From positions 17,491 to 81,490 of IMG/VR virus record IMGVR_UViG_3300034137_000024: a DNA stretch of 64,000 bases, one strand, 5' to 3'. Of the stretch, positions 1-64,000 are shown piece after piece. Positions within the stretch are counted from its first letter, which is position 1. The number at the start of each line of letters is the position of its first letter. The DNA is from a virus. The notes beneath the pieces are model-generated. The model did no database searches. It saw only the letters and a list, made by a program, of their open reading frames with translations, and was not told the origin of the DNA. Both the position numbers and the translations under genes were made by a program.

Positions 1-4
1 CGCC

Positions 5-181
5 ATGACCGAGAACGAACTCCACCAGCTGCAGGCTGAGGTGCGGGTATTCATTAAGGAATGTCAGGCCTTTGAAGACGTCCCTCACCGCTGGACCGAT
101 GGCTTGCCACAATTTCTGCTCGGGGCGGCCCTGACCGCCTCGCTGGTCCTTCTTTCGGCCGCTGTTCTGAAGTTCGCATAG
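5..181 (+). CDS. Small membrane protein (58 aa), not in ORF track
   Basis: Hand translation MTENELHQLQ...LPQFLLGAALTASLVLLSAAVLKFA*; hydrophobic C-terminus; terminator follows. Confidence 0.6.
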   Translation: MTENELHQLQAEVRVFIKECQAFEDVPHRWTDGLPQFLLGAALTASLVLLSAAVLKFA

Positions 182-213
182 CCCAGCGCAAGAAAAACTT
201 TTCCGAAATATTC

Positions 214-240
214 AGCCCCGCTCAGTCGGGGCTTTTTTTC
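214..240 (+). terminator. Rho-independent terminator
   Basis: AGCCCCG-ctcagt-CGGGGCT followed by T-run. Confidence 0.8.
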
Positions 241-273
241 GTCATGGTCATATAAACCGGGGTTTTCAGAGTA

Positions 274-296
274 ATTCGGAATATTCCGAATAACCC
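274..296. promoter_or_regulatory. Palindromic putative operator ATTCGGAATATTCCGAAT
   Basis: Perfect 18-bp palindrome 274-291; 20/22 copy at 14976-14997. Confidence 0.5.
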
Positions 297-339
297 CCCT
301 CCCCCAGTTACCGCACCTTCGGACCTCCCGTCCGGGGAA

Positions 340-355
340 GTCGTGACGGCACGAT
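340..355 (+). promoter_or_regulatory. Late-type promoter motif GTCGTGAC-GG-CACGAT
   Basis: Matches recurrent consensus, intergenic, points into ORF 403. Confidence 0.6.
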
Positions 356-402
356 CGGCGCTCCATTTGTAACCTCCCGACCACCGCTGACATGACGACC
401 CT

Positions 403-726
403 ATGCCTATCTCACCGTTGGAAGTTCATCCCCAATCGACGTATCCAGTGCGCCGACTGCCGAATCATTGCCGAACCATCGGCCTCCTGCGCGGAGGTCA
501 AGGGCGGCCGTACTTGGGCGAACTTGGAGCCAAGGTCGCGACAGCGGCGCGCCGTGGGCGACCGTCCCTGTTTTCCGTAGAGACGCTGGCCAACGCTTAC
601 GAACTGCGCACCGCCGGCAAGGACTGGCATCGCATAGGCCTGCTGCTCGGCGTCCCCCAAGGACAAATCCACTCAGCGGTGCGCCAGGCCTGTCGCACCG
701 GGATCAGCCAGCGTCTGGCCGGATGA
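403..726 (+). CDS. Hypothetical protein, possible C-terminal HTH
   Basis: RGRP...LANAYELRTAGKDWHRIGLLLGV resembles an HTH; overlaps next gene by 4 nt. Confidence 0.5.
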   Translation: MPISPLEVHPQSTYPVRRLPNHCRTIGLLRGGQGRPYLGELGAKVATAARRGRPSLFSVETLANAYELRTAGKDWHRIGLLLGVPQGQIHSAVRQACRTGISQRLAG

Positions 727-1022
727 CTCCGGACGAACTGCGGGCATCCGCCAGGGACTTGCGCAGGCTCGCCGCGTACGCCGACAGCCGAAGCGGCCGC
801 CTCCATGATCTGGATCGGGCTGCGGAATATGAGCGGCAAGCGATCGCCATGGAGCAACCCGACACCGTCACCCCTGCCGCCATCGATGACGACGACGGCG
901 AGGCTGAATTTCAAGCAAGGCTGAGTGCCACCCGGGCAAGTGAAGCTCTGGCGCGATCAGCGCGAATCCGTAAAGCAATGAGACAGATGGAAGCCTATCT
1001 AGGCCTCCCGCATAAGGACTAA
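723..1022 (+). CDS. Hypothetical phage protein
   Basis: ATGA overlap with previous gene; MTPDELRASARD... Confidence 0.65.
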   Translation: MTPDELRASARDLRRLAAYADSRSGRLHDLDRAAEYERQAIAMEQPDTVTPAAIDDDDGEAEFQARLSATRASEALARSARIRKAMRQMEAYLGLPHKD

Positions 1023-1025
1023 GTA

Positions 1026-1559
1026 ATGACCACTGCAACGCCAACGAATACCCCTATTGCCGCCCCTCGACTCTGGGCGGTTCACTTGAAAGGCGTCGAC
1101 CAGGTCATCGCCATGCTCGACTTTGATGCCGCGACCAAGTGGGCCGACGACACCAACACCGAGTGGGCGCGCCAATCGGCCCGGCACCAACAGACCATCC
1201 CTGGCTTCGAGGCAGTCGTCGTCCACTCCCCGTGGGCAGGCGAAGAACACTACCGAAACTGCGCGCAGATACTTACCCAAGTCATGCAAGCCGGCGACGC
1301 GATGCTGAACAACCTACGTCATCAAGCCGCCAGGCTGCACGCTGACGCGATCCGCTACTACTTCCACCGCGACGTGTCCCTCAATCCAGCGTTGGAAGAA
1401 ACGCTGCAGCCAGTGATGAGCTTTGTGGATGAGTTGGATGAGCCAAAAAACGCCACCGAATACGACGCCTTGATGGACCGCTGCATCCAAGCCGCCCGAC
1501 AAGCAACCTTGTGGCCACCAGCAGCGCCAGAGGCCCCGGCAGTAGAGGTGGCCGCCTAA
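1026..1559 (+). CDS. Hypothetical phage protein
   Basis: Tightly packed operon, normal composition. Confidence 0.75.
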   Translation: MTTATPTNTPIAAPRLWAVHLKGVDQVIAMLDFDAATKWADDTNTEWARQSARHQQTIPGFEAVVVHSPWAGEEHYRNCAQILTQVMQAGDAMLNNLRHQAARLHADAIRYYFHRDVSLNPALEETLQPVMSFVDELDEPKNATEYDALMDRCIQAARQATLWPPAAPEAPAVEVAA

Positions 1560-2506
1560 TGAGCCTGACATGCTGCATTCAACTGCACGGTAAATTCTCA
1601 GCCGGCGAGCGCGGCGTCATCACTGACCCCGTTTTGGTCTTTGCAAGCGACTACACCAATATGGTCGAGAAACTGAGCGCCGAGCGAGACCATTGGAAAG
1701 CCAACCATGACTGCCTGCGCGAACGCGCTCGGTTGCTTCGCGAGCGTCTGGATATGCCAGTCGAGCGCGTCCAGGCATTTGACCAGGTGCAGCACCTGCA
1801 GCAAGAAGTCGCCACGCTGGTACAGACGGTCAATGAGCTGAGCCAGGCGCGCACCGCTTTGGAGATCGAGAACGGCGCCATTGAATCGCAACTGGTAGAG
1901 GCTCGCGCCCTGGCCAGTCAGTACAGCCAAGCCAACAGCCTGCTGTCCCGCACCGTGCAAATGCTGGAAAGCCAAGTCAAGACTTTGCAGGCGCATCCGC
2001 AAAGCTACCAGACCGGCTACAACGAAGGTCGGCGCCTGGGCAGCAAGCTGGCGCACCAGGAACGCAGATCGTTGGGCACCCGATTGGGCGAGCTGCAAAA
2101 ACACGCCGACAGCCTCGAACTGTTCCTTGGCAACAGCGATAAGTACTGCCGCTCACTGGAAATACGCATCGACCGCACCGCCGCGTCCATTCAGCAGGCG
2201 TTTAACGCCAAGTTTGACGAGTGGCACCCGCTGCTCGAAGAAGCTCTGCGCTGCGCGTACAACCCGTCACCGGAAAACGTCCTTTGGAGCCACATCACCA
2301 AGGGCGGTCACTATGCGCTGATCGGTGAGTCCAGCGGCGCCGGCACCAAGCGCGGCGAACACCTGCTGGTCTACCGCGACACCCGAAACGGTGCGCTGTA
2401 CCACCGCACACATTTCGATTTCCGCAGCAGCATGGTCGCAGTCGACCTAAAAGCTCGGGACCAAGCCCTCGGCCAGCCAGCCACCGACATGAGGAAAACC
2501 GCATGA
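1559..2506 (+). CDS. Coiled-coil phage protein with C-terminal DUF1653-like domain
   Basis: TAATG coupling; C-terminal W.H.KGGHY...LVYRD...G.LYHR motif. Confidence 0.7.
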   Translation: MSLTCCIQLHGKFSAGERGVITDPVLVFASDYTNMVEKLSAERDHWKANHDCLRERARLLRERLDMPVERVQAFDQVQHLQQEVATLVQTVNELSQARTALEIENGAIESQLVEARALASQYSQANSLLSRTVQMLESQVKTLQAHPQSYQTGYNEGRRLGSKLAHQERRSLGTRLGELQKHADSLELFLGNSDKYCRSLEIRIDRTAASIQQAFNAKFDEWHPLLEEALRCAYNPSPENVLWSHITKGGHYALIGESSGAGTKRGEHLLVYRDTRNGALYHRTHFDFRSSMVAVDLKARDQALGQPATDMRKTA

Positions 2507-2862
2507 AACTGACAGTACTGACCGGCTTTCGCGAGAACGTCGCGCAGCAGCTGCGCGCCACTGCGGTCGACCCCTTTTGCACCGGAGTTTCGATCGAGGG
2601 CGCCGGCACGCTGAAAGACCTGCTGCTCGACGGCTACCTCGCCATCAAGGCCCAGCCCGAGGATCAGCACATAGGTAAGGCCCTACACGCAGCCGTTTCG
2701 GCGCTGCATCTGGGTGACAGCAGCGACTATGAAGCCGCGTTGTGGGACGTCATCCGCAACATCGCGCCGCACCTGGTTGACCAGATGGAGGTCGACTCCG
2801 GCAGCGTCTACGCCCTGACCCTACCAGAAGTCCAGACCGAGGCAGAGCCGGAGGCTGTATGA
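2503..2862 (+). CDS. Hypothetical phage protein
   Basis: ATGA overlap in operon. Confidence 0.7.
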   Translation: MKLTVLTGFRENVAQQLRATAVDPFCTGVSIEGAGTLKDLLLDGYLAIKAQPEDQHIGKALHAAVSALHLGDSSDYEAALWDVIRNIAPHLVDQMEVDSGSVYALTLPEVQTEAEPEAV

Positions 2863-3710
2863 ACGACGTGGCGCGCTACACGCGATCCGATATCGTCTAC
2901 TCAGGCTTGGAGCATGAGCATCGCCATTTCGTCGATGCTCGTGATTATGACGCGCTGCTCTCCAGGGTTCAGGCCTTGGAGGGCTACAAAGCCGCTATCA
3001 TCAGTACCCTGATGATCAACCACGGCATGAAAGCCGAGCACGAAACCGATCCGCGTCAGGCCTTGGCTGACCTGGTGCATATCGAGTGCGAAATGGCGCT
3101 TGATGCGCGGATCAGCGAACGCGCCCGGCTGACCAGGTACTCCCGGCCGGCCGTCTCTTGGGTATTCATTCAGACACCTCCTGATTGGCAGCTTGTACCT
3201 TGCGAACCAACCCCGCAAATGGTGGCTGCGCCGTTTGCAGGCAAGGTCGAAGCCCAGTGCGTCAGTACGCAGACGCGTAGCCGTCAGCAGATGGCCGAGA
3301 ACTACAAGGCCATGATTGATCACGCGCCAGTGAGCACGATGGGGGATATTTACGCCTACAACGGCGTGCCGGCGCGCAAGAAGGCAACCCAGATGGTCGA
3401 TGGCCTGATGGTGCTGAGCCTGCGCGATGTAGGCTGGAATGCCGCACTGGACCTAATCGCCGGGCAGACCGAACTGGAGCTGACCGACGCGCTCAAGCGC
3501 ATCCTGAACTTTCCCGAGTTCGTCCTGCAGGTCGTCGCGGCGGGCATGCAGAACCGGGGCATTGCCGACTTCGGCGGCATACTCGACCGGTCCAAGGTTC
3601 TGCACTGGATGCTGAGCATTTATCTGCACCACGGCGAAAACTGGGTAGCGATCGCCGCTCACGAACTGGGCGAAGGCTCGGCCTCGGAGATGCTGAGGCG
3701 CCATCAATGA
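2859..3710 (+). CDS. Hypothetical mosaic phage protein
   Basis: ATGA overlaps; DWQLVPCEPT..MV.A segment typical of mosaic early proteins. Confidence 0.7.
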   Translation: MNDVARYTRSDIVYSGLEHEHRHFVDARDYDALLSRVQALEGYKAAIISTLMINHGMKAEHETDPRQALADLVHIECEMALDARISERARLTRYSRPAVSWVFIQTPPDWQLVPCEPTPQMVAAPFAGKVEAQCVSTQTRSRQQMAENYKAMIDHAPVSTMGDIYAYNGVPARKKATQMVDGLMVLSLRDVGWNAALDLIAGQTELELTDALKRILNFPEFVLQVVAAGMQNRGIADFGGILDRSKVLHWMLSIYLHHGENWVAIAAHELGEGSASEMLRRHQ

Positions 3711-3886
3711 ACACCATGCGCGAGCGGTTCGAGCTCACTTATTGCCGGCAGCAGGGGCACGTCGTCCGATCGCGCCTGCTGTTCCGCCGCAACGCTGATG
3801 GGCGCTACAGCAACCGCGCCCTGGAATTGACGTGGTGCCGCTACAAGCGCGGCCACGTCCAGCAACTCACACAAGGGGCCGCATAG
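3707..3886 (+). CDS. Small hypothetical protein (59 aa), not in ORF track
   Basis: ATGA overlap; MNTMRERFELTYC...TQGAA*. Confidence 0.55.
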   Translation: MNTMRERFELTYCRQQGHVVRSRLLFRRNADGRYSNRALELTWCRYKRGHVQQLTQGAA

Positions 3887-3891
3887 TGCCG

Positions 3892-4290
3892 ATGATTCAG
3901 ATTGCCCGGTACCGGCACAGCAAACAGTTCAAATCGGGCCTGCCGGCGATTGTCGGGCCGCGCTCTTACACCAACGCCCAGCGTCGCTGGCAGGCGCGTA
4001 TTTCGGTCAACGTCCCGACCAGGCGAATCGAGATTCACGACCAGGACTTACAGGCCGTCGACACCGGCGGCGTCTTCACTGTGCCCGACTCGCCCGTCGC
4101 GCTGGTGTACGAGAACAGGCCCGAGCAGAGCATGACCGTGAATATCGGCGTTCTGAGCTACTCGCAGGCCTGCGAGGTCATCGCCGATCAGATGCAGGAG
4201 CTGCTCCGCGAGTGTCCGGACTGGACGGACTTTGAATGGCAGGTCTGGACGGAAAAGGGCAAGGCCCCGAAGGTTCGGAGGGCAGGATGA
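3892..4290 (+). CDS. Hypothetical phage protein
   Basis: In operon; MIQIARYRH... Confidence 0.65.
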   Translation: MIQIARYRHSKQFKSGLPAIVGPRSYTNAQRRWQARISVNVPTRRIEIHDQDLQAVDTGGVFTVPDSPVALVYENRPEQSMTVNIGVLSYSQACEVIADQMQELLRECPDWTDFEWQVWTEKGKAPKVRRAG

Positions 4291-4466
4291 AGATCGAGGA
4301 AGACATCTGGGAGTGGCGCCCCGCTGGCAAGGCCTGTACAGGCAAGCACGTCTGGGTAGTATTCCTGAGCCACCGTATCCGTGAGTGCTGCGACTGTGGC
4401 GCCCGGGAGGATCTGCGGGCCGACTTTGGCATCGGCCCCCGGATCCCCAAGTCTAAAGCAGCATGA
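4287..4466 (+). CDS. Small Cys/His protein (59 aa)
   Basis: ATGA overlap; C..KH.W...RECCDCG. Confidence 0.55.
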   Translation: MKIEEDIWEWRPAGKACTGKHVWVVFLSHRIRECCDCGAREDLRADFGIGPRIPKSKAA

Positions 4467-4475
4467 CCAAGTTCC

Positions 4476-4949
4476 TCAAGGCGATGCCATCGCGGAGTTG
4501 AATGCGTTTTGCACAGCTTGGGAAGCGTATTTATTCGAGTCGTGCCCTATGTCGTTGACTTCCCCAAGGTCGGAAATCCCAACAAACTTTTTCTCGGCAT
4601 CGCCAACGTCGCGTTGGCGCACTGTCCAATGGGCTCTCCCCCGAACATCCCGATCCTCATGCCCACCTTGAGCACATGGTGTACCCCATCCTTGGCGGGT
4701 GTATTTGCCCGAGTAATTTGCATAAATATCTGCATTCTTGCCGCTGATAGTGACATCGACGCTGTTGATGGTGATATCCGCACGAAACGTATCGCCCGGG
4801 CAGCCTAGAAGCGTCTTCTGTCGACCGTCGTATGAGGCTGATCCAGTTCGATGCGTTAATCGATCCTTCACAGAATCCTCTGCGTCGGTCGCAAAGATGG
4901 GCAGGGAAATAGTCGACAGCAGCAGAAGCGCACATGCGAGCGTTTTCAT
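4476..4949 (-). CDS. Secreted protein of unknown function (moron)
   Basis: MKTLACALLLLSTISLPIFA signal peptide; lower GC. Confidence 0.7.
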   Translation of the reverse strand: MKTLACALLLLSTISLPIFATDAEDSVKDRLTHRTGSASYDGRQKTLLGCPGDTFRADITINSVDVTISGKNADIYANYSGKYTRQGWGTPCAQGGHEDRDVRGRAHWTVRQRDVGDAEKKFVGISDLGEVNDIGHDSNKYASQAVQNAFNSAMASP

Positions 4950-5139
4950 GGTGTGAACCTTTTTTATGAGATAGTCCTGCGCATTGCGCGTCCTGGTCAC
5001 ATCTCAATTCGGCTCAGCCTCCCGCACAGCGCCCATCAAGTATTGTCGAGAACTGGGATTTTGCTCCGGATACATGACAAAGCCGGCATCGCTGCCGGCT
5101 CTATTTGTTGCTCAACCGCCCCTCAAGCCCCCCTGTAAG

Positions 5140-8034
5140 TCAGAACGGATCATCCCCATCGGGATCGTCGCCCAGAATCGGCATCAGCGGCACCATCACC
5201 GTCTTGGACTTGGCGCCGTTGAACGAAACGGCCTTGTCGCCTTTGGTCGCTTCTTTCACCCGGGTCAGCTGGTTGCGTAGATCCGTGATCGAGGACAGGT
5301 CGCGTACCAGGGATTTCAGATTGGGCACGCTGGTGCCGAACACCAGCACTTTTCTACCGTGGTCCGCGATGATTCCGTGCCGGCGCAACGTGTCCTCAGC
5401 CGTCACTACGTCCACTTTGTTCTGCCGGTGGATTGGGCTGGTCTCGCGCACCAGTTCATAGATCGTCAGATCCGACAGGCCGGAGCCCATGCGTACCTTG
5501 GCGCTCAGCAGCGCGGTAAGCGCCTTGTCCGCCTCGTCCATATCCGCCTCTTCGCGGTGCTCGGACCAGTCGAAGTCTTTGATCATGGCCTCGGCTTCGG
5601 CTTCGGACGGGACATAGTCCTTTTTCAGGCACCAGCAGCCCGCCAGCAGCGTCCCGAACTGGTCGCCGTCCCGTTGCCGGTCGAAGTGCTTGGCCGCTAC
5701 GCGGCGAAACACCTTCACTGAACTGAGGATGACAGGCAGCAGGTTTAGAATACGGGCCATCAGGCGGCTGGCAATAACCGGGTCCTGATCAATAGAGTTT
5801 AGGTAAGCCTCGAGTTCGTCCCAGTTGTTGTTATCGCCGGCCTTCAAGCGCAGGACCGTCAGGCGGTCAATGTCGGCCTTGGTGGGCAGGTTGGTGTTAA
5901 CGGAGGACAGGCAGAACATCGATCGGATGTCGAAGCGCATGCCGCCACCCGTAGTGGTGCCCTTGTACGTCTTGGCCTGAGTTTCCGATGACGTCTGGCG
6001 GATCAGGCTCATGATGTTTTCCACCCGGTGCCGCTCTTTCTCGTCGTTGGACTCGAATTCGTCAATCATCACCGGCAGGGCGTCGCCGGCCAGCACCTGG
6101 CGCAGACCGGCCTCGGTCGAATTGCCCTGTGCATAGACGTTGGTGCCCCGAGTCAGCGCGCCGCAGAACTTCGCCTGCAGCGTAGTTTTACCGGTACCGG
6201 CGCTGCCAGTTAGCCAGATATGCGGTCGCCAGTTGAGCGCACCGCAGATCGGAGCGAGCATCACCCAGCCCGCCATCAGCGCAGCAGAGCCCGGCATCGT
6301 CCAGCGAGGCATCGTGGCCACGTACACCAAGTGCTCGCCTTCCTCGTTGGTCAGCGGTGATGCATGGGGGTTTGGCAACGCCTTGGCGCGGGTATACACG
6401 TAGCCAGACGTGATCTTGGTCAGGTCGACGCGCTGGCCGTCCACGGTTAGGAACGGCCCGTGGTGGTAGATCGCACGGCTGTCGTCGGTCCAGGCGCCCC
6501 GGCCGCGCACGCGGGTCGGATCGTAGATGCCCATGGAGTGTGCCCGGTGAAAGATCCACTCGGCGGCCATGACGTTGTCGACCTTGGCTGCGCCGCCCGC
6601 GGGGAAGTACTCCTGCCACCAGTTCAACGGCGCGTGCTCGATCAACCCCAGCACATTCATATCCCGGCGCTGCATGACCATTACCTGGCCCTTGGCGTGG
6701 TTGAACAGGTAGTAGTTGCCCCCGTCGTATCCCAGGATGGTGAAATACTTATTCTTGACCAGCTCGTCGTCGTCGTATCCGTCCACGGGGTCCATGCCCC
6801 CAGGCTCGGCCGGAGGCGGCGTGTCGTCGAAGGGTGGCTCATCCTCGGACGTGGCCAGCATTGCCGGGCCGTCTTCGAGGTCAACCTCCATCATCTGCGG
6901 GTGTTCTAGGGTCGCGTCCATCACCTGGTCATTTGCCGCGGCGATTTCGTCGACCAGAACGTGCTCCAGGGCGTCGAGGAAAATGTCGGCTACTTGCTCG
7001 AGGTCGGTTGCCGCGTGGTAGTCGTTAAAGTCGGTTGGCCCTATGCGCTTCACGCCCTTTTCGGTAATGGTGTCGTGCCCATGAGCATGGGTAAACGGCG
7101 GAAAAGCCAGACCGGCTGCTACCTGCTTGGCTGCGATCTTGCCGTAGTGAACGCCTGGGTTTTCAATCGGGGTGAGAGTCCACTGATCGTTATCCGCCGC
7201 GATGATGATAATCGCGTCAGCACGCCGCTCGCGGATGCTCTTGGCGACAGGCGCCAAGTTGCTGATGTCGAAGGTGACCAGCACACAGTGCCCGGTCGCC
7301 ATATGGATACTGGCCCCGGTCGCGTAGCCTTCGCAGATGATGAATACCGGGCGCTCGTTAACCATTTGCGGCTTGCCGATCGCGTGGAAGTTTCCGCGCT
7401 TGGCGCCGTATTTCAGATAGTCTTTTCGGCGTTTGAGAAAGTTCGAGTTGTCGGGGAGGATTGCCTGCAGGCTGTGGATCACGTTCTGCCGATCGCGGAT
7501 CGGTATCAGCAGCGCCCGATCGGACACCACGCTGACCTCGCCCGTCTCCTCGTTCAAGTACTCCCAGCGGCCAACGCGCAGGCCGAAGGCTTTGACGCCC
7601 TTCTCGCCCAGATAGGGATAGTCAGAATCGGTAGGTTCGTCAGTGGCAGCATTCCAGAGTGCGACCGCACGCTCGGCGGCCATGCGGTGACGTTCCTGCT
7701 CAGCGGTGATGCGGCGGCGCTCTTGGTCGGCCATTTTGGCCTTCCATTCCCGGCGCTCATCAAGCGACATCGGGCGGTGCTGGGACTTGTCAGTCCAGGA
7801 AAACTTCTCGTCTGGGTATCGGCGGTTACAGCCGAACATGCCCGCAGGCTTGCTGTCCAGGTGCAGGATGTACCAGCCCGACCGATCACTGGTAGCGTCG
7901 CCGGTGATATGAATTCGGTGGAGGTGGCCGTCGCCCAGGATAGGGTCTTGAGTCTCGAGGCCGTACATGCGCATTTCGGCGCAGAACTGATCTAGAGCGC
8001 GGCCGGGATCGGCTGCACTAGGGGATGTGCTCAT
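5140..8034 (-). CDS. DNA primase-helicase (Toprim plus C-terminal P-loop helicase)
   Basis: ICEGYATG and IAADND Toprim motifs; GSAGTGKTT Walker A, MIDEFE Walker B; SD before ATG 8034. Confidence 0.88.
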   Translation of the reverse strand: MSTSPSAADPGRALDQFCAEMRMYGLETQDPILGDGHLHRIHITGDATSDRSGWYILHLDSKPAGMFGCNRRYPDEKFSWTDKSQHRPMSLDERREWKAKMADQERRRITAEQERHRMAAERAVALWNAATDEPTDSDYPYLGEKGVKAFGLRVGRWEYLNEETGEVSVVSDRALLIPIRDRQNVIHSLQAILPDNSNFLKRRKDYLKYGAKRGNFHAIGKPQMVNERPVFIICEGYATGASIHMATGHCVLVTFDISNLAPVAKSIRERRADAIIIIAADNDQWTLTPIENPGVHYGKIAAKQVAAGLAFPPFTHAHGHDTITEKGVKRIGPTDFNDYHAATDLEQVADIFLDALEHVLVDEIAAANDQVMDATLEHPQMMEVDLEDGPAMLATSEDEPPFDDTPPPAEPGGMDPVDGYDDDELVKNKYFTILGYDGGNYYLFNHAKGQVMVMQRRDMNVLGLIEHAPLNWWQEYFPAGGAAKVDNVMAAEWIFHRAHSMGIYDPTRVRGRGAWTDDSRAIYHHGPFLTVDGQRVDLTKITSGYVYTRAKALPNPHASPLTNEEGEHLVYVATMPRWTMPGSAALMAGWVMLAPICGALNWRPHIWLTGSAGTGKTTLQAKFCGALTRGTNVYAQGNSTEAGLRQVLAGDALPVMIDEFESNDEKERHRVENIMSLIRQTSSETQAKTYKGTTTGGGMRFDIRSMFCLSSVNTNLPTKADIDRLTVLRLKAGDNNNWDELEAYLNSIDQDPVIASRLMARILNLLPVILSSVKVFRRVAAKHFDRQRDGDQFGTLLAGCWCLKKDYVPSEAEAEAMIKDFDWSEHREEADMDEADKALTALLSAKVRMGSGLSDLTIYELVRETSPIHRQNKVDVVTAEDTLRRHGIIADHGRKVLVFGTSVPNLKSLVRDLSSITDLRNQLTRVKEATKGDKAVSFNGAKSKTVMVPLMPILGDDPDGDDPF

Positions 8035-8240
8035 GGGTCCTGCGTTCCTTTCCTTTTCCTGTTGAGATAAGCGGGCAGGCGTCAACAGGAAACGCTTTTC
8101 AGAACTGGGTGCGACCCGGCTCTTATCCCAAAACAGTTACACTTGCTGTGGCGGCAAATTCCCGCCCAGTGAATCACAGCAAATAGATCAGCGCACCCAA
8201 GACAATGTATTCAACCCGATACATGCGTTACGTTCTGATT

Positions 8241-8684
8241 TCATGGGGTTTTTGCTCCGTTCGCCTTGAACCAGTCGCGGAAAATCTGCAGAGCGGCCTC
8301 GACCGAGTTAGCGACCCCGGCGATACCCCCTGCATTCTTGACTTGGTCTATAAAGTTGGCCTGGTCGGAGGAGGTCTTGCCCCCCTTTGAGCGCTTAGTT
8401 TCGATGGCTGTATAAATGGGGTACACATTGCCCACCATCTGCGGCGTAACCCGCACCAGGGTCCAGCCTTGGAGGTCGCTCTGGCCGTTGACGGGGTCGC
8501 CATTGACCAGAGAGAGACCGAGCGCCACAGGTCGACCGGCCGGCACAAGTACCGACCCGTCTGTGAGCCTTTTTGCGGGGCCGGCGCCCGATACCCAGGC
8601 CTTGCCCGAGTTCGTTCGGAAAAGCCGCGAGAAACGCCCCAGTGCGAGCCAGACCTGCCGTAATACCGTTGACTCGGCCGCCAT
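8241..8684 (-). CDS. VRR-NUC domain nuclease
   Basis: SDLQG...AIETKRSKGG.TS.DQ.NFI...GGIAGV. Confidence 0.85.
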   Translation of the reverse strand: MAAESTVLRQVWLALGRFSRLFRTNSGKAWVSGAGPAKRLTDGSVLVPAGRPVALGLSLVNGDPVNGQSDLQGWTLVRVTPQMVGNVYPIYTAIETKRSKGGKTSSDQANFIDQVKNAGGIAGVANSVEAALQIFRDWFKANGAKTP

Positions 8685-8989
8685 CAGAGCGGGCCGCTCG
8701 TAAGGCTTGGCTCGCGCTGCTTGGCTTCACACTTGAGGGCGCAATAAGCAATGCCGTCCTCACCGCTGTCCGCGTGATACCCGGGGCGGGTGAACAGGCG
8801 GACGTCTTTCAGTATCTGCATGAAATGCCATCCCTGCGCCTCGGTCAGGTTCGTGCCGTGGTGCAAGTTGAAGATGGCCACCGTCTGCCCCATTGAGCGC
8901 TCGCCTTCCGGCTTGTCGTAGGTACTGGCACGATCGCTCATGTGCCGGTGGGCGGCCTGCAGCAGATCAGGGGCGGAGGCTACTGTCAT
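8684..8989 (-). CDS. DUF6378-like phage protein
   Basis: DRASTYD.PEGERSM...GWHFMQILKDVR...DSGEDGIAY. Confidence 0.7.
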   Translation of the reverse strand: MTVASAPDLLQAAHRHMSDRASTYDKPEGERSMGQTVAIFNLHHGTNLTEAQGWHFMQILKDVRLFTRPGYHADSGEDGIAYCALKCEAKQREPSLTSGPL

Positions 8990-9210
8990 GCAAGCGCCTT
9001 TTTCTGCTGGTCCAGCCAGGCCTCGCGGTTCACCGCAGCACTCATGGTGACGGCTTTGCGCAGAGTCGCCTCGTCGTACTTCATCGCCAGGGCGGCAGCC
9101 ACTACGTCGTTGTCGCTGACCTTTTCTACCGGGCGCTGCACTTCCCGCAGGAAGCGGTGGTGCGCGGCAATGATCGGGTTTTGCGGTTTTTTGGGCTTTC
9201 GGGATTTCAT
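8986..9210 (-). CDS. Hypothetical protein
   Basis: ATGA overlap in replication operon. Confidence 0.65.
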   Translation of the reverse strand: MKSRKPKKPQNPIIAAHHRFLREVQRPVEKVSDNDVVAAALAMKYDEATLRKAVTMSAAVNREAWLDQQKKALA

Positions 9211-9232
9211 GCGGGCTCATACCTCAGACGGT

Positions 9233-9703
9233 CTAAAACGGGATATCTGGGTCGAATTGGTCCTTTTGCTGCTGCGGTTGCGGCGCGGTGCGCTGTGGCG
9301 GCTGCGAACATTGTGGACCTTGCGACTGGCCAGCATTGTTTCCGTCACGACCTTGGCCCTGCGGACTGGTGAGCATTTGCATGGTGCCTTGCATGTCCAC
9401 GACGATCTCGGTGGTGTAACGCTTGACGCCGTCTTTTTCCCACTCCCGAGTCTGCAACTTGCCCTCGATATAGATGCTGGAACCCTTTTTCAGGTACTGG
9501 CCAGCGATCTCGGCGACCTTGCCGAACATGCTCACGCGGTGCCATTCGGTTTTTTCAACCTTCTGACCCGATTGCTTGTCCACCCAGCGCTCGCTGGTTG
9601 CCAAGCTGATATTGGCTACCGCGTTACCGTTAGGTAAGTTGCGCACTTCCGGGTCTTGCCCGAGCGTGCCGACCAAAATCACCTTGTTAACTGAACCTGC
9701 CAT
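9233..9703 (-). CDS. ssb: Single-stranded DNA-binding protein
   Basis: [24 protein letters not shown], acidic DIPF tail. Confidence 0.97.
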
Positions 9704-11284
9704 TTAGTTGCCTCCAGAGGCTTTGGAATGTGTGTCGTAGAAAAATTCTGAGGGCCACGACAACGGCCAACCCTGCTGGGCGGCGACGGCCTCCAGCTGG
9801 GTCAGGGTCATGGCTTCGAGTTCGGTGAGCGAAGGCTCGGGGGGGCGCTTGCGATACTTGTCGCGGGTCCGCTGCTTGGCTTCCCAGGCATTTCGTGCCC
9901 AGCCCGCACTGTAGCCACGCTCGGCGGCGATCTTTTCGAGTTCCGGCAAGGATCGAGCGGTCCGGACCTCTTTCTGTTTCTGGCGCTTCATTGCGGCGAT
10001 CATTTCCGGCGTGATGCGCTCGAGCACCCCGTCCTCTACTTCGATCTTGCGCTGCTTGGCCTCGACGACCTTGCCGCAGTGCGGGCACATCGGCGCCGGC
10101 GCGAACATGCCGAAACAGCCCAGGCATTGCGCGATGTCCACCCGATCGGCGTCGCGTGCTTTCTTCTGGCCTGGCGCCTTCACTTCCCCGTCTTCCAGGG
10201 ACCACTCGCGGTCCTCGTCGGCAAGGCCGTGCTTAAAGGTCAGGCCGCAGTGGTCCAGGACGTAGCAGCAGGTTTTGACGTTGCCAAACGGGTCGGTGTA
10301 TATCCGCAGCCCGCGACCGATCACCTGCAGGTAAGACGACAGGGACATGGTCGGGCGCAGCAGCAGGATGGCGCCAATCGCGGGGCAGTCGACGCCTTCG
10401 ATCAGGATGCCGACAAAGGTGATGACCTTGATTTGCCCGGTTTCCAGCGCCTTGAGCGCCTTGTCCCGGTAGTCGGAGTCGTGCTCGCCGCAGAGCATGA
10501 TCGCCGGTACGCCTGCCGCGTTGAATTCGGCCGCAACATTCGTGGCATGGCCGATGCTGACGCACCAGGCAACTGCCGGCACGCCGTCGCAGATTTTGCG
10601 GTACATCTTGACCGCGTCGCCGGTAATGGTTGGCTTGTCCAGGGCGGCCGCCAGGTCCTGGGTGTTGTAGTCACCTGCCGTCTTGCGCACGCCCGACAGA
10701 TCCAGGCGATTCGCCGGCGCGTAGACCACGGGCCTGACCAGAAACCCACGGTCGATGAGCTGGCTAATAGAGATGCCCTGCACCATCGCGTCGTAGATAC
10801 CGCCGGCCACGCGGCCGAGGGGCTTGTTATCCAGGCGGCAGGGACTGCCCGTCACGCCCAAGACGCGTGCCTTGGGGTAGAAGTCCATGATCTTGCGATA
10901 GGTCGCGGCGGCGGAAAGGTGCGCCTCGTCGATAACGATGAGGTCGGGTACGAATGACATTTTCGCCATTCGCCGAACAACCGTCTGGATCGAGCCGACC
11001 TGAACCCGTGCGCGGAGGTTCGGCGTAAAGCCGGGCATGATGATGCCGTGCGCAACGTCGTAGTCGCGCAGCTTGTGGCTCGCCTGTTTGATCAGCTGGT
11101 CCCGGTGCGCAAGGATCAGGACTTTACTGCCCTTCTCCGCAGCACTGCGGGCGATGTAGCTGAAGATAACCGTCTTGCCAGCGCCCGTCGCCAATACAAT
11201 GAGGACGTAACGCTTGCCCTGCCTGAACTCCATCCGGACGCTTACAACAGCGTCCTCCTGATAGTCCCGTAAAGAAAAAGCCAT
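9704..11284 (-). CDS. SF2 DEAH-box helicase with zinc ribbon
   Basis: ATGAGKT, DEAH, QVIGRGLR, C-terminal CxxC...CPHCG. Confidence 0.92.
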   Translation of the reverse strand: MAFSLRDYQEDAVVSVRMEFRQGKRYVLIVLATGAGKTVIFSYIARSAAEKGSKVLILAHRDQLIKQASHKLRDYDVAHGIIMPGFTPNLRARVQVGSIQTVVRRMAKMSFVPDLIVIDEAHLSAAATYRKIMDFYPKARVLGVTGSPCRLDNKPLGRVAGGIYDAMVQGISISQLIDRGFLVRPVVYAPANRLDLSGVRKTAGDYNTQDLAAALDKPTITGDAVKMYRKICDGVPAVAWCVSIGHATNVAAEFNAAGVPAIMLCGEHDSDYRDKALKALETGQIKVITFVGILIEGVDCPAIGAILLLRPTMSLSSYLQVIGRGLRIYTDPFGNVKTCCYVLDHCGLTFKHGLADEDREWSLEDGEVKAPGQKKARDADRVDIAQCLGCFGMFAPAPMCPHCGKVVEAKQRKIEVEDGVLERITPEMIAAMKRQKQKEVRTARSLPELEKIAAERGYSAGWARNAWEAKQRTRDKYRKRPPEPSLTELEAMTLTQLEAVAAQQGWPLSWPSEFFYDTHSKASGGN

Positions 11285-11325
11285 TGGGTACCGATCGCCA
11301 TGGAATCGGCCCCGCTGGCTCTACA

Positions 11326-11583
11326 TCAGTCGGCGCCGAGTTCTCGTTTTAACTTGTCTTCTTTTGCGGCGACCCACGCAGTCATCTGGTCCAGCTTTGC
11401 GATGGTTGCTGGCACTTCTTCACGCCAACGGTCCGGGGTCGCCCGACCAATCTTGGTGTCACGACAAATGTCCGTGAGGGTCAGGCCCATGCGCTCGGCA
11501 CGGCGCTGGATGTCATCAAGGCGAGCAATAAAGAGCTCGTACATGGAGGGAGGCTGTGGCTGGTTGCGACGGCGGGATGGCAT
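11326..11583 (-). CDS. Cro-like HTH regulator
   Basis: LTLTDICRDTKIGRATPDRW; heads the leftward operon at a divergent AT-rich spacer. Confidence 0.7.
   Translation of the reverse strand: MPSRRRNQPQPPSMYELFIARLDDIQRRAERMGLTLTDICRDTKIGRATPDRWREEVPATIAKLDQMTAWVAAKEDKLKRELGAD
11450..11465 (-). promoter_or_regulatory. Late-type promoter motif GTCGTGAC-AC-CAAGAT inside the Cro-like gene
   Basis: Exact consensus match; points to the helicase/SSB/primase operon. Confidence 0.45.
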
Positions 11584-11752
11584 AAGGGTTATCTCAAACG
11601 GGTGATTTCCCGGGCAGCTTATAGCATCAGGGCATCACCATCCATATTTGAGTAATTACACGATTCATATTTGATCAAAACCAATATTATCCGTTATAGC
11701 CCTAGAAATTACTTGACCGCATAACATTTACGATTAGCATTACACATCATAA
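11584..11752. promoter_or_regulatory. Divergent early control region with two (T/C)CATATTTGA boxes
   Basis: AT-rich; boxes at 11642-11651 and 11665-11674. Confidence 0.65.
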
Positions 11753-12742
11753 ATGAGTAATTACGAAGGGCACCACCGCATGCAAAGCGAGACGCTGCAC
11801 GGCCTGGTTGAGAACACCAACGAGGACTACCACGCGGGTCCAGGCATATCGAAATCCAAGCTGGACACCATCCGTGTCAGCGGCCTGAATTTCTGGGATC
11901 AGTACCTGAACCCCGATCGCGAGGAAAGGGAATACAAACATTGCTTTGCGGTGGGTGACGGCACCCACAAGCTGATCCTCGAGCCCGGCTCGTTCGAGGA
12001 AAGCTATGCGGTTGGCTTCGACAAGTCTGCGTACCCCGATGCCCTCGACACTGTGGCCGACCTGAAAAAAGAGCTGGCAGCCCGAGGCTTGGCTGTTAGC
12101 GGCGCAAAGCCGGAGCTGATCGAACGGCTGATTGAGGAAGGCGAGTATCCCCGCGACAAGGTTCTGGTGCTGCTTGAGCAGGCACACAACAAGGGCATGG
12201 CCGGCAAGACACCAATGCCGGCGGCGGACTACCGGAACATGCTCGCCATGCTTCGAGCGGTCAGCAACCACCACACCGCTGGGGGGCTGATTCGCGGCGC
12301 CTACGCCGAAAAGTCGTTCTACGTGACTGACCCGAACGGCGTCCTGCGTAAGTGCCGCCTCGATCTGTTGACCGCCTGCGGCAATGTTATCGGCGACATC
12401 AAGACCACCGAGGACGTGAGCAAGGAAGGTTTCGGCAAGACCATCGCCCAGCGCCGGTACCACGTACAAGCCGCGTGGTACTTGGACATCCTGAAGATGC
12501 TCTATGGCGATGAGGCCCCGACGCAGTTTGCGTTTATCGCCTGCCAGAAACGGCGCCCGTTCGACGTGGCTGTTCATTTCGCCACCGAAGAACAGATCGC
12601 ACTCGGCCGGATGCTCTATCAGGAAGACCTCGCTCGATTGGCTGAATGCCAGCGCACCGGCATCTGGCACGGCGTCGATGGCGGCAAGGTGATTGCCGCC
12701 GAACTGCCCTACTGGGAAATGCGCCGCCTCGAAGCCGCGTAA
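11753..12742 (+). CDS. RecE/exonuclease VIII-like PD-(D/E)xK nuclease with inserted SAP domain
   Basis: YHAGPGISKS.LD, KCRLD, DIKTT, YHVQAAWY; TVADLKKELAARGLAVSGAKPELIERL. Confidence 0.85.
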   Translation: MSNYEGHHRMQSETLHGLVENTNEDYHAGPGISKSKLDTIRVSGLNFWDQYLNPDREEREYKHCFAVGDGTHKLILEPGSFEESYAVGFDKSAYPDALDTVADLKKELAARGLAVSGAKPELIERLIEEGEYPRDKVLVLLEQAHNKGMAGKTPMPAADYRNMLAMLRAVSNHHTAGGLIRGAYAEKSFYVTDPNGVLRKCRLDLLTACGNVIGDIKTTEDVSKEGFGKTIAQRRYHVQAAWYLDILKMLYGDEAPTQFAFIACQKRRPFDVAVHFATEEQIALGRMLYQEDLARLAECQRTGIWHGVDGGKVIAAELPYWEMRRLEAA

Positions 12743-12801
12743 CCACCACGAATTCCAATTTTGCCCGTCCACAGGGCGGGCGTACGCCACATGAGGCACC
12801 C

Positions 12802-13848
12802 ATGAGCAATTCAGCACTTCAACATTACGAACAGCAGGCGAATCAGGGCCTGTCCCTGCGCGCACCTAATCAACTGGCAAACGGCGTCAACGGCGGCGCC
12901 GTAGCGATCGAGCAGGAACGTGCCATCGCAGAGGCGCAGGGCCAGCTGATCCTCGCCAAGCGCTTCCCACGCGAGATGAACTCGGCCTATGCCGAGCTGA
13001 TGGCTGCTTGTAAGAGCCGCGCCTTTGCCGAAGTGGCTTTCTATGCGGTACCGAATCGGGGCAGCGGCCCGACCATTCGTTTCGCTGAGGAAGTCGCCCG
13101 CGTGTTCGGCAACATGCAGTATGGCCACCGCGAACTCTCCCGCGACGACGGCAAGTCGGAAGTCGAGGTGTACGCCTGGGACATGGAAAAGAACAACCGT
13201 GTCACCCGCCAGATCACCGTCAAGCACGTCCGCGACACCAAAGGCGGTGGCGTTCCGCTGCGAGACGAAGCCGACATCGACAACAAGATCGCCAACGTGG
13301 CCAGCAAGCAGATGCGCGGCCGGATCCTGGCATTGATGCCCAAGTGGTTCGTCGAGGAAGCCGTCCAGGAGTGCAAAAAGACTCTGGCCGGTAATAACGA
13401 CGAGCCTATCGACGTTCGCATCCGCAAGATGACTCAGGTTTTCGCCAAGTTCGGCGTGAAAGTCGAGCACTTGGAGCGCTACCTCGGCCACAAGATGGAC
13501 GAAACCCTGCCCGATGAAATCGCTGAACTGACCGGCGTGTTCAACGCCCTGAAGGATGGCGCCAAAGCGTCTGAATTCTTCGGCAACCTCGACGCAGAGG
13601 CCAAGGCCGAACGCAACGAGCAGGCCGCAGAGGTCGTCGCGCAGGCTTCCAAAGCCGCACCACGCGCACGCCGCAGCGCCGTGGTTACGGACCTGCAGCA
13701 GGCGCGCCAAGAACGCCAGCCTGCCGATCAGCAGCCAGCCCCCGAGCCAGATCCGGCGCCGGAACCTGATCAGGTTGATCAAGCTGACCCAGCACTTGCC
13801 GATGTAGATGATTCGTCTACGAACGGTACCCAACCCGATATATTCTAA
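12802..13848 (+). CDS. Putative single-strand annealing recombinase
   Basis: Directly after the exonuclease; GPTIRFAEEVAR.FGN.QYG; acidic PDIF tail like SSB. Confidence 0.6.
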   Translation: MSNSALQHYEQQANQGLSLRAPNQLANGVNGGAVAIEQERAIAEAQGQLILAKRFPREMNSAYAELMAACKSRAFAEVAFYAVPNRGSGPTIRFAEEVARVFGNMQYGHRELSRDDGKSEVEVYAWDMEKNNRVTRQITVKHVRDTKGGGVPLRDEADIDNKIANVASKQMRGRILALMPKWFVEEAVQECKKTLAGNNDEPIDVRIRKMTQVFAKFGVKVEHLERYLGHKMDETLPDEIAELTGVFNALKDGAKASEFFGNLDAEAKAERNEQAAEVVAQASKAAPRARRSAVVTDLQQARQERQPADQQPAPEPDPAPEPDQVDQADPALADVDDSSTNGTQPDIF

Positions 13849-13908
13849 CCCCCTGTCGCAGGCCTGCCCTGACGGGGGAGGCTTTGGCCCCTACATGGAG
13901 AAACACTG

Positions 13909-14190
13909 ATGTTAAGCAAGAGCAGCATGATCAATGACCTGGCTGAACGTACCGGCGAAAGCAAATCCGCCTGCGAGCGAATGCTGAACGCGCTGGTCGA
14001 GCAGATCACGGAAGAACTCAAGGAAGGCCGAGAGATCACCCTGCACGGCGTTGGCAAGCTACAGCCGGTCGAGCGCGCAGCGCGCAATGGCCGCAATCCG
14101 CAGGACTTGTCGGTTATTCACATCCCGGCCAAGAAGGGCGTGCGCTTCAAGCTGACCAAAGTCCTCGACGACAAGCTCAACGGCCGCTAA
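13909..14190 (+). CDS. HU-family DNA-binding protein
   Basis: ITLHGVGKL...RAARNGRNPQ...IPAK..V.FK. Confidence 0.92.
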   Translation: MLSKSSMINDLAERTGESKSACERMLNALVEQITEELKEGREITLHGVGKLQPVERAARNGRNPQDLSVIHIPAKKGVRFKLTKVLDDKLNGR

Positions 14191-14214
14191 TCGTCCGGGC
14201 AGCACCATTGCGAC

Positions 14215-14239
14215 GAAACCGGCCTTGTGCCGGTTTTTC
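14215..14239 (+). terminator. Rho-independent terminator
   Basis: AAACCGG-ccttgtg-CCGGTTT followed by Ts. Confidence 0.6.
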
Positions 14240-14279
14240 GTTTAAAGTTCAAAGAGGCGAACACGGTGCGGAGACGGCT

Positions 14280-14615
14280 ATGGCAAATGACCAGACGTTG
14301 TACCTCGATCTGAGAGCGGCACGGGCTCGCGTCGACGGCCAGACCCAGTACGGCCACGGTGAATTCACCGATGGAGAGGCTGCGGCGCTTGGCCGGCTGT
14401 TGAAACGTCTGGTCTTCCCCGATTATCGGAGGAATGCGAAAGACGATGCGGAGGCGTATCTGATGGGTTCGGCGATGAGCAAGCTGCGCCACCTGTTAGC
14501 CGACGCAGGAATCACGCAGGGCGCTCTGCTGGGCACGACGACACCTGCACCGGCTCCCCGCCGGCGACTCGGCCCGCCAGGTCAGACCGGCGATCTGTTC
14601 CAGGACTTCAACTGA
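14280..14615 (+). CDS. Hypothetical protein
   Basis: SD-like GGAG upstream; MANDQTLYLDL... Confidence 0.6.
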   Translation: MANDQTLYLDLRAARARVDGQTQYGHGEFTDGEAAALGRLLKRLVFPDYRRNAKDDAEAYLMGSAMSKLRHLLADAGITQGALLGTTTPAPAPRRRLGPPGQTGDLFQDFN

Positions 14616-14655
14616 CCACAACCATTTCGTTCGCAGTGCTCACTGTGCCAGACTA

Positions 14656-14671
14656 CTGTACACCCATACAG
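14656..14671. promoter_or_regulatory. LexA (SOS) box
   Basis: CTGT-ACACCCAT-ACAG matches CTGT-N8-ACAG, 13 nt before ATG 14685. Confidence 0.75.
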
Positions 14672-14684
14672 CTAGGTGCACGCC

Positions 14685-14936
14685 ATGGCCCGCGAACTCC
14701 CCCCGTTTCGACCGATTTTAATAGCCGATCTTCGCAGAATCTGGTCCGAACATCCTGACCCGGATATCCGGCGTTTAACGCTAGAGGTGGAACATTATCG
14801 CCGCATGATGGCTGAGATTGACCGGCTGTACATGACGGTGCATCAGGCTTGGCGCGAGAACGTCGGCGGCAATCTCGTCGCGCTCCATATGCTGCAAACG
14901 GTGCTTTTCAAAGAACGCCAGCGCCTGGCGCGTTGA
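14685..14936 (+). CDS. Small, probably SOS-regulated protein
   Basis: MARELPPFRP...; LexA box upstream. Confidence 0.75.
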   Translation: MARELPPFRPILIADLRRIWSEHPDPDIRRLTLEVEHYRRMMAEIDRLYMTVHQAWRENVGGNLVALHMLQTVLFKERQRLAR

Positions 14937-15212
14937 TGTGACCAAAAAGCGGTATCGCGCACCGCATACGGGTTTTTCGGGAAATTCCGAATAACCCTCC
15001 CCGCCTACCGGATTCTCCGGTAACTGACATGCCGTTACCCTCGGTTCCTCCGCTGGCCAAGACCGCTATAATCTGGCTACAAGCAGTGATGTACATTGCT
15101 CATATTTGATTAACAACCATTGCAATCACTGGGCGTTATAGGGATTATGAAGCAACACGACGAGGCTGGCAGCGTCCAGAAGCTGCGCCCGAAACGACTT
15201 TGAGGAGTCACC

Positions 15213-16379
15213 ATGCCGAAATTGACGAAAACCGCCGTAGACAATGCCCAGCCACCAGCCAGCGGCGACGCCTGGCTCTGGGACAGCGAGCTGGAAGGTT
15301 TCGGCGTGCGAATCATTGCATCGGGCCGCAAGACCTACGTTGTCCGGTACCGAACCAAGGCCGGCAATACCCAGCGCAAAATGACGGTCGCCCGCTGCTC
15401 GGATGTACCGCCAGAGAAGGCTCGCGAACTGGCACGCAAGGTGTTTTCCTTGGTCGCCCAAGGCTTCGACCCGGTAGGCGACAAGCGCATCAAGAAGGAA
15501 TGCCCAACGGTCCAGCAGCTTTGCACGAAGTACATGAAGGAACACGCCAAGCCGTTCAAAAAGAAGCGCAGCGTCGAGCTGGACGAAAAGAACTGGCGCC
15601 TGCACATCCTGCCAGTGCTTGGTGCCGCCGAGGTGGCCGAAGTGAAGCGCTCGGACATTCTCAGCCTGCACGGCAGCCTCGCAGACACACCCGCAACAGC
15701 CAATCAGGTCCTTGCCCTGCTCTCCAAAGCGTTCAACCTTTCCGAGGACTGGGAGTGGCGACCACGCAACTCGAACCCTTGCCACAAAATCAAGAAATAC
15801 GACCTGCAGGAACGCGAAACCATCCTGAGTCTTGCCGACATCAAGCGGCTGTACCAAACGCTGAATGACCTGCTGCAGGAAGGCAAGATTTTGCCCCAGA
15901 TGTACGACTTGATACGCCTGCTGATGCTCACGGGCTGCCGCCTGCGAGAGATCATGAGCGCCAAGCGAAGCTGGGTAGACTTGGAGCGGGCGCTGCTGTT
16001 GCTACCCGACTCCAAGGTGGGCCAGCGCAAAATCTCCCTGCCGGACATTTGCATGACGATCATTGCGGAAATGCCGGACAGCGAATGGCTGATCCCCAAC
16101 CGCACCAACGACGGCCCGCTGGCCGACCCTTACCGCCAATGGAAAGCGATCAAGGTCGCGGCCGGGCTGCCGCTAGAAATGCGGATACACGACCTACGCC
16201 ACACTGCTGGCAGCCTCGCGCATATGGCGGGCATGTCTCAGAAGCAGATCGCGATTCTCCTCGGACACGCCCAGCTTTCTACCACGGCCCGCTACCTGCA
16301 CGGCGCCGCAGGCGACCACGCGGTGGTTGCCACCAAACTGGGGGATGTTATTACCGGGGCTTGGAGCAACGCCGCCTAA
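15213..16379 (+). CDS. int: Tyrosine integrase with N-terminal arm-binding domain
   Basis: WD.ELEGFGVR arm domain; LTGCR..EI, RIHDLRHT, LGH, TTARY; SD GAGGAG. Confidence 0.95.
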   Translation: MPKLTKTAVDNAQPPASGDAWLWDSELEGFGVRIIASGRKTYVVRYRTKAGNTQRKMTVARCSDVPPEKARELARKVFSLVAQGFDPVGDKRIKKECPTVQQLCTKYMKEHAKPFKKKRSVELDEKNWRLHILPVLGAAEVAEVKRSDILSLHGSLADTPATANQVLALLSKAFNLSEDWEWRPRNSNPCHKIKKYDLQERETILSLADIKRLYQTLNDLLQEGKILPQMYDLIRLLMLTGCRLREIMSAKRSWVDLERALLLLPDSKVGQRKISLPDICMTIIAEMPDSEWLIPNRTNDGPLADPYRQWKAIKVAAGLPLEMRIHDLRHTAGSLAHMAGMSQKQIAILLGHAQLSTTARYLHGAAGDHAVVATKLGDVITGAWSNAA

Positions 16380-16395
16380 GTCGTGATGGAAGACT
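16380..16395 (+). promoter_or_regulatory. Late-type promoter motif variant GTCGTGAT-GG-AAGACT
   Basis: One mismatch; intergenic, upstream of the TraR-like gene. Confidence 0.5.
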
Positions 16396-16450
16396 TCGAT
16401 GGATTGGGCGCTGATGTACAGCGCCCTTTTCCATATCGGAGCAAAACACA

Positions 16451-16684
16451 TTGTCGACGGAAGAACAGGCTCAGGTACTTGAGCTCAAAGAATGGGAACG
16501 AATCAACCAGAGTCGCGGAGAGGTGGTGAAGTACTCCCCCGGTGATGAGGGATACGGCCCGGAATATTGCAGCGAAGACGAATGCGGGGTCGAAATGCCG
16601 ACCCCGCGTCGAGAGTGGGGCTTTGCTATTTGCGTGGGCTGTCAGACGCTTGTGGAGCAACAGCAGGCGCAGTATCGGCGCTGA
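16451..16684 (+). CDS. TraR/DksA C4 zinc-finger protein
   Basis: EEQAQ..E..E, C....CG..MP..RR.....CVGCQ; SD GGAG, TTG start. Confidence 0.8.
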   Translation: MSTEEQAQVLELKEWERINQSRGEVVKYSPGDEGYGPEYCSEDECGVEMPTPRREWGFAICVGCQTLVEQQQAQYRR

Positions 16685-16961
16685 TACGGCAGCCAGTGGA
16701 GGCCACCTCCCACGCAATACCGTACTGCTCGGCCTTTTCAAAATCGGAAGCCAGAATCTGGGCCTGTACGGCGTCAGATTCTGGCTTTTCGCCTTTCCCG
16801 AACGCATAAGCAGGCTTGGCCGGCACGACAACACATGGTTCTTTGACCTTGACCTCAACGGTCACTGTCTTGATCGGCTGCACGACCGCCGTGCTCGAGC
16901 AGCCAGACAGCAGGATCGCCAGCACCGCACCGGCACCGACTCCAATCATCAATCGTTTCAT
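16626..16961 (-). CDS. o-spanin lipoprotein (Rz1-like)
   Basis: Lipobox LSGC, Pro-rich, follows the i-spanin. Confidence 0.8.
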   Translation of the reverse strand: MKRLMIGVGAGAVLAILLSGCSSTAVVQPIKTVTVEVKVKEPCVVVPAKPAYAFGKGEKPESDAVQAQILASDFEKAEQYGIAWEVASTGCRISADTAPAVAPQASDSPRK

Positions 16962-17371
16962 CGGCGAAGCTCCCAATAGCTGCTCAAGACCTGTTTACAA
17001 CTGGTGGCCGTCTTGAGCGATTCGCTCAGTTTCATGAGCCGGGACGTGCTCTGCTGGGCCAGCAGCGCGGCTTGGTCTTCGGCGACCTGTTTAGCGGCCT
17101 GCGCCGCTTCCGTCTTTGCTTTAGCAACCTCGACCGCTGTGTTCTGCGTGGCAATGCCAAGCTCCAGCTGGTGCGCGTTGTCCTTGACGGCGCCGATCTG
17201 GACCGTCAGCGCGGAAAGCTGCGATTCGTACAGCGCAGTGCTGCGCCAGGCTTGAACCTTGGCACCAGCGAATGCTGCTGCGAGCAGCACCAGGAGCACG
17301 GCCGCGGCAATGAGGATGTACTTGATCGGGTCCGTCAGGGCCGACAAGTAGGTTTTCAGAATGCTGATCAT
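16958..17371 (-). CDS. i-spanin (Rz-like)
   Basis: N-terminal TM helix then Ala-rich coiled coil, C-terminal Cys. Confidence 0.75.
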   Translation of the reverse strand: MISILKTYLSALTDPIKYILIAAAVLLVLLAAAFAGAKVQAWRSTALYESQLSALTVQIGAVKDNAHQLELGIATQNTAVEVAKAKTEAAQAAKQVAEDQAALLAQQSTSRLMKLSESLKTATSCKQVLSSYWELRR

Positions 17372-17829
17372 TGGGTAATCCAAAGGTGCAGGAAGGGGTA
17401 AGTTGCGGATTCGTTGCGACCGACCAGGTTGTTCTGGAAGCTGATCCGGTTAACAAAGGTGTATTGCCCAGGCGGGAGCGGTGGCACGGTGAAGCCGTAG
17501 CCGGTCTGGGCGCAGCCGCCGTCGATCTGGGACATGCTCACCGGCAAGGGAAAAACGAACCCCTTTGCGCTTTGCAACTCCGGGTAGCTGACCAAGACCT
17601 GGCTGTGGGTCGAGCAGGCTTTCCGATACACCACCGCCAAGTCGCCTGGGCGGAATTCCGATCGCGCCTGGCCCCCACCGTCGAACATGCCGACGTTGTT
17701 GATCGTCAGGGGGTTCCCGCCGGCGATGACCGACCAGCCAATGGCAATCTGGCCCAGGTAGATCGCCACCAGGTACAGAAGCGCCCAGACAAAGGCCCGA
17801 TTGTGCAGGTTCGATCGGAACGTCTTCAT
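17368..17829 (-). CDS. Membrane-anchored periplasmic protein in the lysis cassette
   Basis: N-terminal TM then beta-rich domain with two Cys. Confidence 0.7.
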   Translation of the reverse strand: MKTFRSNLHNRAFVWALLYLVAIYLGQIAIGWSVIAGGNPLTINNVGMFDGGGQARSEFRPGDLAVVYRKACSTHSQVLVSYPELQSAKGFVFPLPVSMSQIDGGCAQTGYGFTVPPLPPGQYTFVNRISFQNNLVGRNESATYPFLHLWITQ

Positions 17830-18047
17830 TTGACGAATACCTTGCTCATAACGGTGCCCAGCACAGAGGCACCCACGGCCGACATCAGTCCGTAAACGAT
17901 CATTTTGATCGGGGCAAACTCGGCCTTAGTGACCAGCAGCTCTATCGTCTTCTGCATGGCTGCCATTTGCTCCTGCAGGCGCACCACCTCCATTTCGGTC
18001 TCGCGCACTACTTCCTCTAGTCGGCGGTTCGGTCGTTCAATTTGCAT
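17826..18047 (-). CDS. Small coiled-coil plus C-terminal TM protein (holin/antiholin candidate)
   Basis: IVYGLMSAVGASVLGTVM TM segment. Confidence 0.65.
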   Translation of the reverse strand: MQIERPNRRLEEVVRETEMEVVRLQEQMAAMQKTIELLVTKAEFAPIKMIVYGLMSAVGASVLGTVMSKVFVK

Positions 18048-18750
18048 CTGGGCTCCCCTTGAAATAGGGCTCGTACTTGAACCGGCGCACCTTCAGGATA
18101 TTGGCGACGTATTCACGGTTGATTTTGAAAAAGGACTGGCCGTAGCCGCGCTGCGCCTTGCGGCTCTTGAGGCTGGTCTGCTCGACGTTGTCGAACCACC
18201 GAGAGGGGTCGCACCCGTCCGTGTTGGCGCATAGGCGACGATCCTGCAGGACGCCTGCCTGGCCGCCGTTGTAAGCCGAAAGGGTGAACGAGAGCCGGTC
18301 CGCAACCGTTGCAGCATCGCGCTGGCGGTCGTACAGGTCTTTGTCCATGACCACGATGGCCAGCAATTGATAACTGGCGTCGTAGCGGCTCGCCCAAGAC
18401 CAGCCGCGGAGGCTTTCGTGCTTCGCCGCCAGAGCGCTGATGGTGTCGAAACGGATCGAGCCGTCCGCTCGGTACGCCCGGGTGAACTGCCCCATGCCCA
18501 CGCCATTTTCCCGACTGGTCTTGAGTTCGGCCCGAGGGTTCCAACACTTCTGGCTGCGCAGGGTTACGCAGGATTCTTGCTCGATCTGGCCCGCCAGGAA
18601 CGAAGGCGTCGGGGCGTCCGGCCAGGTGTTCTGCTGCGCCGTCACCAGGGCAGGTAGGTACTGCTTGGCCCGATCGGGCACTTGGTCAGCAGCGAGCGCC
18701 GCATGTGTGAGGGCTAGCTGCAGCACCAAGGCAGGAAACAGGCGGCGCAT
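18037..18750 (-). CDS. Endolysin, lytic transglycosylase with signal peptide
   Basis: AGQIEQES catalytic Glu, GMGQFT, AYNGG; N-terminal MRRLFPALVLQLALTHAALA. Confidence 0.88.
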   Translation of the reverse strand: MRRLFPALVLQLALTHAALAADQVPDRAKQYLPALVTAQQNTWPDAPTPSFLAGQIEQESCVTLRSQKCWNPRAELKTSRENGVGMGQFTRAYRADGSIRFDTISALAAKHESLRGWSWASRYDASYQLLAIVVMDKDLYDRQRDAATVADRLSFTLSAYNGGQAGVLQDRRLCANTDGCDPSRWFDNVEQTSLKSRKAQRGYGQSFFKINREYVANILKVRRFKYEPYFKGSPDAN

Positions 18751-18751
18751 A

Positions 18752-19072
18752 TCAGGCCTTAGACCAGACGACCATGGCGCAGATAATCACCGCCACGAAC
18801 GCAATCAGGGTGCTGGCCACTAGGCTCGCGGCTACGTTGCCCTTGATCGTTTCGCAGACCAGGGTGGACAGATTGATCTGGGGAAAGACTATCCGGCTCA
18901 CGATCACGGCGACGCCGGCGAGAATCGGGGCGAAGATCAGCCACTGCATCAGGGTCTTGAACATCGCGGGGTCTAGGCCCCACAGCAGGGCGGCCGGGGG
19001 AATGATGAGTAGCCAGCCGGACTTATCGAAAAGTGCCTTGGCCCGTTGCTTCTTGAGTTCGATAGTTTCCAT
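18752..19072 (-). CDS. Putative holin (3 TM)
   Basis: Three hydrophobic helices, first gene of the lysis cassette. Confidence 0.75.
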   Translation of the reverse strand: METIELKKQRAKALFDKSGWLLIIPPAALLWGLDPAMFKTLMQWLIFAPILAGVAVIVSRIVFPQINLSTLVCETIKGNVAASLVASTLIAFVAVIICAMVVWSKA

Positions 19073-19098
19073 GATTCGCTCAAAGTAGATTTCGACGA

Positions 19099-19114
19099 AT
19101 AATGGAGTCACGAC
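19099..19114 (-). promoter_or_regulatory. Late-type promoter GTCGTGAC-TC-CATTAT (lysis operon)
   Basis: Consensus match between a terminator and the holin start. Confidence 0.75.
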
Positions 19115-19135
19115 CCGAGGTGGCCGGGCGCGCAG

Positions 19136-19159
19136 AAAAAAGCCCCCATTGCGGGGGCT
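19136..19159 (-). terminator. Rho-independent terminator (tail operon)
   Basis: AGCCCCC-attgc-GGGGGCT with A-run on + strand. Confidence 0.8.
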
Positions 19160-19166
19160 CTCAAGA

Positions 19167-19787
19167 TCAGGATGTGGTGGACGCATCCTCGTCGGTTTCA
19201 GTCGTTTCCTCCGAGGTGCTCGAGGCCGTATCGGTCGCCGTGGATTCGTCGTCCGTTGCAGCCTCGGCAGCGGCCAACCAATCCGGAGCAATTGGCTTGG
19301 TTGAGTCGGCCGGGAAGTCGGTCACTGTCGGCCAGTCGCGCAAGGCCTGGCGGTAAACCAGGAGCGCCGCGTACTGGTCGCCGGTAAGGGTGGTGGCAGT
19401 GCCCGCGTCGGTCTGGTCGCGATGGCGTTCGACCAGCCACTGACTGGCGGTAATTTCCGCGTCGCGCCAGGCGCGGGCCGTGGCTTCCAGTTCATCGGTG
19501 GTGTAGATCGGCGCCGCATAGGCGGTAATCGTGCCGTAGGTACCTGCCAACAATGCCGCGTACAGTTCCGCCGCGTGAATCTCGGTATCACTGGCGCTAC
19601 AGGTAAAAGGCAACTCACCCAGGACGTCAAACGTCACCGTGGCATTGATTAGGGTTTGCGCCTCATCGACGTAGTGCGGATCTGCGACAGCGGTGTATGT
19701 AAGAGTGGCTACCGGATCCAGTACGACCGACTCGGGCGCGGTGGCGGTGGCGGTGGCGGTGGCGGTGCTTTCAGTCGTATCAGTCAT
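19167..19787 (-). CDS. Tail fibre assembly chaperone
   Basis: ARAWRDAEI..SQWLVERHRD...L.YRQALRDWP; follows the fibre gene. Confidence 0.85.
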   Translation of the reverse strand: MTDTTESTATATATATAPESVVLDPVATLTYTAVADPHYVDEAQTLINATVTFDVLGELPFTCSASDTEIHAAELYAALLAGTYGTITAYAAPIYTTDELEATARAWRDAEITASQWLVERHRDQTDAGTATTLTGDQYAALLVYRQALRDWPTVTDFPADSTKPIAPDWLAAAEAATDDESTATDTASSTSEETTETDEDASTTS

Positions 19788-21581
19788 TTATGCAATTCTC
19801 ACAAAAAGAGTGTGATCGCCCGCAGAGGCGTAACCCAGGCAACGCCAGGTGCCGGACGGCGCCCCGGCATAACTACCGGTACTGCCGTACAGGAGGCTTG
19901 ACCCGGCGTAAGAGGTACCGGTAGTGCAGAGCGCGCCGGTGCCGTTGCGGAAAAAGCCATAGGTTCCCACCCCGCCTGCACCAAGCGCCACCGTGGCGGC
20001 GGGCAGATAGGAGCCGACGTTACCGCTATGCCACAACGCGTATGAAAGGCTGCCCATGCTGTAGCCGCCGACGGAAATCTGGTTATCGGTATTCAGGCCG
20101 AAATAAATCGCGTAATTATTGTCACGGATAAAACACATACCAGCGATGGCGGCATCGTTGGCACCATTACCAATGACTAGGGGGCAGGTGGTGAAGTAAG
20201 CGCTGGTAGCAGATGACATGGCCGGAATGGAGCCGCTATACAGCTCCGTCCCATAAGATGCCTGGATACTGCCCAGGGCCATGCGGGCGCTGATTTTTGT
20301 TTCCAGCGCGACCACCTCGTTGTTAAAGTCGGGAAGGGCCACGGCATCGGTAATCCCATAGCCATTTAAGGTCGTGGCCACGTTGGCCTTGGTGTTGGGG
20401 TTGAAGTTGACCGAATCCCAAGGTGTCGCCCCGGCAAAGGTCGGGCGTACGGTAAAACTGGCAGCGCCTGTCACTGCCAACGTGCTGGCCAAGGTCACTG
20501 CACCGCTTAGCGTGGTCGCCCCAGTCACTGCAAGCGTGCTGCTCAGCGTCGCAGCGCCTGTCACCGCCAAGGTTGTGGCTACCGACAGTAGACCTGCTAA
20601 CGTCGTCGCGCCTGTCACTGCCAACGTGCTGGCCAAGGTCGCCGCACCGGTTAACGTGGTCGCCCCAGTCACCGCAAGCGTGCTTTTCAGCGTCGTCGCG
20701 CCTGTCACTGCCAAGGTGCTGGCCAAGGTCGCCGCACCGCTTAGCGTGGTCGCCCCAGTCACTGCAAGCGTGCTGCTCAGCGTCGCAGCGCCTGTCACTG
20801 CCAACGTGCTGGCCAAGGTCGCCGCACCGCTTAGCGTGGTTGCGCCCGTGACCGCAAGCGTGCTGCTCAGCGTCGCAGCGCCTGTCACCGCCAAGGTTGT
20901 GGCCAACGTAGTCGCGCCGGCTACCGACAGAAGTCCCCCCAGCGAAGTAGCGCCAGTCACAGCCAAGGTGCTGGAGAGAATGGCCGCGCCGCTGACCGAA
21001 AGCGTCGGCACGAAGGTGGTGCCGCTGACTATATTGGTGCCGTCGCAGTACACCCAGCTGCTATAACCCCGGGGGATGGCGATGCCGGTGCCCGATGCCG
21101 TTTTCAGCGTAACGGTGTAGTCGCCGGTGCTGCTATTTGTTACCAGCCACTTGCCTGTAATGCTCGGAAACACCACAGACTTGGCAGCGGTCACTGCTCC
21201 AGACAGAACTAGAAGCGCGTAACCGTACTGCCCCACGACCAGCGTCGTCGTACTGGAGCCAGCAATACTGACCGTCGCCAGGCCGTTAACCGCGTCCTGG
21301 ACAAAGGCAGTGTTGGCGATCTTGGTGCTGTCGTCGCCTACGGCCTGGGTGGGCGTGGTCGGACTACCGGTTAGCGATGGCGAGTCGTTGGTCGCATACG
21401 CCGAGATCAGCGTGGTGCCCGCTTCCAGGGCGTCCATGTGCTGCTTGAGGTACCCGGTCCGGTTCGCCAAGCTCAGCAGCGGGGAGTTGGTGACAGAGCC
21501 GACGCCACCATCTACCGGGTCGGTGGTTTCGATCTGGTAAACGCCCGAGTCGTAGGAAACTACTTCAGGTTGATATGCCAT
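19788..21581 (-). CDS. Tail fibre protein with internal repeats
   Basis: LANRT.YLK, SP.LTG.PT.PT...DDST.IANTAFV, WDS.N, C-terminal GTWRC.G. Confidence 0.9.
   Translation of the reverse strand: MAYQPEVVSYDSGVYQIETTDPVDGGVGSVTNSPLLSLANRTGYLKQHMDALEAGTTLISAYATNDSPSLTGSPTTPTQAVGDDSTKIANTAFVQDAVNGLATVSIAGSSTTTLVVGQYGYALLVLSGAVTAAKSVVFPSITGKWLVTNSSTGDYTVTLKTASGTGIAIPRGYSSWVYCDGTNIVSGTTFVPTLSVSGAAILSSTLAVTGATSLGGLLSVAGATTLATTLAVTGAATLSSTLAVTGATTLSGAATLASTLAVTGAATLSSTLAVTGATTLSGAATLASTLAVTGATTLKSTLAVTGATTLTGAATLASTLAVTGATTLAGLLSVATTLAVTGAATLSSTLAVTGATTLSGAVTLASTLAVTGAASFTVRPTFAGATPWDSVNFNPNTKANVATTLNGYGITDAVALPDFNNEVVALETKISARMALGSIQASYGTELYSGSIPAMSSATSAYFTTCPLVIGNGANDAAIAGMCFIRDNNYAIYFGLNTDNQISVGGYSMGSLSYALWHSGNVGSYLPAATVALGAGGVGTYGFFRNGTGALCTTGTSYAGSSLLYGSTGSYAGAPSGTWRCLGYASAGDHTLFVRIA
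20461..20975 (-). repeat. Tandem 36/54/90-bp coding repeats (TLAVTGAATLSS / TLSGAA units)
   Basis: Near-identical 90-bp units around 20691-20880; about 11 LAVTGA copies. Confidence 0.9.
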
Positions 21582-21590
21582 TGGGGGACC

Positions 21591-22046
21591 TTAGAATGTG
21601 ATGATCCATGTCCCCGAGAAGGACAGATCGGAAGCTTTTGGAATGGCGGCTGTGCGGGTTTTACGGGCATAGAGCGTTCCCCCGGCGGTGAACAGGCCGA
21701 ACTCGCCGATCGACACACCGTTGTTTTCGGTACTTGCGAGGGAAAAGACGAAAGACACCTGGTTAGTAGCTGGGTAGGAAATAGAGTCCAGCGTTTTCAT
21801 GTACGCGCCGGTCAGGCTGGTGTTGCCGACCACGGGGGATGTAAGGCTGGTACCGAAACCGATCTGGGTAACAGACTGGTTGGTAACCGTGCCTCCAAGT
21901 AGCTTGGCGTGAATCTGTTTCGAGCTGGTAACGATCAGATTCTTCTCTTCAAAGACCTCGATCAGTTCGCCATTGCGGAATATTTTCAGTTGGAAAAACC
22001 CGGTAGGGCCTTCCTCATACTGGTCAATAAGTGGTTTGCCGTTCAT
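21591..22046 (-). CDS. Baseplate / tail-fibre attachment protein
   Basis: NLIV, IGFGT, EFGLF..GGTLYAR...WII.F pattern. Confidence 0.7.
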   Translation of the reverse strand: MNGKPLIDQYEEGPTGFFQLKIFRNGELIEVFEEKNLIVTSSKQIHAKLLGGTVTNQSVTQIGFGTSLTSPVVGNTSLTGAYMKTLDSISYPATNQVSFVFSLASTENNGVSIGEFGLFTAGGTLYARKTRTAAIPKASDLSFSGTWIITF

Positions 22047-22051
22047 GCAGC

Positions 22052-22085
22052 CTCCGGTTAATTAACCGGAGTCTGCTGTCACGAC
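22052..22085 (-). promoter_or_regulatory. Late-type promoter GTCGTGAC-AG-CAGACT overlapping a 20-bp palindrome that covers the RBS
   Basis: Motif 22070-22085; palindrome CTCCGGTTAATTAACCGGAG 22052-22071; GGAGG 22055-22051. Confidence 0.75.
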
Positions 22086-22093
22086 GGGAGCGA

Positions 22094-23203
22094 TTAGAGG
22101 GCGCCTGTGATACCGCCGTGGAAGGTGATCGCGCCGTTTCGGTACCGCTTGGAGTCATAGTGGTAGTCGTACACGATCGAGCCCGACAGCGCATTATCGT
22201 CGCTGGGTGCATCCAGGGTGTCGGTGAACGCCGACAGGATCGAAGCCAGGACTACGCTGCCATCGGCTGGCTCGTCCAGGGTGTCGGTGAATAGCGGCGC
22301 CACGGTAAGAGTGCTGAATGTATCGGCTGGCTCGTCCAGGGTGTCGGAGATGGTGCCCGCCTGCAGAGACAGCGAGCGCAGGTGCGTCCCCGCCGAGCGG
22401 ATGGTTTCAATGATCGTCGCTATTCGCGCCGCAAACGCAGTGGGGTCGTCCCCACCAAGCAGGTCGTAGCCATACTCAACATCAAACAAGCCGTACTTTG
22501 GCACGGCCTTCGATATGTAGTTGTACGAGCTATCCCGGGTGATTTGAGAGTTATAGAGTGGCGCGACATCGCTGTAGACCGTCACGTCGGTGACATTGGT
22601 CGACTGGCCGGTGTAGAACGTGATCGCCTGCTCAATGGCAATGTTGTTGCAGCGCGGCCGCAGCGTGGTCGCCACAATGCGCGGGCCATAGCTGGAGTCC
22701 AGTTCATCAGTCTGGCGCGCACAGTTGTAATAGGCGCCCAATTCGTCCAGCCACTCATCGTCCGCCGTCGCCAGGCTCATCTGCTCAATCGCCAGGGGAA
22801 TTTGCGTCGCGGCCGCCTGCAGTTCGAGTGAATACGCCTCCAGGTAAGCCCAGGTCAGGCTGGAATACGCATAGAGCCGATCGCCCTTGTCGTCGGCCAA
22901 GTCACCCGTGGCATCGATCAGTATCCTGGCAGAAAGCGCTTGGTTCGCCGCGCTGGCACCCTTGAGGATCGAATAACCAGGCGCGGCTGAAATGTAGGCG
23001 ATCAGTTCAGCAATCGTGTAATCGGTCAGGTCCAGAGCGAGATCAACGCCCTGGCCTCCGCTAACCGAAGTAGTGAGCACCGCATTACTGACCTCCCAGG
23101 TCAGGCCGTCCCCGTCGTAACCGATCTGCAACGCAAGAAAGCTCTCCGGATCAGGGTCGAACACCCTGTGCAGCAGCCCCAGCAGCTTCTGGGTCAGTTT
23201 CAT
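22094..23203 (-). CDS. Baseplate wedge protein
   Basis: Follows the baseplate J-like gene; WLDELG.YY...R..DE.D..Y..RI; three DTLD(E/A)P repeats. Confidence 0.7.
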   Translation of the reverse strand: MKLTQKLLGLLHRVFDPDPESFLALQIGYDGDGLTWEVSNAVLTTSVSGGQGVDLALDLTDYTIAELIAYISAAPGYSILKGASAANQALSARILIDATGDLADDKGDRLYAYSSLTWAYLEAYSLELQAAATQIPLAIEQMSLATADDEWLDELGAYYNCARQTDELDSSYGPRIVATTLRPRCNNIAIEQAITFYTGQSTNVTDVTVYSDVAPLYNSQITRDSSYNYISKAVPKYGLFDVEYGYDLLGGDDPTAFAARIATIIETIRSAGTHLRSLSLQAGTISDTLDEPADTFSTLTVAPLFTDTLDEPADGSVVLASILSAFTDTLDAPSDDNALSGSIVYDYHYDSKRYRNGAITFHGGITGAL

Positions 23204-24318
23204 GAAATGGTGATCTCCCCGGGCATGAGTTTGACGATTTCGGCGGCAGCAGTATCGGCAGTCGGCGCAGACAGCGTGAAGTTGTAGATGCCCTCAATGG
23301 CCATTACCACGGCAATAAGCTCGGCATACAGGCAGGAGGCGCCGATATCGAGGGCTTGGATGTAGGCATAGATCGCTGAAGATGCGCTCGCCACCAACGT
23401 GGCGTGGTCGTAGCCGTCCTCTTCAACCAGCACGCCGGTGATGTCCACCGCAGTCTCGGTGGCAGCGTAAACGGTGCAGGGAATGCCCGCAGCCTTGTAC
23501 CCGGCAACCTTGGTGCCATCGGTGTCGGTGTATCCGTCCACGATCGTTTGAGCCTGCGCGACCAGTTCAACAGTCGTACTGCCCACTCCATTGTGGATGT
23601 AGCAAGTGACCATGGCGATTGGGTTGGTCACTGAATCATTGACGTAGGGCTCCACCACCACGGCCACTATGACCTGCTCGGTAATGTTCCCGGCCGAATC
23701 CGTCAGGTTGGCGGTCTTGAGCCCATAGACAATGCCGCTCTTGGTTGAGCGGTTGATCGCGTCGATGTACGCCGCAAAGCGCAGCTTGCGCTCGCTGTCG
23801 GTCTCCTCCTCGGAACCGTTAACGAACGCGGCAGGGTTGGTCGCGCTGGAGAAATTCGAGGGCGACGGCGAAAGGGTAAAGGACTCGCCGGCGGAGATAT
23901 TGCCCGCGGTACCGGTGGTATCGGCCTCCGTCTGCACGTCCACATAGGACGCCCCGGCGGCTACCTTGGTGTTCTCCAGGGAGCTATAGGTGCTCGATAG
24001 CCCCGTGCCGGTAAAAGTGGTACCCGCCTCGATCACTGCGTCAGCCGAAGCCGGTTCAACGATGATCCTGATCAAACCGGTCGCGGATACCGCCTCAATC
24101 CGGTCGAAGTCGAACGAGTTGTAGACCGCGACCGGAATAGCTTCTTTGATACCGACGAACATCTGCTGATAGAGCTCATCGATTTCCATGGCGGGCGCTT
24201 CAATCAGCGTGCGAGCCACGCTGCCCACGGTGTAGTCGCTGATTTTGGTCGTGCTCGCCTTCATCCAGTTGATCATGGAGGCGGTTACGCTTACGAAGTT
24301 TTTAAATTGAAAGGCCAA
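23200..24318 (-). CDS. Baseplate J-like protein
   Basis: DY.VGSVARTLIEA, G.EEETD.ER..RF, Y.A.GI. Confidence 0.88.
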   Translation of the reverse strand: MAFQFKNFVSVTASMINWMKASTTKISDYTVGSVARTLIEAPAMEIDELYQQMFVGIKEAIPVAVYNSFDFDRIEAVSATGLIRIIVEPASADAVIEAGTTFTGTGLSSTYSSLENTKVAAGASYVDVQTEADTTGTAGNISAGESFTLSPSPSNFSSATNPAAFVNGSEEETDSERKLRFAAYIDAINRSTKSGIVYGLKTANLTDSAGNITEQVIVAVVVEPYVNDSVTNPIAMVTCYIHNGVGSTTVELVAQAQTIVDGYTDTDGTKVAGYKAAGIPCTVYAATETAVDITGVLVEEDGYDHATLVASASSAIYAYIQALDIGASCLYAELIAVVMAIEGIYNFTLSAPTADTAAAEIVKLMPGEITIS

Positions 24319-24321
24319 GGT

Positions 24322-24942
24322 TTAGACCGTCGCTTCAATGGTGACTGAGTCGCCGGAGATCGGCGTTACTTGGGCGACAACCACCAGGGCATCGCCACTG
24401 GACCCCACGGTGATGCTGTCGATGGTCTTGAGTCGGGCTTCCGAAACGAGCGCGTCCTGCACGTCCATCTGTCCGCGTAGCAGGGTGACCGCGTTGTTTT
24501 TGGCACCTACGCGGCGCTGAATCTTGCAGCCGTAGTCCGGGTGAAACAGGAGTTCCCCCGGGTCGGTCTTGACCAAGTGCCGCAAAGCCTGTTTGAGGTT
24601 GTCCCGGCCGGAAAGCACGGCCAGATCGCCATTGCTGTCGACAGAAAGCCTGCCGCTTACGAGAGAGCAGTCGGTCAACAGGACGTTGGTCGCGCCATCC
24701 GTTGCGGGCTCAGATTCCGCCGTAGAGGACGGGATCTTGATCGGCTGGCCAGCCAGTACGACGCGGTCTCCCGCCAGGTCAGAATCGTCGGTAATGAAGG
24801 GTGGTATTAGGTCGTTGAACCAGACCAGCTTTGCCCAAGAGGCCGCGTCGCCAAGCTCCCGCAGCGCGATCCGTTGCAGGGTGTCGCCCCGGCGGGTATT
24901 GGCGTAGCGGTACCCTGCGTATGTGGTAGCGAAGTCCGTCAT
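24322..24942 (-). CDS. LysM-like plus gp25/GPW baseplate wedge protein
   Basis: GDTLQRIA.RELGDA..W; G.DNLKQAL...T..GEL.FHPDYG. Confidence 0.85.
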   Translation of the reverse strand: MTDFATTYAGYRYANTRRGDTLQRIALRELGDAASWAKLVWFNDLIPPFITDDSDLAGDRVVLAGQPIKIPSSTAESEPATDGATNVLLTDCSLVSGRLSVDSNGDLAVLSGRDNLKQALRHLVKTDPGELLFHPDYGCKIQRRVGAKNNAVTLLRGQMDVQDALVSEARLKTIDSITVGSSGDALVVVAQVTPISGDSVTIEATV

Positions 24943-26243
24943 GCGGCCACCGTCAGGCCGTCATTGATCGTGGCCAAGCTGCTGGAAATGGTCGTAGTCG
25001 AGAGATCCGAGGTGACCAGGTCCACGTCGGCCAATGTTGACAGGGCGGCCGAAGCCTCCGGGGTAACAGTGATGCCGGTTGATGCGCTGGCCGTGATGTA
25101 CTCGAAGGTGTTGGAGGACGAGGCGGCATAGGCAGAAACTGAAGTACCGCCGTTGGTGCTCGAGCAGTTCGAGGCGCCATACACCGAGTCGTAGTCCTCG
25201 TAAGTCGCCGATGACACCTTGGCGTTCGCAAGCAGGCAATACAGGTTGGTGTATTCCCGGGCGACGCTGGATAAGGTGGCACTCGCGATATTCGGGATGC
25301 TGGCCACGAGGGACAGCGCGGTGAAGATATTGCAGGCCGCAGCCGTCGCCAGCTTCGCCACGGTAGCCACCGAGCTGATCAGGGCGACGCCGGTAGACAC
25401 CAAGGTCTTGACGGTCGTCAGCAGCTTGGAAGTGGCCGCAACGAACTTCTTGATAGGCGCGATGATCGTGCTATCCACCCACTGGTAGGCGGACACAAGC
25501 TTGGACGTGATTGCGCTGAGCGACGTCGACAGCGAGTCCAGCCAGGAGCTGGCGGTACTGGTGATGGTGCTGAACCAGCTGGAATTGTCGATCGTGGTCG
25601 ACGAGGTCAGCACCGAGCCGGTCAGGTCCTTGGAGAGCATGACGAAGCTAAACCGGTACATCGCCAGCAGCGGGCGACTTTTGCTGCGCTTGAGGTCGAA
25701 CACACGGGGGGCAATTTCGCGGCCGTAGTTGTTCAAGCTGTCCAACAGAAACAGCTTCACCTGGGTCGGATCGTCACCCCGAGCGATCGCCGCAGCGCGC
25801 TTGGAGTGCCAGCCGGAGTACACAAGCTGCTTGAAGTTGATCAGGCGCTCGATACCGCCGTTATCGGTCAGACTGGCCCGCCATCCGAGGGTGCCGGACA
25901 TGCTCCCCTCTTCAAGGCCCTCACCGAAAGAGTCCACCCAACCGCCGTTTAGGGTTTGGTTGACGGTCAACCGGCTGGGAAAGCCCACGGACAACTCCTC
26001 CGGCCGAATCTGGAGCGTCAACTCCTCGAAGGTTCCGCCGGACTCGTCGTCCAGGACAAAGGTGATGGGGCGAACGTCTGCCTTCTGCGAAACGGCAGAA
26101 CTCGAAGCACTCAAGCCAGCCAGGCTGGCAAGACTGCTGAAGCTGCTGAGGGCGCTACTCAGTCCCGTCGATACGCTGCTGACGGTGCTGGTTACGCTGC
26201 TGACGGTGCTGCTAACGTCGTCGCTAATAGTGCTTAGATCCAT
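24939..26243 (-). CDS. Ser/Thr-rich baseplate / tube-initiator-like protein
   Basis: IRPEEL....PSR..V.QTL.GGWVD.FG.G; ATG 26243. Confidence 0.65.
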   Translation of the reverse strand: MDLSTISDDVSSTVSSVTSTVSSVSTGLSSALSSFSSLASLAGLSASSSAVSQKADVRPITFVLDDESGGTFEELTLQIRPEELSVGFPSRLTVNQTLNGGWVDSFGEGLEEGSMSGTLGWRASLTDNGGIERLINFKQLVYSGWHSKRAAAIARGDDPTQVKLFLLDSLNNYGREIAPRVFDLKRSKSRPLLAMYRFSFVMLSKDLTGSVLTSSTTIDNSSWFSTITSTASSWLDSLSTSLSAITSKLVSAYQWVDSTIIAPIKKFVAATSKLLTTVKTLVSTGVALISSVATVAKLATAAACNIFTALSLVASIPNIASATLSSVAREYTNLYCLLANAKVSSATYEDYDSVYGASNCSSTNGGTSVSAYAASSSNTFEYITASASTGITVTPEASAALSTLADVDLVTSDLSTTTISSSLATINDGLTVAA

Positions 26244-26250
26244 GACGCCA

Positions 26251-26266
26251 AGCATGGCGTCACGAC
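26251..26266 (-). promoter_or_regulatory. Late-type promoter GTCGTGAC-GC-CATGCT (leaderless)
   Basis: ATG 7 nt after the hexamer. Confidence 0.75.
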
Positions 26267-26288
26267 GCTAGGCCCTCGTTGCCCTGCC

Positions 26289-27065
26289 CTACTCCTGCGC
26301 GCTTGGTGGCGACGCGCCGTTGTTGGAGTGGGTATGAGAGTTATAGATTTCGCGATCAGCAGCCATGCTGCGCACGCTATCGGTCACGTTGCCGCCGGCA
26401 GTGATATCAGTTCCCGCCGTCACGTTCTCACTGAACGCGGCAGTGGGGGTGGTGAACGACATGCCACCCGGAAAACTGAAACTGGCCTTGCCGGAGGCGC
26501 TGGTCACTTCCAGATTGCCCGAGGGGTCAATCTGGAAGGTCAGGGCCGGGGTCCCGGCATTTGCCACCACAAGGCACACGTAAGGCGCCGTGGCGGTGTT
26601 GTTGCTGATTGCCCAGTTGCCATCGAAGTCCTTGCCCGTCAGATCCTCATGCCCAGGCGTAGTACCGAAGCGCAGATAGGTACCGCTTGGGTGGTAGAAC
26701 TCGGTATTGCCCTCGCTATCGATCGTTGAATAGACGTCCGAAGCGTGCCGATCAATCCGGCGGTTCTGATCGGCAAAGGTCATCTGGCCGATTTGCGGGA
26801 ACAGGAACCCCTGCACGAACGGCTCTCGGCCCATATACCCGATAACCGCATACAACTGGCGACCCGAGGTCTGCGTCATATCCCATTTAGCGTCGTCGGT
26901 ACCGCGCTTGGGGATCGACAGGTCAGCAAAGCCGGTATTGGTACTGGCCGACTGCGACAGCACCTGGACTCCCGCCAAACGGGCGCCAGAGCGCAGCAGG
27001 GTGACGTCTACAGAGTGATCCTGCGGGTGAACAGCCGTCACAATGGCCTTTTCAAAGTCAGCCAT
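26289..27065 (-). CDS. Baseplate central spike (gpV-like)
   Basis: OB-fold N-terminus; C-terminal AGG.VTD...SM..DR..YNSHTH. Confidence 0.82.
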   Translation of the reverse strand: MADFEKAIVTAVHPQDHSVDVTLLRSGARLAGVQVLSQSASTNTGFADLSIPKRGTDDAKWDMTQTSGRQLYAVIGYMGREPFVQGFLFPQIGQMTFADQNRRIDRHASDVYSTIDSEGNTEFYHPSGTYLRFGTTPGHEDLTGKDFDGNWAISNNTATAPYVCLVVANAGTPALTFQIDPSGNLEVTSASGKASFSFPGGMSFTTPTAAFSENVTAGTDITAGGNVTDSVRSMAADREIYNSHTHSNNGASPPSAQE

Positions 27066-28578
27066 TTGTATCGCTCCCCACGCCAACAAGTTCGTTCAAG
27101 TATGGCGAGCTGACGCCGCCGGTGGACTTGACCCGGTTAGAGAAGCCGAGGCCACGCTCCAAGGTCAGGGTGGTGTAAATCGCCCGGTAGGGCAGGATTT
27201 GGTGTGAAACCGCAACGACGTAGTAAATCGCGGAGAAGCTCCCACGTTTAATTCTTATGTAGTTGCCGGCGCGGATTTTCTCGTTACCCATGATCCGCAG
27301 CGTCCCCGACTCCAATAGAGAGTTGTCTTTGTTCTGCGCGACCAGGAACTCACGTCGACCGCGCTGCCATTCATCCAACGCCAGATTGCGCGTGGTGTGG
27401 TCAGCCATGGCCAAGCCTGACTTGGTGTTGCTGATCGTCGCCGCGCCCAGCGTTGAAGGAACCTCCATCAGGCGCATGCCGTAAAGGGTCTTGGCGCTGT
27501 TGGCATAGTCCGACAGGTCGACGCTGGCGCGATCATCGGCCGAATACCCCATCTGACGGGTGAGGCTGTCGGTATTGAGGTTCCAGCCGTCCGGCTGCAC
27601 CCAGTAATAGTTAGCGACCCCCTGATCCGAACGCTGGACGTTGAGCGAGATTATGTCGCTGTCTGGGATGTCGATCAGCACCAGGCGCGTCGCATCGACC
27701 GCCAGGGTGCCGGCGTAAGGGGAAAGGGTTACCGTGGGTTCCAGCGGGTTACCATCCAGCCCGAGCGCCGGGTTTTGCCGGTAAATGCAATAGACACCAT
27801 CGCTGTCCTCAGTAATGAACAGTTCGTTGAACGCCCCGATATCCATATACGTGCGAAGCAGGTTGTAAACCGAGCCCTCCTGCGACTGAATGCCCGCAAT
27901 GCCAGTGACACCCTCCACCACATTGTCCGTGTTGACGGTCACGCTGGGGAAGCCACAGCCAGAAGGCAGCAGGGTCGCAAGGAATGGGTTAATCAGTTTG
28001 TCGAACGCGATTTGGACAAACTCCTTGTTGGTGAGCGCATTCGAGTAGCCGGCGCCGAACTTCTCCAGCAGCTTGTAACTGGAAAGGATGTCCTCGCCGA
28101 TGATGTAGTTAGGGCCGTAGAAAATCTGGATCATCTGCCAGAGTTTCCCGTAATCCTGACCATTGATAACAACATTGCGCACGGGCGCCCCGTCCGGCCC
28201 TACGGTTTCATTTCGACTGATTTGAGAGACAAACCCGCGCATGACGATCGGCACCACGGTGGACTGGCCCGCCGTGGCGACGTGGCGGAATCGAATCTCC
28301 ACCAAATCCATCGGCTCGATGACGCCATAGAGAGAGTCCAGCCCGAGGCCGTTGTCATACGGGATATCCGGCACGGTGATGCTGAACCCGCCGGCAGGCT
28401 GGCGGATACTCTTGGTGGTGGTAACGGACGACTTGTCACCAAGCCACGGCGCTAAGTCGATAACCTTAGAGGTGCCCTGGAAGCGCGCCGACGTTGGGGT
28501 CGACCCGTCCGTGGTGGTGCGCTTGATGGTTTTGTAGACGGCTACCTGGTACTGCGGAAGGTGAGCGGAAAAGGCCAT
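27058..28578 (-). CDS. Baseplate hub protein
   Basis: Between tape measure and spike; PMD.VEIR, MRGFV..I.R, I.G.DYGK. Confidence 0.7.
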   Translation of the reverse strand: MAFSAHLPQYQVAVYKTIKRTTTDGSTPTSARFQGTSKVIDLAPWLGDKSSVTTTKSIRQPAGGFSITVPDIPYDNGLGLDSLYGVIEPMDLVEIRFRHVATAGQSTVVPIVMRGFVSQISRNETVGPDGAPVRNVVINGQDYGKLWQMIQIFYGPNYIIGEDILSSYKLLEKFGAGYSNALTNKEFVQIAFDKLINPFLATLLPSGCGFPSVTVNTDNVVEGVTGIAGIQSQEGSVYNLLRTYMDIGAFNELFITEDSDGVYCIYRQNPALGLDGNPLEPTVTLSPYAGTLAVDATRLVLIDIPDSDIISLNVQRSDQGVANYYWVQPDGWNLNTDSLTRQMGYSADDRASVDLSDYANSAKTLYGMRLMEVPSTLGAATISNTKSGLAMADHTTRNLALDEWQRGRREFLVAQNKDNSLLESGTLRIMGNEKIRAGNYIRIKRGSFSAIYYVVAVSHQILPYRAIYTTLTLERGLGFSNRVKSTGGVSSPYLNELVGVGSDTNG

Positions 28579-31175
28579 CAGTTCCCCCCACTCACAGCCG
28601 GTTTATAGACGGTGGTGGTCACCAGCGCGGGATCTGCTATTGGGTTGCCGTTGGCGTCAAACTTCACGTTCACGCTGACATTGTGATCGACGGTCTGAGC
28701 GCCGCCACTGCTGCTGGACGCCGCCGACGCCTCTTGCATTTCTTTCATCCGGCGATGGATCGCGGGCACATAGTCCTGATTTTCCTTGCCCCAGTTCTCC
28801 TGATTCCAACCACCGTTGTATTCGCGCAGCATCATATCGGTGTTTTTGCCGTGCTTTTCCTTGAGCTCGTCCATCAACTGCTCGTACATATAGAACCCGT
28901 CCTCGGTATTGGTCGGGTCCAGCTGCCGCTCGCTGCGCCGGGATAGCTCGCGTACGTTGGACGGCATGATTTGGAACAGCCCTTTGGCACCGGCTTTGCT
29001 CTCGGCGTTGGAGTTGAAACTGGACTCTTGAGCCATCAGACCGGCAGTGGTGCCAGGCTCAAACCCATAGCGCTTGTCTTCCTCGGCAGCACGGGCAAGT
29101 ACCGCAGGCGTGGCGACACCGCTGAGCTGGCCGGGCACGTCCGTGACGTTGCGGCCCTTCTCACCCCGCCATCGCATTTTTTCCGACTCCATGGCTGTGT
29201 TGTAATCATCCTGGGCGGCAGTTACCCGATCCTTGGCGAACTGCTGGTCGTCGGACAGGCCTTGGCCGCTAAGGCGCTGCCACAGCGGGGTGATTTTTTC
29301 GTAATCATTTCGGGCCTCGCTAAGGGCCTTTCCCTCTTTGGAACTGATGCCCTCGACCTTGTCCCAATGGTCCTTGTCGATACGCTTGGCGCTAAGCCCC
29401 AGTGGGTCCAGACCGGCGATTTTGAGAATGCCCGCCTGAATGTCAGAGAGCATTGGCAGGCCGTTGTCAGCCAGCCGCACCATAGCGTTAGCCCCGTCGA
29501 TCGAGGCCTTGCGCGCCTCGGAACCCTCGGTTTTCTCTTGGTGCTGGGCCGCCGCCTCGCGAACCTGAGCGTCTTTGTCGGCACTGGACAGGCCGGTGTT
29601 GGCCTCGATGTTCGCCATCCTGGCGATGCCGTCACTGTTCACTGACTTGATATCGATGCCCAGGTGCTGCATTCGCTTGCCGAGCGCGTCGTTTTTGACG
29701 GGATCGGAGGCCAGCCAGGCGGCCGACTGGGTTTTGTTGAGCCCGAAGGTGTTACTGAAGGCGTCGATCTTGAGGTCAGTACGGCCGGCGTAATTTTTCT
29801 CCAGTGCCTCCTGCAGCATGCTGAGGTTGGTTCGGTCGTCGGTCCAGACCGAGCTATGCACCCCACCACCGTCACGGCCATAGAGTCGCGACATTGCCGA
29901 GTTGGAGCCGAAAGCGGACCGGCCCGTGCCGAATGCACCACCCTCCAGCTGTATCGCAGCCTGAATAGGGTTTAGGTCTTCCTGACGCATGAGCACCGAA
30001 GACATGAAATTCTTACTGGCGGCCGTGGTGCCGCCGGCCCGGATCGAGGCGTCGATGGTGCCGATCATGTTGGCACCGTTGCCAGGCGTCATGCCGGGGA
30101 GGTCTAGATTCTGGAGTCCAGCCAGGCGAGAAAGCCAAGCACTCGCGCCGTTGCCGCTTAGGGACGTGCGTGCGTTGTTTTCCATGTAACGGGATAGGCC
30201 ACCCAAAACCTCGCTCATACGGGAGAACTGGCCGGCGCGGGCCACGGATTCGCCGATCGCCAGAGCCAGGCGCTTGCTGTCGTCGGCGCTTTTGGTCACG
30301 CCAATGCCGCGCATCTGCGAGAAGAAATCGACACCGGCAGACGGATCAAGGCCATAGGAACGCGAGAAACCGACCCCTACCCCCACCTCATCACGTAGGC
30401 CTGCCGGGTCCGAGCCATTGGAGCCAGCCTGCCGGGCGTAACGACTGGTGAGCGCCGTCGCCTCGGTGTCGGTCAGGGAAAATTCGTCCGCCAGGTCGCG
30501 GGTATTGGCCTTTAAGTCCGAAAACGAGACGTTCACGTCGCCCAGCTGGCGTTTGAGCGCGTCGACGCTGACGGCAATGTCCTTGGCTTCGCCCAGGCTG
30601 CCCAGCAGACTGGAGATTGCACCGGTAAACGCACCGATCGCAGCGCCTAAAGGGCCACCGGCTAGGCCCCCCGCCAGCGCGCCGGATGCGACACCACCAG
30701 CCAGACCTCCGACCTGACTGGCTACCCCGCCGGCAATGCCGGCAGCGGCGCCAGAGAATGCCCGCTGGCCCGCTCCGGACGACTTCTTGCGGGTACCGGA
30801 CGGCTGCGGCTGCGAGGGCAATACCGTTTCGATCTGATCCGGGCCAAGGTTACCGACCATCGTTTGGGCATGACGCGAGCGCTGGGTGGGGTCAGTCCAG
30901 ACCTTGTCCCAATTCACCTTATCGAACGTCAGGCCGTCCTGCCCGGCACTTTCCAGGCTTTTGCGCAGACCGGGCGACAGGCGCACCATGGTCTCGAACT
31001 CCTTGCGCATCTTCGTGGCGTCGTCCAGCGACATCTTGCTGATCGGCGCAAACTTGATATGCCCAGCCTTCTCGGCGGCTTGCCCGAGGCTGTTAAATGC
31101 CGCTTGTACCTGTTTCAGCTGGTCATTGAGATCCTGCTGATTCAGTTCGGCATTGATCGGGATCTTGATTCCCAT
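28578..31175 (-). CDS. Tape measure protein with C-terminal lytic transglycosylase
   Basis: Ala/Gly-rich helical; GLMAQESSFN..A.S.AGAKGLFQIMP...YNGG. Confidence 0.88.
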   Translation of the reverse strand: MGIKIPINAELNQQDLNDQLKQVQAAFNSLGQAAEKAGHIKFAPISKMSLDDATKMRKEFETMVRLSPGLRKSLESAGQDGLTFDKVNWDKVWTDPTQRSRHAQTMVGNLGPDQIETVLPSQPQPSGTRKKSSGAGQRAFSGAAAGIAGGVASQVGGLAGGVASGALAGGLAGGPLGAAIGAFTGAISSLLGSLGEAKDIAVSVDALKRQLGDVNVSFSDLKANTRDLADEFSLTDTEATALTSRYARQAGSNGSDPAGLRDEVGVGVGFSRSYGLDPSAGVDFFSQMRGIGVTKSADDSKRLALAIGESVARAGQFSRMSEVLGGLSRYMENNARTSLSGNGASAWLSRLAGLQNLDLPGMTPGNGANMIGTIDASIRAGGTTAASKNFMSSVLMRQEDLNPIQAAIQLEGGAFGTGRSAFGSNSAMSRLYGRDGGGVHSSVWTDDRTNLSMLQEALEKNYAGRTDLKIDAFSNTFGLNKTQSAAWLASDPVKNDALGKRMQHLGIDIKSVNSDGIARMANIEANTGLSSADKDAQVREAAAQHQEKTEGSEARKASIDGANAMVRLADNGLPMLSDIQAGILKIAGLDPLGLSAKRIDKDHWDKVEGISSKEGKALSEARNDYEKITPLWQRLSGQGLSDDQQFAKDRVTAAQDDYNTAMESEKMRWRGEKGRNVTDVPGQLSGVATPAVLARAAEEDKRYGFEPGTTAGLMAQESSFNSNAESKAGAKGLFQIMPSNVRELSRRSERQLDPTNTEDGFYMYEQLMDELKEKHGKNTDMMLREYNGGWNQENWGKENQDYVPAIHRRMKEMQEASAASSSSGGAQTVDHNVSVNVKFDANGNPIADPALVTTTVYKPAVSGGN

Positions 31176-31184
31176 GTGGTCAAC

Positions 31185-31457
31185 CTACTCTATGTCTTCC
31201 CAGTCGCCCGGGTCTGGCGGGAATTCAGGCTCGACGGCGGCAGCCGAAGCGACCTCGGCGGCTCTGGCGGCGGCGCGGGCTTCGATCTCGGCCAGGTAAC
31301 CGTCTTCGTCAAAATCCTCGTCCTCGATTTCTTCTGAGGCGGGGTTTTCGAGGTAGTGATAGGCCCAGTACTCGGTCTCGATTTGCGCCATGGTCATGTC
31401 GAGAAAACGCGGGTCAGTCGGGGCCAGCTTGTACTTGTGGCGAAACCAGAAGGTCAT
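31185..31457 (-). CDS. Tail assembly chaperone, second (frameshift) segment
   Basis: WFRHKYKL.P.DPRFLD; lies between chaperone and tape measure. Confidence 0.7.
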   Translation of the reverse strand: MTFWFRHKYKLAPTDPRFLDMTMAQIETEYWAYHYLENPASEEIEDEDFDEDGYLAEIEARAAARAAEVASAAAVEPEFPPDPGDWEDIE

Positions 31458-31473
31458 GCGGCCCGACAGGTCC

Positions 31474-31818
31474 TTACCTGCGCGCTTTGACTCCCGCTTT
31501 CGCTTGGCGGCGAAAGTCCTCCTCCTTAGCACGGAGCGCGCCGTACACCAGGAGGATCTTGTCGTAGCTGTCCTGCTCGAGCGGATCGAGCGTGTCCACG
31601 TCCCAGCCGGTCGGACCTTCGACCAGCAGCACTTTGAGCGTCGCCATCCAGGTACACATCTGCGCCAGGTAGGTCGTCGGGGTGTCGACACCCTCGGTGA
31701 GGCGGGAAAACTCGGCCGCAATACGCATTTCGTCGCGCATCATTCGGCGGGCGAACACGAAGTGCCCCACGTCGTCGACGTCCAGGTGGTAGTCGGTATC
31801 GCTTGCTGATCGGCTCAT
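31474..31818 (-). CDS. Tail assembly chaperone
   Basis: Position after the tube gene; MSRSASDTDY... Confidence 0.75.
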   Translation of the reverse strand: MSRSASDTDYHLDVDDVGHFVFARRMMRDEMRIAAEFSRLTEGVDTPTTYLAQMCTWMATLKVLLVEGPTGWDVDTLDPLEQDSYDKILLVYGALRAKEEDFRRQAKAGVKARR

Positions 31819-31853
31819 GAAAAACCCTTGTGGCAAATTTGGAATAAGCCGGG

Positions 31854-31869
31854 ATTGTCCAGTCACGAC
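31854..31869 (-). promoter_or_regulatory. Late-type promoter GTCGTGAC-TG-GACAAT
   Basis: Consensus match right after a terminator. Confidence 0.7.
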
Positions 31870-31873
31870 ACAA

Positions 31874-31900
31874 ACAAAAAGCCCGCACGGGGCGGGCTTC
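31874..31900 (-). terminator. Rho-independent terminator after the tube gene
   Basis: AAGCCCGC-acggg-GCGGGCTT with A-run on + strand. Confidence 0.8.
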
Positions 31901-31923
31901 TTGTTGGTTCAACGGCCGGGCTG

Positions 31924-32352
31924 TTAGGCGCCGGTACCGGTGACGTCCAGGGCGTAGAAAGTGCCGTTGCTCATCACAATGGCGTGCTTGCTGATTTCCA
32001 GGTCGCCGGAGGCATAGCTCACACCCGTGTAGTTGCGCAGCAAAGTGCCGTCATCCTTGGCGTACACCTCGATGCTGAACACCAGCCCCTGCAGGACAGA
32101 GTCGCCGTCCTCGGGGAAGATGCCCAAGCTACGCATGGTGTCGGCTTCCAACACCATCCGGGACACGCTCAGGGTGTGGCGCGCCATGGTGGGCACGTAC
32201 TCCTGCGCGTGGATGTCACCGATGCCGGAGGCCGGCTCCGGAGAGTAGTCGTCGCTCATGCGTACCGACTGGATCATGCCGAACTGGCTGCCGTCGAAGG
32301 TGACGACAATCCGGTTACCGCTCTGAACCTTTTTGTTCGTGGTCATTGCCAT
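31924..32352 (-). CDS. Tail tube protein
   Basis: 142 aa after the sheath gene; SGIGDIH.QE.VP. Confidence 0.85.
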   Translation of the reverse strand: MAMTTNKKVQSGNRIVVTFDGSQFGMIQSVRMSDDYSPEPASGIGDIHAQEYVPTMARHTLSVSRMVLEADTMRSLGIFPEDGDSVLQGLVFSIEVYAKDDGTLLRNYTGVSYASGDLEISKHAIVMSNGTFYALDVTGTGA

Positions 32353-32365
32353 GTGTCAGCCCTCC

Positions 32366-34084
32366 TTACGAGCTCGCAGTGCCGGTGAAAATCGACAGCG
32401 AGATCGAAACCGGGATGTAGTTGACCGGGATGACCGGAGAACAGGTGAAGGCCACAGCCAACACGTCGCCGCTGGCGGTGACGGTGATGTTTTTGTAGGC
32501 CGGGTTGTCGTCGTCGCCCGCGAGGACGCCAGGACCGGTCGGCTCAGCGACTGCCAGCGCTTTAAGGGCGGCTTTGGTGATGGCGAGAGCGCGAGCCAGG
32601 GTGACCTGGTTGTTCTTCTCGCCGCGCAGCACGTCCAGAGCCTCACGGACGGTTCGGGCGGTGTAGTCGGTTGCCCAGCCGCACGATTGCTCGACACGGT
32701 TGTACTTGGTGTCTTTCAACCAGGTGGAAATTGACTTGACGACCTTGTAACCGGTCTTGGTGTTTTCCAGGCACAGCACACCACCAGTAATCAGCGCGTC
32801 GGTGTCGGTCGGGTTGCGCAGGTTGCGCTCCAGGCCGCTGACGTTGATTGTCTTGTTGGTCAGAGCGGTGCCCGGGTTTACGCCGGCGAACATGCCGCAC
32901 AGCAGAGCGGCCATATACATCGGCGCGAAAAGAACCAAGTTCTCGTTGCTGTCGTAGTCGTAGTAACCCAGGTGAACCAGCGAAGTACGGTCCGAGGCCA
33001 GCGCTTTCGCATAGGCGATCGCTGCGGTGTCGGAGGTGCCAGCCGGAGTGCCAACGATGCTACGGCGCTCCATGCGGCCATACTTGCTCATGTACTGGAC
33101 ATGAGAGTCAGCCATCGACCAGATGGCCGCGCTGCTGCTTACAGGGGAGATCCACTGCGCGTCGATTCCCTGCATGGTGGTGAATGCGCTACTCCACTCA
33201 GTGGTGGTGGTAACGCCTTCGGAGCCGCCAGACAGATAGACAAAGCTGGTGGTGGTCGGGGCAGCGCCGGCGCCGCTTGCGCGGGTAGCGGTGATGTAGC
33301 CCTCACCCGTGCCGTTGAGCCAGTCCACGACAGCCTGCAGGTTCGCAGTGATCGTCACCGCCTCGGTCATGACGTCTACGTTCGTCACATAGTCCAGGCC
33401 GTTCTCGGCGCTGTCATCTTCATCGGCATCGTTCGAGATCGAGGCGCTGAATCCGGTCACGGTGTTGATGTAGTCGACCACTTGCGAGTAGGTCGAGTAG
33501 GTCGCCAAGTCGACGGTTGCCACGGTTGTGCCGCTCGGCGCCTGCAGGATGATCGAGGTACCGGTAACGGTAATGGTCGCCGAGGCCTCGCTGCCGGTGT
33601 ACTGCACGTCGAATGCATCGCGGGCGATATCGTCCTCGGTGTAGTAGTCGTCCACATATTGCGTGGTCACCGCCAGGCCAGTATTGGTGCCGGTTTCAAC
33701 CTTGATTCTGATCTGGCTGGTCCACAGGCCATAGTCGGTCGACACGATGTCGATAACGTCGTTACCGGCAGCGTCCAGCAGAGTGGTCGAGGATTGCAGC
33801 GCCGGGTTAACGCGCACGGCGTACACGGTGGACGGGCCGCCAGTGTCGTCGCTCGGGTCGAACGCTTTCTGGATGGCGGTCAGCAGCGGACCGCTGCGCA
33901 GGGTCGCCAGGGCTTCGGCTTGGGAGCTGAAGGTCAACTGGGTGTTGGGTTCGCCCCCGGTGGAACTGCCGATGAACGCGGCATAGTTGCCCACGCCCGA
34001 ACTCTGGCTAGCCATCGCCGAATCATCGACGCTGGACATAGTGGCAGGCGTAATCCAGAGCTTGCCGTTGAAGAAATACGACAT
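32366..34084 (-). CDS. Tail sheath protein
   Basis: G.S.GGEPN, LRSG.LL.A...AF.PS, C-terminal P..PVNYI. Confidence 0.9.
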   Translation of the reverse strand: MSYFFNGKLWITPATMSSVDDSAMASQSSGVGNYAAFIGSSTGGEPNTQLTFSSQAEALATLRSGPLLTAIQKAFDPSDDTGGPSTVYAVRVNPALQSSTTLLDAAGNDVIDIVSTDYGLWTSQIRIKVETGTNTGLAVTTQYVDDYYTEDDIARDAFDVQYTGSEASATITVTGTSIILQAPSGTTVATVDLATYSTYSQVVDYINTVTGFSASISNDADEDDSAENGLDYVTNVDVMTEAVTITANLQAVVDWLNGTGEGYITATRASGAGAAPTTTSFVYLSGGSEGVTTTTEWSSAFTTMQGIDAQWISPVSSSAAIWSMADSHVQYMSKYGRMERRSIVGTPAGTSDTAAIAYAKALASDRTSLVHLGYYDYDSNENLVLFAPMYMAALLCGMFAGVNPGTALTNKTINVSGLERNLRNPTDTDALITGGVLCLENTKTGYKVVKSISTWLKDTKYNRVEQSCGWATDYTARTVREALDVLRGEKNNQVTLARALAITKAALKALAVAEPTGPGVLAGDDDNPAYKNITVTASGDVLAVAFTCSPVIPVNYIPVSISLSIFTGTASS

Positions 34085-34090
34085 TGGGGA

Positions 34091-34426
34091 TTATTCCTCA
34101 ATAACTTGCTGGGAAAAGGCGATAAAACGGGAGGCAAACTCGGACTCGTAGTCCTTCACCCGGCCGGCGGCGGATTCGGAGTAGTTGAAGGCGTTGATGA
34201 GTTCGACGCGCTTGTCACGGAGGGAGAGCCGCATCATGTATTCGCGCAGGGTTACCTGCGGCTGCGTGCTGGCTATGGTCGTGGTCGAAGTTACAGTCGC
34301 CGTTTCAGCGGTGCCGGCATCTGCCACCGTGGAGGCAGTGCTGGCGGTTGCGGTGGCCGTCGCGGTGGTTTCATCAGCCGTGGCGGTGCTTTCGGAGCTA
34401 TCGTCCGAAGTAGTCGTGTCGGTCAT
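34091..34426 (-). CDS. Hypothetical structural protein, Thr/Ala-rich N-terminus
   Basis: In the tail operon. Confidence 0.7.
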   Translation of the reverse strand: MTDTTTSDDSSESTATADETTATATATASTASTVADAGTAETATVTSTTTIASTQPQVTLREYMMRLSLRDKRVELINAFNYSESAAGRVKDYESEFASRFIAFSQQVIEE

Positions 34427-34481
34427 TGGGAGGTACCTATAGAAAGGGCTGCCCGCAGGCAGCTAAAAGCGGAATTCGGGC

Positions 34482-35306
34482 TCAAATGTTGATCTCGCTC
34501 GTCACTTCGGTGATGGAGCCGAAGCGGCCAACCACGCGGGCCGGGGCGATGCAGGAAAAGGTCCCTACGGTCTGGTACATGGGCGCGTTGAACTCGCCGC
34601 TGACCGCATCAACGTCGGATTGGGAAAAACTGACTTGCTGGAGGCCGAGGCTGTTAAAAACGGCGAGGTTGGCGATCACCAGGCGGCGCAGCGCCTTGCG
34701 AAGCTCGATGCGCTCGTCTGAGTTGAGCGACCAGCCGATGACGCTGATTTGCACGTTGGCAATCCAGCCCTCGGTTTCGAGCCAGTCCTCACCCAGGAAG
34801 TCGTCACCCTGTATGTCCTCGCCGATACCACGCTCGCCCGGGGCTTCGTGCTCGAGCTGGACGGTAACGAGAGGGAACTTGATGCCGTGCTCGACTGACG
34901 GCGGGGCCGTGAAAACCTGTATGTAGCCGAGTTCTGGGGTGAAGTGACCCCGCGTAACTTCGGTCAACAGGCCGCGCTCCAGGCGATCGCGTAGAACAGC
35001 CACAGCGTCGGTGCTGTGGTCTTCGTAACCTGCAGTTGGAGTGCCCGAGGCGGTATCCCCGGCGACCCACGCGCCGCTGACGTAGTAATAGGGCTTGTAG
35101 AAAGCCATTACGTCGTTCAACAGGCTCTGGGCGTCTACGAATTTCTGGTCGGTGCCCAGGTACACACACACCGCACTCGCGTCATCGACACCGGTGAAGG
35201 TGTCCGCGCCTTTGCGCAGCACACGCCAGTAGCTCGCCCCTGTTGGGGGAGAGAGAAACAGTCGCAGGGCGTTGCCTGCTTGTAGGGGCCAGATGCTCGA
35301 AATCAT
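34482..35306 (-). CDS. Tail completion / neck-type protein
   Basis: Upstream of the sheath; own late-type promoter. Confidence 0.65.
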   Translation of the reverse strand: MISSIWPLQAGNALRLFLSPPTGASYWRVLRKGADTFTGVDDASAVCVYLGTDQKFVDAQSLLNDVMAFYKPYYYVSGAWVAGDTASGTPTAGYEDHSTDAVAVLRDRLERGLLTEVTRGHFTPELGYIQVFTAPPSVEHGIKFPLVTVQLEHEAPGERGIGEDIQGDDFLGEDWLETEGWIANVQISVIGWSLNSDERIELRKALRRLVIANLAVFNSLGLQQVSFSQSDVDAVSGEFNAPMYQTVGTFSCIAPARVVGRFGSITEVTSEINI

Positions 35307-35312
35307 GAGCCC

Positions 35313-35359
35313 ATCGTCGTGTCACGACGCTGGCGGCTGTTTCATCGTGACAAGAAGAT
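35313..35359. promoter_or_regulatory. Divergent pair of late-type promoters, both leaderless
   Basis: (-) GTCGTGAC-AC-GACGAT 35328-35313, ATG 35306; (+) ATCGTGAC-AA-GAAGAT 35344-35359, ATG 35366. Confidence 0.75.
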
Positions 35360-35365
35360 TTCGGC

Positions 35366-36214
35366 ATGAACGAACTACAAATCAGCACCAGTATCGATAT
35401 CGGCGGCCTGCTCGACCTACAGGGGATCATCAACAAGCAGGTGTTCCCCCTGCTAAACCAGGCAGTACGCGGCGTCGCCCAGCAAACCGCGTCCAACTGG
35501 CAGGAAAACGTCTACCAGGCCAAGCTCTGGAGCGGTGAAAAGAAGGCCTATGCCAAGTCCATCACCTGGGCGATGACGGGGGATTTCACTGCGCTGGTGC
35601 AGTCCGATTATCAGTACGACAGGGACATCGAGAGCGGCCGCCCGGCTCGGGACCTCAAGAAGATGCTGGACACCAGCAGCAAGGTGCGCCGGACAAAGGA
35701 CGGGCGCCGGTTCCTGATCATCCCGATGCGACACAGCGTGAAGAAACTGGAGGACGCTGGCCTGTACGGCATGGCCCAGTCGTTGGAGGCGTCCAAGGTC
35801 ACTGGGCAGGGGAAGCGCCAGAGCGGCGAGGTCACGCACATATCGCCAAATTCAGGCATGAGCAAGGCAGCGCACCAAACGCCCTACCTGTCGAACACCA
35901 AGACGAAGCAGGCCATGATGGTCAACCAGAACCAGTATGCATGGGGTGGGCACTTATCCCGGGCGGGCATGAAGGCCGCCGGCATAGACGCGGCAACACG
36001 CAAGTGGGCCGCCGGCATGCACCGGTTCGACACCAGCACCCCGGGGGGAGGCAAATCGAGCTCATACCTTTCATTTAGGGTCATGATGGAAAATAGCCAG
36101 GGCTGGATCGTGCCTGCACAGCCAGGCCAGTACATCGCGAAAAAGACCGCGCTGAACATGCAGATTCTTGCCCAAACGGTCTTTGCGGAGGCGGTCAAGC
36201 GCACCCTCAGCTAA
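35366..36214 (+). CDS. Putative neck / virion morphogenesis protein in inverted orientation
   Basis: 282 aa; ..IE.GRP..DLKK.L..S.KVR..K.G.RFLIIP. Confidence 0.7.
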   Translation: MNELQISTSIDIGGLLDLQGIINKQVFPLLNQAVRGVAQQTASNWQENVYQAKLWSGEKKAYAKSITWAMTGDFTALVQSDYQYDRDIESGRPARDLKKMLDTSSKVRRTKDGRRFLIIPMRHSVKKLEDAGLYGMAQSLEASKVTGQGKRQSGEVTHISPNSGMSKAAHQTPYLSNTKTKQAMMVNQNQYAWGGHLSRAGMKAAGIDAATRKWAAGMHRFDTSTPGGGKSSSYLSFRVMMENSQGWIVPAQPGQYIAKKTALNMQILAQTVFAEAVKRTLS

Positions 36215-36234
36215 GGCTTGCAGACCGGGGGCGG

Positions 36235-36429
36235 TCAATAGACCCCATATTCCATGCGCCCAAGGAAGTCGCGCACAAGCTCAAGGTCAGCGTCAGTAGA
36301 CATCATTTCGACGGGCGCCCTGCCATCAAGGCCACGGGCTGGCGTCAACATCCACGCCTCAGCGAGGTCGCGGCCGCCGAGCACTTCGGTTGCCTTGTTT
36401 AGGATTTCCTCGTAGACAGTTGCGCTCAT
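36235..36429 (-). CDS. Orphan MbcA/ParS/Xre-type antitoxin (toxin-binding domain only)
   Basis: A.EVLG....A..WM.TP.RGL.GR.P.EM..T.A..ELV...LGRMEYG. Confidence 0.85.
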   Translation of the reverse strand: MSATVYEEILNKATEVLGGRDLAEAWMLTPARGLDGRAPVEMMSTDADLELVRDFLGRMEYGVY

Positions 36430-36495
36430 GTGTCCCCCTGCGGTCGTTTGCCAATGGCAAATTAGGCCAATCTGCAGGAGGACGCCACACCCCAA

Positions 36496-37131
36496 TCAGC
36501 GACCAAGCAAATCGAATTTGCGCAACACAACCGCTTTAGGCAGGCGGACGCCGTTGTGCAGGTTCCGATTTCGGGGCAGTTCCTGATAGATGAAGTAATC
36601 GATCAGTTTGGTGCCGGTGATCGAGTACGTGGTGCCGTCTGGCGGAGCGCCGTCCGACCAAGACAGGCTTCCCGACACATCCACCGTGGGGATGCCACCC
36701 TCGATCAGGGCGGTACCGGTTGAATCCTTCCAGAACACCCGCTCGATCGACTCCACCCGGAACGACAGGCGCTCATTCGGTGCAGCCCGGATTAAGGGCG
36801 CTGAGAACCGATCGGTCGCATTACGCGCTGTCACCCGGTCAAACTGGCCAGCGTCCCAAATGACAGAGTTCTGTGGCACGCTGAGCACCAAGTCGCCGCT
36901 TTCATAAAGGCCCGATTTGGCCCATTCCATCTGCGTGCGCTGACTGGCGGCGGCCGCGCCTGCCTCGACCGGCTCCAGCCAGTAATGCCCCTTGCCGCTG
37001 CAAATCTTGCAGCGGGCATCCGGTGCGCCCGAGCTTGCGCTGTGACAGGCGCAGGAATAGGACCGCCAGAACAGGAACTGCTGCCCCATGTTCCCCAGGT
37101 GCCGGTCAAACCGCGTTGAACTGAATCGCAT
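36496..37131 (-). CDS. Head completion / neck protein with zinc finger
   Basis: C.C......PD..C.IC.GKG. Confidence 0.7.
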   Translation of the reverse strand: MRFSSTRFDRHLGNMGQQFLFWRSYSCACHSASSGAPDARCKICSGKGHYWLEPVEAGAAAASQRTQMEWAKSGLYESGDLVLSVPQNSVIWDAGQFDRVTARNATDRFSAPLIRAAPNERLSFRVESIERVFWKDSTGTALIEGGIPTVDVSGSLSWSDGAPPDGTTYSITGTKLIDYFIYQELPRNRNLHNGVRLPKAVVLRKFDLLGR

Positions 37132-37143
37132 ATGCCCTCCCCC

Positions 37144-38229
37144 TTAAAGCACCCGGATGCCGTGGATTTGCGTCATAAGGCCGCCGTTCGAGCCCTTCGG
37201 CCCGTTGAGGATTTCGTCGATAGAGTCATGGTAGGCCGACATATCGACCGACAGGGACTCGGACAGGCCGTCCGCCGAGATGGAACCGGACTGAGGCAGA
37301 TAGGCATCGCCTACAATCTTCAACACCGCCAGTTTCTTGATCACGTCCAGCAGTTCGGGGTACTTGGTCGATACGTCCGTCAGGCCGGCGGTGTATTCGA
37401 GCTCTATCATGTTCGGGATGCTCTGCGAGGCAAACATGCCGCCCAGGACGTACACCGACATGGTCGCAAATATCGCCGGGCTGTTTGGTACCAGGCGAAG
37501 GTGGCCATATCGATTGTCGGCCTTGATCCAGTCGGCAGGGATATCCATATAACCGTCGTTACTGGCCGGATAGTTAAAGCGCAGGCGCTCGACCGAGATA
37601 ATCGGTCGTTTCCGAGTAATGAAGTAGCCCCAGCGGTCCCCCTTGAACATCGACGGGTCGTAGTCATAGGGCGGATCAATCTCCCAGGCCATGCCATCCA
37701 AGGCCTCAATCTGGGCATCCGAAGGCGGTAACGGGAAGTAACGGGTGGGAACCAGCGGCACCCGGAGGGTGTGTGTTATTTCAGCCTCAGCCGTTCGCAC
37801 CTTCTCCCACAGGTAGTCGTCCGACACCTTCACGTCCTGCAGGACGCCGGCAGCGGCCGCCATCAGCCGATCGGTCCTGATCTCGTTTACTACGATATCT
37901 TTGATAAACAGGGAGGTTCGCGTGGCAGCGAAAAGCGTCTCGACGATCACGCGAAACCGCTTGATCCCCACGTCGCCGGAAAGGACGAGCATGGCGTCGC
38001 CAGGCGAAAGCGCTGAGGTTTGATCGGCAGTAAAGCTGACAGCCACCACACCGGAAGCCCAATCGGCGCCGGTGGAACTGTCGGAAACTGCAGTGGTTGC
38101 CACCAGTTCCGTTTTGCCGTCCATGCTAAAAATGCGGGCGCTCAGTGCCCCGCTGACTGCCAAGGCGCTGCCGTCTTGCTGCACCTGAACAGTGAAATTC
38201 GCCGCACTGCCGGCTATGAGTGTTGGCAT
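37144..38229 (-). CDS. Head-tail adaptor with extra N-terminal domain
   Basis: ...EAEI...L.V.L.P, EYTAG, S.S.DGLS.S.S. Confidence 0.7.
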   Translation of the reverse strand: MPTLIAGSAANFTVQVQQDGSALAVSGALSARIFSMDGKTELVATTAVSDSSTGADWASGVVAVSFTADQTSALSPGDAMLVLSGDVGIKRFRVIVETLFAATRTSLFIKDIVVNEIRTDRLMAAAAGVLQDVKVSDDYLWEKVRTAEAEITHTLRVPLVPTRYFPLPPSDAQIEALDGMAWEIDPPYDYDPSMFKGDRWGYFITRKRPIISVERLRFNYPASNDGYMDIPADWIKADNRYGHLRLVPNSPAIFATMSVYVLGGMFASQSIPNMIELEYTAGLTDVSTKYPELLDVIKKLAVLKIVGDAYLPQSGSISADGLSESLSVDMSAYHDSIDEILNGPKGSNGGLMTQIHGIRVL

Positions 38230-38244
38230 AGGGTCCACCTATAG

Positions 38245-38268
38245 AAAAGGCCGCACGGGGCGGCCTTT
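38245..38268 (-). terminator. Probable terminator
   Basis: AAAGGCCGC-acggg-GCGGCCTTT. Confidence 0.65.
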
Positions 38269-38285
38269 GTCGTGAAGTGCCAGGG

Positions 38286-39035
38286 TTAGCCGGCGGTGGC
38301 AGTTGTATCGACCGCAGCCGATTCAGTGCTGGCCGAAGCATCAGCTGCAACGGCAGTGTCAGCGACAGCGGTATCGGCTACAGCAGCGGTTTCAACCACG
38401 GCTGCAGTTTCAACAGTCGCCGACGCATCAGCGGCAGTGGTGTCGACCACAGTGGCAGTCTCGTCAGCATCAGCGGTTTCAACCACGGCGGCAGCGTCGT
38501 CAGTAACGGTAGTTTCAGCCACAGCAACAGCGACCGACTCATCAGCCACGGCAGCAGTCTCGACAGCAGCAGTCTCGTCGACCACGGCAACCGTTTCGGC
38601 GACAGCGATATCAGCGACAGCGGCGGACTCATCAGCTACAGCGGTTTCAGTTGCGGCAACAGCCTCGACGGCAACAGCGGCGTCAGCCACGGAAGCAGTG
38701 TCGGCAACCACAGTGGTATCAACCACAGCAGCAGTTTCAGCGACCGCGGACTCATCAGTGGCCACGGTTGCGTCAGCAGTAGCGACAGTGGTGTCGACCA
38801 CGGCGGCGGTTTCAGCCACAGCAACGGCAGCAGTAGCAGCCACGGCAGCGGCAGCCTTTGCCTCGTCCTGGCTTACCAGGTCGGCCAGTTCGCTCTCAGA
38901 GACGACCAGGGCCGCGAACTTCGCCTCGAGGGCCGCCAAGCGATCCTCCAGGTCGCCAAAAATATCACCGAGCGGGATACCGCCAGGCGCTACCTTGTTG
39001 AGCTGTTCGCGTTGGGAAGGGGTTCTGTAAATCAT
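38286..39035 (-). CDS. Low-complexity Ala/Val/Thr/Asp/Glu repeat protein
   Basis: About 60-aa folded N-terminus then about 190 aa of (E/D)TAAV(A/V)-like repeats. Confidence 0.7.
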   Translation of the reverse strand: MIYRTPSQREQLNKVAPGGIPLGDIFGDLEDRLAALEAKFAALVVSESELADLVSQDEAKAAAAVAATAAVAVAETAAVVDTTVATADATVATDESAVAETAAVVDTTVVADTASVADAAVAVEAVAATETAVADESAAVADIAVAETVAVVDETAAVETAAVADESVAVAVAETTVTDDAAAVVETADADETATVVDTTAADASATVETAAVVETAAVADTAVADTAVAADASASTESAAVDTTATAG

Positions 39036-39044
39036 CTGGAATCC

Positions 39045-39482
39045 TTAAAAAAGTGGTGCGTCAGCGGCAGAAGCCGCATCGGAATCAGGCTCTTCAGCCG
39101 AAGCGTCCGTGCCAGTGGCGGACCCGGTTTGATCACCCAGTTCATCGGTAACTGCAGGTTTGTCTCCGCCGGTTACCGCCACGGTAACCTCCGTGTCGTT
39201 ACCCTCAGTTGCCGCGCTCGCACCCGCCTTTGCCGCCGTTTTACGGGCTGGCTTCTGTGCCGCTGTCGCTACCTTCGCCGCTGGAGCGGCAAGGACTTCA
39301 ACCGGTGCCACATAGCCCGGGACTTCTTGATCTTCCGCAATCCTGTAGCCAGGAACTAACAGGAACCGGGCCGCAGTTACCTCGTCAACCTCCACAGAAA
39401 TGGAGCCAGAGGCATGGGTCTCGAACTTGACGCCGTTGAGCCGATCAAGAAGGGTGGGATGCTCGCGAATAACAAAGGGCAT
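39045..39482 (-). CDS. Hypothetical virion protein
   Basis: Follows the capsid gene; NGVKF, FLLVPGY. Confidence 0.7.
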   Translation of the reverse strand: MPFVIREHPTLLDRLNGVKFETHASGSISVEVDEVTAARFLLVPGYRIAEDQEVPGYVAPVEVLAAPAAKVATAAQKPARKTAAKAGASAATEGNDTEVTVAVTGGDKPAVTDELGDQTGSATGTDASAEEPDSDAASAADAPLF

Positions 39483-39500
39483 TGGTCTCTCTCTACTCAG

Positions 39501-39524
39501 AAAAGGGGCGGCCTGAGCCGCCCC
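39501..39524 (-). terminator. Terminator after the major capsid gene
   Basis: GGGGCGGC-ctga-GCCGCCCC with A-run on + strand. Confidence 0.75.
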
Positions 39525-39530
39525 GGTCGA

Positions 39531-40991
39531 TCAGCCGAACGGCAACCAGGTGGAAGTGCTTGGCAGGATGTTCTTGATCAGAACGTGCTGGTTACGCTTG
39601 GTGACGCGCAGATAACCGCAGATCATCTGCAACCACGGGATAACCGGGCTGTTCACCGCTGCCATCGGGATCTTCATCATCGGCAGGAACTGGCGCCAGG
39701 CGATCGCGTGGTCGGCTGGGTTCAGGTTCAGCGCGTAGGAGCACGCGGTGCCCGGAATTTCGCGGTTCAGGTCAGTGAAAGTCGTGGAGGAACCGCTTTT
39801 CGCAATGCGGGTCATTTCACGAACGTCCGACAGAACAGCGGTACCGTCCTTGCGGCCGCGATAGATCACGTAACCAGTCTCGGTCGCACCAGCCGAAGCG
39901 GTGATGGTCAGCGTCACGCTGCCACCGGCGGCGACAGTTACAGCGCCTTCGGCTGCGGTGATGGCTGCCGATTCACCCTTGTGGTTGATGCCTGTCACCC
40001 AGTACACGTACGCACCGGCGTGGGTCGATTCCCAGTAGGAGTCCGAACCGCCATCGGTAACAGCGACAGCGCTGAAGGCGGCAGGCTTGAACGCGGAGTT
40101 TGCAGCGGCGACTACGGCATGCGCGTTGTTGCGCAGTTCAAACGGAACCTGCAGCTTTTGGTCGCGAATGAATACGTCGCTGTTGGTCTTGATGGTGCCG
40201 TACGACGTCTGAATCGCGCTGACGTGGGTGCCCAGGACGGTGGAGCTTGCTGTGTTGCTCAGCAGCACGCGGAACGCCGGGTCCAGTTTCAGGTTGAGGT
40301 CGGTCTGCACGCTTGGCGGCATGTAGATGTCGGTCAGGGTGCCGAAGTTGCCGAAACCGAACACGGTCTCTGCTGCTTTAGCGATCGGGTCGATGCTCGA
40401 CAGCGCGCTGGCACGCATGTCGATAACGTGGTCCGTGCTATCCAGGCTTTCGATCTGCTGACGCAGGCCGGCGAAGGATTTCGGAGTGACCTCGTCGTTA
40501 CCCTCGAACATGCTGAACTCGATAGAGGTCAGTAGCTGCTTGGTACCATTGACCGATTCCAGCGATACAGCGTCCTGGATGTTGTTCTGCGATTGCAGAA
40601 CGATCGGCACCTTACGGTAGGTGGTCATGTACTTGACCTTACCGACACGGCGAGCGTAATCGCCCTCAGTTTCGGAGGCCGAGCCATCTTGGTCGTTGAA
40701 GCTATCGCCCAAGAAACCGCCAATGGACGACTGCTCGCTCCATTCGTCGATCACGGCAGTGGCTTTAGGCTTCTGCAGGGCGTTAAACAGGACGAAATGC
40801 TTGTTGTCCTGCACGGTCGCCTGCAGCGTGGTGTCCAGGGACTGGATACGCAGCGCAGAACCGCCAGTCATGCCAGAAACGTCGGTCTCATAACCGGCAT
40901 TCAGCGACTTTTGCAGTTCCGCCAGTTGATCCATGCCCATATCGCCGGCTTCGGTAGCACCGGAGAGGTTGGGGTTATTCAGGAAATCCAT
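39531..40991 (-). CDS. Major capsid protein (SPO1/phage K-like)
   Basis: LQKSLNAGY...GSALRIQSLD; follows protease and scaffold genes. Confidence 0.9.
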   Translation of the reverse strand: MDFLNNPNLSGATEAGDMGMDQLAELQKSLNAGYETDVSGMTGGSALRIQSLDTTLQATVQDNKHFVLFNALQKPKATAVIDEWSEQSSIGGFLGDSFNDQDGSASETEGDYARRVGKVKYMTTYRKVPIVLQSQNNIQDAVSLESVNGTKQLLTSIEFSMFEGNDEVTPKSFAGLRQQIESLDSTDHVIDMRASALSSIDPIAKAAETVFGFGNFGTLTDIYMPPSVQTDLNLKLDPAFRVLLSNTASSTVLGTHVSAIQTSYGTIKTNSDVFIRDQKLQVPFELRNNAHAVVAAANSAFKPAAFSAVAVTDGGSDSYWESTHAGAYVYWVTGINHKGESAAITAAEGAVTVAAGGSVTLTITASAGATETGYVIYRGRKDGTAVLSDVREMTRIAKSGSSTTFTDLNREIPGTACSYALNLNPADHAIAWRQFLPMMKIPMAAVNSPVIPWLQMICGYLRVTKRNQHVLIKNILPSTSTWLPFG

Positions 40992-41012
40992 CTAATGGGT
41001 GTCTCCGGTAAA

Positions 41013-41630
41013 TTAAATACGGGCCAGAACATCCGCCGGAATGGCGGTGCCGGACTGAATGGCGTTTTCTGCGCGAGCGACGTCGATGCCGCTGATCTTC
41101 CCGGCCTTCTGGGCGTCCAGGGCTTTAGCCAGAATCTCGGCCGGGGCCATCTGTGCGGGCTGGGATTTGCGCAAGGGCTGCTCGCCCGGGGCGGGCTTCT
41201 CGACGATTGCCAAGACGGTTTTGCGGCCGCGACCTTGGCCGGAGAGCTTCTCCAGCTGACCCTGCATCGATTTGAGAAGGGCGCCCTGCCCCTTGATGAG
41301 GTCGAGCATTGGGGTGATCGACTTAACCAGCATCTGGTCTTGGCCTTCGACGCGGTCGGCCAGTTCGTTGAGCGACTTAACCAGCTGCTCGGCATCGACC
41401 ACTTCGACGTTTTCGCCGTCGATGACCATGGATTTCTTGAGGTCAGCCGGGGCTACGCTTTCGTCGCCTTCGCCTTCACCCTTGCCTTTTGCGGCTGGGG
41501 CTTTCTCTTCTTCTTCCTCTTCTTCCTCGTCGTCGCCATCGCCGCCTTCGGCTGGCATGGATTTGGTGAGGGTGCTTTGTTCCGCTGCCAGGGCGTTAAT
41601 TTCGTCCAGCAGTTGGTCAAAATCGCTCAT
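41013..41630 (-). CDS. Capsid scaffolding protein
   Basis: Acidic helical protein with seven L-x-K-(S/A)-type motifs. Confidence 0.75.
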   Translation of the reverse strand: MSDFDQLLDEINALAAEQSTLTKSMPAEGGDGDDEEEEEEEEKAPAAKGKGEGEGDESVAPADLKKSMVIDGENVEVVDAEQLVKSLNELADRVEGQDQMLVKSITPMLDLIKGQGALLKSMQGQLEKLSGQGRGRKTVLAIVEKPAPGEQPLRKSQPAQMAPAEILAKALDAQKAGKISGIDVARAENAIQSGTAIPADVLARI

Positions 41631-42523
41631 TAAGAGCCTCGTTTCGTGAGTCTATTTTTCAAATCGCAAAGGAAGCGATTCACCCATTCAGTGGCCTCGT
41701 CTCCCGAGAGCCCGAATTGCTTGGTCGAATAGGCGATCAATCCCGCAGAGGTCTGAATCTTGGCGTCACGACCCCGCACGGCGGCCGACAGGCGATCGCG
41801 GAAGTCGAAGTAGGATTGAGGGATGCCGCCCATTGACTGAACGCGCAGGGCACTGCCGCCGGTGAGCGTTGCCGAGTCGGTGCCGTAACCGGCATCCAGC
41901 GACTTGAGGAACGCAAACCCGTTCGGGGTCCAGCTTTTCGCCAGCGCTCCGAAAGGAACGGTGGCAATACCGCTGACATGCTGGTTAACCGGCTGTTGAG
42001 AAATGCCGATGTTCGTCCAGCGGACCTTGCTGACAACGCCGATCTTCTGGCCAGTTTTGGGGTCCGTTTGAACCGATTTCGCCAGAACGGCACCACCTAC
42101 GCTGGGGTACCAGCGGCGTGGAGGGTTCAGCTGAGTCATCGACTCCCAAACTTGGTTTGCGCGCTCGGCCATAGGCGTGTCGCCCTTGTACAAGCGCGCT
42201 TTGACGAAGGTTGAGGCGCCCTTGACCACCACCTCATCGGGTACACCGATCTCCCAGAGCTCTGGTTGCGTGATGCCGTGGGCTTTAGCAACGGAGGGCA
42301 TCGACATATGGTTGATGTCAATGTTCCCGTAGCGAAGGAAGGTCTCGGCCGAGTCTTCAAGGGCCTTTGCCAGCACGATCTCGTCTTGCTGGTCACGGGC
42401 CTCGCGGGACGCTTCCAAGTAAATAAAGCGCTCGCCTTTCTCTTCACTGGGGCGCGCTTTGAACATGCCCTCAATGCTGAGGAAGTCGGGGATATGGGCC
42501 AGTAGGCTTTCGTCTTGATTCAT
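41630..42523 (-). CDS. Prohead protease
   Basis: AS.E.RDQQ.EIV, GNI..NH, SVGG; between portal and capsid genes. Confidence 0.82.
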   Translation of the reverse strand: MNQDESLLAHIPDFLSIEGMFKARPSEEKGERFIYLEASREARDQQDEIVLAKALEDSAETFLRYGNIDINHMSMPSVAKAHGITQPELWEIGVPDEVVVKGASTFVKARLYKGDTPMAERANQVWESMTQLNPPRRWYPSVGGAVLAKSVQTDPKTGQKIGVVSKVRWTNIGISQQPVNQHVSGIATVPFGALAKSWTPNGFAFLKSLDAGYGTDSATLTGGSALRVQSMGGIPQSYFDFRDRLSAAVRGRDAKIQTSAGLIAYSTKQFGLSGDEATEWVNRFLCDLKNRLTKRGS

Positions 42524-42530
42524 GGCGCCC

Positions 42531-42610
42531 AGTCTGTTGTCACGACTAGGGCACCGGCCCAGAGGGCTGCGGGGTGCAATTCACGGTTTGAGCGGTCGTG
42601 ACGCGAGGAT
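42531..42610. promoter_or_regulatory. Divergent pair of late-type promoters
   Basis: (-) GTCGTGAC-AA-CAGACT 42546-42531, ATG 7 nt later; (+) GTCGTGAC-GC-GAGGAT 42595-42610. Confidence 0.75.
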
Positions 42611-42642
42611 CACGACATCCCAAGCCTTAGAAATTCCCCCTA

Positions 42643-43302
42643 ATGGAAAGCAACCAATCATCCAAAGTCTGTCCATGCTGCAAGCAGGACAAACCTCTTG
42701 ACCAATTTGGGCGCTTGCGCGACGGCTACCAGCCCCGCTGCAAGCAATGCCGGAATGACCAACGAAAAGCCCGTTACAACGAGAACCGCGAAAAGGAACT
42801 GACCTGGCGCGCCCAGTACGTGACTAACAACCCGGACAAGTGCGCCGCCTATTCCAAGGAGTGGCGAGCCAAAAACCCGGAAAAAGCACGGTCGAAGTCC
42901 CGCGACTATTACCACCGCCATAAGGAGCAGTACCGCCAGCACGCGCTGCGCCTGAGTCGCGAAGCCTGCCGCACGCTGGCCGACAGCTACGTGCGCAAGG
43001 TCATCGCGTCCTTGGTTGGCTACGATGGCCACGAAATCACCCAGGTCGAGATCGAGCACGCCCGTCAGCGAATCCACGACAAGCGCAATGGCGTTGTCAC
43101 CCGCAAGGGGGCGTCCGACCAACGCCAGACGAATCGCGCATATCTGGCCACGGACCGCGCCGAGCTGTCCGACAGCTACGTGCGCCGCCTTATCCAGGCG
43201 TCGAAGGACTACCAGGGCGGCACGATCACCGTCGAGATGATCGAGCAGGCCCGCCAGCGGATCCTGGACAAACGGGACAGGCGGAAGCAGCGCGCCGAGT
43301 GA
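42643..43302 (+). CDS. Zinc-finger protein with duplicated C-terminal domain
   Basis: CPCCK..K....F...RCKQC; two L.DSYVR...IE.ARQRI.DKR repeats; no HNH catalytic motif. Confidence 0.75.
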   Translation: MESNQSSKVCPCCKQDKPLDQFGRLRDGYQPRCKQCRNDQRKARYNENREKELTWRAQYVTNNPDKCAAYSKEWRAKNPEKARSKSRDYYHRHKEQYRQHALRLSREACRTLADSYVRKVIASLVGYDGHEITQVEIEHARQRIHDKRNGVVTRKGASDQRQTNRAYLATDRAELSDSYVRRLIQASKDYQGGTITVEMIEQARQRILDKRDRRKQRAE

Positions 43303-43307
43303 CCATG

Positions 43308-43338
43308 AAAAGCCGCCCTACTGGGCGGCTTTGTTTTT
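43308..43338. terminator. Bidirectional terminator
   Basis: AAAAGCCGCCC-tact-GGGCGGCTTT between convergent genes. Confidence 0.8.
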
Positions 43339-43490
43339 GCTGATCGATTTGTCCAGTTCGTCCAAGGGGTGCCCCAGACCATCCTCGAACGCCTTGATAA
43401 TGGCCTCCATGTACGGGTCTTCGTCGCCCGGACAGGCGAACAAGCACCGATAAATGGCCCAGAACCACAGGCAGAACAGGATGTAGCCGA

Positions 43491-44168
43491 TCATTTGTCG
43501 GCAGCCTCGAGCACGCTGGTGACCTTATCGACCACCAGTCGGCCGCCGATCTTAACGCTCTGGTATTCCAACTTGGTGTACCACTGACCATCCGACTCGA
43601 TGTAGCACTCCCACCACTCATAGTGGCCTTCCAGATGCTTATTTTTGGCATAGAAGTGACAGCTCAGTGCGCCCGCCGGGTAGGTGAAGAGGTACACCAG
43701 GAATCCGACCAGGACAGGGATAATCATCCCTTTCAGCGCCGTCAGCAGGCCTCCAATGATTGCCTGGCGAAGGTTCGATTCGGTGTTGGTTGCGGTTTCG
43801 TTCATCGCGTTGCGTTTCCTCAGAAAATCAATAACGGCTCGGTTGTATTGGGCTTCAATCTCCACATCACCCCGGGCGATCGCCCCGGCCAAGCGATGCA
43901 CCCCATCCTCCACCCACAGGTAAGGCTCGCCAGAGGGCGTGCGATGCACGCGCACCTGAAGGGGAGTCTTGTCGCTGCTCAGGTAGAAAAATGCAGCCCG
44001 GCGCGTGTGAAGTGCCACGTCGGTGTGGTCCTCGCTGGGCTGCAACTGCTCGTACTTGATCTTGCGAGCGGTTGCGTAGGCGATAACCTCGTCCACCAGA
44101 AGGGGGCGCGATTGCCCCCAAACGGCGATGTCATAAGGGGATGGCAGGACGCCAACAGGGAGTTTCAT
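43491..44168 (-). CDS. ParB/Srx-like domain fused to a membrane domain
   Basis: VEDGVHRLAGA; TM segment; internal SD plus ATG at 43805. Confidence 0.65.
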   Translation of the reverse strand: MKLPVGVLPSPYDIAVWGQSRPLLVDEVIAYATARKIKYEQLQPSEDHTDVALHTRRAAFFYLSSDKTPLQVRVHRTPSGEPYLWVEDGVHRLAGAIARGDVEIEAQYNRAVIDFLRKRNAMNETATNTESNLRQAIIGGLLTALKGMIIPVLVGFLVYLFTYPAGALSCHFYAKNKHLEGHYEWWECYIESDGQWYTKLEYQSVKIGGRLVVDKVTSVLEAADK

Positions 44169-44197
44169 GGTCGTGGGTACCGAAGCGGGAAGCCCCC

Positions 44198-44213
44198 AGC
44201 TTGTTGTCACGAC
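44198..44213 (-). promoter_or_regulatory. Late-type promoter GTCGTGAC-AA-CAAGCT
   Basis: Intergenic consensus match. Confidence 0.7.
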
Positions 44214-44239
44214 CAACCAGTAACTGGCGGTAATTCCGG

Positions 44240-45382
44240 TCAGTTACCGGACAGCACTTTTTGCAGATACGCCCCAAATTCGGGGTCGTCACCCTCTAAA
44301 ATCTCCATCACAGCGACCCAGAACCCTCGACAGTTCGGGTGCGCCAGACCAGCAGGCAGGTGCCAAAGTTCGGCCTCTGTGCGCGGTACCAGTTCGTCAC
44401 CCACGCGCTTGCGCGGCGCCGCCGATCGGCCAATGTTGTTTTTCCCGGGCCAAACCATGGTCTCGCCGTCCTTGTCCGGAGCGTCGGCCGCCACAACAGT
44501 GGCCACCCGGCCATGAATTCGCTTGCAGAACGCGCAAGCGGTCTCGTACTGCTCGACGCGCTTAACCTTGGTGCCTGGCTTGAGGCTGGCAATGAAACCT
44601 TGGGTCTGGCATTCGCCGGCCTCGGTGACTGCGATTCGGCGCCAGTCGCGATTAAGGCTGGCGAAGTCGTCGAAAAGCTCGGTTTCAAGCGACGGTAACT
44701 GCCCGGTGGTTTCCGCCAGTTCCAGCTGCTGCATCACGGTCTGGCGCAACTGGTGGCGGGCCTTGTCGGTCAGGGCGCGCACGTTTTCACCGGCGCGCAC
44801 CTCGGCAAACTCCATGGCCGACTTTTGCTGCTTGGATAGATCGAACTGACTGGCAGCCGCCTCCGGCGTCGACGGCAGTGCAGCCAGGATCTTGTCAGCG
44901 TTCTGGGGCGTTACCAGTTTGGCGTCCAGATTTGCCTGGACCTTGCCCATCAGCACCGCCCGAGTCGCCAGCCACTGGGCCTCGGTCTTGAGCTCCTCCG
45001 CTGGCAAGTAGCGCTGCACGACGTAATCGACCGCCATCATGTGGTCCTTGACTCCCCACTTACCCGGCGGCAGCGCTTCCAGGTACAGCTTGACCAGAGA
45101 AAGCTCGTCGTCCGTCCAGCGCACCATCATCCCAGGCGCAGTGGAGGGTTTCGCGTCAGGGTTGTGGTGCTTGCCTTGCTGCCAGGCGGAAAGCTGCGTC
45201 TTGACGTGCTCCAGGCGATCGAGACCGCGCTTTGTGAACAGTTCGATTAGGCGCCGGATGAGCACGGACTCATGGGCGTCCCAAATACCGGCCCCCCGAT
45301 CACCACGGGCGGCGGACTTGTAGATGAACTCCAAGGCGTCATCGGTTGCCAGGGGGCTCAGTAGTTGCAGGTCTATGTACAT
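44240..45382 (-). CDS. Head morphogenesis protein (MuF/SPP1 gp7-like)
   Basis: RDWRRIAVTE, ACAFC, HPNCRG.W; next to the portal. Confidence 0.8.
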   Translation of the reverse strand: MYIDLQLLSPLATDDALEFIYKSAARGDRGAGIWDAHESVLIRRLIELFTKRGLDRLEHVKTQLSAWQQGKHHNPDAKPSTAPGMMVRWTDDELSLVKLYLEALPPGKWGVKDHMMAVDYVVQRYLPAEELKTEAQWLATRAVLMGKVQANLDAKLVTPQNADKILAALPSTPEAAASQFDLSKQQKSAMEFAEVRAGENVRALTDKARHQLRQTVMQQLELAETTGQLPSLETELFDDFASLNRDWRRIAVTEAGECQTQGFIASLKPGTKVKRVEQYETACAFCKRIHGRVATVVAADAPDKDGETMVWPGKNNIGRSAAPRKRVGDELVPRTEAELWHLPAGLAHPNCRGFWVAVMEILEGDDPEFGAYLQKVLSGN

Positions 45383-45405
45383 CGGCGCGATCCAGATCCG
45401 GGGCC

Positions 45406-45615
45406 AAAAAAAAGCCCGACCGTTATGACCCGGCCGGGCTTGGGTGCTTCGATCCGACTACCACGACGAACGTGGCTCAAAGCTGCGGGGTTGCTATGCC
45501 TTCCGTACTGCGTTACCGCAGCCGTCTCCCGAGCAGGGCGGGCTGATAAGTGTCCCAGAGGATTAACCCCCTCTGGCCCGGTAAGGCTTCCCGGGATCGT
45601 TGGGCCGTCTTGCTA
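45406..45615 (-). ncRNA. Candidate structured RNA / attenuator between portal and MuF genes
   Basis: ATG-free on - strand, five hairpins, motif variant upstream (45622-45637), intrinsic terminator 45406-45441. Confidence 0.45.
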
Positions 45616-45652
45616 CAGGCAATTAGGCTGTCACGACCTGAGCCTGCGCCAT

Positions 45653-47350
45653 CTAAACCACGACCCGGAGCGCGGGCAAGCCGAAGGATTTCGCCAGAGC
45701 ATCGGCATCATCACCATCAACGACTGGGTCATCATCGGCGCTCTGGTCCTTGGCCTTGCTCACCTTGTCGACTGCCGCGTCAGCCGGTGGCGGTTGGTCC
45801 TGCTCGTCTCCACCAGGTGCGTCATCGGCGCCAGCCTGCATTTCGCCCTGGAACACGCCCATCAGTGACGGATTGAGCGGAGCCTCGCCCCAGCTGGCCT
45901 TTGTTTCGTCCCAGCCGTTGGCTTTGCGGCCTTCGTTGACCGAAAGCAGTTTCTGCTGCTTGTCCCAGACAACCTGCTCGTTGGCCTCGTCCAGACCGGT
46001 CCAGCGGAACACATAGTCGGGCGAGAAGTCCGCCACGATGAAGTCACTGAAAACGTCCTCGAAGTGCGCCAGCAGCGGCCGCAGGCCTTTGTCCTTGGAG
46101 TTGATCAGCTTCTCTTCGGTATCGCTGCCGCTGAGCGAGCTGGTTCCCGCCGTGAACGATTCAAAGTTGATCTCGTCCGGAGCCATGCCGTAGATCGCGC
46201 AGATGATCGACGTCAGAAACGTCATCCACTTGGCGAACATGATCTCGTTCACGTCAACGCCGAATTTCTCGAAGGCCGCCCGGGACTCTTGGTCCTTGGA
46301 CACCAGGACGGGCATCTGCCAGGAGTTGTTGACGCCTTTAACCATCGCGTTCCAGTAGCGCTTGAAGTTGTTCAAGTCGTTCTGGTCGTAATTGCCGTTG
46401 AGGTGCAGCAGGCCCTTTGGTATGGCGTTGCTGTCGAAATACTTGGTGTTGTAGGTGAAGGCGTTTAGATAGCCGGTGACGACCCGAATCAGCAGCTCGG
46501 TCTCCGACATGCCGTAGCCACCATAAACCACGTCCGTACGCGGATTGCGCGGCACGTAGATCATATCGTCATGGGTATAGGCGGTGCGGATCTGCCCATC
46601 AACCACCTGCAGGGCGAAAATCTCGTCGTCACCCTCATAACCGACCTCGCTGCACAGTCGAACGGTGGCCCCGTCGACGGCGTAGAACCCGTCCATGCCA
46701 CGGCGTTTGTCGCGCTTGAATTCGGTCTCGATTGGCGCACTGTCCATGATCAGGCTGTCGCGGCTGAGCTTCGCCATAAAGGTCGAGAAGTTGTCCCGCT
46801 TGAGCTTGAGACGTGCCCGGGGGTTCGATTCCCAGCCGCAGTTTGTAAAGAAGCCCTCCAGCAACTGGATCGCCTTGAGCTGATCGGCCCCCTGCGGCTT
46901 TGAGGAGTCTTTCTGGCGGATGGCGAAGCCTGGCCCCTTGCCGTTTTCCTGGACGCGGCAAAAGCGTTTTATCTGACGTTGACGGGTCAGGATCACCGAA
47001 CCGAGGATTGGAGTTTGATCGACCATGGTGCGCATGGTGTCGAAGGAAAATGCACTGGGCCGATCATAATAGTCACCCATGGCCTGGACACGATGGTCGT
47101 CCAGCCACACCGACTGCATGCCCGGCTCACCGCGCCGAACGGCGGGACTTGGGAATGGCGCCGCCTGGGGGCGCGTCAAGGATTTTTGAAACTCCTGCTC
47201 TTGATACTGCCGCTGGACGAATTCGACCAGGGGCAACATATCCGGGACCGAGGAAGGCATTGCCGACTGCTGAGCGACACGCATGGCGTCGTCTCGCTCG
47301 TCTTGCGGCGCTGCGGGGTTATGGGCGGTTTGGAGGGCAATGTCAGTCAT
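45653..47350 (-). CDS. Portal protein
   Basis: 565 aa; DG.TVR, YVPRNPR.D...YG.SE.E, N.IPKGLL, VNEGR. Confidence 0.9.
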   Translation of the reverse strand: MTDIALQTAHNPAAPQDERDDAMRVAQQSAMPSSVPDMLPLVEFVQRQYQEQEFQKSLTRPQAAPFPSPAVRRGEPGMQSVWLDDHRVQAMGDYYDRPSAFSFDTMRTMVDQTPILGSVILTRQRQIKRFCRVQENGKGPGFAIRQKDSSKPQGADQLKAIQLLEGFFTNCGWESNPRARLKLKRDNFSTFMAKLSRDSLIMDSAPIETEFKRDKRRGMDGFYAVDGATVRLCSEVGYEGDDEIFALQVVDGQIRTAYTHDDMIYVPRNPRTDVVYGGYGMSETELLIRVVTGYLNAFTYNTKYFDSNAIPKGLLHLNGNYDQNDLNNFKRYWNAMVKGVNNSWQMPVLVSKDQESRAAFEKFGVDVNEIMFAKWMTFLTSIICAIYGMAPDEINFESFTAGTSSLSGSDTEEKLINSKDKGLRPLLAHFEDVFSDFIVADFSPDYVFRWTGLDEANEQVVWDKQQKLLSVNEGRKANGWDETKASWGEAPLNPSLMGVFQGEMQAGADDAPGGDEQDQPPPADAAVDKVSKAKDQSADDDPVVDGDDADALAKSFGLPALRVVV

Positions 47351-47356
47351 GTGGTG

Positions 47357-47409
47357 AGCATGGCGTCACGACGCCCCCGGTACGGCCCCGGCCGTCGTGA
47401 CGACAGGCT
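47357..47409. promoter_or_regulatory. Divergent pair of late-type promoters (portal / dUTPase)
   Basis: (-) GTCGTGAC-GC-CATGCT 47372-47357, ATG 6 nt later; (+) GTCGTGAC-GA-CAGGCT 47394-47409. Confidence 0.75.
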
Positions 47410-47440
47410 AGGCGGAATTTCCCAAACGAGATATCCCGTC

Positions 47441-48106
47441 GTGTTCAGTGTTTTCGAGAAGCAACTGCGTGCCCACTTCGTTCAATCCATTCACGCCGCG
47501 GGCCTGAGCCTCAGCCTCGACACCTTCCCCAGAAGCGGTGAATTCAACGACCCTGTCACCGCCTATATGTATCAAGGGTATGCCTTGCGGGCCAAGGAAT
47601 ATGGGCTGCAACCAGCGGTAACCATCCGCAACCACCCGCAACCGATACTCAAGGTGAAGAAGCTTCACCGCGACGCACAAATGCCTGTCTACGCAACGCC
47701 GGGGGCTGCCTGCTTCGACATCAGCGCAGTGGTCGACGATCCAGAAGGCATTCATGTGCGACCAGGCGTCGCCGCGATTATCGACACCGGGCTCGCGTTC
47801 GAGGTGCCCGAGGGGTGGGTACTCAAGGTGTACTCGCGCAGCGGCATGGGCTTCGGCCACGGTGTACGGCTGGCCAACTGCGTTGGAATCATCGACAGCG
47901 ATTTTCGCGGCGAACTGAAGATCAAGCTGGCCTGTGACCGCGACCAGATCGCCGAGAACTGGAGCTGCAATGGTTTTTCGGTGAATACCGGAAAACGCAT
48001 CGCCCAAGCAATGCTGGTACCCGCGCCACAATTCCCGATCCTAGAGGCCGTGGAACTGGCGGTAACTACCCGTGGTTCCGATGGGTTTGGAAGCACAGGC
48101 GCATAG
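47441..48106 (+). CDS. dut: dUTPase with about 65-aa N-terminal extension
   Basis: ACFD, RSG, GIIDSDFRGE, RIAQ, RG..GFGSTG; start codon uncertain. Confidence 0.9.
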   Translation: MFSVFEKQLRAHFVQSIHAAGLSLSLDTFPRSGEFNDPVTAYMYQGYALRAKEYGLQPAVTIRNHPQPILKVKKLHRDAQMPVYATPGAACFDISAVVDDPEGIHVRPGVAAIIDTGLAFEVPEGWVLKVYSRSGMGFGHGVRLANCVGIIDSDFRGELKIKLACDRDQIAENWSCNGFSVNTGKRIAQAMLVPAPQFPILEAVELAVTTRGSDGFGSTGA

Positions 48107-48122
48107 GTCGTGACCGCAAAGT
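48107..48122 (+). promoter_or_regulatory. Late-type promoter GTCGTGAC-CG-CAAAGT facing non-coding DNA
   Basis: Consensus match right after the dut stop codon. Confidence 0.6.
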
Positions 48123-48128
48123 TCATCC

Positions 48129-48400
48129 ATTGCCGCGCATGACATTGTCAGCAAGCGCCCCGGAAGCGGTCACCGGGAACAGATGACACGGTGAGACCCT
48201 AGCCGGGAGGGCCGCAGCAGCGGATGGTCCGGATGAGGATAAGCGAATGGTGCCTCAGCAGAAAAAACCAGCGCAGCATGGCCACGGAAAACTAAGCCTT
48301 ACTCCTGCCGGGGGCCATCCTGAAAGCTGATAGACCTGACGCATCTGGGCGACGGGGTCAGCAGACAGGTCGCTGACGGCGGGAAAGACCGCACTCCCCT
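48129..48400 (+). ncRNA. Candidate structured RNA
   Basis: No ORF of 60 aa or more, several stems, shares elements with 45406-45615. Confidence 0.45.
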
Positions 48401-48864
48401 CCTCCTTGCGCATGACGCAACGGCGACTGCAAGCCCCTGAATATGAACGAAAGTTAATAGCGCCTATCAGCGATGTTCATTTGACATCACGATCACGACT
48501 TGAGCAAAAAAATAGTTCAAAAATGTTCAAGTTTGCGATCCATTTGTGTCGTTCTTGTTGTAACGTCAGCCCACCGGGAAACAATCGCAAGTGCGCGATT
48601 ATTCTCGGGGTTTTGTAAAGAAACCGTACATTGGCTGATGTTTTTCTTACAAGATCGACACAAAGTAGCGTGCTAAAGCAGATTTCAGATACAAGTTAGA
48701 AAGCACGGGTAAATTTTGGGAAATGAAAGCTGTACCAACCACTCAAGACATTGATTGCTGAGCCGACCGCCACCGGCCCAGCAGCGAAACGCCGACCAGT
48801 TATGACCAGGTCTACGCTTCAACCAATAGTCGCCGCAGTTGCACCTCTAGGAAAGGAAGTGTTC

Positions 48865-49122
48865 ATGAACGAAAAAAGCATGGCGCGTTTTTTAGGCTTG
48901 GCCCCAAAAGCACAACCTACCGCCGTTACACGCGGGCTCGTTGTTGTTATGTCAGTACGCAAGGGTGGTGTCGGCCCGATTCTGCGATACACCCACCCTA
49001 CCAACACCATCAGCCGCCTCGAGGCGCAAATCGAGGCTCAGCAGGCAGCCAGAAGGGAAGGCCTGACGTTCTGGACCCTCCTCGACATCTCTCCACCTGA
49101 TCAAGTTGCCGTCGCGATGTAA
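48865..49122 (+). CDS. Hypothetical protein
   Basis: SD AGGAAAGGA before MNEKSMARF; AT-rich upstream region. Confidence 0.6.
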   Translation: MNEKSMARFLGLAPKAQPTAVTRGLVVVMSVRKGGVGPILRYTHPTNTISRLEAQIEAQQAARREGLTFWTLLDISPPDQVAVAM

Positions 49123-51710
49123 GCCCAACAACCGGGATCTTTTGGCCTCACCGTTGCTTGTAACTCGCGGCAACGGTTGGTAACTGGGTCCCGGTTACTG
49201 CAAGTTCCGCACGTATTCGCCAACGCATACTCGATCTGAGCAACCACAGTTGAAGCTTGGATAGGCAACGCCGCCCTGACCCCCTCCGCAGCAACTCCCT
49301 GCTGATTCGCCGACTCCGGCAAGATAAATGTACTGGTCCCGTGTGCGCGTGAATACGCGACGTCACAGAGCATGTTTGCATAGCTGGTATGAGGGTCAAT
49401 GCCGATCTTGACCACGCGGCGGGTGTATTTCTTCTCTTCCTCATCCTTCTCGGCAATCAGCGCGGTGCGGGTGAAGTGCAAAAACGCCACTTCACGACAC
49501 GCTGCCTTGACCACCATTTCGCCTTTCTCGAAATAGTCCTGCACCAGGGCATCAGGATCCGGGAACAGACACTGGGTCAACTGAATACGCGACATCGCCG
49601 ACTGCATGCACTTGTACTGGTCCAGGCGCACGGTATAGCGAGTCCGGCCATCTTCGGTGGTCCGGCGTTCGGAGGCGTTCAGGCGCGCTGTATCGCCCCA
49701 AATCATCATCTGACCGTCCATGTTGCCGTAGCCGGCCAAGAACACACGCCCCTCATGGCGCTGCGCGAAACGCTGGGCGTCGTTGTAGTTTGGTAGGGCC
49801 TCCACCACGCAGCACTGCACGTTGAAGGCATCCATAAGCTCGGAGGTCCGCGCAAATGGGTCGTTGTTGAAAATGTACTCCAGGTGGACCACAGCCTGAC
49901 GTCCGTCCGGCAAGCGCTTTTTGATGATGGCAACCACGTAGTTACCACCCTGGTCGAGCCCCATGAACGTCTCGCGGTCCGACTTACGCCACAGCAGACC
50001 GTAAGCCATGCCCACGCGGGCACATTCGTTGAGCATCGCCAGATTGACCGGAGTCTGCGACGGGTCGGTGTAGGGCTTGCCGAGCTTCCGGTTATAGAAG
50101 TTCTTCATATCGTCGGCTTCGCGGTACGCCTCGATAATCTCTCGCGGTGAGATCGTCGGCGACAGGAACTGCGGGAAGTGAACCGAGACAATTGCGGCCT
50201 CGGGTACCTTTGCCAGCCATTCACCGGCCTGGGGATCGTCGATCCAGCCCGAACAGACGTGGCAGCGGTACCGATATTCGCCATACGTGGTGGGTATGCC
50301 GTCGCGTTGAACGCGCTGCGGTGCTTCTGGGTCAAAACCAATGCATTGAGGGAAGTGCTCGTCCAGCACCTGACCGGTTTCACAGTGCGGGCAGCGCGTA
50401 TGGAACTGGTGCTGGGTGCCCTTCTTGTACCACCAGTGAATATCGGAATCGGGCCAGTTGGCCGTCGAACCCATGAGCGTGTAACGGATCCGTGAAGCGG
50501 ACAGACGCTCGCGGGTTTTTTCCATATCCGCGATGGTCATTTCCTGCACTTCGTCGAACGACAGAACGTCCATCGGGAACGATTCGGTCGCCGTCTTACC
50601 TGTGGTCCACAGGAAGTGAAACCGAGAAGAACCGAGGTTTCGGATAAGGACGTTACCCTCCCCGCCCTTGGTGCCGCTGGCATTCTTGTCGACCATCATC
50701 CGATACACCTCGGGAATGGTCTTGATGATCGGCATAAAGCGGTGCGTGGACTTGCCGCTGGCCAGCATCTGCGACGGCATGAACATGCCAACCTTGGCCG
50801 GCGCGAATTTGATCGACAGATAGATCATCGCCAGGCATTCGAGCACCGAGAAACCTACCTGGGTGCATTTCATCACCACATGCGTCGTCAGATAGGCCTG
50901 TTTCGGGTCCGATGGGATCAAGCTGTAAATGAACCGCATCGCAGGCCGATCGGAGAGTGTGAACCGTACCCCGTCGACCTTGAGCCCGTCCTTTTCCAGG
51001 CGTTCGCACCACTCCACAAACGACTCGTTTAGCCCGATAAAACGCTGCAAGGGGTCGAGTTCAAAGGCCAACTCCAGGAATTCGGCGTTAAAACGCTGCC
51101 GCCACTCGAATTCCGTGATGCTTTCGGCCTCCTCCGCGCTTTTTCGCGGAAAAAATGGGTTCTCGTAGGCGCTATGGTGCGAGCAACGCCAAGACGGGTC
51201 CTCCAGACCACGCTCGTACAGGCGATAGAAATCGTTTCGCTTGCCGTAGGCATTGGAAAGGAACCAGACCTGACCCTTGTGCGTACGCAGCGACTCGCTA
51301 AGCAGGTCCTCCCACAGATGCAGGAAGTCCGGCACCCGGCAAACGTCGTCGACCACCACCAGGCCGAACTGGTCCAGGGTGTTGATCTTCTCGTCAAGGG
51401 AATAGAAATAGATGCTGTTGCCGTTCTGCAGCTCGACCTGGTGACCGCTGACACGACGGCGTACAAACGAGTCGATCGCACGGATCACGGTGCGTTTTAC
51501 CGCAAGCATTTCCTCACGGGTCGCCGAAAACCAAGCAACAGGCGCCATGCCGGCGATCGCGCCATGCGGAGACGCAACCAGCGCCTCGATGCCGAGTGTT
51601 GTTTTGCCACCCTGCTCGCCTATGCACACGGCATTAAACCGAGCAGCGTTAGACAGGATGCGTTCTTGAACAGGGAAAGGTGCTGGGAGGCGTATTTTTA
51701 ATGGGCTCAT
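49101..51710 (-). CDS. Terminase large subunit (gpA-like) with an extra degenerate N-terminal terminase ATPase domain
   Basis: Domain 1: Q..I...ARF, GEQGGKT, VVVDD; domain 2: MKCTQVGFS, FDEVQEM, GST; CPHC zinc finger; nuclease GLDQG. Confidence 0.9.
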   Translation of the reverse strand: MSPLKIRLPAPFPVQERILSNAARFNAVCIGEQGGKTTLGIEALVASPHGAIAGMAPVAWFSATREEMLAVKRTVIRAIDSFVRRRVSGHQVELQNGNSIYFYSLDEKINTLDQFGLVVVDDVCRVPDFLHLWEDLLSESLRTHKGQVWFLSNAYGKRNDFYRLYERGLEDPSWRCSHHSAYENPFFPRKSAEEAESITEFEWRQRFNAEFLELAFELDPLQRFIGLNESFVEWCERLEKDGLKVDGVRFTLSDRPAMRFIYSLIPSDPKQAYLTTHVVMKCTQVGFSVLECLAMIYLSIKFAPAKVGMFMPSQMLASGKSTHRFMPIIKTIPEVYRMMVDKNASGTKGGEGNVLIRNLGSSRFHFLWTTGKTATESFPMDVLSFDEVQEMTIADMEKTRERLSASRIRYTLMGSTANWPDSDIHWWYKKGTQHQFHTRCPHCETGQVLDEHFPQCIGFDPEAPQRVQRDGIPTTYGEYRYRCHVCSGWIDDPQAGEWLAKVPEAAIVSVHFPQFLSPTISPREIIEAYREADDMKNFYNRKLGKPYTDPSQTPVNLAMLNECARVGMAYGLLWRKSDRETFMGLDQGGNYVVAIIKKRLPDGRQAVVHLEYIFNNDPFARTSELMDAFNVQCCVVEALPNYNDAQRFAQRHEGRVFLAGYGNMDGQMMIWGDTARLNASERRTTEDGRTRYTVRLDQYKCMQSAMSRIQLTQCLFPDPDALVQDYFEKGEMVVKAACREVAFLHFTRTALIAEKDEEEKKYTRRVVKIGIDPHTSYANMLCDVAYSRAHGTSTFILPESANQQGVAAEGVRAALPIQASTVVAQIEYALANTCGTCSNRDPVTNRCRELQATVRPKDPGCWAYIATAT

Positions 51711-51716
51711 AGCCCG

Positions 51717-51732
51717 AGCTTGAAGTCACGAC
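51717..51732 (-). promoter_or_regulatory. Late-type promoter GTCGTGAC-TT-CAAGCT (leaderless terminase)
   Basis: ATG 6 nt after the hexamer, no SD. Confidence 0.78.
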
Positions 51733-52061
51733 AGACCCACGGCCGGAACAGGCACCAGACCTGGACGGCGCCGAGCTGGCCACACTGGGAAGCGGCCCGG
51801 GAATACGTCAGGCGCACCGAGCAGTACGACATGACCGTTTGCAGCGGTTACAGCGAGCGGGAGCGGTGCGCGATGCCTGTAGGAGCGGACGAGATGCGCG
51901 TAACAAACAGGTACGCCGCCCAGTTACGCCGCGAAATGGAGGGGCACTGCGGGTGCGCCGCGGTATTCCAGCGCACGCTCAAGGCCTACACGGCAAGCCT
52001 TCAATACCGGCAGGACATGGCGGAGATTTACCAGGGCTGGCGCCCGCTCCACCGCCGCTAA
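51720..52061 (+). CDS. Hypothetical protein (start uncertain)
   Basis: W..AREY.RRTE.YD..VC.G; TTG start overlaps the promoter motif. Confidence 0.5.
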   Translation: MKSRQTHGRNRHQTWTAPSWPHWEAAREYVRRTEQYDMTVCSGYSERERCAMPVGADEMRVTNRYAAQLRREMEGHCGCAAVFQRTLKAYTASLQYRQDMAEIYQGWRPLHRR

Positions 52062-52173
52062 AGCCCCGACAGTCGCGTGTCCATTGCTCAAATTTGAGGT
52101 AGGGCGTAGGATCAGAGATGCACCTACCCCAAGATGGGGGTTGCATGCTACCTACCCATAAGGGAGAGCCACG

Positions 52174-52338
52174 ATGGCTACGATTCAACGTCAGCGTTCC
52201 GAACAGGCAGCTCGACCAAAACCGCGCGTCAGCAAGAGCAGCGTGAGCCTGACCGAAGCACTGGGCCAGGCGATCAAAGCCGGCGACGCAAAATATGACT
52301 ACTTTGTTCAGAATGGCAGGCTGCCTCTGACTAAGTGA
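52174..52338 (+). CDS. Putative antitoxin (54 aa), not in ORF track
   Basis: SD AGGGAG; MATIQRQRSEQAARPKPRVSKSSVSLTEALGQAIKAGDAKYDYFVQNGRLPLTK*; 6 nt before the toxin. Confidence 0.65.
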   Translation: MATIQRQRSEQAARPKPRVSKSSVSLTEALGQAIKAGDAKYDYFVQNGRLPLTK

Positions 52339-52344
52339 GGGGTT

Positions 52345-52776
52345 TTGTATCCACGCATTGAAGTAACTCAGCAGTTCATGCAAGACGTCCCTGATTGGGG
52401 CGTCATCTACACCGCCTTCTACAACTACAAACTTTGCGGAATTCTCCCGGACAACTTCGGCCGCGACGCTTACATCCATCCCCGCCCCCTGTATCACCTC
52501 CAGGTCACGACGAATCCGATCATCATCGCCCGATGGTCCAAGACCGACGTGATCTTCAAGCGCACAGTTTTGAAAGACGTCGAAGCTGAACATGACCATT
52601 GGCTGCTTTACGCCCATGACGTGCCCGGCAACCGATACCTTTTGCTGGCCATCTTTGGCCCAAATGCCCACCAAGACAAAGACCGCGACAATTACCTGCG
52701 GACTTTGAAGGTCGAAGTCGTTGACCCATGGATGACGGGGACCCTCACCTGCTACGAGCCGCCGGAAGACGACTGA
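52345..52776 (+). CDS. YafO-family toxin
   Basis: FGRD, HWL.YA.....RYLLLAI..P.AH. Confidence 0.75.
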   Translation: MYPRIEVTQQFMQDVPDWGVIYTAFYNYKLCGILPDNFGRDAYIHPRPLYHLQVTTNPIIIARWSKTDVIFKRTVLKDVEAEHDHWLLYAHDVPGNRYLLLAIFGPNAHQDKDRDNYLRTLKVEVVDPWMTGTLTCYEPPEDD

Positions 52777-52846
52777 CCAGACAGCGGCAGGCAGTCGAAG
52801 ACCGCACTAGCCTCAATGCGGCTTCGGCCTCCTGTCCGCCTAAGCT

Positions 52847-53293
52847 CTACTCATAGACCCGTTTATACTTTTCTTTGATGTGGAGCTGTGCGTCGAGTAT
52901 TTCCTCGTCCGCCGTAATAGGCCAAACCAAGTCGGCGCCCATATTCGTCGCCCCTCTGAAAAAGTAATTACGACCGGCCACAAACGCAAAATCACGAGTC
53001 ACGTCTTGAAGCAGGCCTTTGACCATAATGACGGTATGGGCTCCGCCCTCTACTTCTAGATAGAAAAACTCCCCATTGTCTATGTCCGCTGCTTTTTTTC
53101 CGTCAACGACAACATCTGTATCCACCGCCGCGCCGAAAAGCCCTGTGTTCCAGCGGTAAAAATAAAGCCCCGCCTTGCCCGCGGCCGGAGTCGTGAAGTC
53201 TCTAGTGGTATCAATTGTGGTTGCGGGAGGGGTTGCACATCCCGTTAGCGCGATACAGAAGGAAACTAAAACCACTTTGAAATAATGCAACAC
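52847..53293 (-). CDS. DUF2846-like lipoprotein (moron)
   Basis: Lipobox LTGC; KAGLYFYR, V.VDG....I.NG.FFY.EV..G.H; lower GC. Confidence 0.8.
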   Translation of the reverse strand: MLHYFKVVLVSFCIALTGCATPPATTIDTTRDFTTPAAGKAGLYFYRWNTGLFGAAVDTDVVVDGKKAADIDNGEFFYLEVEGGAHTVIMVKGLLQDVTRDFAFVAGRNYFFRGATNMGADLVWPITADEEILDAQLHIKEKYKRVYE

Positions 53294-53650
53294 TTGTAGC
53301 CTCCATGGAGAGTCTCGCTCCCTTCTAGTCAGTATGGGCTATCAATAATAGCAGATTAATATCACCCCTCAGAGCACGCTGCCCTGATAGGCGGAATCGC
53401 GTCAACCTTCAAGGCCCGTGCACCAGAAACACAAACCTCCAGGCTGCCAGTAACAACGAATGTTGATCGACGACTCTAGCGCCGGACCTGATCACCGCGC
53501 ACCCGATAACCGGCTGCAACTACACTTGGTTATTGCGGCTGCAGGACGATGGATGAGCCAGCCTTCACGATAGCTTCAATCCACTCCCCGGCAGAGATGC
53601 TCAACGCTGTTCTAGCTTTAACAACATGAACAGCCAGAGCAGGTCACAGG

Positions 53651-54841
53651 CTATGAGGAATCACTGCCAGGATCAAAGTCCCCTAAAGGCAAGGGCACCC
53701 CCGGTGGGGCAGGTACCTGATGTACACCATAAGGAACATCGGGAGCAGCGACGGCGGAGCGCCCCTTAAACGCGATCACAGCGGCGAATTTCTCGACCTC
53801 TTCGATGATGTGGCGGTGAGCAGCCACGGTCTGCCGTGCAAGGCCCGCCATGCGCGCTATAGCGACGCTGGTGAGCTCTTGGCCCCGCTGCTGCAATAGA
53901 CGGCAAGCGGCCCTCACCTTCGATTCTGTGGCTTGATGGCGCAGGTCGTGGGTGCGCTTGGCTGACATGCGCTGACGCTCGGCCAGTGGCAGGCTGGAAT
54001 CCAGCGCCATGGCGCCACGGTGGACGCGAGAACTGCCGTAATACTTGCTCCACGTCCAGTTCGCCACGGACTTGACCGTCGCACGCAGCGAGGACTCAGG
54101 CAGGTTCGTAGACATGCCCCACTTGGCGAAACCGTTGTTGTTGTGCGCGAACGCACGCAGCAGCGCCAGAAACGAGGAAAAACACCCCGCTTCGCGCTGC
54201 CGGTTAACGATGCTGTATGCGTAATAGCGCAGCTGCTCGAACATCAAGCAGTGCCGGGAGTGACTGACCTCGACCAGAGAGCGGCGGACTGCCCACGGCT
54301 TCGTCGTCTCAAGTTCGACGTATTCAGCCAGGTCGCCGAGATCGTAGACGTGGTCGTGCAGATCCATCGTCGCCCACCACGGATGGCCGGGCGTCTTGGC
54401 GACAGGGCCGCTGTGGTATTCGAGATCCGCGTCCAGCACCAGGGCAAACGCCTGATACACGGCTTTCATGTAGTTGATGGGCGCGTGGCGAGCGTTGTCC
54501 GACGTGCAGACGGGGGCAATGGCGTAGTAGAGGTGGCAATGGCCGTTGTTGCGGTTGCGCACGATCATGTTGGGCGCAGGCAGGCCCTTCTCTTCCCATA
54601 TCAGGGAGTTCGCATGATCGAGGTCGAAGACCAGCCACGACGTCATCCCCGGGCGGTTAACCTGCATATAGGGGTAGTTGACGGCGTACTCCCGCGGACG
54701 AATCCGGGTTGCCGTCTTGTCATCGCTGCAGCGGGCAAGATACGAGGCTTCCTCAAGAACACGGCTCAGGGCCGATCCTTTCAGGTAGTAACGCTCGCCC
54801 GCAGGCTGGACCTTTTCGAGTTTTTTCGGCTTTACCGACAT
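53651..54841 (-). CDS. repA: Plasmid replicase RepA (ColE2/pPT23A type)
   Basis: YMQVNRPG..SWLVFDLDH, LP.PN..VRNR..GH.HL.YAI, KTPGHP.W, C-terminal HTH. Confidence 0.92.
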   Translation of the reverse strand: MSVKPKKLEKVQPAGERYYLKGSALSRVLEEASYLARCSDDKTATRIRPREYAVNYPYMQVNRPGMTSWLVFDLDHANSLIWEEKGLPAPNMIVRNRNNGHCHLYYAIAPVCTSDNARHAPINYMKAVYQAFALVLDADLEYHSGPVAKTPGHPWWATMDLHDHVYDLGDLAEYVELETTKPWAVRRSLVEVSHSRHCLMFEQLRYYAYSIVNRQREAGCFSSFLALLRAFAHNNNGFAKWGMSTNLPESSLRATVKSVANWTWSKYYGSSRVHRGAMALDSSLPLAERQRMSAKRTHDLRHQATESKVRAACRLLQQRGQELTSVAIARMAGLARQTVAAHRHIIEEVEKFAAVIAFKGRSAVAAPDVPYGVHQVPAPPGVPLPLGDFDPGSDSS

Positions 54842-54845
54842 ACCC

Positions 54846-54864
54846 TGCCGCCAAAACGGCGGCA
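54846..54864 (-). promoter_or_regulatory. Hairpin in the repA leader
   Basis: TGCCGCC-aaaac-GGCGGCA, 4 nt before the ATG. Confidence 0.5.
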
Positions 54865-55012
54865 AGCAGACGGACGGACGCAAAAAATAATGCGCCCACA
54901 CTTGCACACGGATGCGCAGGTATCCATAATCTCACCTAGCTGTTACGTGAGCACTACAACGGTTTTCCGCCAAGAAATCTGACGTTGAGTGCTCATTTTT
55001 TTTGCCCCGAGT

Positions 55013-55228
55013 TTATGCTTCGGGGGGCTCATCCAAATCGTAATCTCTTAAATCGAACGACAACTGCGGGTTATCAATGCCCTCGTCTAGTTGCCGGACG
55101 TACTCCTGCACGGCCTCCCGAAGTCTCTTTGACATATTCGTCCCTCTCTCGCGCATCGCAGCATCAAAGCGGCGCTTGGTGCGCTCGTCTATTTTGAAGC
55201 TGGAAACTATGTATCTGGGGCTATCCAA
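55013..55228 (-). CDS. Ribbon-helix-helix (CopG-like) regulator
   Basis: SFKIDE.TK.RF...M..RGTNMS..LREAV.EYV; upstream of repA. Confidence 0.7.
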   Translation of the reverse strand: MDSPRYIVSSFKIDERTKRRFDAAMRERGTNMSKRLREAVQEYVRQLDEGIDNPQLSFDLRDYDLDEPPEA

Positions 55229-55378
55229 TATCTAAATCCTCGGTACTACCGTTTCACCCGTCGTGACGGGCTGGATATCAAGATAGGCCGTGCCCACAGC
55301 CACGTCAAGCGCTGGAGCCCTTGTTTTATATGACTTTGCGGGAACCGAAAGGTGGTTACAGGTAGTTACCCAGAGTTA

Positions 55379-55711
55379 CTACGACCCTCGGACATCCCCA
55401 TCAAACGCCTCAGAGGGCCAGCCCACGGACTCCCGAGCCGGATCGCCATGAATGCGGCAGCGGTTGGTGTTGACGTGTTTAAACCAGCCCACCGGATCAT
55501 CATCGAGGTCAGGCTCAAACGCCTGCATGGCGCTGATCGCCACGCGCATATTCTTATAGCAGTAGCTGTCGCCCGGACCGGCATAGTCCATCCCGACGTG
55601 CAGACGCCAGTTGAAACCCATGCGCAGGACGCCCAGCTGGGTGCCGTCATTCGTGACGCGATGGGCGATGTAGCCCCATTCGGCCAGTTGTTCGTGAGGT
55701 ATAGGAATCAT
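55379..55711 (-). CDS. Hypothetical protein
   Basis: Normal composition ORF. Confidence 0.65.
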   Translation of the reverse strand: MIPIPHEQLAEWGYIAHRVTNDGTQLGVLRMGFNWRLHVGMDYAGPGDSYCYKNMRVAISAMQAFEPDLDDDPVGWFKHVNTNRCRIHGDPARESVGWPSEAFDGDVRGS

Positions 55712-55839
55712 AGATAGAGGTGGCGTTCTTTAGGGTAACCGGGCGTGGTTACCCGGCGTTTCTGTCCAGCAGGAAGGGGTAGGCGCGCAGGATGCGCGGG
55801 ACAATACAAGAGACTGTATGTCCCGGCAAACCGCAAGGG

Positions 55840-56070
55840 TTAGCGAGCCGTCCGGTAGACCTGAGCCTCGATCACCGCTCCCGTTGTCACCTTCCAGAAC
55901 ACTGCAAGGCAATGCGGACATTGCCCCATCGTTTTCCAAGTTTCGCCTGCAGGCGCCGGCAAGGTTTCAATCGCAACCGAGCAGCATGGGCAGGCGTAGG
56001 CGACCAACACCACCCCAGCGGCGCGTAGGCGTTCGTTGTGCCGGAGATAGCGTTGCATCAGCGTGCTCAT
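55840..56070 (-). CDS. Zinc-ribbon protein
   Basis: CPCC...CPHC. Confidence 0.65.
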   Translation of the reverse strand: MSTLMQRYLRHNERLRAAGVVLVAYACPCCSVAIETLPAPAGETWKTMGQCPHCLAVFWKVTTGAVIEAQVYRTAR

Positions 56071-56080
56071 CTGCGCCCCC

Positions 56081-56428
56081 TTAAAGTGGCAAGCCACGCT
56101 GACGGGGGCTTGCGTACGGCGGCACCGGCTGCAGGTCGGCCATGATGTGCCAGACGCGGCCGTAAGCGGTGGCCAGCTTCTTGTCGCCAACAGAGTTTTT
56201 GAAGTTGGGGTAGTTGATCGCCATAGCGAGGTCGGCCAGCTTGGCACCTACTACCGCCTTGGGCAGAACCGCACGGAACTGGTAGTCGTTACCGATGGTT
56301 TCCCGCACGTCAGCGTCAGGGAAAACATTGCGGATGTCTTTCGGGCGGCGGCTGCGCACCAGGAGCTCGTCCGGGCCACAGTCCTTGTTCACGATCGAAA
56401 GGAAAGCGTTGTTGGTGCAGATCCACAT
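56081..56428 (-). CDS. Conserved hypothetical protein
   Basis: MWI..N.AFLSIV, LLVR.R, DY.FRA, Y.NFK.SV; SD AGGAG; operator-like box upstream. Confidence 0.8.
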   Translation of the reverse strand: MWICTNNAFLSIVNKDCGPDELLVRSRRPKDIRNVFPDADVRETIGNDYQFRAVLPKAVVGAKLADLAMAINYPNFKNSVGDKKLATAYGRVWHIMADLQPVPPYASPRQRGLPL

Positions 56429-56499
56429 AGGGGCATCTCCTGTTGAGTTGCCCCTATATTACTCAAATTTGATTAATCATCTAGTGGTTTCTAAGTTAA

Positions 56500-57306
56500 T
56501 CAGTCAAATAAATCAGAATGCTCATTGCCCCACTTCGACTTTTGCGTCGGTGCCTTCTTCGGTGGTTCCGGCGCCGGGCCAGCGCCGATCACTTCGGCGA
56601 TACCGTGATCCGACCACATATTGAGGTGGTCATAGAGTTTGTCCTTTGGAACAAGGTGGACCGCCTGCGACTCCCAGCCCATTGCTGTGGGGGTTCCGCC
56701 GATCCGCTGCGCACGGTAGATGCGCGCTTTCGACATGGTGCGCTCGAAGTCGCCGAGAAAACCGGTAATCCGAACCTTCAAACCGCTCTCTTCAAACGCC
56801 TCCTTGACCGCGTTGGCCTGCAGTGAAAGGCCCTCCTCGGCCGTGCCTTTCGGGAAGCTGGCCTCGTAGCCGCCGAACTGGTTGGACGGCGCAATGAGCC
56901 AGACACGACCGTCCGGCTCCTCGATCACCACACCACTGGCGGCGTACTTCTTGCTCCCCTGGACGAATGGGGGCTCGTCCAGGTCATCGTCAACGCCGTC
57001 GACATAGTCCCAGCCGTCCGCCGTTACAGGATGGTCCTTCCATTCGCGGAACGGGATGCCATTCAGGCCTAACGGCACGTCACCGTCAGGCACGAACGTG
57101 GCGACAGCCTGGGGGTTATGCCATGTGCTCGCCGCGCTCGCATTGGAAGGTGCGTGCAACTTGACCGGCGCGCCCTTGTCATCGAACTGCGGGTGGAAGT
57201 GGTGAGCCGGCGCCGCAGCAGACTGCACCTTGGTGTTGTACGGCTTCACGTAGGTGCCGTCTGCACGGGCGTGGCCTTTGACGTAGGCCTTGGCGAGATC
57301 GGTCAT
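56500..57306 (-). CDS. Nudix hydrolase, probably capsid-packaged
   Basis: Nudix box PKGTAEEGLSLQANAVKEAFEESGL; N-terminal DLAKA-YVKGHARADGTYVKPY. Confidence 0.88.
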   Translation of the reverse strand: MTDLAKAYVKGHARADGTYVKPYNTKVQSAAAPAHHFHPQFDDKGAPVKLHAPSNASAASTWHNPQAVATFVPDGDVPLGLNGIPFREWKDHPVTADGWDYVDGVDDDLDEPPFVQGSKKYAASGVVIEEPDGRVWLIAPSNQFGGYEASFPKGTAEEGLSLQANAVKEAFEESGLKVRITGFLGDFERTMSKARIYRAQRIGGTPTAMGWESQAVHLVPKDKLYDHLNMWSDHGIAEVIGAGPAPEPPKKAPTQKSKWGNEHSDLFD

Positions 57307-57788
57307 CGTTGTGCCCCAGGCTTGCGACCCAGCAGCACGTCAACAGCATCGTCTACGACTTCAGTCAGGCCGGCCTGCACCTCTTCCTCAGTCATCGCCC
57401 CCTCTTCGAGGTTGATCGAGGCCTCCAGCGCCTGCAGCGCTAGGAAATTGAAATAGGCCTCGGCCGGCGTCGCGTAGTCGGCGACATCCGGCGTCGTTAC
57501 GCGCAGGTAAATGCCCAGGCGGTGCGGGCTGTTCCAAGGCTGGGCGGCATAGCTGCTGTTTTCACCCATGACGATCTGTGCGTTTCGGGCGCACATAGCC
57601 GCGATCCGGGCCGATGAGGCATCGCCATCGCCGTCCTGGTGGAACTTGGCGCGCTCGGTGAACACTGCGCCCAGGAACTCGCGCACCAGGTGGTTTATCA
57701 CCTGGGGGTCGCCCAGGTAGTTATTGGTTTCGATGCCGTCTACGGCGGTCTGGAGGCCGTCGCGGCGGTTTGCTTCAAGATTGTCCAT
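57303..57788 (-). CDS. Acidic hypothetical protein (candidate immunity/partner protein)
   Basis: Overlaps both the kinase-ART gene and the Nudix gene. Confidence 0.65.
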   Translation of the reverse strand: MDNLEANRRDGLQTAVDGIETNNYLGDPQVINHLVREFLGAVFTERAKFHQDGDGDASSARIAAMCARNAQIVMGENSSYAAQPWNSPHRLGIYLRVTTPDVADYATPAEAYFNFLALQALEASINLEEGAMTEEEVQAGLTEVVDDAVDVLLGRKPGAQR

Positions 57789-60700
57789 GTTTCCCCTTGT
57801 TCGCTTCCAGTTCGGAAACGTAGGTCTCGTCGGGTGGCAGCATCAGCACGTCGAGTTCAATTCGTTCCTTACCTTTGTGCGGGTCGAAGACCTTCTGGCA
57901 GGACATAATAACGAACCGCTGCCCGGGCAAGGTTGTGATCTCTTTTTCACTGCTGAAAGACCCCGAACCAAAGCTATCAACGGCCTTTGCCCCCTTCGCG
58001 TAACGAATCCGGATCCGGTCAGCCCCGAAACCCGAGGTGCCATTAGGGACGTACGAGCAGCACATCGAGCCGGGGTTTTGAAACACCGTGCCAGGCTGAG
58101 CCTTGAGCATCTGCTGCTTCATATCCCCCGAGAAGTTGATCCACTTATAAATCTCGAAGCCTTCGGGTTTTTCGGTAGCGAACGAATAAGCATCGAGGAC
58201 CATGCCGGTCGCGTCCCGCCCATCGCTTGTGACCATTAAACCATCACGGAAATTGTCGTTGTAGGACCCTGACGACTGAATCCCATTAATAAATCGCTTT
58301 ACCAGGCGATTCGACGCCAGGCCCGCATAAGCCAGCTTTGCAGACGACCGCATGGCCTCCGTTAACGACGGTGTGCCGACAGGGCTGCTTTGGAAGGCCA
58401 AGGTCTTGCTACCGCCTGCAGGAAGCAGCGCGACCGCCGGTTTGGTGTGGCCCAGGGCGATCCAGAACGCCAAGCGGGAGTTGGCGTGTACCTTGTTGAT
58501 GGTGACGCCGTATTTCGCGCTCTGGAAGGCGTCTGAAACCTTCTTGAGGCCGACAGCCATCACCGATTTAAACGCTTTCAGGCGCTCCGGCGGGTGCGCA
58601 ATGTAGTTCAGCGTCGACACCAAGTCCGACCAATACGCCTTTACATGCTGCGACGGGTGCTGCTCGATATGCTGGCTGCCCGCCGCCTCCCCTGTTTCCT
58701 TGTCCACGGCGTCAAAGTGATAGTCCTTCAAGGCAATCAAGTTGCCTTTGGACGCGAACGCCAATAGATCCTGCTCGGCCTTGAGGTTGGTCTCGTTGAC
58801 GTGCGGTTTCGACGACAGGCCGTTACCGGCACCTTTCCAGTTGTGGAAGTCGTGCGGTTGCGGCAGGTCGCTTGCCTTTACGTCGAGCTTGGTCGGGTCT
58901 GGCTTCGGCTTGGCCTTGGATGCTGCGGCCTTTTTGACAGCCTTGGGGAACTGTTCGAGCAAATTCTCTTTGCGAGCAATCAGCGTCTCCACCAGGTGCG
59001 CTTTTTTCGCCAGGTCACCGGGGCCGTGCTTCATCACCAGGTCGTAAATCTCGTCGTCAGACACCGCGACGACCTTAGCCACCGATGCGGTAATGTCGGC
59101 CTTCGTCAGCTTGCCGAAGACCACCGAGGCCGCATGGTTGATTTTCGGGTCGCGCATGGTGTCGATTTCGGTCACTTGGTTTCCGAAAGCCTTCTTACCG
59201 CCCATGGCGCGATATTCAAGGGCGCCGCCGGCGTCCACGCGCACGGCCTTGCCATTGGCATCCAGCTGCAGGTTGTCGTATTCCAGGCCAACCGCGTCCC
59301 AGTTACCCAACCAGGCGTCGACAGCGAAACCAGCGCTGGTACCGTCTGCCTTTGCCATTTCAGCCGGCGGTGCCTTGGTCACCTCCTCCCATTTGCTGGC
59401 AATACCGATCTGCCCGTTATGGGTAACCAACTTGCAGTTCTGTCCAGTTACCCCTGCTGCAGCGTACAGCTGGGCCGCCAGAACTTCGGACTTGGCCATG
59501 TCCTCGTCCTTGGGAAATTTGCAGTACCAAGCCACGCCATCGGGGTCGACATACTTGCCGCCGGGATTCGAGCCGAGCTGACCGCCGACCTTCGACCAGG
59601 CATCCATCGATGGCGGCTTATCCCCCGCTGGAGCAGCTGGCGCCGTTGGTGCAGCAGCCTTGCCCTTGCCCTTCGGCACAGGACCTACGGCAGCCTTTAG
59701 CGCCTCAACATAGTGATACAGGGCGACGTGCGACCCCTCGGGCATGCTGAGGAAGCCGGTAATTTTTACCGATCCGCCCCCCGGCCTCGGCAAGGTGACA
59801 ATCGTCTTACCTGATTTCTTCATCACCTTTGTGGTGCCGACAAGCGCAGCTGGGCCTTCGGCCTTGACCTTTTGCAGCAGCGTGTGGATGCAGCCAGCGA
59901 CCACCTCGGGCTTTTTGAAATCCGTCAGATGCGGCAACGGCACCTGGGCGACCGCATACATGGCCGCTTCGTGGGGATTATCGACGCCAGGAACCTTGTG
60001 CCAATGGCCGTCTTTGAAAACGAGCATTCCATCGGCGCCCTGTTTCATTTCACCCTCAAGCGGCCCGGCAGGATCCGGTGAAGCTGATGCAGGTTTTTCC
60101 GGTGCAGGGGTGGCGGCAGGGGCAGCAGGGGCAGCGGCCGGGCTTTCTTTCAACGCGGCGATTGCGGCGGCGGCGATCTTCGCCTGCTTCTTTCCGTACG
60201 TGTTGCTGCCAAACTTCATCGCCTCGAGGCCGGCCACGTCGCCGGCGTAAGCCAACGCCTTGATCTTCTCGAGCTTGCCGTTATGGCTCTTGGCGTTGGT
60301 GTTGCTCTCGGGCAGTAGCAGGCCATCCCAAGGCATTTTGTCGAGGTTTACGTGAGAGGGTGACTGGCCGGAACTGGCGGTAACCTTCTCCGGTTCCACA
60401 GCGTTCGGGGCGGGCTCCGGCGCCTTGGCGACAGGCGCCGGGGAGGGCGCAAGCGCCGGAGGTGGGGCGAACTTTTGCGGGTCGAGCTCGGAAAGGGCCT
60501 GCTGCGCGTAGACCTGCGCAGCCGGGGAGTACGTCATGCCATCCACTTCTTTGCCGCTGGCAATGTCATGGATCGAATCGGTCTGGAGCTCCGCGTAGTA
60601 ATGGTTGATGGCGTCCTTTTCGGCCTCCATGGCGTCGCCCGGATCCACGTCGCCGAAGTGCTTGGCGGCCGGGTTCATCGCCGCAACCTTGGCCGGATCG

Positions 60701-61908
60701 TGCGGCAGGTGATCCTCATGACCCCACGCGGCGTAAATCTGGTGGATTGCCGCCTGATGCAGGGCAATCAGCTTTTTCGAGTTCGCCGTCTTCCCCGCCC
60801 AGGTCTGCCCCTTGAGCTTGTGTCCGTCTGCCTTGAGGTCTTCCAGGGATACAGCATCCTGATCATGCGCCAAGTCCAGTATCTGCTGGGCTACCTTCTC
60901 GTAATGAGATTTGACCCCGGTGGTGGTTTTCCCCTCGGCGAAGTCGGGCATTTTCAGGGCGCCGGCAGCCGCAGAACTTTCGGTAACTGCCGGTGGTTCC
61001 CCCGCGTTACCGCTGGAGTTAGCCGCGGATATCTTTGAGGCGACCAAAGCGGCGTGGTGAACCGGAGTGCCTTCGGCGTAGGTGTTGAGGAAGTAGTTAA
61101 ACGCCTCTTTATCACCGTCCTCGATCGCTTCGTCCAGAGCGGCCTGTATCTGGGGCGTCATGTGGCCAACGCTGGTCCCGCCGGTTTTCGACTCGCGGGC
61201 TGAATCGGACGCGGCCACGTCTGCAGGCTTAGCCTCGGCGCCGGGCATTGATGCCAACTGACCGGCCTTCGCCTGTTTCACCGCGTCGAAGTCAGCAGTG
61301 CTGGCGAACTTGGAGAGGTAAATCTGCCCGTACATTTGGGCTGCCGACACGCTGGCCGAGTTCTTGATCTTGTCCAGGAGTTCCAGCGCTTCCGGGTTAG
61401 AACTGGCGGTAACTGCGGGCGGTTCCTTCTGGTTGCCGGCAGGGGAGGCCTTTACAGCGGCGTGTTCGCCAGGCTTTTGCCCGGCCGATACCTGGTGCTG
61501 GCTGCCCATTTTACCCAAGAGGAAGTTAGCCACTGCTGCCTGTTTCTTGCCGTGGGTATTCACGCCGTAGCCGTGACCAAGGATGGCCGTGGCGTCGCCG
61601 TTTTCGCCATGGGCGAGCAGCTTGGGCAAATGAACGTCGTTGAAGGCTGCCATTTCCTTGTTGGTGGCGGCCTTGTCCGTGGGGTACTTGAGCTTGTCGA
61701 TCTGTTCGGCCGACAAGGATATAGGGCTGTGCTTACCACCCGCCTCGGGGTGCGCTGCTTGGGGTGCGCCTTTGGGTGCCGGTTTCTCCTGCTTGATAGC
61801 GTGCCATCTACCCTGCAATAGGTAATAGCCCGCTTGGTGGGCAATTTTTGACTTGATCAGCAACAGAACTCGGGGAGCCGCTGCCGTGGGGGCGGTAGGT
61901 ATATTCAT
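57775..61908 (-). CDS. Polyvalent protein: linker-rich N-terminus, HipA/PI3K-like kinase, C-terminal ADP-ribosyltransferase
   Basis: GSNPGG..WYCK, SEVLA, DAWLGNWD, RVDAG; IYKW, SMCCS, SEKE, LPGQRF. Confidence 0.8.
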   Translation of the reverse strand: MNIPTAPTAAAPRVLLLIKSKIAHQAGYYLLQGRWHAIKQEKPAPKGAPQAAHPEAGGKHSPISLSAEQIDKLKYPTDKAATNKEMAAFNDVHLPKLLAHGENGDATAILGHGYGVNTHGKKQAAVANFLLGKMGSQHQVSAGQKPGEHAAVKASPAGNQKEPPAVTASSNPEALELLDKIKNSASVSAAQMYGQIYLSKFASTADFDAVKQAKAGQLASMPGAEAKPADVAASDSARESKTGGTSVGHMTPQIQAALDEAIEDGDKEAFNYFLNTYAEGTPVHHAALVASKISAANSSGNAGEPPAVTESSAAAGALKMPDFAEGKTTTGVKSHYEKVAQQILDLAHDQDAVSLEDLKADGHKLKGQTWAGKTANSKKLIALHQAAIHQIYAAWGHEDHLPHDPAKVAAMNPAAKHFGDVDPGDAMEAEKDAINHYYAELQTDSIHDIASGKEVDGMTYSPAAQVYAQQALSELDPQKFAPPPALAPSPAPVAKAPEPAPNAVEPEKVTASSGQSPSHVNLDKMPWDGLLLPESNTNAKSHNGKLEKIKALAYAGDVAGLEAMKFGSNTYGKKQAKIAAAAIAALKESPAAAPAAPAATPAPEKPASASPDPAGPLEGEMKQGADGMLVFKDGHWHKVPGVDNPHEAAMYAVAQVPLPHLTDFKKPEVVAGCIHTLLQKVKAEGPAALVGTTKVMKKSGKTIVTLPRPGGGSVKITGFLSMPEGSHVALYHYVEALKAAVGPVPKGKGKAAAPTAPAAPAGDKPPSMDAWSKVGGQLGSNPGGKYVDPDGVAWYCKFPKDEDMAKSEVLAAQLYAAAGVTGQNCKLVTHNGQIGIASKWEEVTKAPPAEMAKADGTSAGFAVDAWLGNWDAVGLEYDNLQLDANGKAVRVDAGGALEYRAMGGKKAFGNQVTEIDTMRDPKINHAASVVFGKLTKADITASVAKVVAVSDDEIYDLVMKHGPGDLAKKAHLVETLIARKENLLEQFPKAVKKAAASKAKPKPDPTKLDVKASDLPQPHDFHNWKGAGNGLSSKPHVNETNLKAEQDLLAFASKGNLIALKDYHFDAVDKETGEAAGSQHIEQHPSQHVKAYWSDLVSTLNYIAHPPERLKAFKSVMAVGLKKVSDAFQSAKYGVTINKVHANSRLAFWIALGHTKPAVALLPAGGSKTLAFQSSPVGTPSLTEAMRSSAKLAYAGLASNRLVKRFINGIQSSGSYNDNFRDGLMVTSDGRDATGMVLDAYSFATEKPEGFEIYKWINFSGDMKQQMLKAQPGTVFQNPGSMCCSYVPNGTSGFGADRIRIRYAKGAKAVDSFGSGSFSSEKEITTLPGQRFVIMSCQKVFDPHKGKERIELDVLMLPPDETYVSELEANKGKHGQS

Positions 61909-61914
61909 GACGCG

Positions 61915-61930
61915 ATTCTTGCGTCACGAC
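61915..61930 (-). promoter_or_regulatory. Late-type promoter GTCGTGAC-GC-AAGAAT (leaderless)
   Basis: ATG 6 nt after the hexamer. Confidence 0.78.
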
Positions 61931-62045
61931 GGGGGCCTCACTGCCGACGCCGCGCCCGTCCCGCGCCCGAAGTTTGGGGAAGTTCGGCGCCGGTACCGCA
62001 GCGTAGGCCCATGGCCGCCTTGGTCGTCAGACTTAGGATCAGATG

Positions 62046-62285
62046 TCAGCGATTCCGGGGGATTTGGTCATCGCAATGCGAGCTGTAGGCGGCGTCAGCC
62101 CACTCTAGCCATTCGCGCAGTTCATCATCCGGAACGATCCCGTGCCGGTTCAACTCGAAGGCGCGGTCCCGAAGGCGCAGATGCCAGCCCCCCAGATCAC
62201 GCTGGCGCCCAAGCTCATCATTGAGTATGGCCTCCCATTCAGCCTGGGCGGCCTCGAAACCTGGATGAAGCTCGATGTCGTTCAC
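62046..62285 (-). CDS. Hypothetical protein
   Basis: SD GAGGAG upstream. Confidence 0.7.
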   Translation of the reverse strand: MNDIELHPGFEAAQAEWEAILNDELGRQRDLGGWHLRLRDRAFELNRHGIVPDDELREWLEWADAAYSSHCDDQIPRNR

Positions 62286-62356
62286 ATGCTATCTCCTCGG
62301 TGGATAGCCATATGACCGTGGCTCCGAACCGCCGTGCGGTTTCTCGGGATCCAACG

Positions 62357-62381
62357 AAAAACCCCGCCAAGGCGGCGGGGT
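62357..62381 (-). terminator. Rho-independent terminator
   Basis: ACCCCGCC-aaggc-GGCGGGGT with A-run on + strand. Confidence 0.7.
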
Positions 62382-62404
62382 AGGGTAGCGGGTGGCCGAA
62401 CCGA

Positions 62405-62788
62405 TCAAGGCTCATCCAGAGCCAGGGCGAATGCCTCCAACGGCGTCGGCAAACCAACAGCCCGGCGCGTCAGCCCGTGATGTTCAACGGCCGACTCCAG
62501 TTCGTTGATCAGCTTGGCAGTGCTGGGCCTTCCGATGAATCCACGCAGCAGCGCTGGCGGGAGCGCGGCACACACCGCCGCCCATGCCCGCGACAGGCGC
62601 CACATACACTCAGGCGGAGCGGAAACCACCAAAACGATGTGCTGAATCCAGCTATCGTCCAACCGAACCACAGTCGGGTTATCCGGGTCCCGGAAAAACC
62701 TAAGACGCTCAGGCATAGCCGACAGCACCAGCGAACGCAGGTGCGGCCAATCAACAACGCACAGGCTGTCCTCTCCCAACCGAGTCAT
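62405..62788 (-). CDS. Hypothetical protein
   Basis: ATGA overlap in operon. Confidence 0.6.
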   Translation of the reverse strand: MTRLGEDSLCVVDWPHLRSLVLSAMPERLRFFRDPDNPTVVRLDDSWIQHIVLVVSAPPECMWRLSRAWAAVCAALPPALLRGFIGRPSTAKLINELESAVEHHGLTRRAVGLPTPLEAFALALDEP

Positions 62789-63018
62789 GCAGCCTCAGCC
62801 TCAAGCGCCGCCGGAGCGGGCAGGGCAAGCACTCGGGCGCCCCGAATTTGGTGAACAGGAGCAGGGGCGTCGATCAATGCCCGGTCGACGTTGATGCGGT
62901 ATGTCGTCGCAAAACGGCGCAGTGGGACGGACTGGGAAGTTTCACGGCGAGAGGCGCGACGTCCAGCGGCATAGCCGAACGCGAAGGTGGTAGCGCAAAT
63001 AGCGGCGGTCAAAATCAT
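62785..63018 (-). CDS. Small membrane protein
   Basis: Hydrophobic N-terminus. Confidence 0.6.
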   Translation of the reverse strand: MILTAAICATTFAFGYAAGRRASRRETSQSVPLRRFATTYRINVDRALIDAPAPVHQIRGARVLALPAPAALEAEAA

Positions 63019-63099
63019 GATGCACTCGCAACGAATTCGAGACAGACAAAAACGGCAGGGTCACGAATGAGCCTGCCGCTTGGTTCCAGCAGCGATGAG

Positions 63100-63411
63100 T
63101 TAAGCGGCTTCGCGACCCATGACCGGATCAAGCTCGATCAAAGCAAGCAGCGCGTTGCGATGGCGGTGTGTCAGGTCGCGGAAACGGGCGATCAATTCGC
63201 GCTCACCGGCCGAAAGCTCGGCGGCGTTGACGTGGGTGCCGGCGCGGCCTTCGTAAGCCAAGGTCCGCTCGATGCGAGCAATGATTTCAGAATTCATGCT
63301 GCGATGGTTTTCCCCCGCAACTTCGGAGATGCGATCGCGCATCCCATTCGGTAAGCGGACGACGAACTTATCGGCACTGCGGCTATTTGTCATTTGGTAT
63401 TGCTGAGACAT
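63100..63411 (-). CDS. amrZ: AmrZ (AlgZ)-like Arc/RHH transcription regulator
   Basis: SRSADKFVVRLP.GMR..I.EVA...HRSMNSEIIAR.E and C-terminal ELS..ERELI.RFR.LTHR..NAL.ALI. Confidence 0.88.
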   Translation of the reverse strand: MSQQYQMTNSRSADKFVVRLPNGMRDRISEVAGENHRSMNSEIIARIERTLAYEGRAGTHVNAAELSAGERELIARFRDLTHRHRNALLALIELDPVMGREAA

Positions 63412-63531
63412 TTTCTCTTTCCTTTCCGTTACGGCCGAAGCCGCGTATTGCTGTGGCGTACATTGGTAGTTTACGGGACCTAAGCGGCGTCTAGCCAGCA
63501 CCTATCGGGGGGAACACCGGGGCTGGTTGGT

Positions 63532-63753
63532 TTAAGCGTTACTGCGAAGTGCGGCGCGCAGTTCGCGGTGGTCCATGTTGCGGATGTCAGTCATCCGGAC
63601 GAAGTACGCCTCCCAAGCGTCCGGCGCTTCGACGATGCTCTCAGCAGGGCGGACTAGACGGGCAAACAGTTCGCGGCGAGCTATGGTGCAGAACACCAGC
63701 AAAGCCTCGCCGGCTTGGTTCGGGTTGTAGCCGTGACGTTCGGTGGTGGCCAT
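63532..63753 (-). CDS. Hypothetical protein
   Basis: SD GGAG upstream. Confidence 0.65.
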   Translation of the reverse strand: MATTERHGYNPNQAGEALLVFCTIARRELFARLVRPAESIVEAPDAWEAYFVRMTDIRNMDHRELRAALRSNA

Positions 63754-63771
63754 GTAGGGCGCTCCGTGGGA

Positions 63772-63990
63772 TCAAAAATTGTAGTCGTGGAACTTGCGAG
63801 GCTTCTCTTCACGGCGGAACTTGCTGCCCTGGTTGTACCAGCGGCCATCCTTGCGCAGGTGCAGGCGGATGACTGCGGCGTCCGGTTGGCTGGTGATGAT
63901 CCATTTCTGGCTGCCCTGATTCGAGCAGTGGCCGGCGAAGCCACCAACGTGAATCTCCGGCCTCCAGTTCGAATCAAGGACCGCGGACAT
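63772..63990 (-). CDS. Hypothetical protein (may extend past the window edge)
   Basis: GGFAGHC.NQ..Q.W, RLRKDGRW, FHDYNF. Confidence 0.65.
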   Translation of the reverse strand: MSAVLDSNWRPEIHVGGFAGHCSNQGSQKWIITSQPDAAVIRLHLRKDGRWYNQGSKFRREEKPRKFHDYNF

Positions 63991-64000
63991 AGCGCGCACT

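Follow-up and report, generated by a model that had tools for sequence, protein, structure and literature searches.

Late genes of phages T4 (gp55/gp33), Mu (C) and P2 (Ogr) need a phage factor that frees the host RNA polymerase from -35 recognition. Phage P1 has 11 late promoters with a 9-bp inverted repeat that is bound by Lpa (PMC10695390). For Lalka27a, a phage of Thermus, the late starts mapped by sRNA-seq fall 6 nt past a special -10 element and most late transcripts are leaderless; the phage encodes no sigma factor or RNA polymerase, and its authors propose a phage factor, still to be identified, for the late promoters (10.64898/2026.04.20.719267).

The element described here lies in a phage of ~85 kb (virus record, 84,651 bp) and was analysed in a 64,000-nt stretch of that record, referred to below as the window, to which all coordinates refer unless the genome is named. 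Judging from its sequence, GTCGTGAC-N2-NANNNT is very likely a class of promoter confined to a single lineage of temperate, myovirus-like phages of 80-95 kb. No RNA sequencing runs with this DNA were found, the sole run containing it being a biocrust DNA run. What was observed directly is the motif with its geometry, its conservation and its confinement to phage DNA; promoter activity, timing and start site are predicted from these.

A bipartite motif and its sites in the window

The exact octamer GTCGTGAC was found 20 times in the window versus 2.7 expected from shuffled sequence; shuffles contained at most seven copies and none of 100 reached 20. The initial annotation had counted 19 copies and estimated 2-3 by chance; the enrichment it described holds. 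Across the whole 84,651-bp record there are 24 copies, 19 of which belong to a complete signal of 16 bases, consisting of the octamer, 2 nt and a -10-like hexamer NANNNT (0.07 expected under a Markov model). Within the window the hexamer lies exactly 2 nt downstream of 16 octamers: the 15 complete sites listed initially were all recovered, and 41765(-) had been missed. Two more sites, proposed at 16380(+) and 35344(+), are real and carry the one-base octamer variants GTCGTGAT and ATCGTGAC, respectively. Four window octamers without the hexamer, at 9344(-), 45630(-), 52504(-) and 55260(+), are probably inactive or chance copies. The sites are as follows.

340..355 (+): complete motif, GTCGTGAC-GG-CACGAT, leader 36-47 nt; small ORFs of a rightward unit follow (392-580 or 403-726, then 1026-4808)
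9344..9351 (-): octamer only, inside the SSB gene; probably not a promoter
11450..11465 (-): complete motif within the 85-aa HTH-like ORF 11326-11583, 165 nt upstream of helicase/SSB/primase genes
16380..16395 (+): variant GTCGTGAT-GG-AAGACT, immediately 3' of the integrase stop codon
19099..19114 (-): complete motif just after a terminator-like hairpin with a T-run; precedes, with a 26-nt leader, the lysis cassette of holin (18752-19087) and endolysin (18037-18750)
22070..22085 (-): complete motif ahead of a 151-aa ORF and of the tail-fibre gene 19788-21581; predicted start site and ribosome-binding site are both overlapped by a strong hairpin
26251..26266 (-): complete motif, ATG 26243 7 nt past the hexamer, predicted leaderless; 434-aa virion protein, then baseplate genes
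31854..31869 (-): complete motif after a terminator-like hairpin; heads a 114-aa ORF, an 865-aa tape-measure-like protein and a 506-aa protein; Touem01 and PHB04 have the orthologous site
35313..35328 (-): complete motif, ATG 35306 6 nt past the hexamer, predicted leaderless; 274-aa protein, then tail sheath/tube genes; orthologous promoter kept in 7 relatives, including Mecenats66
35344..35359 (+): variant ATCGTGAC-AA-GAAGAT, back to back with 35313..35328 (-); ATG 35366 6 nt past the hexamer, predicted leaderless; 282-aa protein; orthologues carry ATCGTGAC or GGCGTGAC
41757..41772 (-): complete motif within the coding region of the prohead protease; the scaffold-like gene 41013-41630 begins 126 nt downstream, and the major capsid gene 39531-40991 is downstream too; the closest relative (G002) has a site at matching distance
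42531..42546 (-): complete motif, ATG 42523 7 nt past the hexamer, predicted leaderless; prohead protease
42595..42610 (+): complete motif, divergent partner of 42531..42546; heads the 219-aa HNH/endonuclease-like ORF 42643-43302
44198..44213 (-): complete motif; heads the 225-aa ORF 43491-44168
45630..45637 (-): octamer with CCTAAT (hexamer position 2 not A), intergenic, 239 nt upstream of a 380-aa head-module gene; uncertain
47357..47372 (-): complete motif, ATG 47350 6 nt past the hexamer, predicted leaderless; portal protein
47394..47409 (+): complete motif, paired divergently with the portal promoter; heads the dUTPase-domain ORF 47441-48106 (+)
48107..48122 (+): complete motif directly 3' of the dUTPase stop codon
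51717..51732 (-): complete motif, ATG 51710 6 nt past the hexamer, predicted leaderless; large terminase
52504..52511 (-): octamer only, antisense within a YafO-like toxin gene; probably chance
55260..55267 (+): octamer with no hexamer; probably chance
61915..61930 (-): complete motif, ATG 61908 6 nt past the hexamer, predicted leaderless; 1377-aa protein, then 161-aa and NUDIX genes

A logo of the 24 octamer copies held no information at positions -20 to -1 before the octamer, and after it showed C at +10 in 16/24, A at +11 in 21/24 and T at +15 in 21/24, giving CANNMT-like hexamers. In promoter numbering these are A at -11 and T at -7, in 21/24 copies each, the pattern of a sigma70-type -10 element. 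Since nothing is conserved upstream of the octamer, there is no -35 box; a TTGACA-like box 16-18 nt upstream was absent from the logo. An extended -10, with TGn abutting the hexamer, is absent as well: the octamer's TG lies 4-5 nt before the hexamer instead of 1-2 nt. The bipartite promoter first proposed is supported, with a sigma70-type -10 hexamer, an upstream element spanning about -22 to -15, and the -35 box missing. The GTC-N2-GAC dyad operator suggested along with it was discarded because, at orthologous promoters, the outer positions vary (GTCGTGAT, ATCGTGAC, GGCGTGAC, TTCGTGAC) while CGTGA is invariant, and orientation is strict. The core is asymmetric, CGTGAY, or in full CGTGAY-N3-A-N3-T. 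A different repeat, ATTGCTCAAATTTGATTAA, resembles an operator set.

Placement also agreed with the first description, 14/16 complete window sites being intergenic and pointing into the next gene. The two that sit within ORFs are 11458 and 41765. The former, 11450..11465 (-), is kept in G002 and is not present in Dolphis or PHB04; because its octamer encodes Cys-Arg-Asp in frame, its promoter function is doubtful, and coding constraint could be the reason for its retention. Motif orientation matches the downstream gene, and divergent genes carry back-to-back pairs.

Predicted promoter function and leaderless geometry

At seven window sites a long ORF opens with its ATG 6-7 nt past the hexamer; the portal, terminase, prohead protease and 1377-aa proteins are encoded by ORFs of this set. 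With this spacing the predicted start site coincides with the A of the start codon, which would produce leaderless mRNAs. Among 117 sites from nine genomes, 40 (34%) had an ORF-opening ATG 6 nt (31 sites) or 7 nt (9 sites) past the hexamer, counting ORFs of at least 50 aa with the ATG at exactly either distance, for which the control rate was 2.8%; a second mode of ATG distance was seen at 20-35 nt in the same set. The promoters of the portal, protease and 274-aa genes are kept across relatives, and their leaders alternate between leaderless and Shine-Dalgarno-led forms. Leaderless translation in Proteobacteria is considered rare. The geometry described here predicts that it is frequent for essential virion genes, and suggests that many annotated starts should move to the leaderless ATG.

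This geometry also bears on a reading of the octamer as something other than a transcription signal, such as an operator for a repressor, a site linked to methylation or restriction, or a signal for RNA processing or packaging. The genome encodes DNA methylases and many phage repeats are operators, but a function of that kind is very improbable given the fixed 2-nt spacing to the A-11/T-7 hexamer, the fixed start-codon distance of 6-7 nt at one third of sites, and an orientation that tracks the downstream gene with back-to-back pairs at divergent genes; moreover, it is the separate repeat ATTGCTCAAATTTGATTAA that looks like an operator set.

We favour a promoter, for which the following mechanism is proposed. 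The hexamer would serve as an ordinary sigma70-type -10 (A -11, T -7) read by the host RNA polymerase, and a phage-encoded factor recognising the asymmetric CGTGAY at about -20 to -15 would replace the missing -35 contact. Transcription would start 7 nt past the hexamer, so that at about one third of promoters the start would be the A of the start codon, and transcripts from the remaining promoters would carry a leader of 20-35 nt that includes a ribosome-binding site. Units for lysis, tail fibre, baseplate, tail, head, portal and terminase, together with a few accessory ones, would be under this signal.

The placement of window sites confirms that the motif heads lysis, tail, baseplate, head, portal and terminase units, and because lysis, virion and packaging units (with a few accessory ones) lie behind it, the motif probably acts as the middle/late switch. 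The regulon was called late at the outset; this fits the lysis and virion units, whereas the dUTPase gene, the HNH-like gene and several other units are also headed by the motif, and the timing is predicted. Lambda-type Q antitermination from a single late promoter was rejected, given at least 16 dispersed sites, many of them abutting start codons; no Q-family Pfam match was found among the scanned proteins.

Spread of the motif and candidate readers

All 25 near-complete IMG/VR relatives carry the motif, with 4-26 copies each (reversed-pattern control, 0-1). Cultured members of the group, which grow on Pseudomonas, Bordetella, Aeromonas, Yersinia, Enterobacter and E. coli, gave 16 copies in Touem01 (host Pseudomonas syringae), 14 in Dolphis (P. 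putida), 17 in PHB04, 10 in ST4 and 14 in ECML-606-1 (E. coli). Mecenats66 has only ~2 copies and a remnant before the protease gene, and was for that reason dropped as a clean motif-negative control and is not decisive as one. The motif was also found in prophages: in Microvirga lupini, a co-oriented prophage cluster of 63 kb, adjoining a homologue of the zinc-ribbon protein described below, accounts for 11 of the 20 copies in the genome, and nine are scattered over the remainder of its 4.9 Mb. In the other four host genomes searched, motif counts were near the reversed control overall. Phages of Alpha-, Beta- and Gammaproteobacteria share the element unchanged. A search of 20 kb against phage records for near-identical DNA returned no match. 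The claim of a new regulon stands insofar as no publication describing the motif in this lineage or related phages was found, and is to be tempered in that an analogous late-promoter class has been published for the distantly related Thermus phage. For these widespread, little-studied ~90-kb temperate phages and prophages, a sequence-defined candidate late regulon is now at hand.

These distributions weigh on whether the host holoenzyme alone could read the 16-bp signal, as an unusual extended promoter that is active constitutively or early. The -10 part is indeed a normal sigma70-type element, and a phage sigma factor was searched for and none was found. However, the TG of the octamer is at -18/-17, as opposed to -15/-14 in an extended -10; host chromosomes show no enrichment outside prophages, the signal being specific to the phage; the same element serves phages of three proteobacterial classes; and lysis and virion genes need delayed expression in a temperate phage, and this one has an integrase. 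Recognition by the host enzyme unaided is thus improbable, and a phage-encoded reader is preferred.

None of the activators first suggested for this role survived. ORF 42643-43302 is HNH/endonuclease-like and ORF 403-726 matches nothing, and both were rejected as having no homologue in any motif-bearing relative; a TraR-like activator found no counterpart, there being no TraR/DksA domain anywhere in the genome. Sigma70 region 2 and region 4 models (PF04542, PF04545, PF08281) gave no significant match in this genome, and PF04542 matched in only 1/31 lineage genomes; a sigma factor as divergent as T4 gp55 would go undetected in these searches. Also set aside were the replication genes and the DUF7696 protein, which are not universal among the compared relatives, and no homologue of P1 C1 was found. 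A further candidate lies outside the window.

Genome 10790-11329 (-): candidate reader of 179 aa, two zinc ribbons predicted, encoded 6 kb to the left of the window

By inference, the 179-aa protein is our candidate for the reader of the motif, somewhat less likely than not. Its gene opens an operon beside a long divergent control region, and the arrangement recurs in Dolphis and PHB04, where the gene again comes first behind a long intergenic region between divergent genes. Apart from virion genes, it alone has a homologue in each of the eight relatives compared, Mecenats66 among them (tblastn, E below 0.01, which misses short divergent proteins). Homologues were present in 30/30 lineage records searched and in ECML-606-1; Lalka27a and phiMa have neither homologue nor motif. 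Within 768 kb around 47 bacterial homologues there were 86 motif copies versus 3 for the control, a co-occurrence confounded by shared ancestry, and the copies accompany homologues even at loci with none of this phage's other genes inside 10 kb. The family has eight invariant cysteines and comprises 919 clusters at 50% identity.

The protein itself gave no Pfam or PHROG match, and its model (pLDDT 84) matched nothing in the PDB (Foldseek E above 1, best VIA Z 2.7), while a search of AlphaFold DB returned only its own family; because of these results, DNA or polymerase binding is a candidate function only. Some longer homologues show weak N-terminal winged-helix matches; one homologue carries the name ArsR-family regulator. 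In this genome no motif precedes the gene. In Burkholderia sp. 8Y and Paraburkholderia DGU8 the homologue is itself behind a motif copy, which fits both autoregulation and its being merely a target gene.

The motif could equally be a phage promoter read by another phage protein, a possibility to be taken seriously, the options being a conserved virion-module protein (for example the 282-aa, 274-aa, 211-aa or 380-aa one), a fast-evolving small early protein missed by tblastn or a very divergent gp55-like sigma. Consistent with this, the zinc-ribbon protein has no recognisable DNA- or polymerase-binding fold, Mecenats66 retains a 35%-identical homologue with the motif almost lost, and the tblastn threshold overlooks short divergent proteins. 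Yet the virion-module proteins named sit behind the motif themselves and for this reason cannot start the cascade, and sigma70 region 2 is absent from 30/31 lineage genomes. A single-sequence search found the 85-aa HTH-like protein (11326-11583) in 17/30 relatives but not in the other 13, which bear the motif, and it was rejected as the main candidate. Also against another reader, motif copies accompany zinc-ribbon homologues at loci that lack other genes of this phage nearby.

Should the zinc-ribbon protein be the reader, it may offer a new route to retarget bacterial RNA polymerase. Tentatively, and with somewhat less than even confidence, we propose that the two-zinc-ribbon family could be a new class of promoter-specificity factor, retargeting the host enzyme to -35-less promoters via CGTGAY at -20 to -15 and driving a largely leaderless late regulon in phages and prophages of Alpha-, Beta- and Gammaproteobacteria.

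Comparison with known late-promoter systems

The system resembles that of P1, likewise a temperate myovirus with a ~90-kb genome and many scattered late promoters, in that a -10 hexamer is paired with a short conserved element immediately before it and a -35 box is missing; in P1 a phage activator reads that element. The likeness extends to sequence, the LPpac box of P1, ATGTGACTT, being reminiscent of the motif here. However, P1 boxes are palindromic, of the AAGTNACTT type, and stand at least 4 nt from the hexamer, whereas here an asymmetric CGTGAY lies 2 nt away; the 9-bp inverted repeat near -22, as in the P1 boxes ATGTGACTT and AAGTTACTT, does not occur. A six-frame search with P1 Lpa (E up to 10) revealed no homologue, and hhalign of the zinc-ribbon family against Lpa gave a probability of 0.2%, indicating that the two are unrelated. 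The Lpa-dependent late promoters of P1 depend on host SspA, and P1 late mRNAs are not noted as leaderless, unlike those predicted here.

Lalka27a, whose virion module is distantly related (major capsid protein ~32% identical), shares late promoters without a -35 box, a class-specific element and mostly leaderless transcripts. Its host is Thermus, in which leaderless mRNAs are common. Its signal, a TAGGGT -10 with a conserved C at -25, is not matched by the hexamers here, and conversely its genome has no CGTGAY-N3-A-N3-T site.

T4 late promoters consist only of TATAAATA at -10, read by the sigma-like gp55, while the targets of Mu C and P2 Ogr are dyads located farther upstream, at around -35 to -55. 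None of these late promoters has an asymmetric element at -20 to -15, the position that CGTGAY occupies in the present phage.

Architecture of the repeated signal

The window covers bases 17491-81490 of the IMG/VR virus record (84,651 bp, 59.5% G+C; CheckV completeness estimate 92%). The record carries a virion module of myovirus type (portal, prohead protease, major capsid protein, tail sheath, baseplate, tail fibre and large terminase), a holin-endolysin cassette, a primase/helicase-SSB-helicase replication block and three further genes:

Window 15213-16379 (+), integrase
Window 53651-54907 (-), plasmid-type Replicase/PriCT protein
Window 52345-52776 (+), YafO-like toxin

This gene content, including the integrase, indicates a temperate phage. 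Some relatives are represented by contigs of ~92-95 kb, others by integrated prophages; since this genome also combines the three genes listed above, the lineage may alternate between an integrated and a plasmid state. DNA of this phage was found in a single sequencing run, a biocrust metagenome. By major capsid protein identity, the nearest cultured relatives are Pseudomonas phage Touem01 (72%), Morganella phage Mecenats66 (66%) and, at 42-45%, Aeromonas ST4, Pseudomonas Dolphis and Bordetella PHB04, with Thermus phages (Lalka, phiMa) farther off (32-35%).

The window contains 20 copies of the octamer GTCGTGAC where 2.7 would be expected, and none of 100 shuffles reached 20, bearing out the excess reported in the initial annotation; the whole record holds 24 copies. 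When these 24 were aligned, the 20 positions 5′ of the octamer carried zero information, in agreement with the reported absence of a -35 box. On the 3′ side, A was found at +11 in 21/24, T at +15 in 21/24 and C at +10 in 16/24, and N2-NANNNT follows 19 of the genomic octamers (Markov expectation 0.07). All fifteen complete sites listed previously were recovered and 41765(-) was added, giving 16 in the window, and the variants at 16380(+) and 35344(+) are real, with one mismatch each. The four octamers lacking the hexamer (9344, 45630, 52504 and 55260; two inside genes) are probably not functional.

The upstream element had been proposed to be a GTC-N2-GAC dyad operator. Orthologous promoters, which provide an unbiased sample of its shape, accept the variants ATCGTGAC, GGCGTGAC, TTCGTGAC and GTCGTGAT, such that the outer bases vary and CGTGA is constant; moreover, the GT at the centre breaks the symmetry, and the element faces the hexamer in one orientation only. 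These observations do not fit a dyad and point instead to an asymmetric core, CGTGAY at about -20 to -15, which would suit recognition by a monomer or a polymerase-bound protein better than by a dimeric operator protein. An extended -10 element was also considered and rejected, because the TG of the octamer lies three positions too far upstream.

Predicted promoter geometry and the genes behind the motif

At seven sites in the window, a long ORF opens with an ATG placed exactly 6 or 7 nt past the hexamer T.

Motif sites with a closely spaced ATG (window coordinates)
Motif 26259(-), ATG 26243, 434-aa virion protein
Motif 35321(-), ATG 35306, 274-aa protein
Motif 35344(+), ATG 35366, 282-aa protein
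Motif 42539(-), ATG 42523, prohead protease
Motif 47365(-), ATG 47350, portal
Motif 51725(-), ATG 51710, large terminase
Motif 61923(-), ATG 61908, 1377-aa protein

Since bacterial polymerases initiate ~7 nt past the -10 hexamer, transcription at this subset of sites would start at the A of the start codon, yielding leaderless mRNAs. Among 117 sites pooled from nine genomes, 40 (34%) have such an ATG (31 at 6 nt, 9 at 7 nt), compared with 2.8% of random positions; a second distance mode at 20-35 nt is accompanied by Shine-Dalgarno sequences. Orthologous promoters of the portal, protease and 274-aa genes retain the 16-bp signal, and their leaders alternate between leaderless and ~25 nt with a ribosome-binding site. 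Additionally, back-to-back pairs stand at divergent genes (35321-/35344+, 42539-/42595+ and 47365-/47394+), and terminator-like hairpins directly precede several sites (19107, 31862). Taken together, the fixed ATG spacing, leader switching, divergent pairs and upstream terminators strongly support a promoter with the hexamer as its -10 element, a geometry that is otherwise hard to explain. Sequence geometry and comparative data thus favour the promoter reading of the initial annotation, which would place the octamer at -22 to -15. In relatives, several gene starts as now annotated would shift to the leaderless ATG.

At site 22078, a hairpin (window 22046-22070 (-); 8 bp, -15.5 kcal/mol, z = -3.9) runs from the last base of the -10 hexamer into the GGAGG ribosome-binding site, covering the predicted start. 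Transcripts from this promoter would miss the 5′ arm and read-through transcripts would sequester the ribosome-binding site, a gating arrangement known from T4.

The motif heads the lysis cassette, the tail-fibre, baseplate, tape-measure and sheath/tube units, scaffold and capsid (internal site 41765), protease, portal and terminase. It also heads accessory units (dUTPase, HNH-like endonuclease, and the 1377-aa protein with a NUDIX gene behind it), as well as units made up of unknown genes (340+, 44206-, 16380+, 48107+). The earlier, inferred label 'late' therefore appears reasonable. Site 11458 is doubtful as a promoter: located upstream of the replication helicase within an ORF for an 85-aa HTH-like protein, it has an octamer that reads in frame as Cys-Arg-Asp, and of the relatives only the closest retains it.

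The dUTPase-domain gene (window 47441-48106 (+); Pfam E = 3e-16) lies between the portal and terminase genes, behind motif 47394+, which is paired divergently with the portal promoter and would drive it. Gene calling by composition had wrongly preferred the minus strand here. For the 1377-aa ORF (window 57775-61908 (-), predicted leaderless start), searches of Pfam and of PDB sequences gave nothing significant, and PHROG gave a single marginal match of unknown function (E = 0.0024); partial homologues occur in Touem01, Dolphis and Mecenats66. One possibility is a virion protein that is injected, comparable to the large ones described in Lalka27a.

A second repeat, ATTGCTCAAATTTGATTAA, recurs with 1-3 mismatches (chance expectation 0):

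Window 15095-15113 (+)
Window 52083-52101 (+)
Window 56458-56476 (+)
Outside the window, genome 12214, 17093, 17110, 81647 and 83337

It is placed ahead of non-late units, among them the integrase and YafO-like toxin genes, and its copies probably form this phage's set of repressor operators. In its first seven bases it is identical to the beginning of the P1 C1 operator at Plpa (ATTGCTCTAATGTATTG); a search of this genome for a C1 homologue was negative.

Phage restriction and a candidate reader

GTCGTGAY-N3-A-N3-T was present in 25/25 near-complete IMG/VR relatives collected via the capsid protein (4-26 copies each; reversed control 0-1), nearly always on the coding strand. Touem01, Dolphis and PHB04 carry 16, 14 and 17 copies (~2 expected), and shorter core patterns gave 10 copies in ST4 and 14 in ECML-606-1; the motif was not found in the Thermus phages Lalka27a and phiMa. 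In bacterial genomes, 11/20 copies in Microvirga lupini are co-oriented within 63 kb and five in Pseudomonas sp. TNT2022 lie within 16 kb; beyond these clusters copies are scattered, and overall counts in other host genomes are near the reversed control. The motif thus appears confined to prophages in bacterial genomes. Its conservation among related phages, the prophage clusters and the near-control host counts mark it as a signal that belongs to the phages and does not represent a class of host promoters.

This genome encodes no canonical sigma factor, and Sigma70 region 2 was found in only 1/31 lineage genomes. A search of this genome for a P1 Lpa homologue or a TraR/DksA domain was negative, so that the TraR-like activator suggested initially is not supported. 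Nor are the other two proposed activators, 42643-43302 (HNH-like) and 403-726 (no matches), which lack homologues in any motif-bearing relative. All ORFs of the genome were compared with eight relatives, namely Mecenats66 and seven motif-bearing phages, of which four differ considerably in their replication modules. Exactly one non-virion gene was common to all eight:

Genome 10790-11329 (-), 6 kb left of the window, 179-aa predicted zinc-ribbon protein

Eight invariant cysteines, forming two predicted zinc sites, are followed by a conserved basic helix. The protein has no Pfam or PHROG match, and its confident AlphaFold model (pLDDT 84) matches no solved structure. The family comprises 919 clusters at 50% identity; some longer members show weak N-terminal winged-helix matches and one homologue in AlphaFold DB bears the name ArsR-family regulator. 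The gene is present in 30/30 lineage records and ECML-606-1, and was not found in the two Thermus phages. In this genome, Dolphis and PHB04 it comes first behind a divergent intergenic region of 0.6-1 kb, where an early regulator would be expected to lie. Dolphis gp82 (MT711888; 90 aa, L129 3747-4019) is a truncated call of the homologue, the match spanning 66695-67207.

The 768 kb flanking 47 bacterial homologues (from Alpha-, Beta- and Gammaproteobacteria, with a few from other groups) contained 86 motif copies versus 3 in the reversed control. Eight of these loci, in which no further protein of this phage had a homologue within 10 kb, held 8 strict copies against ~0.4 expected. The short contigs L138-L140 share an element (L138 3620-5180) encoding DnaB, NinB, DUF968, HNH, DUF7696, a 125-aa ORF, the zinc-ribbon homologue and two small ORFs; there, a single perfect GTCGTGAC-GG-CACCAT lies ~600 nt downstream of the homologue, followed by ~370 nt of non-coding DNA. 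This gene order can be read as lambdoid, resembling the lambda Q/late-promoter layout.

As the product of the sole non-virion gene common to all eight relatives compared, with homologues accompanied by the motif elsewhere, the zinc-ribbon protein is our best candidate reader, on associative evidence partly confounded by common descent. Two observations weigh against it. First, in two Burkholderiaceae loci back-to-back perfect motifs precede a distant homologue: Burkholderia sp. 8Y (L185 9803-10564) and Paraburkholderia sp. DGU8 (L186 2052-2712), so that the gene itself stands behind the motif. The former lies among a restriction-modification system and an IS21 element, shares no other gene with this phage, and may represent either a remnant or another type of element using the same switch. 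Second, Mecenats66 (49% G+C) retains a 35%-identical zinc-ribbon gene despite having only 2 motif copies, which is chance level; one lies at the orthologous 274-aa-gene promoter, and a degenerate remnant precedes the protease gene. With the motif almost lost and the gene kept, Mecenats66 looks like a natural replacement of the promoter system. A TGnTAATAT-like sequence precedes its portal gene.

Relation to known late promoters

Activator-dependent, -35-less late promoters are already known as a kind. By descent, the closest relative is the late-promoter class of Thermus phage Lalka27a, which has a different sequence signal: TAGGGT plus C at -25, leaderless, with starts mapped 6 nt downstream and a phage factor proposed by the authors (10.64898/2026.04.20.719267). 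The closest textbook analogue is P1, whose 11 dispersed late promoters lack a -35 box and combine a -10 hexamer with a 9-bp inverted repeat to which Lpa binds (PMC10695390; annotated P1 record). However, the P1 boxes (ATGTGACTT, AAGTTACTT) are palindromic, in contrast to the asymmetric core here, lie farther from the hexamer and are read by Lpa, which is unrelated to the zinc-ribbon protein; the motif would therefore work in the manner of the P1 late promoters without belonging to their family.

Follow-up and report, generated by a model that had tools for sequence, protein, structure and literature searches.

The window, the whole 64,000-nt stretch of viral DNA analysed here, carries genes for the large terminase (TerL), the portal, a head maturation protease, a tail-tube-initiator-like protein and two conserved virion-module proteins, together with a gene for a 1377-aa protein that may be an ADP-ribosyltransferase-type effector (Table 1). 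The phage is temperate and of roughly 85 kb. Among sequencing runs, its DNA turned up in one, a biocrust metagenome that is probably the source sample, and no RNA run was listed. At each of these genes the ATG of a long open reading frame lies exactly 6 or 7 nt (N6 or N7) after a short hexamer, and the seven hexamer-spacer-ATG strings listed in the original prediction were all found exactly as written. All seven hexamers are preceded, 2 nt away, by an 8-bp box, GTCGTGAC (variant ATCGTGAC at 35344). A scan tolerating up to 2 box mismatches indicated that these seven sites are the full set in the genome.

Table 1. Positions in the window of the predicted promoters and of the genes discussed in the text.
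Feature	Position	Strand	Details
TerL (large terminase), predicted promoter and start	51708..51732	-	box 51732-51725, CAAGCT 51722-51717, N6, ATG 51710
TerL gene	49101-51710	-	869 aa
Portal, predicted promoter and start	47348..47372	-	box 47372-47365, CATGCT 47362-47357, N6, ATG 47350
Portal gene	45653-47350	-	565 aa
Head maturation protease, predicted promoter and start	42521..42546	-	box 42546-42539, CAGACT 42536-42531, N7, ATG 42523
Head maturation protease gene	41630-42523	-	297 aa
1377-aa protein, predicted promoter and start	61906..61930	-	box 61930-61923, AAGAAT 61920-61915, N6, ATG 61908
1377-aa protein gene, possible ADP-ribosyltransferase-type effector	57775-61908	-	
274-aa virion-module gene, predicted promoter and start	35304..35328	-	box 35328-35321, GACGAT 35318-35313, N6, ATG 35306
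Conserved 274-aa virion-module gene	34482-35306	-	
282-aa gene, predicted divergent promoter and start	35344..35368	+	box ATCGTGAC 35344-35351, GAAGAT 35354-35359, N6, ATG 35366
Conserved 282-aa gene (phrog_16819)	35366-36214	+	
Tail-tube-initiator-like gene, predicted promoter and start	26241..26266	-	box 26266-26259, CATGCT 26256-26251, N7, ATG 26243
Tail-tube-initiator-like gene	24939-26243	-	434 aa
Predicted promoter of the same class with a leader	22046..22085	-	box and CAGACT, 23-nt leader, ATG 22046
85-aa HTH protein	11326-11583	-	real, universal in the family

The bipartite motif can be written as GTCGTGAC-N2-NANNNT, the gap between box and hexamer being fixed at 2 nt. Seventeen copies of TCGTGACNNNANNNT occur in the window where shuffled sequences give 0.33 ± 0.55, and the box by itself occurs 20 times versus 2.7 expected; the A and the T of the hexamer are invariant in 17 of the 20 box copies. 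Pattern searches of 12 related genomes returned 3 to 24 motif copies each, with a strict C-ending box in one search and C or T allowed at its end in the others, while reversed-pattern controls returned 0–1. The motif always lies on the coding strand, intrinsic terminators stand directly 5' of many copies, and divergent pairs occupy entire intergenic gaps, so that no other promoter could serve the genes that flank them. No conserved −35 element was found upstream of the motif copies. The first base of the hexamer is mostly C or G, unlike the T preferred by sigma-70, and whereas an extended −10 element has TG at −15/−14, separated from the hexamer by one base, the box has its TG at −18/−17 and positions −14/−13 are variable. 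Canonical sigma-70 promoters are depleted between 26 and 46 kb (1 observed versus 5.0 expected). None of the papers searched describes the motif or transcription in phages PHB04, Dolphis or Mecenats66.

The probability that a random position has an ATG opening a frame of at least 60 aa 6–7 nt downstream is 0.0103, and 7 of 17 motif copies have one (p = 2e-10). The anti-SD duplex energies at the seven sites range from −2.6 to +0.6 kcal/mol, compared with a random median of −2.4 and a median of −5.05 kcal/mol for other genes; by this measure none of the seven has a Shine-Dalgarno sequence, as had been claimed. In this genome, the only one to which the observation refers, the MCP, sheath and tube genes carry clear GGAG/GAGG sites. 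The first 36 nt of the predicted leaderless mRNAs fold weakly: their mean is −3.9 kcal/mol, while windows at internal ATGs average −8.7 (p = 1e-20) and starts led by a Shine-Dalgarno sequence −5.9. Start-like codons that open a frame of at least 60 aa at the +6/+7 offsets are almost exclusively ATG (53 of 55, with 1 TTG, 1 CTG and 0 GTG). Leaderless translation requires AUG in E. coli and Caulobacter (PMC9031893), and the ATG-only usage at the motif offsets matches this requirement.

Several of the sites are informative individually. The 59-nt gap between the 274-aa and 282-aa genes (35307-35365) consists of two back-to-back predicted promoters and 15 nt between them, and there is thus no room for a leader in front of either gene. 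The predicted promoter of the tail-tube-initiator-like gene fills a 45-nt gap behind the stop codon of the upstream co-directional gene. Translation from read-through transcripts could be another option there. The copy of the 1377-aa protein in the Atlas begins at residue 16 (TTG), which indicates that the automatic gene call skipped the predicted leaderless ATG.

The original prediction had suggested that the spacing be analysed in related phages. The family set comprised Bordetella phage PHB04, Pseudomonas phage Dolphis, Aeromonas phage ST4 and IMG/VR relatives. Among 128 motif copies in 8 genomes, an ATG is found at +6 in 41, at +7 in 12 and at +9 in 1, and none is found at 3–5, 8, 10 or 11 nt after the hexamer. 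The 53 of 128 copies at N6 or N7 compare with the background of 0.0103 at p = 8e-70, a value inflated by shared ancestry, as these statistics count orthologous sites in related genomes and the sites are not independent. The arrangement is kept gene by gene at 37–77% protein identity although the spacer sequences differ. It is present at the portal in 8/8 full genomes, and of about 50 portal homologues for which upstream sequence is available about 43 have box, hexamer, N6 or N7 and ATG; the portal N-terminus, M-T-D, is conserved from residue 1. For the protease, the spacing is N6 or N7 in 7/8 full genomes, and IMG/VR homologues of 57–63% identity have box and hexamer in 7/7 cases, followed by ATG at N6 or N7 in 6 and at N9 in 1. 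The TerL arrangement was found in 6/6; it occurs in Dolphis, ST4, the relatives G001, G002 and G003, and at several IMG/VR loci, some of the boxes being GTCGTGAG. The 274-aa gene has N6 or N7 in 8/8 genomes, with an N-terminus (M-I-S...GNALR) that is conserved from residue 1. Five orthologues of the 282-aa gene keep hexamer, N6 and ATG behind the box variant GCGTGAC, while the box is TAGTGAT in ST4 and TCGTGAC, with N7, in G003. Orthologues of the 1377-aa protein are in the leaderless arrangement in 5 of 6 cases, ST4 having a leader of 31 nt, and those of the tail initiator have the motif with N6 at 4739 in PHB04 (385-aa ORF) and at 23667 in Dolphis (395-aa ORF).

Only 7 of the 20 strict motif copies of the genome are in the leaderless arrangement, and the others have leaders of roughly 20–45 nt, some with a Shine-Dalgarno sequence. 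The view that the first gene of each operon is leaderless was therefore too broad; what stood of the original prediction is the proposed placement of +1 on the A of ATG at the late genes concerned, which agreed with every sequence test run. In the 8-genome set 41% of the copies adjoin starts, and 59% are 20–45 nt or more away from one or face no ORF. At 22046 the 23-nt leader holds a GGAGG Shine-Dalgarno sequence and a palindromic hairpin of 16 nt; this copy shows that the function of the box is not tied to the start codon, as expected of a promoter. Immediately before the ATG, 38 of the 42 N6 sites have C, and all 12 N7 sites have a pyrimidine. Bacterial RNA polymerase prefers a pyrimidine at −1 and a purine at +1, and the predicted start sites match this preference. 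Of the 74 motif copies that lack an ATG at these offsets, 31 (42%) have A at position 7, compared with 7–16% A at positions 1–6, an enrichment that would represent a +1 signal not dependent on start codons. A scan for leaderless starts behind ordinary TANNNT hexamers found nothing above chance.

From the motif, its spacing, its conservation and its sequence signatures, which are directly observed, we infer the start of transcription and the mode of translation as follows. GTCGTGAC-N2-NANNNT would be a promoter specific to this phage family that lacks a −35 element. Its hexamer would be a −10 element that keeps the A at −11 and the T at −7, the two bases that sigma-70-type polymerases flip out, and a factor that is probably encoded by the phage would recognize the box, which lies at −22 to −15. 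Transcription would begin at the seventh, sometimes the eighth, base past the hexamer, so that at the seven promoters of this genome +1 would be the A of ATG, although N7 sites could start one base earlier. In that case there would be neither a 5' leader nor a Shine-Dalgarno sequence in the mRNAs of TerL, the portal, the protease, the tail initiator, the 1377-aa protein and the two virion-module genes. Their predicted route of translation is direct binding of the ribosome to a 5'-terminal AUG, a mechanism reviewed in PMC9031893, and genes behind leaderless first genes in each operon would use ordinary Shine-Dalgarno sites. Leaderless transcription from the predicted start is the best reading of the seven promoters and is likely, given the spacing kept across the family, the C at −1, the ATG starts, the weak structure and the A at position 7.

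The start site could lie elsewhere if the reader of the box is no sigma-70-type holoenzyme. The motif might, for example, be a promoter in which a phage or ECF-like sigma factor melts the box itself and the start falls inside the hexamer, with leaders of about 8–15 nt that lack a Shine-Dalgarno sequence. In its favour, no sigma was found, ECF sigmas typically use −10 elements that contain GTC, and the hexamer is without the usual T at its first position. We consider such a start unlikely, since it leaves unexplained the invariance of the hexamer A and T in 17/20 box copies as well as the exact 6/7-nt spacing, the C at −1 and the position-7 A in copies with leaders. Moreover, searches of this genome and of ST4, Dolphis and PHB04 gave no match to Sigma70_r2 (PF04542) at E ≤ 1, whereas the domain was detected in 11 of 14 controls, although a very divergent phage sigma may be present.

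The motif is always found on the coding strand and 41% of its copies adjoin starts, which would also be expected of a site that acts on RNA, through binding or cleavage that controls translation or yields processed 5' ends by the ATG, or of a repressor operator lying over the starts; the tail-initiator copy, between two co-directional genes, is in keeping with this. The 59% of copies that are distant from starts or face no ORF argue against such a role, as do the many copies directly behind terminators and the divergent pairs that fill intergenic regions, and the A/T pattern together with the C(−1)/A(+1) step are signatures of a polymerase, which makes this explanation quite improbable. Least probable of the alternatives is that the ATGs are not true starts, translation beginning further downstream at a codon with a conventional leader, and the closeness of motif and ATG being a by-product of compact intergenic regions. 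The automatic call for the 1377-aa gene at the TTG of codon 16 speaks for it, but that TTG has no Shine-Dalgarno sequence, conservation begins at residue 1–3 in the portal, TerL, the protease and the 274-aa protein, and the 6/7-nt spacing and the ATG-only rule hold family-wide.

A close parallel to the predicted leaderless starts is found in the Thermus phages Lalka27a and YS40, whose late promoters have no −35 element and consist of a −10 element, TAGGGT, and a conserved upstream base; their late transcripts start 6 nt past the hexamer and are mostly leaderless, with the first base of the start codon as the 5' end, and a phage factor has been proposed to retarget the host polymerase (bioRxiv 10.64898/2026.04.20.719267). 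The geometry is the same as in this family, where the start is a prediction. The Thermus phages are unrelated to this family, sharing neither sequence nor phage genes with it, and leaderless mRNAs are routine in their hosts, while this family's known hosts are Shine-Dalgarno-using Proteobacteria. This family differs further in having the 8-bp box at −22 to −15 and a hexamer that starts with C or G, and only 41% of its copies are predicted to be leaderless. The late promoters of P1 depend on Lpa, with host SspA as co-activator, and consist of a '-22 box' and a −10 element. Like the motif described here they have a short box around −22 directly before the −10 hexamer and no −35 element, and numerous copies precede the operons for morphogenesis, packaging and lysis. 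The late-promoter boxes are annotated in the P1 record, and LPpac is ATGTGACTT-N4-TACCCT. In P1 the box forms an inverted repeat of 9 bp (AAGTTACTT, ATGTGACTT) and differs from GTCGTGAC in both sequence and symmetry, its distance from the hexamer varies between 4 and 9 nt whereas in this family it is fixed at 2 nt, and P1 late mRNAs have leaders (about 35 nt with a Shine-Dalgarno sequence for LPpac), unlike the seven predicted here. T4 late promoters (TATAAATA), which are read with gp55, gp33 and gp45, are likewise a late class confined to the −10 region and served by a phage-directed polymerase. They differ in sequence, in having no upstream box and in giving leadered mRNAs, and no sigma region 2 match was found in the four genomes of this family that were searched. 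In Proteobacteria and the phages that infect them, leaderless mRNAs have been regarded as rare exceptions, the textbook case being lambda cI, which is transcribed from PRM as the first gene of its transcript, starts at the A of AUG and has no Shine-Dalgarno sequence. That is a single lysogeny gene behind an ordinary sigma-70 promoter, whereas the arrangement here would be a repeated late-gene design with a dedicated promoter.

Pseudomonas, Bordetella and Aeromonas, the known hosts of relatives, use Shine-Dalgarno sequences and usually translate leaderless mRNAs poorly, and it would be unexpected for essential genes to depend on the leaderless route in such hosts. The purpose is probably to keep the output of proteins required in small numbers low and constant; this would fit the identities of the genes, as TerL, the portal, the protease and the tail initiator are predicted to be leaderless while MCP, sheath and tube are internal genes led by Shine-Dalgarno sites. 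The observations gave no support to the suggested resistance to translation shut-off by the phage's own ART or toxin. More tentatively, this lineage of phages of roughly 90 kb might run a dedicated leaderless programme for low-copy assembly proteins in Proteobacteria that use Shine-Dalgarno sequences. The programme would depend on a new promoter type, with a −10 hexamer and a box at −22 to −15 that is recognized by a protein specific to the family, possibly ZnA/ZnB, the Cys-rich pair universal in it, and leaderless initiation would serve to fix a low output or to uncouple these genes from host translational control. If the leaderless reading holds, such mRNAs would be a conserved design principle for the terminase, portal and protease genes of a widespread phage family that has cultured members in Pseudomonas, Bordetella and Aeromonas, and would offer a tractable natural system for asking in what way and how efficiently 5'-terminal AUGs work there. 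A compact promoter of 16 bp would then be defined as well. Starts of this kind can be missed by gene-calling software with a preference for Shine-Dalgarno sites, the database copy of the 1377-aa protein beginning 15 codons late.

The two Cys-rich proteins, both family-wide, and the 85-aa HTH protein are regarded as candidates for the reader of the box. A tblastn search of 8 family genomes found no homologue of P1 Lpa (best E-value 0.44). The model of ZnA (179 aa, pLDDT 85) has no PDB neighbour (Foldseek E > 1; best VIA Z 2.6), and ZnA has no Pfam or PHROG match. The model of the 85-aa HTH protein (pLDDT 74) gave no significant PDB match, and 3 homologues of this protein were retrieved. A 340-aa ORF at 12811-13833 on the minus strand, first taken as a universal protein, is a shadow of the plus-strand gene at 12646-13848, which is read as RecT-like from its position after an exonuclease gene only and has no Pfam match; in relatives the plus frame scores 281–384 bits versus 105–182 for the minus frame.

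The seven hexamer-spacer-ATG strings of the original prediction were all found exactly as given, and the box GTCGTGAC lies 2 nt ahead of every one of the seven hexamers, with the variant ATCGTGAC at 35344. The combined motif TCGTGACNNNANNNT (box, 2 nt and hexamer NANNNT, the predicted −10 element) has 17 copies in the window, where shuffles give an expectation of 0.33, and 20 copies in the whole genome. The A at the second and the T at the last hexamer position are both present in 17 of the 20 GTCGTGAC copies of the window, an unbiased count, whereas their presence in 128/128 family copies follows by construction from the search pattern. No sequence is conserved further upstream among the 20 genome copies, which argues that there is no −35 element; a scan of 26–46 kb for canonical sigma-70 promoters returned one promoter-like site against 5.0 expected. 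The seven sites are the full set in the genome with 6 or 7 nt (N6/7) between hexamer and ATG. As had been predicted, none of them (0/7) has a Shine-Dalgarno sequence; other genes have one, of the GGAG/GAGG type in the case of the MCP, sheath and tube genes. The further claim that the first gene of each operon is leaderless is a probable reading for these seven genes but does not hold as a general rule, since only 7 of the 20 strict motif copies are of the leaderless type, and the leaderless design would thus belong to particular genes rather than to every operon.

Eight full genomes were compared: the source genome, Aeromonas phage ST4, Pseudomonas phage Dolphis, Bordetella phage PHB04 and four IMG/VR records of 88–98 kb. 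They hold 128 motif copies; the ATG of an ORF of 60 aa or longer is separated from the motif by exactly 6 nt in 41 of these, by 7 nt in 12, by 9 nt in one, and by 3–5, 8, 10 or 11 nt in none. The 6- or 7-nt spacing (53/128 copies in the eight genomes) is shared by related phages, where the original prediction had proposed to look for it. The background probability of this adjacency is 0.0103 and the binomial p = 8e-70, a value that overstates independence because the related genomes share orthologous sites. Gene by gene, the arrangement persists at 37–77% protein identity and with differing spacer sequences, and its conservation is itself the argument that the ATG adjacency would be meaningful. 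The proteins are conserved from residue 1–3, which speaks for these ATGs as the true starts.

Features discussed in the text, in window coordinates except where prefixed L009 (the whole genome); "kept" refers to the box-hexamer-N6/7-ATG arrangement
Feature	Position	Strand	Remarks
Portal gene	ATG 47350		kept in 8/8 genomes and ~43/~50 IMG/VR loci
Protease gene	ATG 42523		kept in 7/8 genomes; IMG/VR loci 6/7 at N6/7, seventh at N9 (9 nt)
274-aa gene	ATG 35306		kept in 8/8 genomes
282-aa gene	ATG 35366		kept in 8/8 genomes (in six, the box differs by one or two letters)
TerL gene	49101–51710	−	kept in 6/6 genomes (ST4: box variant GTCGTGAG) and 5/9 IMG/VR loci with readable upstream DNA
1377-aa protein gene	57775–61908	−	kept in 5/6 genomes
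Tail initiator gene	ATG 26243		
Motif in protease gene	41757–41772	−	
Motif facing no ORF	48107–48122	+	
Box with imperfect hexamer	45622–45637	−	box 45630–45637
Motif promoter with leader hairpin	22047–22085	−	
ZnA	L009:10790–11329	−	179 aa; invariant C17, C29, C48, C51, C74, C77, C90, C93
ZnB	L009:10362–10790	−	142 aa
Helix-turn-helix protein gene	11326–11583	−	85 aa
Motif in helix-turn-helix gene	11450–11465		
NUDIX protein gene	56500–57306		
Replicase/PriCT_1 protein gene	53651–54907	−	plasmid-type
Integrase gene	15213–16379	+	
Rejected ORF	12811–13833	−	340 aa

If the hexamer acts as a sigma-70-type −10 element (−12 to −7), +1 would fall on the seventh base downstream of it. Immediately before the ATG stands a C at 38 of 42 N6 sites (p = 1e-15) and a pyrimidine at 12/12 N7 sites, which matches the preference of bacterial RNA polymerase for a pyrimidine at −1 and a purine at +1. 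In the 74 motif copies without an ATG at the predicted start, position 7 is A in 31 (42%) against 7–16% A at positions 1–6, so that this signal is not due to start codons. At N7 sites the predicted start may lie one base early.

Among the start-like codons with which long ORFs begin at these offsets (55 in all), 53 are ATG, one is TTG, one is CTG and none is GTG. In E. coli and Caulobacter, efficient leaderless initiation occurs only with AUG (PMC9031893). The 53 predicted mRNAs are weakly folded over their first 36 nt, with a mean energy of −3.9 kcal/mol; the corresponding values are −8.7 kcal/mol for ATG-started windows inside the same genes (p = 1e-20) and −5.9 kcal/mol for 255 Shine-Dalgarno-led starts. 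The contrast between the low-copy TerL, portal, protease and tail initiator, predicted to be leaderless, and the Shine-Dalgarno-led internal MCP, sheath and tube genes would fit a role in stoichiometry. The Atlas copy of the 1377-aa protein begins only at residue 16 (TTG), the automatic gene call having passed over the predicted leaderless ATG. Clusters with ADP-ribosyltransferase and NUDIX domains are among the feature neighbours of this protein, and a NUDIX protein gene lies two places downstream.

It is very improbable that TCGTGACNNNANNNT is an RNA or operator element rather than a promoter, given that 59% of the copies are separated from the next start by 20–45 nt or more or face no ORF, that a normal Shine-Dalgarno sometimes stands between motif and start, as at the ATG at 22046, and that intrinsic terminators directly precede many copies. 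Divergent motif pairs, moreover, occupy whole intergenic gaps, most clearly the 59 nt between the ATGs of the 274-aa and 282-aa genes, where no space is left for another promoter or leader. Several of the motif promoters with leaders are followed immediately by a strong hairpin, in some cases with a terminator-like T-run, and then the start codon (in the window and at ST4 3896, Dolphis 28082 and PHB04 90388); these hairpins might act as 5' stabilisers, attenuators or operators. The protease gene contains a full motif copy towards its 3' end, ~120 nt ahead of the scaffold gene (start at 41630), which may serve as an internal promoter lifting scaffold and MCP transcripts above protease. One further motif copy and the box with an imperfect hexamer each face a stretch without an ORF of at least 45 aa, and possibly yield late non-coding RNAs.

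Like the family motif, the late promoters of P1 combine a −10 element with a box near −22, but the box sequences differ and the P1 late mRNAs have leaders. The known case of leaderless mRNA in phages of Proteobacteria is lambda cI. In Thermus phages, phage-specific −10-proximal promoters have been shown to give leaderless late transcripts (bioRxiv 10.64898/2026.04.20.719267); the host there routinely uses leaderless mRNAs. No description of the motif, or of transcription in the PHB04/Dolphis/Mecenats66 group, was found in the literature.

As to what might read the box, four genomes were searched for a sigma region 2 and eight for a P1 Lpa homologue, with no match in either case. Comparison of all ORFs revealed two adjacent Cys-rich proteins, ZnA and ZnB, in 8/8 genomes, encoded upstream of the window (genome 10362–11329). 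A search with the ZnA alignment found it in four of five further relatives, the exception being distant, incomplete and with one chance-level motif copy. The 62 ZnA homologues are all unnamed; many lie on ~90 kb contigs, and a Pseudomonas phage is represented among them. Neither protein has a Pfam or PHROG match, the confident ZnA model (pLDDT 85) has no PDB neighbour, and the 400 nt upstream of ZnA hold no motif copy in the seven relatives examined. The helix-turn-helix protein, encoded upstream of the helicase gene, is likewise universal among family genomes; the motif copy inside its coding sequence, at Cys-Arg-Asp codons, is probably coincidental. All three proteins are candidate box readers only, with ZnA and ZnB as candidate, unproven late activators.

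The source IMG/VR record (84,651 bp, 92% complete by CheckV), of which the window covers bases 17,491–81,490 (G+C ~60%), is a temperate myovirus, with genes for integrase, antirepressor, primase, helicase, SSB and exonuclease, and for tail sheath, major head protein, head protease, portal and large terminase (869 aa). The gene after the exonuclease, without a Pfam match, is read as RecT-like from position alone. The 340-aa ORF was rejected as a shadow of this RecT-like gene (+ strand, 12646–13848), whose scores are about double in all relatives. A Replicase/PriCT_1 protein and an integrase occur together, and the element may be a phage-plasmid. The sole public run containing the window DNA is a biocrust metagenome. 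At its N-terminus TerL has an additional Terminase_6N-like region (residues 10–224), followed by a gpA-type terminase (229–794); alignment with the homologues of PHB04 and of one relative (G005) begins only near residue 200, so that this part is missing or separately encoded there.

Follow-up and report, generated by a model that had tools for sequence, protein, structure and literature searches.

An uncatalogued structured RNA in the late gene clusters of three phage lineages

Results

A folded RNA in the gap downstream of a portal gene

The 270-nt gap between the portal gene and the next gene of the soil phage studied here holds what is, judged by comparison with its relatives, almost certainly a real and conserved structured RNA, and this RNA belongs to a new family in that it matches no family in Rfam. 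The DNA analyzed (the window) is a 64,000-nt stretch, positions 17,491 to 81,490 of IMG/VR record IMGVR_UViG_3300034137_000024, and coordinates without a locus name refer to that stretch. On balance we favor the reading that positions 45616-45406 of its minus strand are the gene for a ~210-nt structured non-coding RNA of an uncatalogued family, a self-contained module found in late (virion or lysis) gene clusters of at least three phage lineages, whose function lies in the folded RNA itself.

The gap is on the minus strand and separates the portal gene (45653-47350) from a 380-aa open reading frame (44240-45382), both of which lie outside the RNA. A first-pass annotation of this DNA, made from the letters alone, had described the gap as a hairpin-packed and ATG-free segment next to a portal gene; the sense strand of 45383-45650 does lack an ATG, the upstream gene is a portal gene by its Pfam match (Phage_portal, E = 2.9e-19), and the four hairpins and the terminator listed in that annotation were all found. 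The folding energy of the gap (MFE -115.2 kcal/mol) is not significant by itself (z = -1.77; 10 of 200 shuffles were equally good), so the support for the reality of the RNA is comparative.

The fold

Read 5' to 3' on the minus strand, the RNA begins with S1, a GCCC strand (45605-45602) that pairs with GGGU (45569-45566) in the loop of hairpin H2 to make pseudoknot 1. Next is hairpin P1 (45595-45577), CCCGG and CCGGG around a 9-nt loop that bears GCCUU (45587-45583), the 5' strand of a long-range helix. H2 (45576-45555) has 7 bp and a loop that reads GGGTTAAT in the window and is conserved as GGGYUAAR. It is followed by H3 (45542-45528; CCCG and CGGG with a 7-nt loop) and by H4 (45524-45504), which has one bulge and a GNRA tetraloop (GUAA; the GTAA-loop hairpin had been noted before at 45521-45508). 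The 3' strand of the long-range helix, AAGGC (45502-45498), pairs with GCCUU, and this pairing crosses P1 and pseudoknot 1. A linker (45497-45484) ends in a near-invariant (G/C)CGCAGC box, kept in all three subfamilies (below), whose final two bases, G45483 and C45482, are the first pairs of H5. The 3' domain (45483-45446) consists of the 7-bp H5 (45483-45477 with 45452-45446), the 5-bp H6 (45476-45460, within which a stem had been noted at 45475-45461) and a conserved 7-nt bulge (45459-45453) that is AGUCGGA in the window and AGUCGNA as the family consensus. H3, the long-range helix, the pairing of S1 with the H2 loop and the outer helix H5 had been overlooked in the first-pass annotation. 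Two further ideas about the fold were dropped. One was that the purine-rich linker makes a third tertiary pairing with the U-rich junction of H2 and H3, where no more than 67% of cells pair. The other was a tRNA-like reading of the 3' domain (7 + 5 bp and an "ACC" tail), in which the bulge falls on the wrong side and the tail lacks conservation.

The main family of RNAs

With the portal protein we pulled 62 portal-relative loci from IMG/VR, mostly on ~90-kb contigs, in which the distance from the portal gene to the next gene ranges from 222 nt to >3.8 kb. Blastn is nearly blind to the RNA, finding no match to the region in 50,697 phage records and matches to the gap in only three of the relatives' loci (L001, L002 and L018), so that the family is visible solely to a structure-aware search. 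When the window was aligned with L001, L034 and L002 the hairpin stems differed and the loops were kept, and these four sequences were used to build covariance model R1. Twenty-nine of the 62 loci have a single strong match to R1, in every case 3' of the portal gene and on the same strand as it. R1 also matched six phages that have names, Touem01, Dolphis, Jeremy, ST4, fHe-Yen8-01 and phiT5282EW; a seventh, ECML-606-1, has an identical copy of the RNA by blastn. Fifteen whole records have a match; 14 of them have one per genome, as does the fifteenth, G011 (the contig of L010), in the one search that covered it whole, and three of the copies in whole records sit up to ~10 kb beyond the portal gene. 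With R1 the score of the window itself is 222.6 bits, and with a second model, R2, it is 96.8 bits, which indicates consistency only, since the window is among the source sequences of both; the two models match the window at 45400-45612 only. It has the features by which we propose to recognize the family, namely the S1/H2-loop pairing, the pairing of the P1 loop with a downstream strand, the CGCAGC linker, H5/H6, an AGUCNNA-type bulge and a place on the sense strand of a late operon.

The RNA is borne by most of the PHB04/Dolphis-like ~90-kb myoviruses. Searches of whole records showed it to be absent from PHB04, Mecenats66, G002, G003 and G013, and because the first four of these do without it the RNA is dispensable for the lineage. 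The enterobacterial member of the family, used as a blastn query, had no match in 5,426 E. coli genomes, and the RNA is described in no paper that we found. Phage genomes are usually annotated as wall-to-wall protein genes, and the site of the RNA is blank in all seven named carriers, which are cultured phages. Over the RNA of Touem01 (L067:7438-7658, plus strand) runs an antisense "hypothetical protein" frame, XAI70580.1 (7401-7646, minus strand), which is probably a spurious gene call.

With respect to known RNAs, no Rfam 15 family reaches its gathering threshold in 45383-45652 when searched with Infernal, a check that the first-pass annotation had proposed. When 45200-45850 was searched at E values up to 10 there were only sub-threshold matches driven by the terminator (NsiR1 at 20.8 bits against a threshold of 39, SorX at 17.7 against 46.6). 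Six relatives, subfamily 2 included, match only a tRNA in Rfam, and ARAGORN finds no tRNA or tmRNA anywhere in the window. The whole window has a single match at the gathering threshold, to RF03044, which is located elsewhere (below).

Covariation

To avoid circularity, 25 5' domains were aligned by MAFFT alone, with no fitting to a model. RNAalifold run on this alignment predicted the long-range helix enclosing H2, H3 and H4, with compensatory changes in 20 of its 21 pairs. When the full structure was counted on the same alignment, nested pairs and the two crossing pairings alike, standard pairs made up 87.1% of cells (70.3% in shuffles), 26 of the 30 pairs had changed on both sides, and the covariation score was 0.54, as against 0.22 in shuffles (none of 500 reached it) and at most 0.18 when the partner strands were slid. 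The first-pass annotation had named covariation across relatives as a check of its candidate, and it is present. Conserved G-U pairs are plentiful (for example, in 20 of 21 sequences at one pair of H6), and since these would be A-C mismatches on the other strand the structure reads on the sense strand only, as expected for an RNA.

The individual helices are supported as follows: H2 is paired in 98% of cells with double changes in 6 of its 7 pairs, and H3 in 92% with all four pairs covarying. H4, which RNAalifold found on the MAFFT alignment, is paired in 81-94% of cells, and all of its pairs covary. The long-range helix is paired in 94% of cells, with 5 of 5 pairs covarying on the unfitted alignment, and its variants include GCCUG/CAGGC, GUCUG/CAGAC, GCUGU/ACAGC, GUCCA/UGGAU and GGUCA/UGACC. 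P1 can be seen by eye in every member and 4 of its 5 pairs covary; it is paired in only 61-75% of aligned cells because its register shifts. Pseudoknot 1 is paired in 93% of cells on MAFFT alignment A6. It has support across the family in that subfamily 2 exchanges both strands (CCGCC with GGCGG instead of GCCC with GGGY) and in that L031, L072 and L020, in which the H2 loop is swapped for a tetraloop, have lost the S1 strand as well, so that both partners are gone together. H5 and H6 are paired in 91-93% of cells with covariation on the model-fitted alignment, and MAFFT plus alifold recovered them from 3 main-family sequences and from the 9 of subfamily 2.

A predicted promoter and terminator

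The motif GTCGTGAC occurs 20 times in the window where 2.7 copies are expected (none of 100 shuffles reached 20), and a looser form of it occurs 9 times where 1.9 are expected. Copies of it stand ahead of several genes, among them those for the portal (motif at 47372-47365), the protease (42546-42539) and the terminase (51732-51725). There the last base of the hexamer that follows the motif is 6-7 nt from the start codon, a spacing which suggests that the late mRNAs are leaderless. One copy is directed into the gap on the minus strand, where, as had been claimed, GTCGTGAC (45637-45630) is followed by AG and CCTAAT (45627-45622); the same spacing applied to this copy predicts a transcript that starts near 45616-45614 and runs ~210 nt to the terminal U8. 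The motif also precedes the homologous RNA in about ten relative loci of the main family (L001, L034, L006, L011, L013-L016 and L067 among them), 4-10 nt before the first conserved strand. At two sites in the window, 47365-47401 and 35321-35350, motifs of this type stand back to back as divergent pairs 22-24 nt apart, which suggests that they are compact bidirectional promoter regions.

The predicted intrinsic terminator (45439-45406) has a 9-bp G+C-rich stem (45439-45431 with 45422-45414), an 8-nt loop and a U8 tract (45413-45406) that ends 23 nt before the ATG at 45382. It has the form of a Rho-independent terminator, a G+C-rich stem-loop directly followed by a U-run, and in our terminator scan (11 pairs counted, 8 of them G-C, with an 8-nt loop and T8) it had the top score within 41000-49000; terminator-like sites in the scanned region are at chance level (9 found, 8.8 expected). 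In the main family a clear hairpin and U-run follow the RNA in about 9 of 27 members, comparable ones being those of L001, L008, L012, L026, L029, L044, L067 and L213 (G001), and many other members have none.

The RNA of the window is by its sequence a complete unit of promoter motif, fold and predicted terminator. The suggestion in the first-pass annotation of a roughly 210-nt late small RNA fits the enrichment of the motif, its position ahead of the RNA in relatives, the strong terminator and the covarying structure that lies between them, and it is quite likely that this phage makes a discrete ~210-nt transcript from the predicted promoter to the predicted terminator.

The downstream gene

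The gene downstream had been labeled MuF, and this label found no support, as the 380-aa protein has no sequence match in Pfam, PHROG or the PDB; its homologues are annotated "particle associated protein" in Yersinia phage fHe-Yen8-01 and "putative minor head protein" in Mecenats66. There is no copy of GTCGTGAC between the terminator and its ATG, so its transcription should have to read through the U8 terminator, from either the RNA promoter or the portal promoter. The next copy on the minus strand (44213-44206) is right after its stop codon, which would make it the only gene in its transcription unit behind the terminator. In the transcription map of the head module this virion-protein gene would therefore depend on read-through of the RNA terminator.

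Is the RNA then an attenuator that rations the "MuF" protein, as had also been proposed? In a weak and local sense it may be, given the motif-less 380-aa gene behind the terminator, but across the family it is not a dedicated attenuator, because the U-tract is missing in many relatives, leaderless promoters or tRNA genes intervene, and the genes beside the RNA are different in two lineages. There is no conserved expression platform, the U-run terminator of about 9 of 27 main-family members being absent in the third context described below, and no consistent class of downstream gene, since what lies beyond the RNA may be a virion-protein gene, tRNA genes, a leaderless promoter, an antisense integrase gene or a tail terminator gene. 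We noted no conserved antiterminator or alternative pairing between the fold and the terminator stem, by eye only. The pattern across the family argues that any attenuation of the 380-aa gene would be a local arrangement rather than the conserved purpose of the fold.

Gene neighborhoods in the main family

Both promoter motif and terminator are present in the window, L001 and L067. In main-family members other than the ten or so with the motif, the start of the RNA is at, or falls inside, the stop codon of a ~100-aa conserved reading frame that is absent from the window. In general a stop codon precedes the first strand of the RNA by 0-15 nt, and 11-60 nt often separate the last helix from the next start. 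On the 3' side, a leaderless promoter serves the 380-aa gene alone in L001, L007, L020, L026, L029 and L072, and in L007, L020 and L026 tRNA genes lie between that gene and the RNA. The RNA stays beside the 380-aa gene even where 10 kb have been inserted after the portal gene.

The portal-to-next-gene interval (L001-L062, L065, L067 and L213) is an insertion hot spot of 222 nt to about 10 kb. Its contents include tRNA-Met and tRNA-Gly genes in some relatives, a GDSL lipase gene in Touem01, and in PHB04 a (p)ppGpp synthetase/hydrolase-like gene and a Ser/Thr phosphatase gene. The inserts land upstream of the RNA, which remains near the 380-aa gene. In most relatives (L005:4593-4943, L009:2633-2941, L012:2019-2339 and about 50 other loci) the portal gene is followed directly by that of the ~100-aa protein (GDEVFFHxxGxPxxGKV...HK.KW...YVGIPPEAR), and the first strand of the RNA often overlaps the stop codon of the latter gene. 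In PHB04 the protein matches within the N-terminal part of a larger annotated frame. It has no significant Pfam match and no PHROG match, and as an obligate partner of the RNA it was rejected, since the window lacks it and elsewhere it occurs apart from the RNA.

Two other genomic contexts

Pattern scans together with R1 uncovered two further contexts. Subfamily 2 comprises 11 loci with 9 distinct sequences (L078 and L215 are identical, as are L214 and L217 in the stretch that they share); nine of the loci are viral and two are on Polaromonas and Limnohabitans MAG contigs, and the temperate-phage contigs are ~18-41 kb long. These carriers are ~40-kb temperate phages of Comamonadaceae in which the RNA follows the lysis genes. 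In the four loci whose flanks were searched (L077, L080, L193 and L210) the last lysis gene stops within a few nt of the start of the RNA and the integrase gene converges on the RNA from the other side, and in G007 a tRNA-Ser gene follows it. In L210, the Limnohabitans contig, the integrase frame (4155-5291, plus strand) and the RNA (5247-5435, minus strand) overlap at their 3' ends by about 45 nt, so late read-through there would be antisense to int.

The third context consists of four viral contigs, L300, L301, L310 and L312 (4.7 kb and 34-51 kb), with myovirus-type tail genes. In L312, the one whose flanks were identified, the order is a Neck1 gene, a head protein gene (phrog_939), the RNA and the tail terminator gene, with the tail sheath gene farther downstream; the other three share its flanking sequences. 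The terminal hairpin is missing altogether in these four copies. Whatever the context, the RNA has the orientation of the late genes, and the structural-gene modules of the three carrier lineages have no detectable protein similarity to one another; identity among the RNAs in primary sequence is low.

Discussion

What might such an RNA do? Its fold is kept where the promoter, the terminator or the downstream gene differs, so the conserved role would be the RNA's own, and we lean toward a free-standing function, in trans or self-contained, over cis control of a particular gene. The RNA would be made late in infection, as a primary transcript that runs from the GTCGTGAC promoter to the U8 tract and also as the 3' end of portal transcripts, and its terminator would incidentally limit read-through into the 380-aa virion-protein gene. 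Most likely the folded RNA would persist as a stable particle and, late in infection, bind a host or phage protein or small ligand; control of one particular neighbor gene seems less likely than such a job in the folded RNA. Persistence of the fold in three lineages, always in late operons, points to an unrecognized RNA-level activity in virion production or host takeover. Two observations count against a stand-alone role: the RNA nearly always fills a tight space between two late cistrons, which would also suit a cis-acting intercistronic element, and in the main family it remains next to the same 380-aa gene. A search for a partner protein by phyletic pattern, in which the reading frames of the whole 84.6-kb genome of this phage were compared by tblastn with 10 RNA-bearing relatives, 4 RNA-free relatives and 4 subfamily-2 genomes, gave none: only shadow frames and clade-specific genes separate RNA-bearing from RNA-free genomes, and nothing specific is held in common with subfamily 2. 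This test is weak because the RNA-free genomes are also the most distant ones.

The main alternative, itself rather unlikely, is that the RNA is an intercistronic cis element of the late polycistronic mRNA, a processing, stability or insulation module and possibly a self-cleaving ribozyme, that would part the cistrons on its two sides or stabilize them to different degrees and in this way set the ratios of late proteins. Its invariable place on the sense strand inside late operons, the tight packing between a stop codon and the next start, and the many members with no promoter or terminator of their own all agree with this, and the crossing of the two long-range pairings in the order 1-2-1'-2' is reminiscent, by analogy, of the nested double pseudoknots of HDV-like ribozymes. 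Simple hairpins suffice, however, for known bacterial mRNA stabilizers, and conserved loops and a conserved bulge such as those found here are more typical of specific recognition; moreover, the subfamily-2 RNA ends its operon with only an antisense integrase gene beyond it, the RNAs of the window, L001 and L067 are full promoter-to-terminator units, and no ribozyme model in Rfam is matched at E values up to 10. Improbable, too, is the idea that the RNA is a new functional class, either a self-cleaving ribozyme or a high-copy late sponge or decoy for a host factor or a defense signal, that moves horizontally between the late operons of unrelated phages.

We consider it distinctly improbable that the fold is a riboswitch-type or protein-dependent attenuator that senses a ligand or a virion protein, gates the terminator at 45439-45406 and so rations the 380-aa protein. 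The order of parts in the window (promoter, structured RNA, strong terminator, gene with no promoter motif) is what such a device would have, the RNA adjoins the 380-aa gene across the main family, and its conserved unpaired nucleotides could form a binding pocket. Against this stand the features of relatives described above: most members are missing the U-tract and the four contigs of the third context the terminal hairpin, a leaderless promoter or tRNA genes intervene in several relatives, two lineages place the RNA beside unrelated genes, and no conserved alternative pairing of the fold with the terminator stem was noted by eye. That the gap is a DNA-level signal (a packaging site, an origin or a single-stranded DNA structure) or a set of chance hairpins in a G+C-rich spacer is extremely improbable, for the z-score of only -1.77, the chance-level count of terminator-like sites and a portal-adjacent position that invites the idea of packaging are outweighed by compensatory changes in 26 of 30 pairs on an unfitted alignment, conserved G-U pairs that would be A-C mismatches on the other strand, an orientation that is always sense, and a fold kept across three lineages with little primary-sequence identity.

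Comparison with known RNAs

The arrangement in the window recalls that of phage lambda, in which the late promoter pR' gives the short, terminated 6S RNA transcript that ends at tR' and is followed by the late genes: the window likewise has a predicted late-type promoter, a ~200-nt transcript and a strong terminator before a late gene that would need read-through. Lambda 6S RNA is not known to have an intricate conserved structure, and its terminator is passed with the help of Q, which acts at the promoter; in the RNA described here the fold is the conserved part, and the promoter and the terminator vary from member to member. Transcriptional riboswitches and leader-terminator attenuators share with the window, L001 and L067 a complex conserved fold followed by a terminator and then a gene, but our RNA has no fixed class of downstream gene, and most members have no terminator.

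HDV-like ribozymes, which cleave themselves at a specific site, are nested double pseudoknots (P1/P2) with P1.1, P3/L3 and a catalytic C, and the two long-range pairings of this RNA cross in the same 1-2-1'-2' order with hairpins between them. The likeness is one of topology only: no HDV-type model in Rfam is matched, and the second strand of pairing 1 is in a hairpin loop rather than after P3. The pRNA of phi29, a packaging RNA bound to the portal, is likewise a structured phage RNA of about 120-200 nt, and the main-family RNA adjoins the portal gene; it differs in that Phage_pRNA of Rfam has no match here and in that adjacency to the portal gene is lost in the two other contexts. VIPR vrRNAs, which are arrays of 10-12 GGYNN units with a 40-60 nt tail, are also phage-borne solo RNAs with a pseudoknotted part and often no adjacent protein gene (bioRxiv 10.64898/2026.10.15.759431). 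Identity with them was rejected, as the RNA has at most 2 GGYNN units in a row and neither strand of the window has as many as 4.

The window itself carries another such RNA. A Proteo-phage-1 RNA (RF03044; 50 bits against a threshold of 42) is at 48197-48278 on the plus strand, about 80 nt downstream of a copy of GTCGTGAC (48107-48114), and because it too stands behind the motif this phage should have at least two motif-driven structured RNA genes that flank the portal gene. The two are alike in being phage-borne, covariation-supported orphan RNAs with GTCGTGAC ahead of them, and they are 2.6 kb apart. They are different RNAs, as RF03044 has no match in 45383-45652 and R1 finds one site in the window, and the RNA described here is larger and has two crossing long-range pairings. 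In kind it resembles the orphan "ornate" RNA motifs of phages.

Follow-up and report, generated by a model that had tools for sequence, protein, structure and literature searches.

A predicted full-length form of the Proteo-phage-1 RNA motif in a PHB04/Dolphis-like phage

Introduction

The HK022 put RNA, about 70 nt long with two hairpins, lies next to the early promoters, and the boxB element of the lambda nut site has a five-base loop and requires N; C4 and CI are antisense RNAs of P1 and P4, respectively. Proteo-phage-1 (RF03044), which Rfam classes as "Gene; sRNA," is a motif that we take to originate with Weinberg et al. 2017. The main text of that article (PMC5737381) does not discuss it, and the name "Proteo-phage-1" did not occur in the searchable literature. 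ROOL and GOLLD, phage RNAs found near tRNAs, form cages (10.1101/2024.12.08.627333).

Here we analyze RNA 2, a non-coding segment within a 64,000-nt stretch of viral DNA (the window, whose numbering is used throughout) taken from an 84.7-kb phage record. RNA 2 covers the whole 82-position model of Proteo-phage-1 in a phage context and adds to it a junction, an optional arm, a GAAAGA hairpin, an optional 5′ leader and a phage promoter motif. Like ROOL (RF03087) and GOLLD (RF02032), it is ornate, pseudoknotted, phage-borne, sometimes found beside tRNAs and functionally uncharacterised, but it is much shorter, outside their 400-800 nt; neither Rfam model matched it at E values up to 5, the comparison with GOLLD being through its Rfam model only, and a model of RNA 2 did not match a ROOL copy. 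With put and boxB it shares being a structure in sense transcripts, often before terminators, with a purine-rich hairpin loop, whereas HK022 carries its RNA 2 relative separately from put, in the late region. Like C4 and CI it is a small structured phage RNA, some of whose relatives lie near Rha or antirepressor genes; unlike them, it has no Rfam match to these antisense RNAs, and no complementary targets were found in the flanking RNA of 58 members (276 complementary 8-mers against 326 in the control, hence no excess).

Results

A promoter-like motif heads a non-coding segment

The portal of the window shares 64-71% identity with its counterparts in Aeromonas phage ST4, Bordetella phage PHB04 and their relatives, a range that also covers Pseudomonas phages Touem01, Dolphis and Jeremy; the phage carrying RNA 2 is a PHB04/Dolphis-like phage. 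RNA 2 lies on the plus strand directly 3′ of the dUTPase gene, with the portal gene to one side of the two and the terminase gene to the other, both on the minus strand (Table 1).

The GTCGTGAC octamer begins immediately past the dUTPase stop. The window contains 20 copies, mostly just before genes, where 2.7 would be expected. Of the 24 copies genome-wide, 21 have A at +12 and 21 have T at +16; the RNA 2 copy conforms. The motif also precedes the relatives of RNA 2 in the close relatives L006 and L039, as well as in PHB04, where the RNA sits at another locus. A first-pass annotation had placed a consensus promoter at this site, and the over-represented octamer agrees with this to the extent that a promoter-like motif is present, but the promoter scan returned no sigma-70 consensus promoter at RNA 2 and the motif itself does not follow that consensus. 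A literature search found no paper on it. We infer that GTCGTGAC acts as the late promoter of this phage, which would place the transcription start of RNA 2 near 48129.

As the same annotation had stated, there is no ORF of at least 60 aa within 48127-48400, the longest ATG frame being one of 52 aa on the minus strand, and ARAGORN found no tRNA in the window. Farther along the plus strand, an 85-aa ORF without a Pfam match (48865-49122) converges with the end of the terminase gene, and L006 and L039 have similar ORFs at this position.

The core of RNA 2 matches Proteo-phage-1

Using cmscan, we found that positions 48197-48278 match RF03044 at 50 bits (E 4e-7; gathering cut-off 42) over all model positions 1-82. 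The core of RNA 2 is therefore already catalogued, and the suggestion that the RNA might be undescribed does not hold. All consensus pairs are formed in the alignment, and both consensus hairpin domains, the GAUAAGC and AGUGC loop bases and the A-rich linker are present, with one loop base differing (GGUGC); the location, between the dUTPase and terminase genes, is a non-coding phage one, as for Proteo-phage-1. ARAGORN and Rfam gave no match to tRNA, tmRNA, known ribozymes or riboswitches. Conservation runs about 120 nt past the model, and the conserved RNA as a whole has roughly 2.5 times the length of the Rfam entry. By homology, the RNA 2 gene is thus a full-length form of the Proteo-phage-1 motif, of uncharacterised function, in which the predicted architecture beyond the entry is new and the core already known.

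Covariation supports a fold that extends beyond the Rfam entry

Relatives were gathered by portal-linked loci, pattern scans and iterative HMM searches, the scans and HMM searches yielding 161 matches, some of them redundant; a pattern scan of genome contigs gave mostly chance matches, and we dismissed as noise a weak match of the model elsewhere in the window (15611-15705, 9.6 bits, E 0.29). Across the approximately 160 relatives, the conserved fold extends to 48395. In an alignment of 40 distinct Pseudomonas-type members, made on sequence only, a 56-pair structure is 96% paired, with compensatory changes (both sides altered) at 26 of the 56 pairs, counts that are not probabilities because the structure was drawn from the same sequences and the members are related. 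When the partner columns were shifted by 1-3 positions, pairing fell to 30-43%. Several pairs of the fold also rank near the top of an unbiased mutual-information scan, intermixed with phylogenetic noise. As an independent check, a covariance model built without the window sequence matched RNA 2 end to end, over all 214 positions, at 62 bits, while folding of the single sequence was uninformative (z-score 0.17). On this comparative evidence RNA 2 is a real, tightly folded non-coding RNA gene, whose predicted architecture has two pseudoknots in tandem, then a three-way junction and finally the GAAAGA hairpin.

Table 1. Coordinates of RNA 2, its predicted structural elements and neighboring features in the window
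Feature	Position	Strand	Remarks and evidence
dUTPase gene	47561..48106	+	upstream neighbor, outside RNA 2; PHROG 135, Pfam PF00692
Promoter-like motif, GTCGTGAC-N3-A-N3-T	48107..48122	+	octamer 48107-48114; -10-like hexamer 48117-48122
Optional 5′ leader	48129..48196	+	two hairpins (48135-48158; 48159-48177); sequence-changed equivalents in L006, L039
Proteo-phage-1 core	48197..48278	+	RF03044 match, covariation
PK1 pseudoknot	48197-200/48208-211	+	3/4 pairs compensatory
P1	48203-207/48228-232	+	core helix; compensatory changes among three close relatives
P1b	48212-215/48220-223	+	core helix
P2	48234-238/48253-257	+	core hairpin; compensatory changes among three close relatives
PK2 pseudoknot	48243-245/48272-274, perhaps also 48248-250/48268-270	+	P2 loop pairing past A-rich linker
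3′ domain	48274..48375	+	outside RF03044 model; three-way junction and optional arm; covariation
P3	48275-277/48372-374	+	closes three-way junction
P4	48278-283/48313-318	+	C/U-rich loop; compensatory changes
P5	48319-322/48366-369	+	optional arm P5-P6-P7; compensatory changes
P6	48326-330/48358-362	+	optional arm P5-P6-P7; compensatory changes
P7	48335-338/48353-356; 48340-342/48349-351	+	optional arm P5-P6-P7; compensatory changes
3′ module	48372..48395	+	GCNGACRG, then hairpin P8 (48379-382/48389-392) with GAAAGA loop
Pyrimidine-rich tail	48395..48420	+	with small hairpin (48406-48420); sequence; similar C/U tail in L006, L039
RNA 1	45441..45614	-	multi-pseudoknot family, downstream of portal gene; own model and covariation

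Helix sequences vary freely among members, while the unpaired GAUAAGC, AGUGC, A-run, GAGA, AnnnGG and GAAAGA stay fixed. PK2 covaries across divergent members (none of 5000 permutations reaches the observed value); it is weaker in the window copy, with three pairs only in register, and the other helices of RNA 2 are all intact. P4, P5 and P7b are kept in the window-type group, short members have exactly the P5-P7 arm cleanly deleted, and longer members carry larger inserts. In one subgroup (L325, L328, L339 and L447), the pseudoknot core is kept and larger, different inserts stand ahead of the final hairpin, whose loop is longer. The 3′ module forms the end of most full-length members, and the pyrimidine-rich tail that comes after it in the window may be the 3′ end of RNA 2; no U-tract or intrinsic terminator was called there.

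The four stems drawn in the first-pass annotation can all pair, and two of them (48278-48318 and 48379-48392) are the conserved P4 and P8. A third, at 48159-48177, belongs to the leader common to the two close relatives and is missing, like the whole leader, from the PHB04 copy, support for the leader being only moderate because it comes from just three sequences. The fourth, GACCTG/CAGGTC at 48333-48371, is not conserved: it forms 6/6, 5/6, 4/6, 1/6, 1/6, 1/6 and 4/6 pairs in seven close members, is incompatible with the conserved P5 and P7, and costs 3-6 kcal/mol relative to the family fold.

RNA 2 is patchily distributed and occurs in varied gene contexts

RNA 2 is present in 3 of 29 clade genomes and missing from 26, the three being the two close relatives, at the same site, and PHB04, at another locus (MF663786.1 25700-25906; L472 1501-1707, minus strand). 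There, the RNA lies before a helicase gene in a cassette: it has the promoter motif ahead of it and a GC-rich hairpin behind, after which comes a separate copy of the motif for the next gene. Most other members come from phiAH14a-type lambdoid prophages, where a terminator stands on one side of the RNA and a holin gene or tRNA on the other, and a third group lies in early operons, ahead of Rha or replication genes. The flanking of a portal-dUTPase pair by RNA 1 and RNA 2, to which the earlier annotation had pointed, is correct for this genome but incidental for RNA 2, given the PHB04 copy and the distance of most members from portal genes.

The genes 3′ of family members are unrelated (holins, tRNAs, Rha, a replication protein, Rep3, a helicase), and members are in sense orientation to neighboring genes in the contexts identified. 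Of 58 members, 30 have a terminator-like hairpin no more than 80 nt past the RNA, against a background of 4%. A tRNA stands directly after the RNA in some members and nearby in 19 of 160. Lengths range from a compact form in P22 and HK022 to 200 nt in Pseudomonas prophages and more in others. The compact relative (P22 record 40170-40315) scores low but significantly, at 15 bits in P22 and 13 bits in HK022, and by BLAST the form seen in P22 is present in 165 phage records, those of P22, BTP1 and HK022 among them; STnc6030 of BTP1, considered as the same RNA, lies at a different locus (PMC7067206). BLASTN of the RNA 2 segment against named phages gave no match, and a BLAST of 51 genomes of one genus, run without a positive control, gave no relative. 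Taken together, the comparison shows, as read from sequence, the fold and extent of the RNA, its modular build, its mobility between phage groups and its dispensability within the clade.

Several of these loci have further features. In L006 (7067-8540) and L039 (6468-7740, minus strand), the RNA is followed immediately on its 3′ side by iteron repeats and a gene for a Rep3 initiator, suggesting that these two closest relatives are phage-plasmids; the window has an AT-rich stretch at the matching position (48420-48750), and its genome record has no Rep3 match. An antisense "hypothetical protein" annotated over the RNA of phiAH14a (p55; L310 3738-4268) is probably spurious. One contig, L448, holds two copies about 850 nt apart (2877-3081 and 3928-4140), one of them degenerate. 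In other clade members, the slot upstream of the portal, on the opposite strand, is occupied by tRNAs or by a gene for RtcB (L001 6475-6809, L075 7072-7147, L004 4984-6177), and is therefore a variable cargo site.

The 3′ hairpin also occurs as a stand-alone module

The pattern RGCNGACAG-N2-4-GGAAAGAC has at least 120 matches in viral contigs. Among 116 that we examined, 98 form a hairpin of at least 4 bp (about 5% expected), and 70 of these 98 lie outside the Proteo-phage-1 family. GCNGACAG with its GAAAGA hairpin thus stands alone in many unrelated phages (L477-L591; for example L515 4-23, L508 965-984 and L540 286-305), often preceded by a C/U-rich stretch and sometimes a few bases before a tRNA, with 5 of 40 non-redundant modules within 25 nt of a tRNA start. 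Neither an Rfam entry nor, in a literature search, a paper was found for this module. Since the module lies mostly outside the family, RNA 2 looks as if a hairpin of much wider distribution had been joined to the pseudoknot core.

RNA 1 belongs to a separate family

The first-pass annotation had regarded RNA 2 and RNA 1 as a related pair on the basis of shared words. These words do occur in both segments, on the minus strand in RNA 1, but the similarity is at chance level: a local score of 21 was equaled in 145 of 1000 shuffles, the repeated CCCGG-N9-CCGGG is borderline (4 of 100 shuffles), and neither the sequence of the CCCGG stem nor the GACGG word is constant among relatives of RNA 1. Moreover, the RNA 2 model gives about 0 bits on RNA 1, and the RNA 1 model matches neither RNA 2 nor its relatives. 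A 9-nt word common to the P4 loop of RNA 2 and a loop of RNA 1 was rejected as a sign of kinship, as it is not conserved in L006 and L039. Compensatory changes in 24 sequences support three pseudoknots in RNA 1, and 18 of 21 clade genomes, Dolphis, ST4, Touem01 and fHe-Yen8-01 among them, contain a match to its model, so that the two RNAs differ in topology as well as in distribution (18/21 versus 3/29). On these comparisons they are two families rather than paralogues, and nothing here supports a remote common origin. RNA 1 has no Rfam match and may be the more novel of the two. PHB04, which has RNA 2 at a different locus, gave no match to the RNA 1 model; because this is a single case, substitution of one RNA for the other there is only a possibility.

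Discussion

The first-pass view of a promoter-led, non-coding, structured and probably late phage RNA is supported by our comparison. Our preferred reading, held tentatively and at somewhat less than an even chance, is that RNA 2 is a discrete late RNA that would act in trans through its shape, most likely as a protein-binding decoy or scaffold. In this proposal, a stand-alone, mobile RNA gene would be transcribed from the phage late promoter into an approximately 270-nt RNA starting at about 48129, which would fold into the two tandem pseudoknots, three-way junction and terminal hairpin and accumulate as a discrete species late in infection. Its three-dimensional shape would most likely bind a host protein, and the RNA would be accessory cargo, dispensable for assembly. 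The variable helices and fixed unpaired stretches fit a shaped binding surface, and the terminator-like hairpin or tRNA that follows many members would give the RNA a defined 3′ end. Action in trans is favored by the RNA's own promoter motif at two independent loci, the defined 3′ boundaries in many members, the unrelated downstream genes and the failure to find cis targets. Against it, the terminator data would equally fit an attenuator, the window copy has a weakened PK2 and no intrinsic terminator after it, and the conserved unpaired bases would also suit a ribozyme or ligand pocket. We found no protein partner gene; with no TROVE in five genomes and RtcB in PHB04 only, a Y-RNA-like role with Ro60 or RtcB is unsupported.

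The main rival, which we consider unlikely, is a cis-acting, put-like antiterminator or attenuator that would allow transcription past the following terminator to reach genes for lysis, tRNAs or replication. It owes this rank to the terminator-like hairpin that follows the RNA in half of the members, right before holin genes, and is consistent with the sense orientation of members and with the GAAAGA hairpin, which presumably recalls boxB. However, the next gene in PHB04 bears its own promoter motif, in the window 470 nt separate the RNA from the next conserved sense ORF, which is just 85 aa long, and the P22 copy, followed by no U-tract, lies inside a transcript that is, by annotation, already antiterminated by gp23. 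A base-pairing small RNA whose C/U-rich, anti-Shine-Dalgarno-like P4 loop silences host or phage mRNAs is improbable. In its favor, 41 of 57 members have CCUC, CUCC or UCCU around P4 against a 16% background, a count inflated by the relatedness of the members, such words persist in P22 and the short forms, and the window has a C/U tail at 48395-48407, but the loop varies in length and sequence without a contiguous seed, cis targets were not found, and the elaborate conserved tertiary core would be superfluous.

Quite improbable is a ribozyme or processing element that would cut the late transcript, freeing tRNAs for instance, or would protect it. The double pseudoknot with invariant unpaired bases would suit such a role, as would the tRNAs that some members have a few bases past their 3′ hairpin and that also follow some stand-alone modules, yet RNA 2 matches no Rfam ribozyme, few members have a tRNA nearby and the window has none. 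We see very little chance that RNA 2 is a packaging RNA or a self-assembling cage acting with the portal and paired with RNA 1. The site between terminase and portal, the probable late expression and the cages formed by the tRNA-associated ROOL and GOLLD (10.1101/2024.12.08.627333) would accord with it, but RNA 2 is missing in most of the clade and elsewhere is not near portal genes, has about one-third of the size of ROOL without matching a ROOL copy, and shows no loop-loop covariation among the top pairs of the mutual-information scan. It is just as doubtful that the window copy is a decaying passenger without current function: the three-pair PK2, the lack of a terminator and the patchy distribution would be expected of decay, whereas the other helices are intact, P1 and P2 have compensatory changes among close relatives and the promoter motif is perfect.

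By itself, the RNA 2 result discloses no new mechanism. It reveals that an orphan Rfam motif covers less than half of its RNA, and the full fold, the promoter-bearing copy, the natural deletion variants and the compact relatives in P22 and HK022 make its function testable in standard laboratory phages. Going beyond RNA 2 acting in trans, Proteo-phage-1 might be the catalogued fragment of a widespread modular class of late phage RNAs whose fold and shared GAAAGA hairpin bind a conserved host factor or defence protein, an idea that we regard as decidedly unlikely; if true, such RNAs would give phages an RNA-only tool for counter-defence or host takeover.
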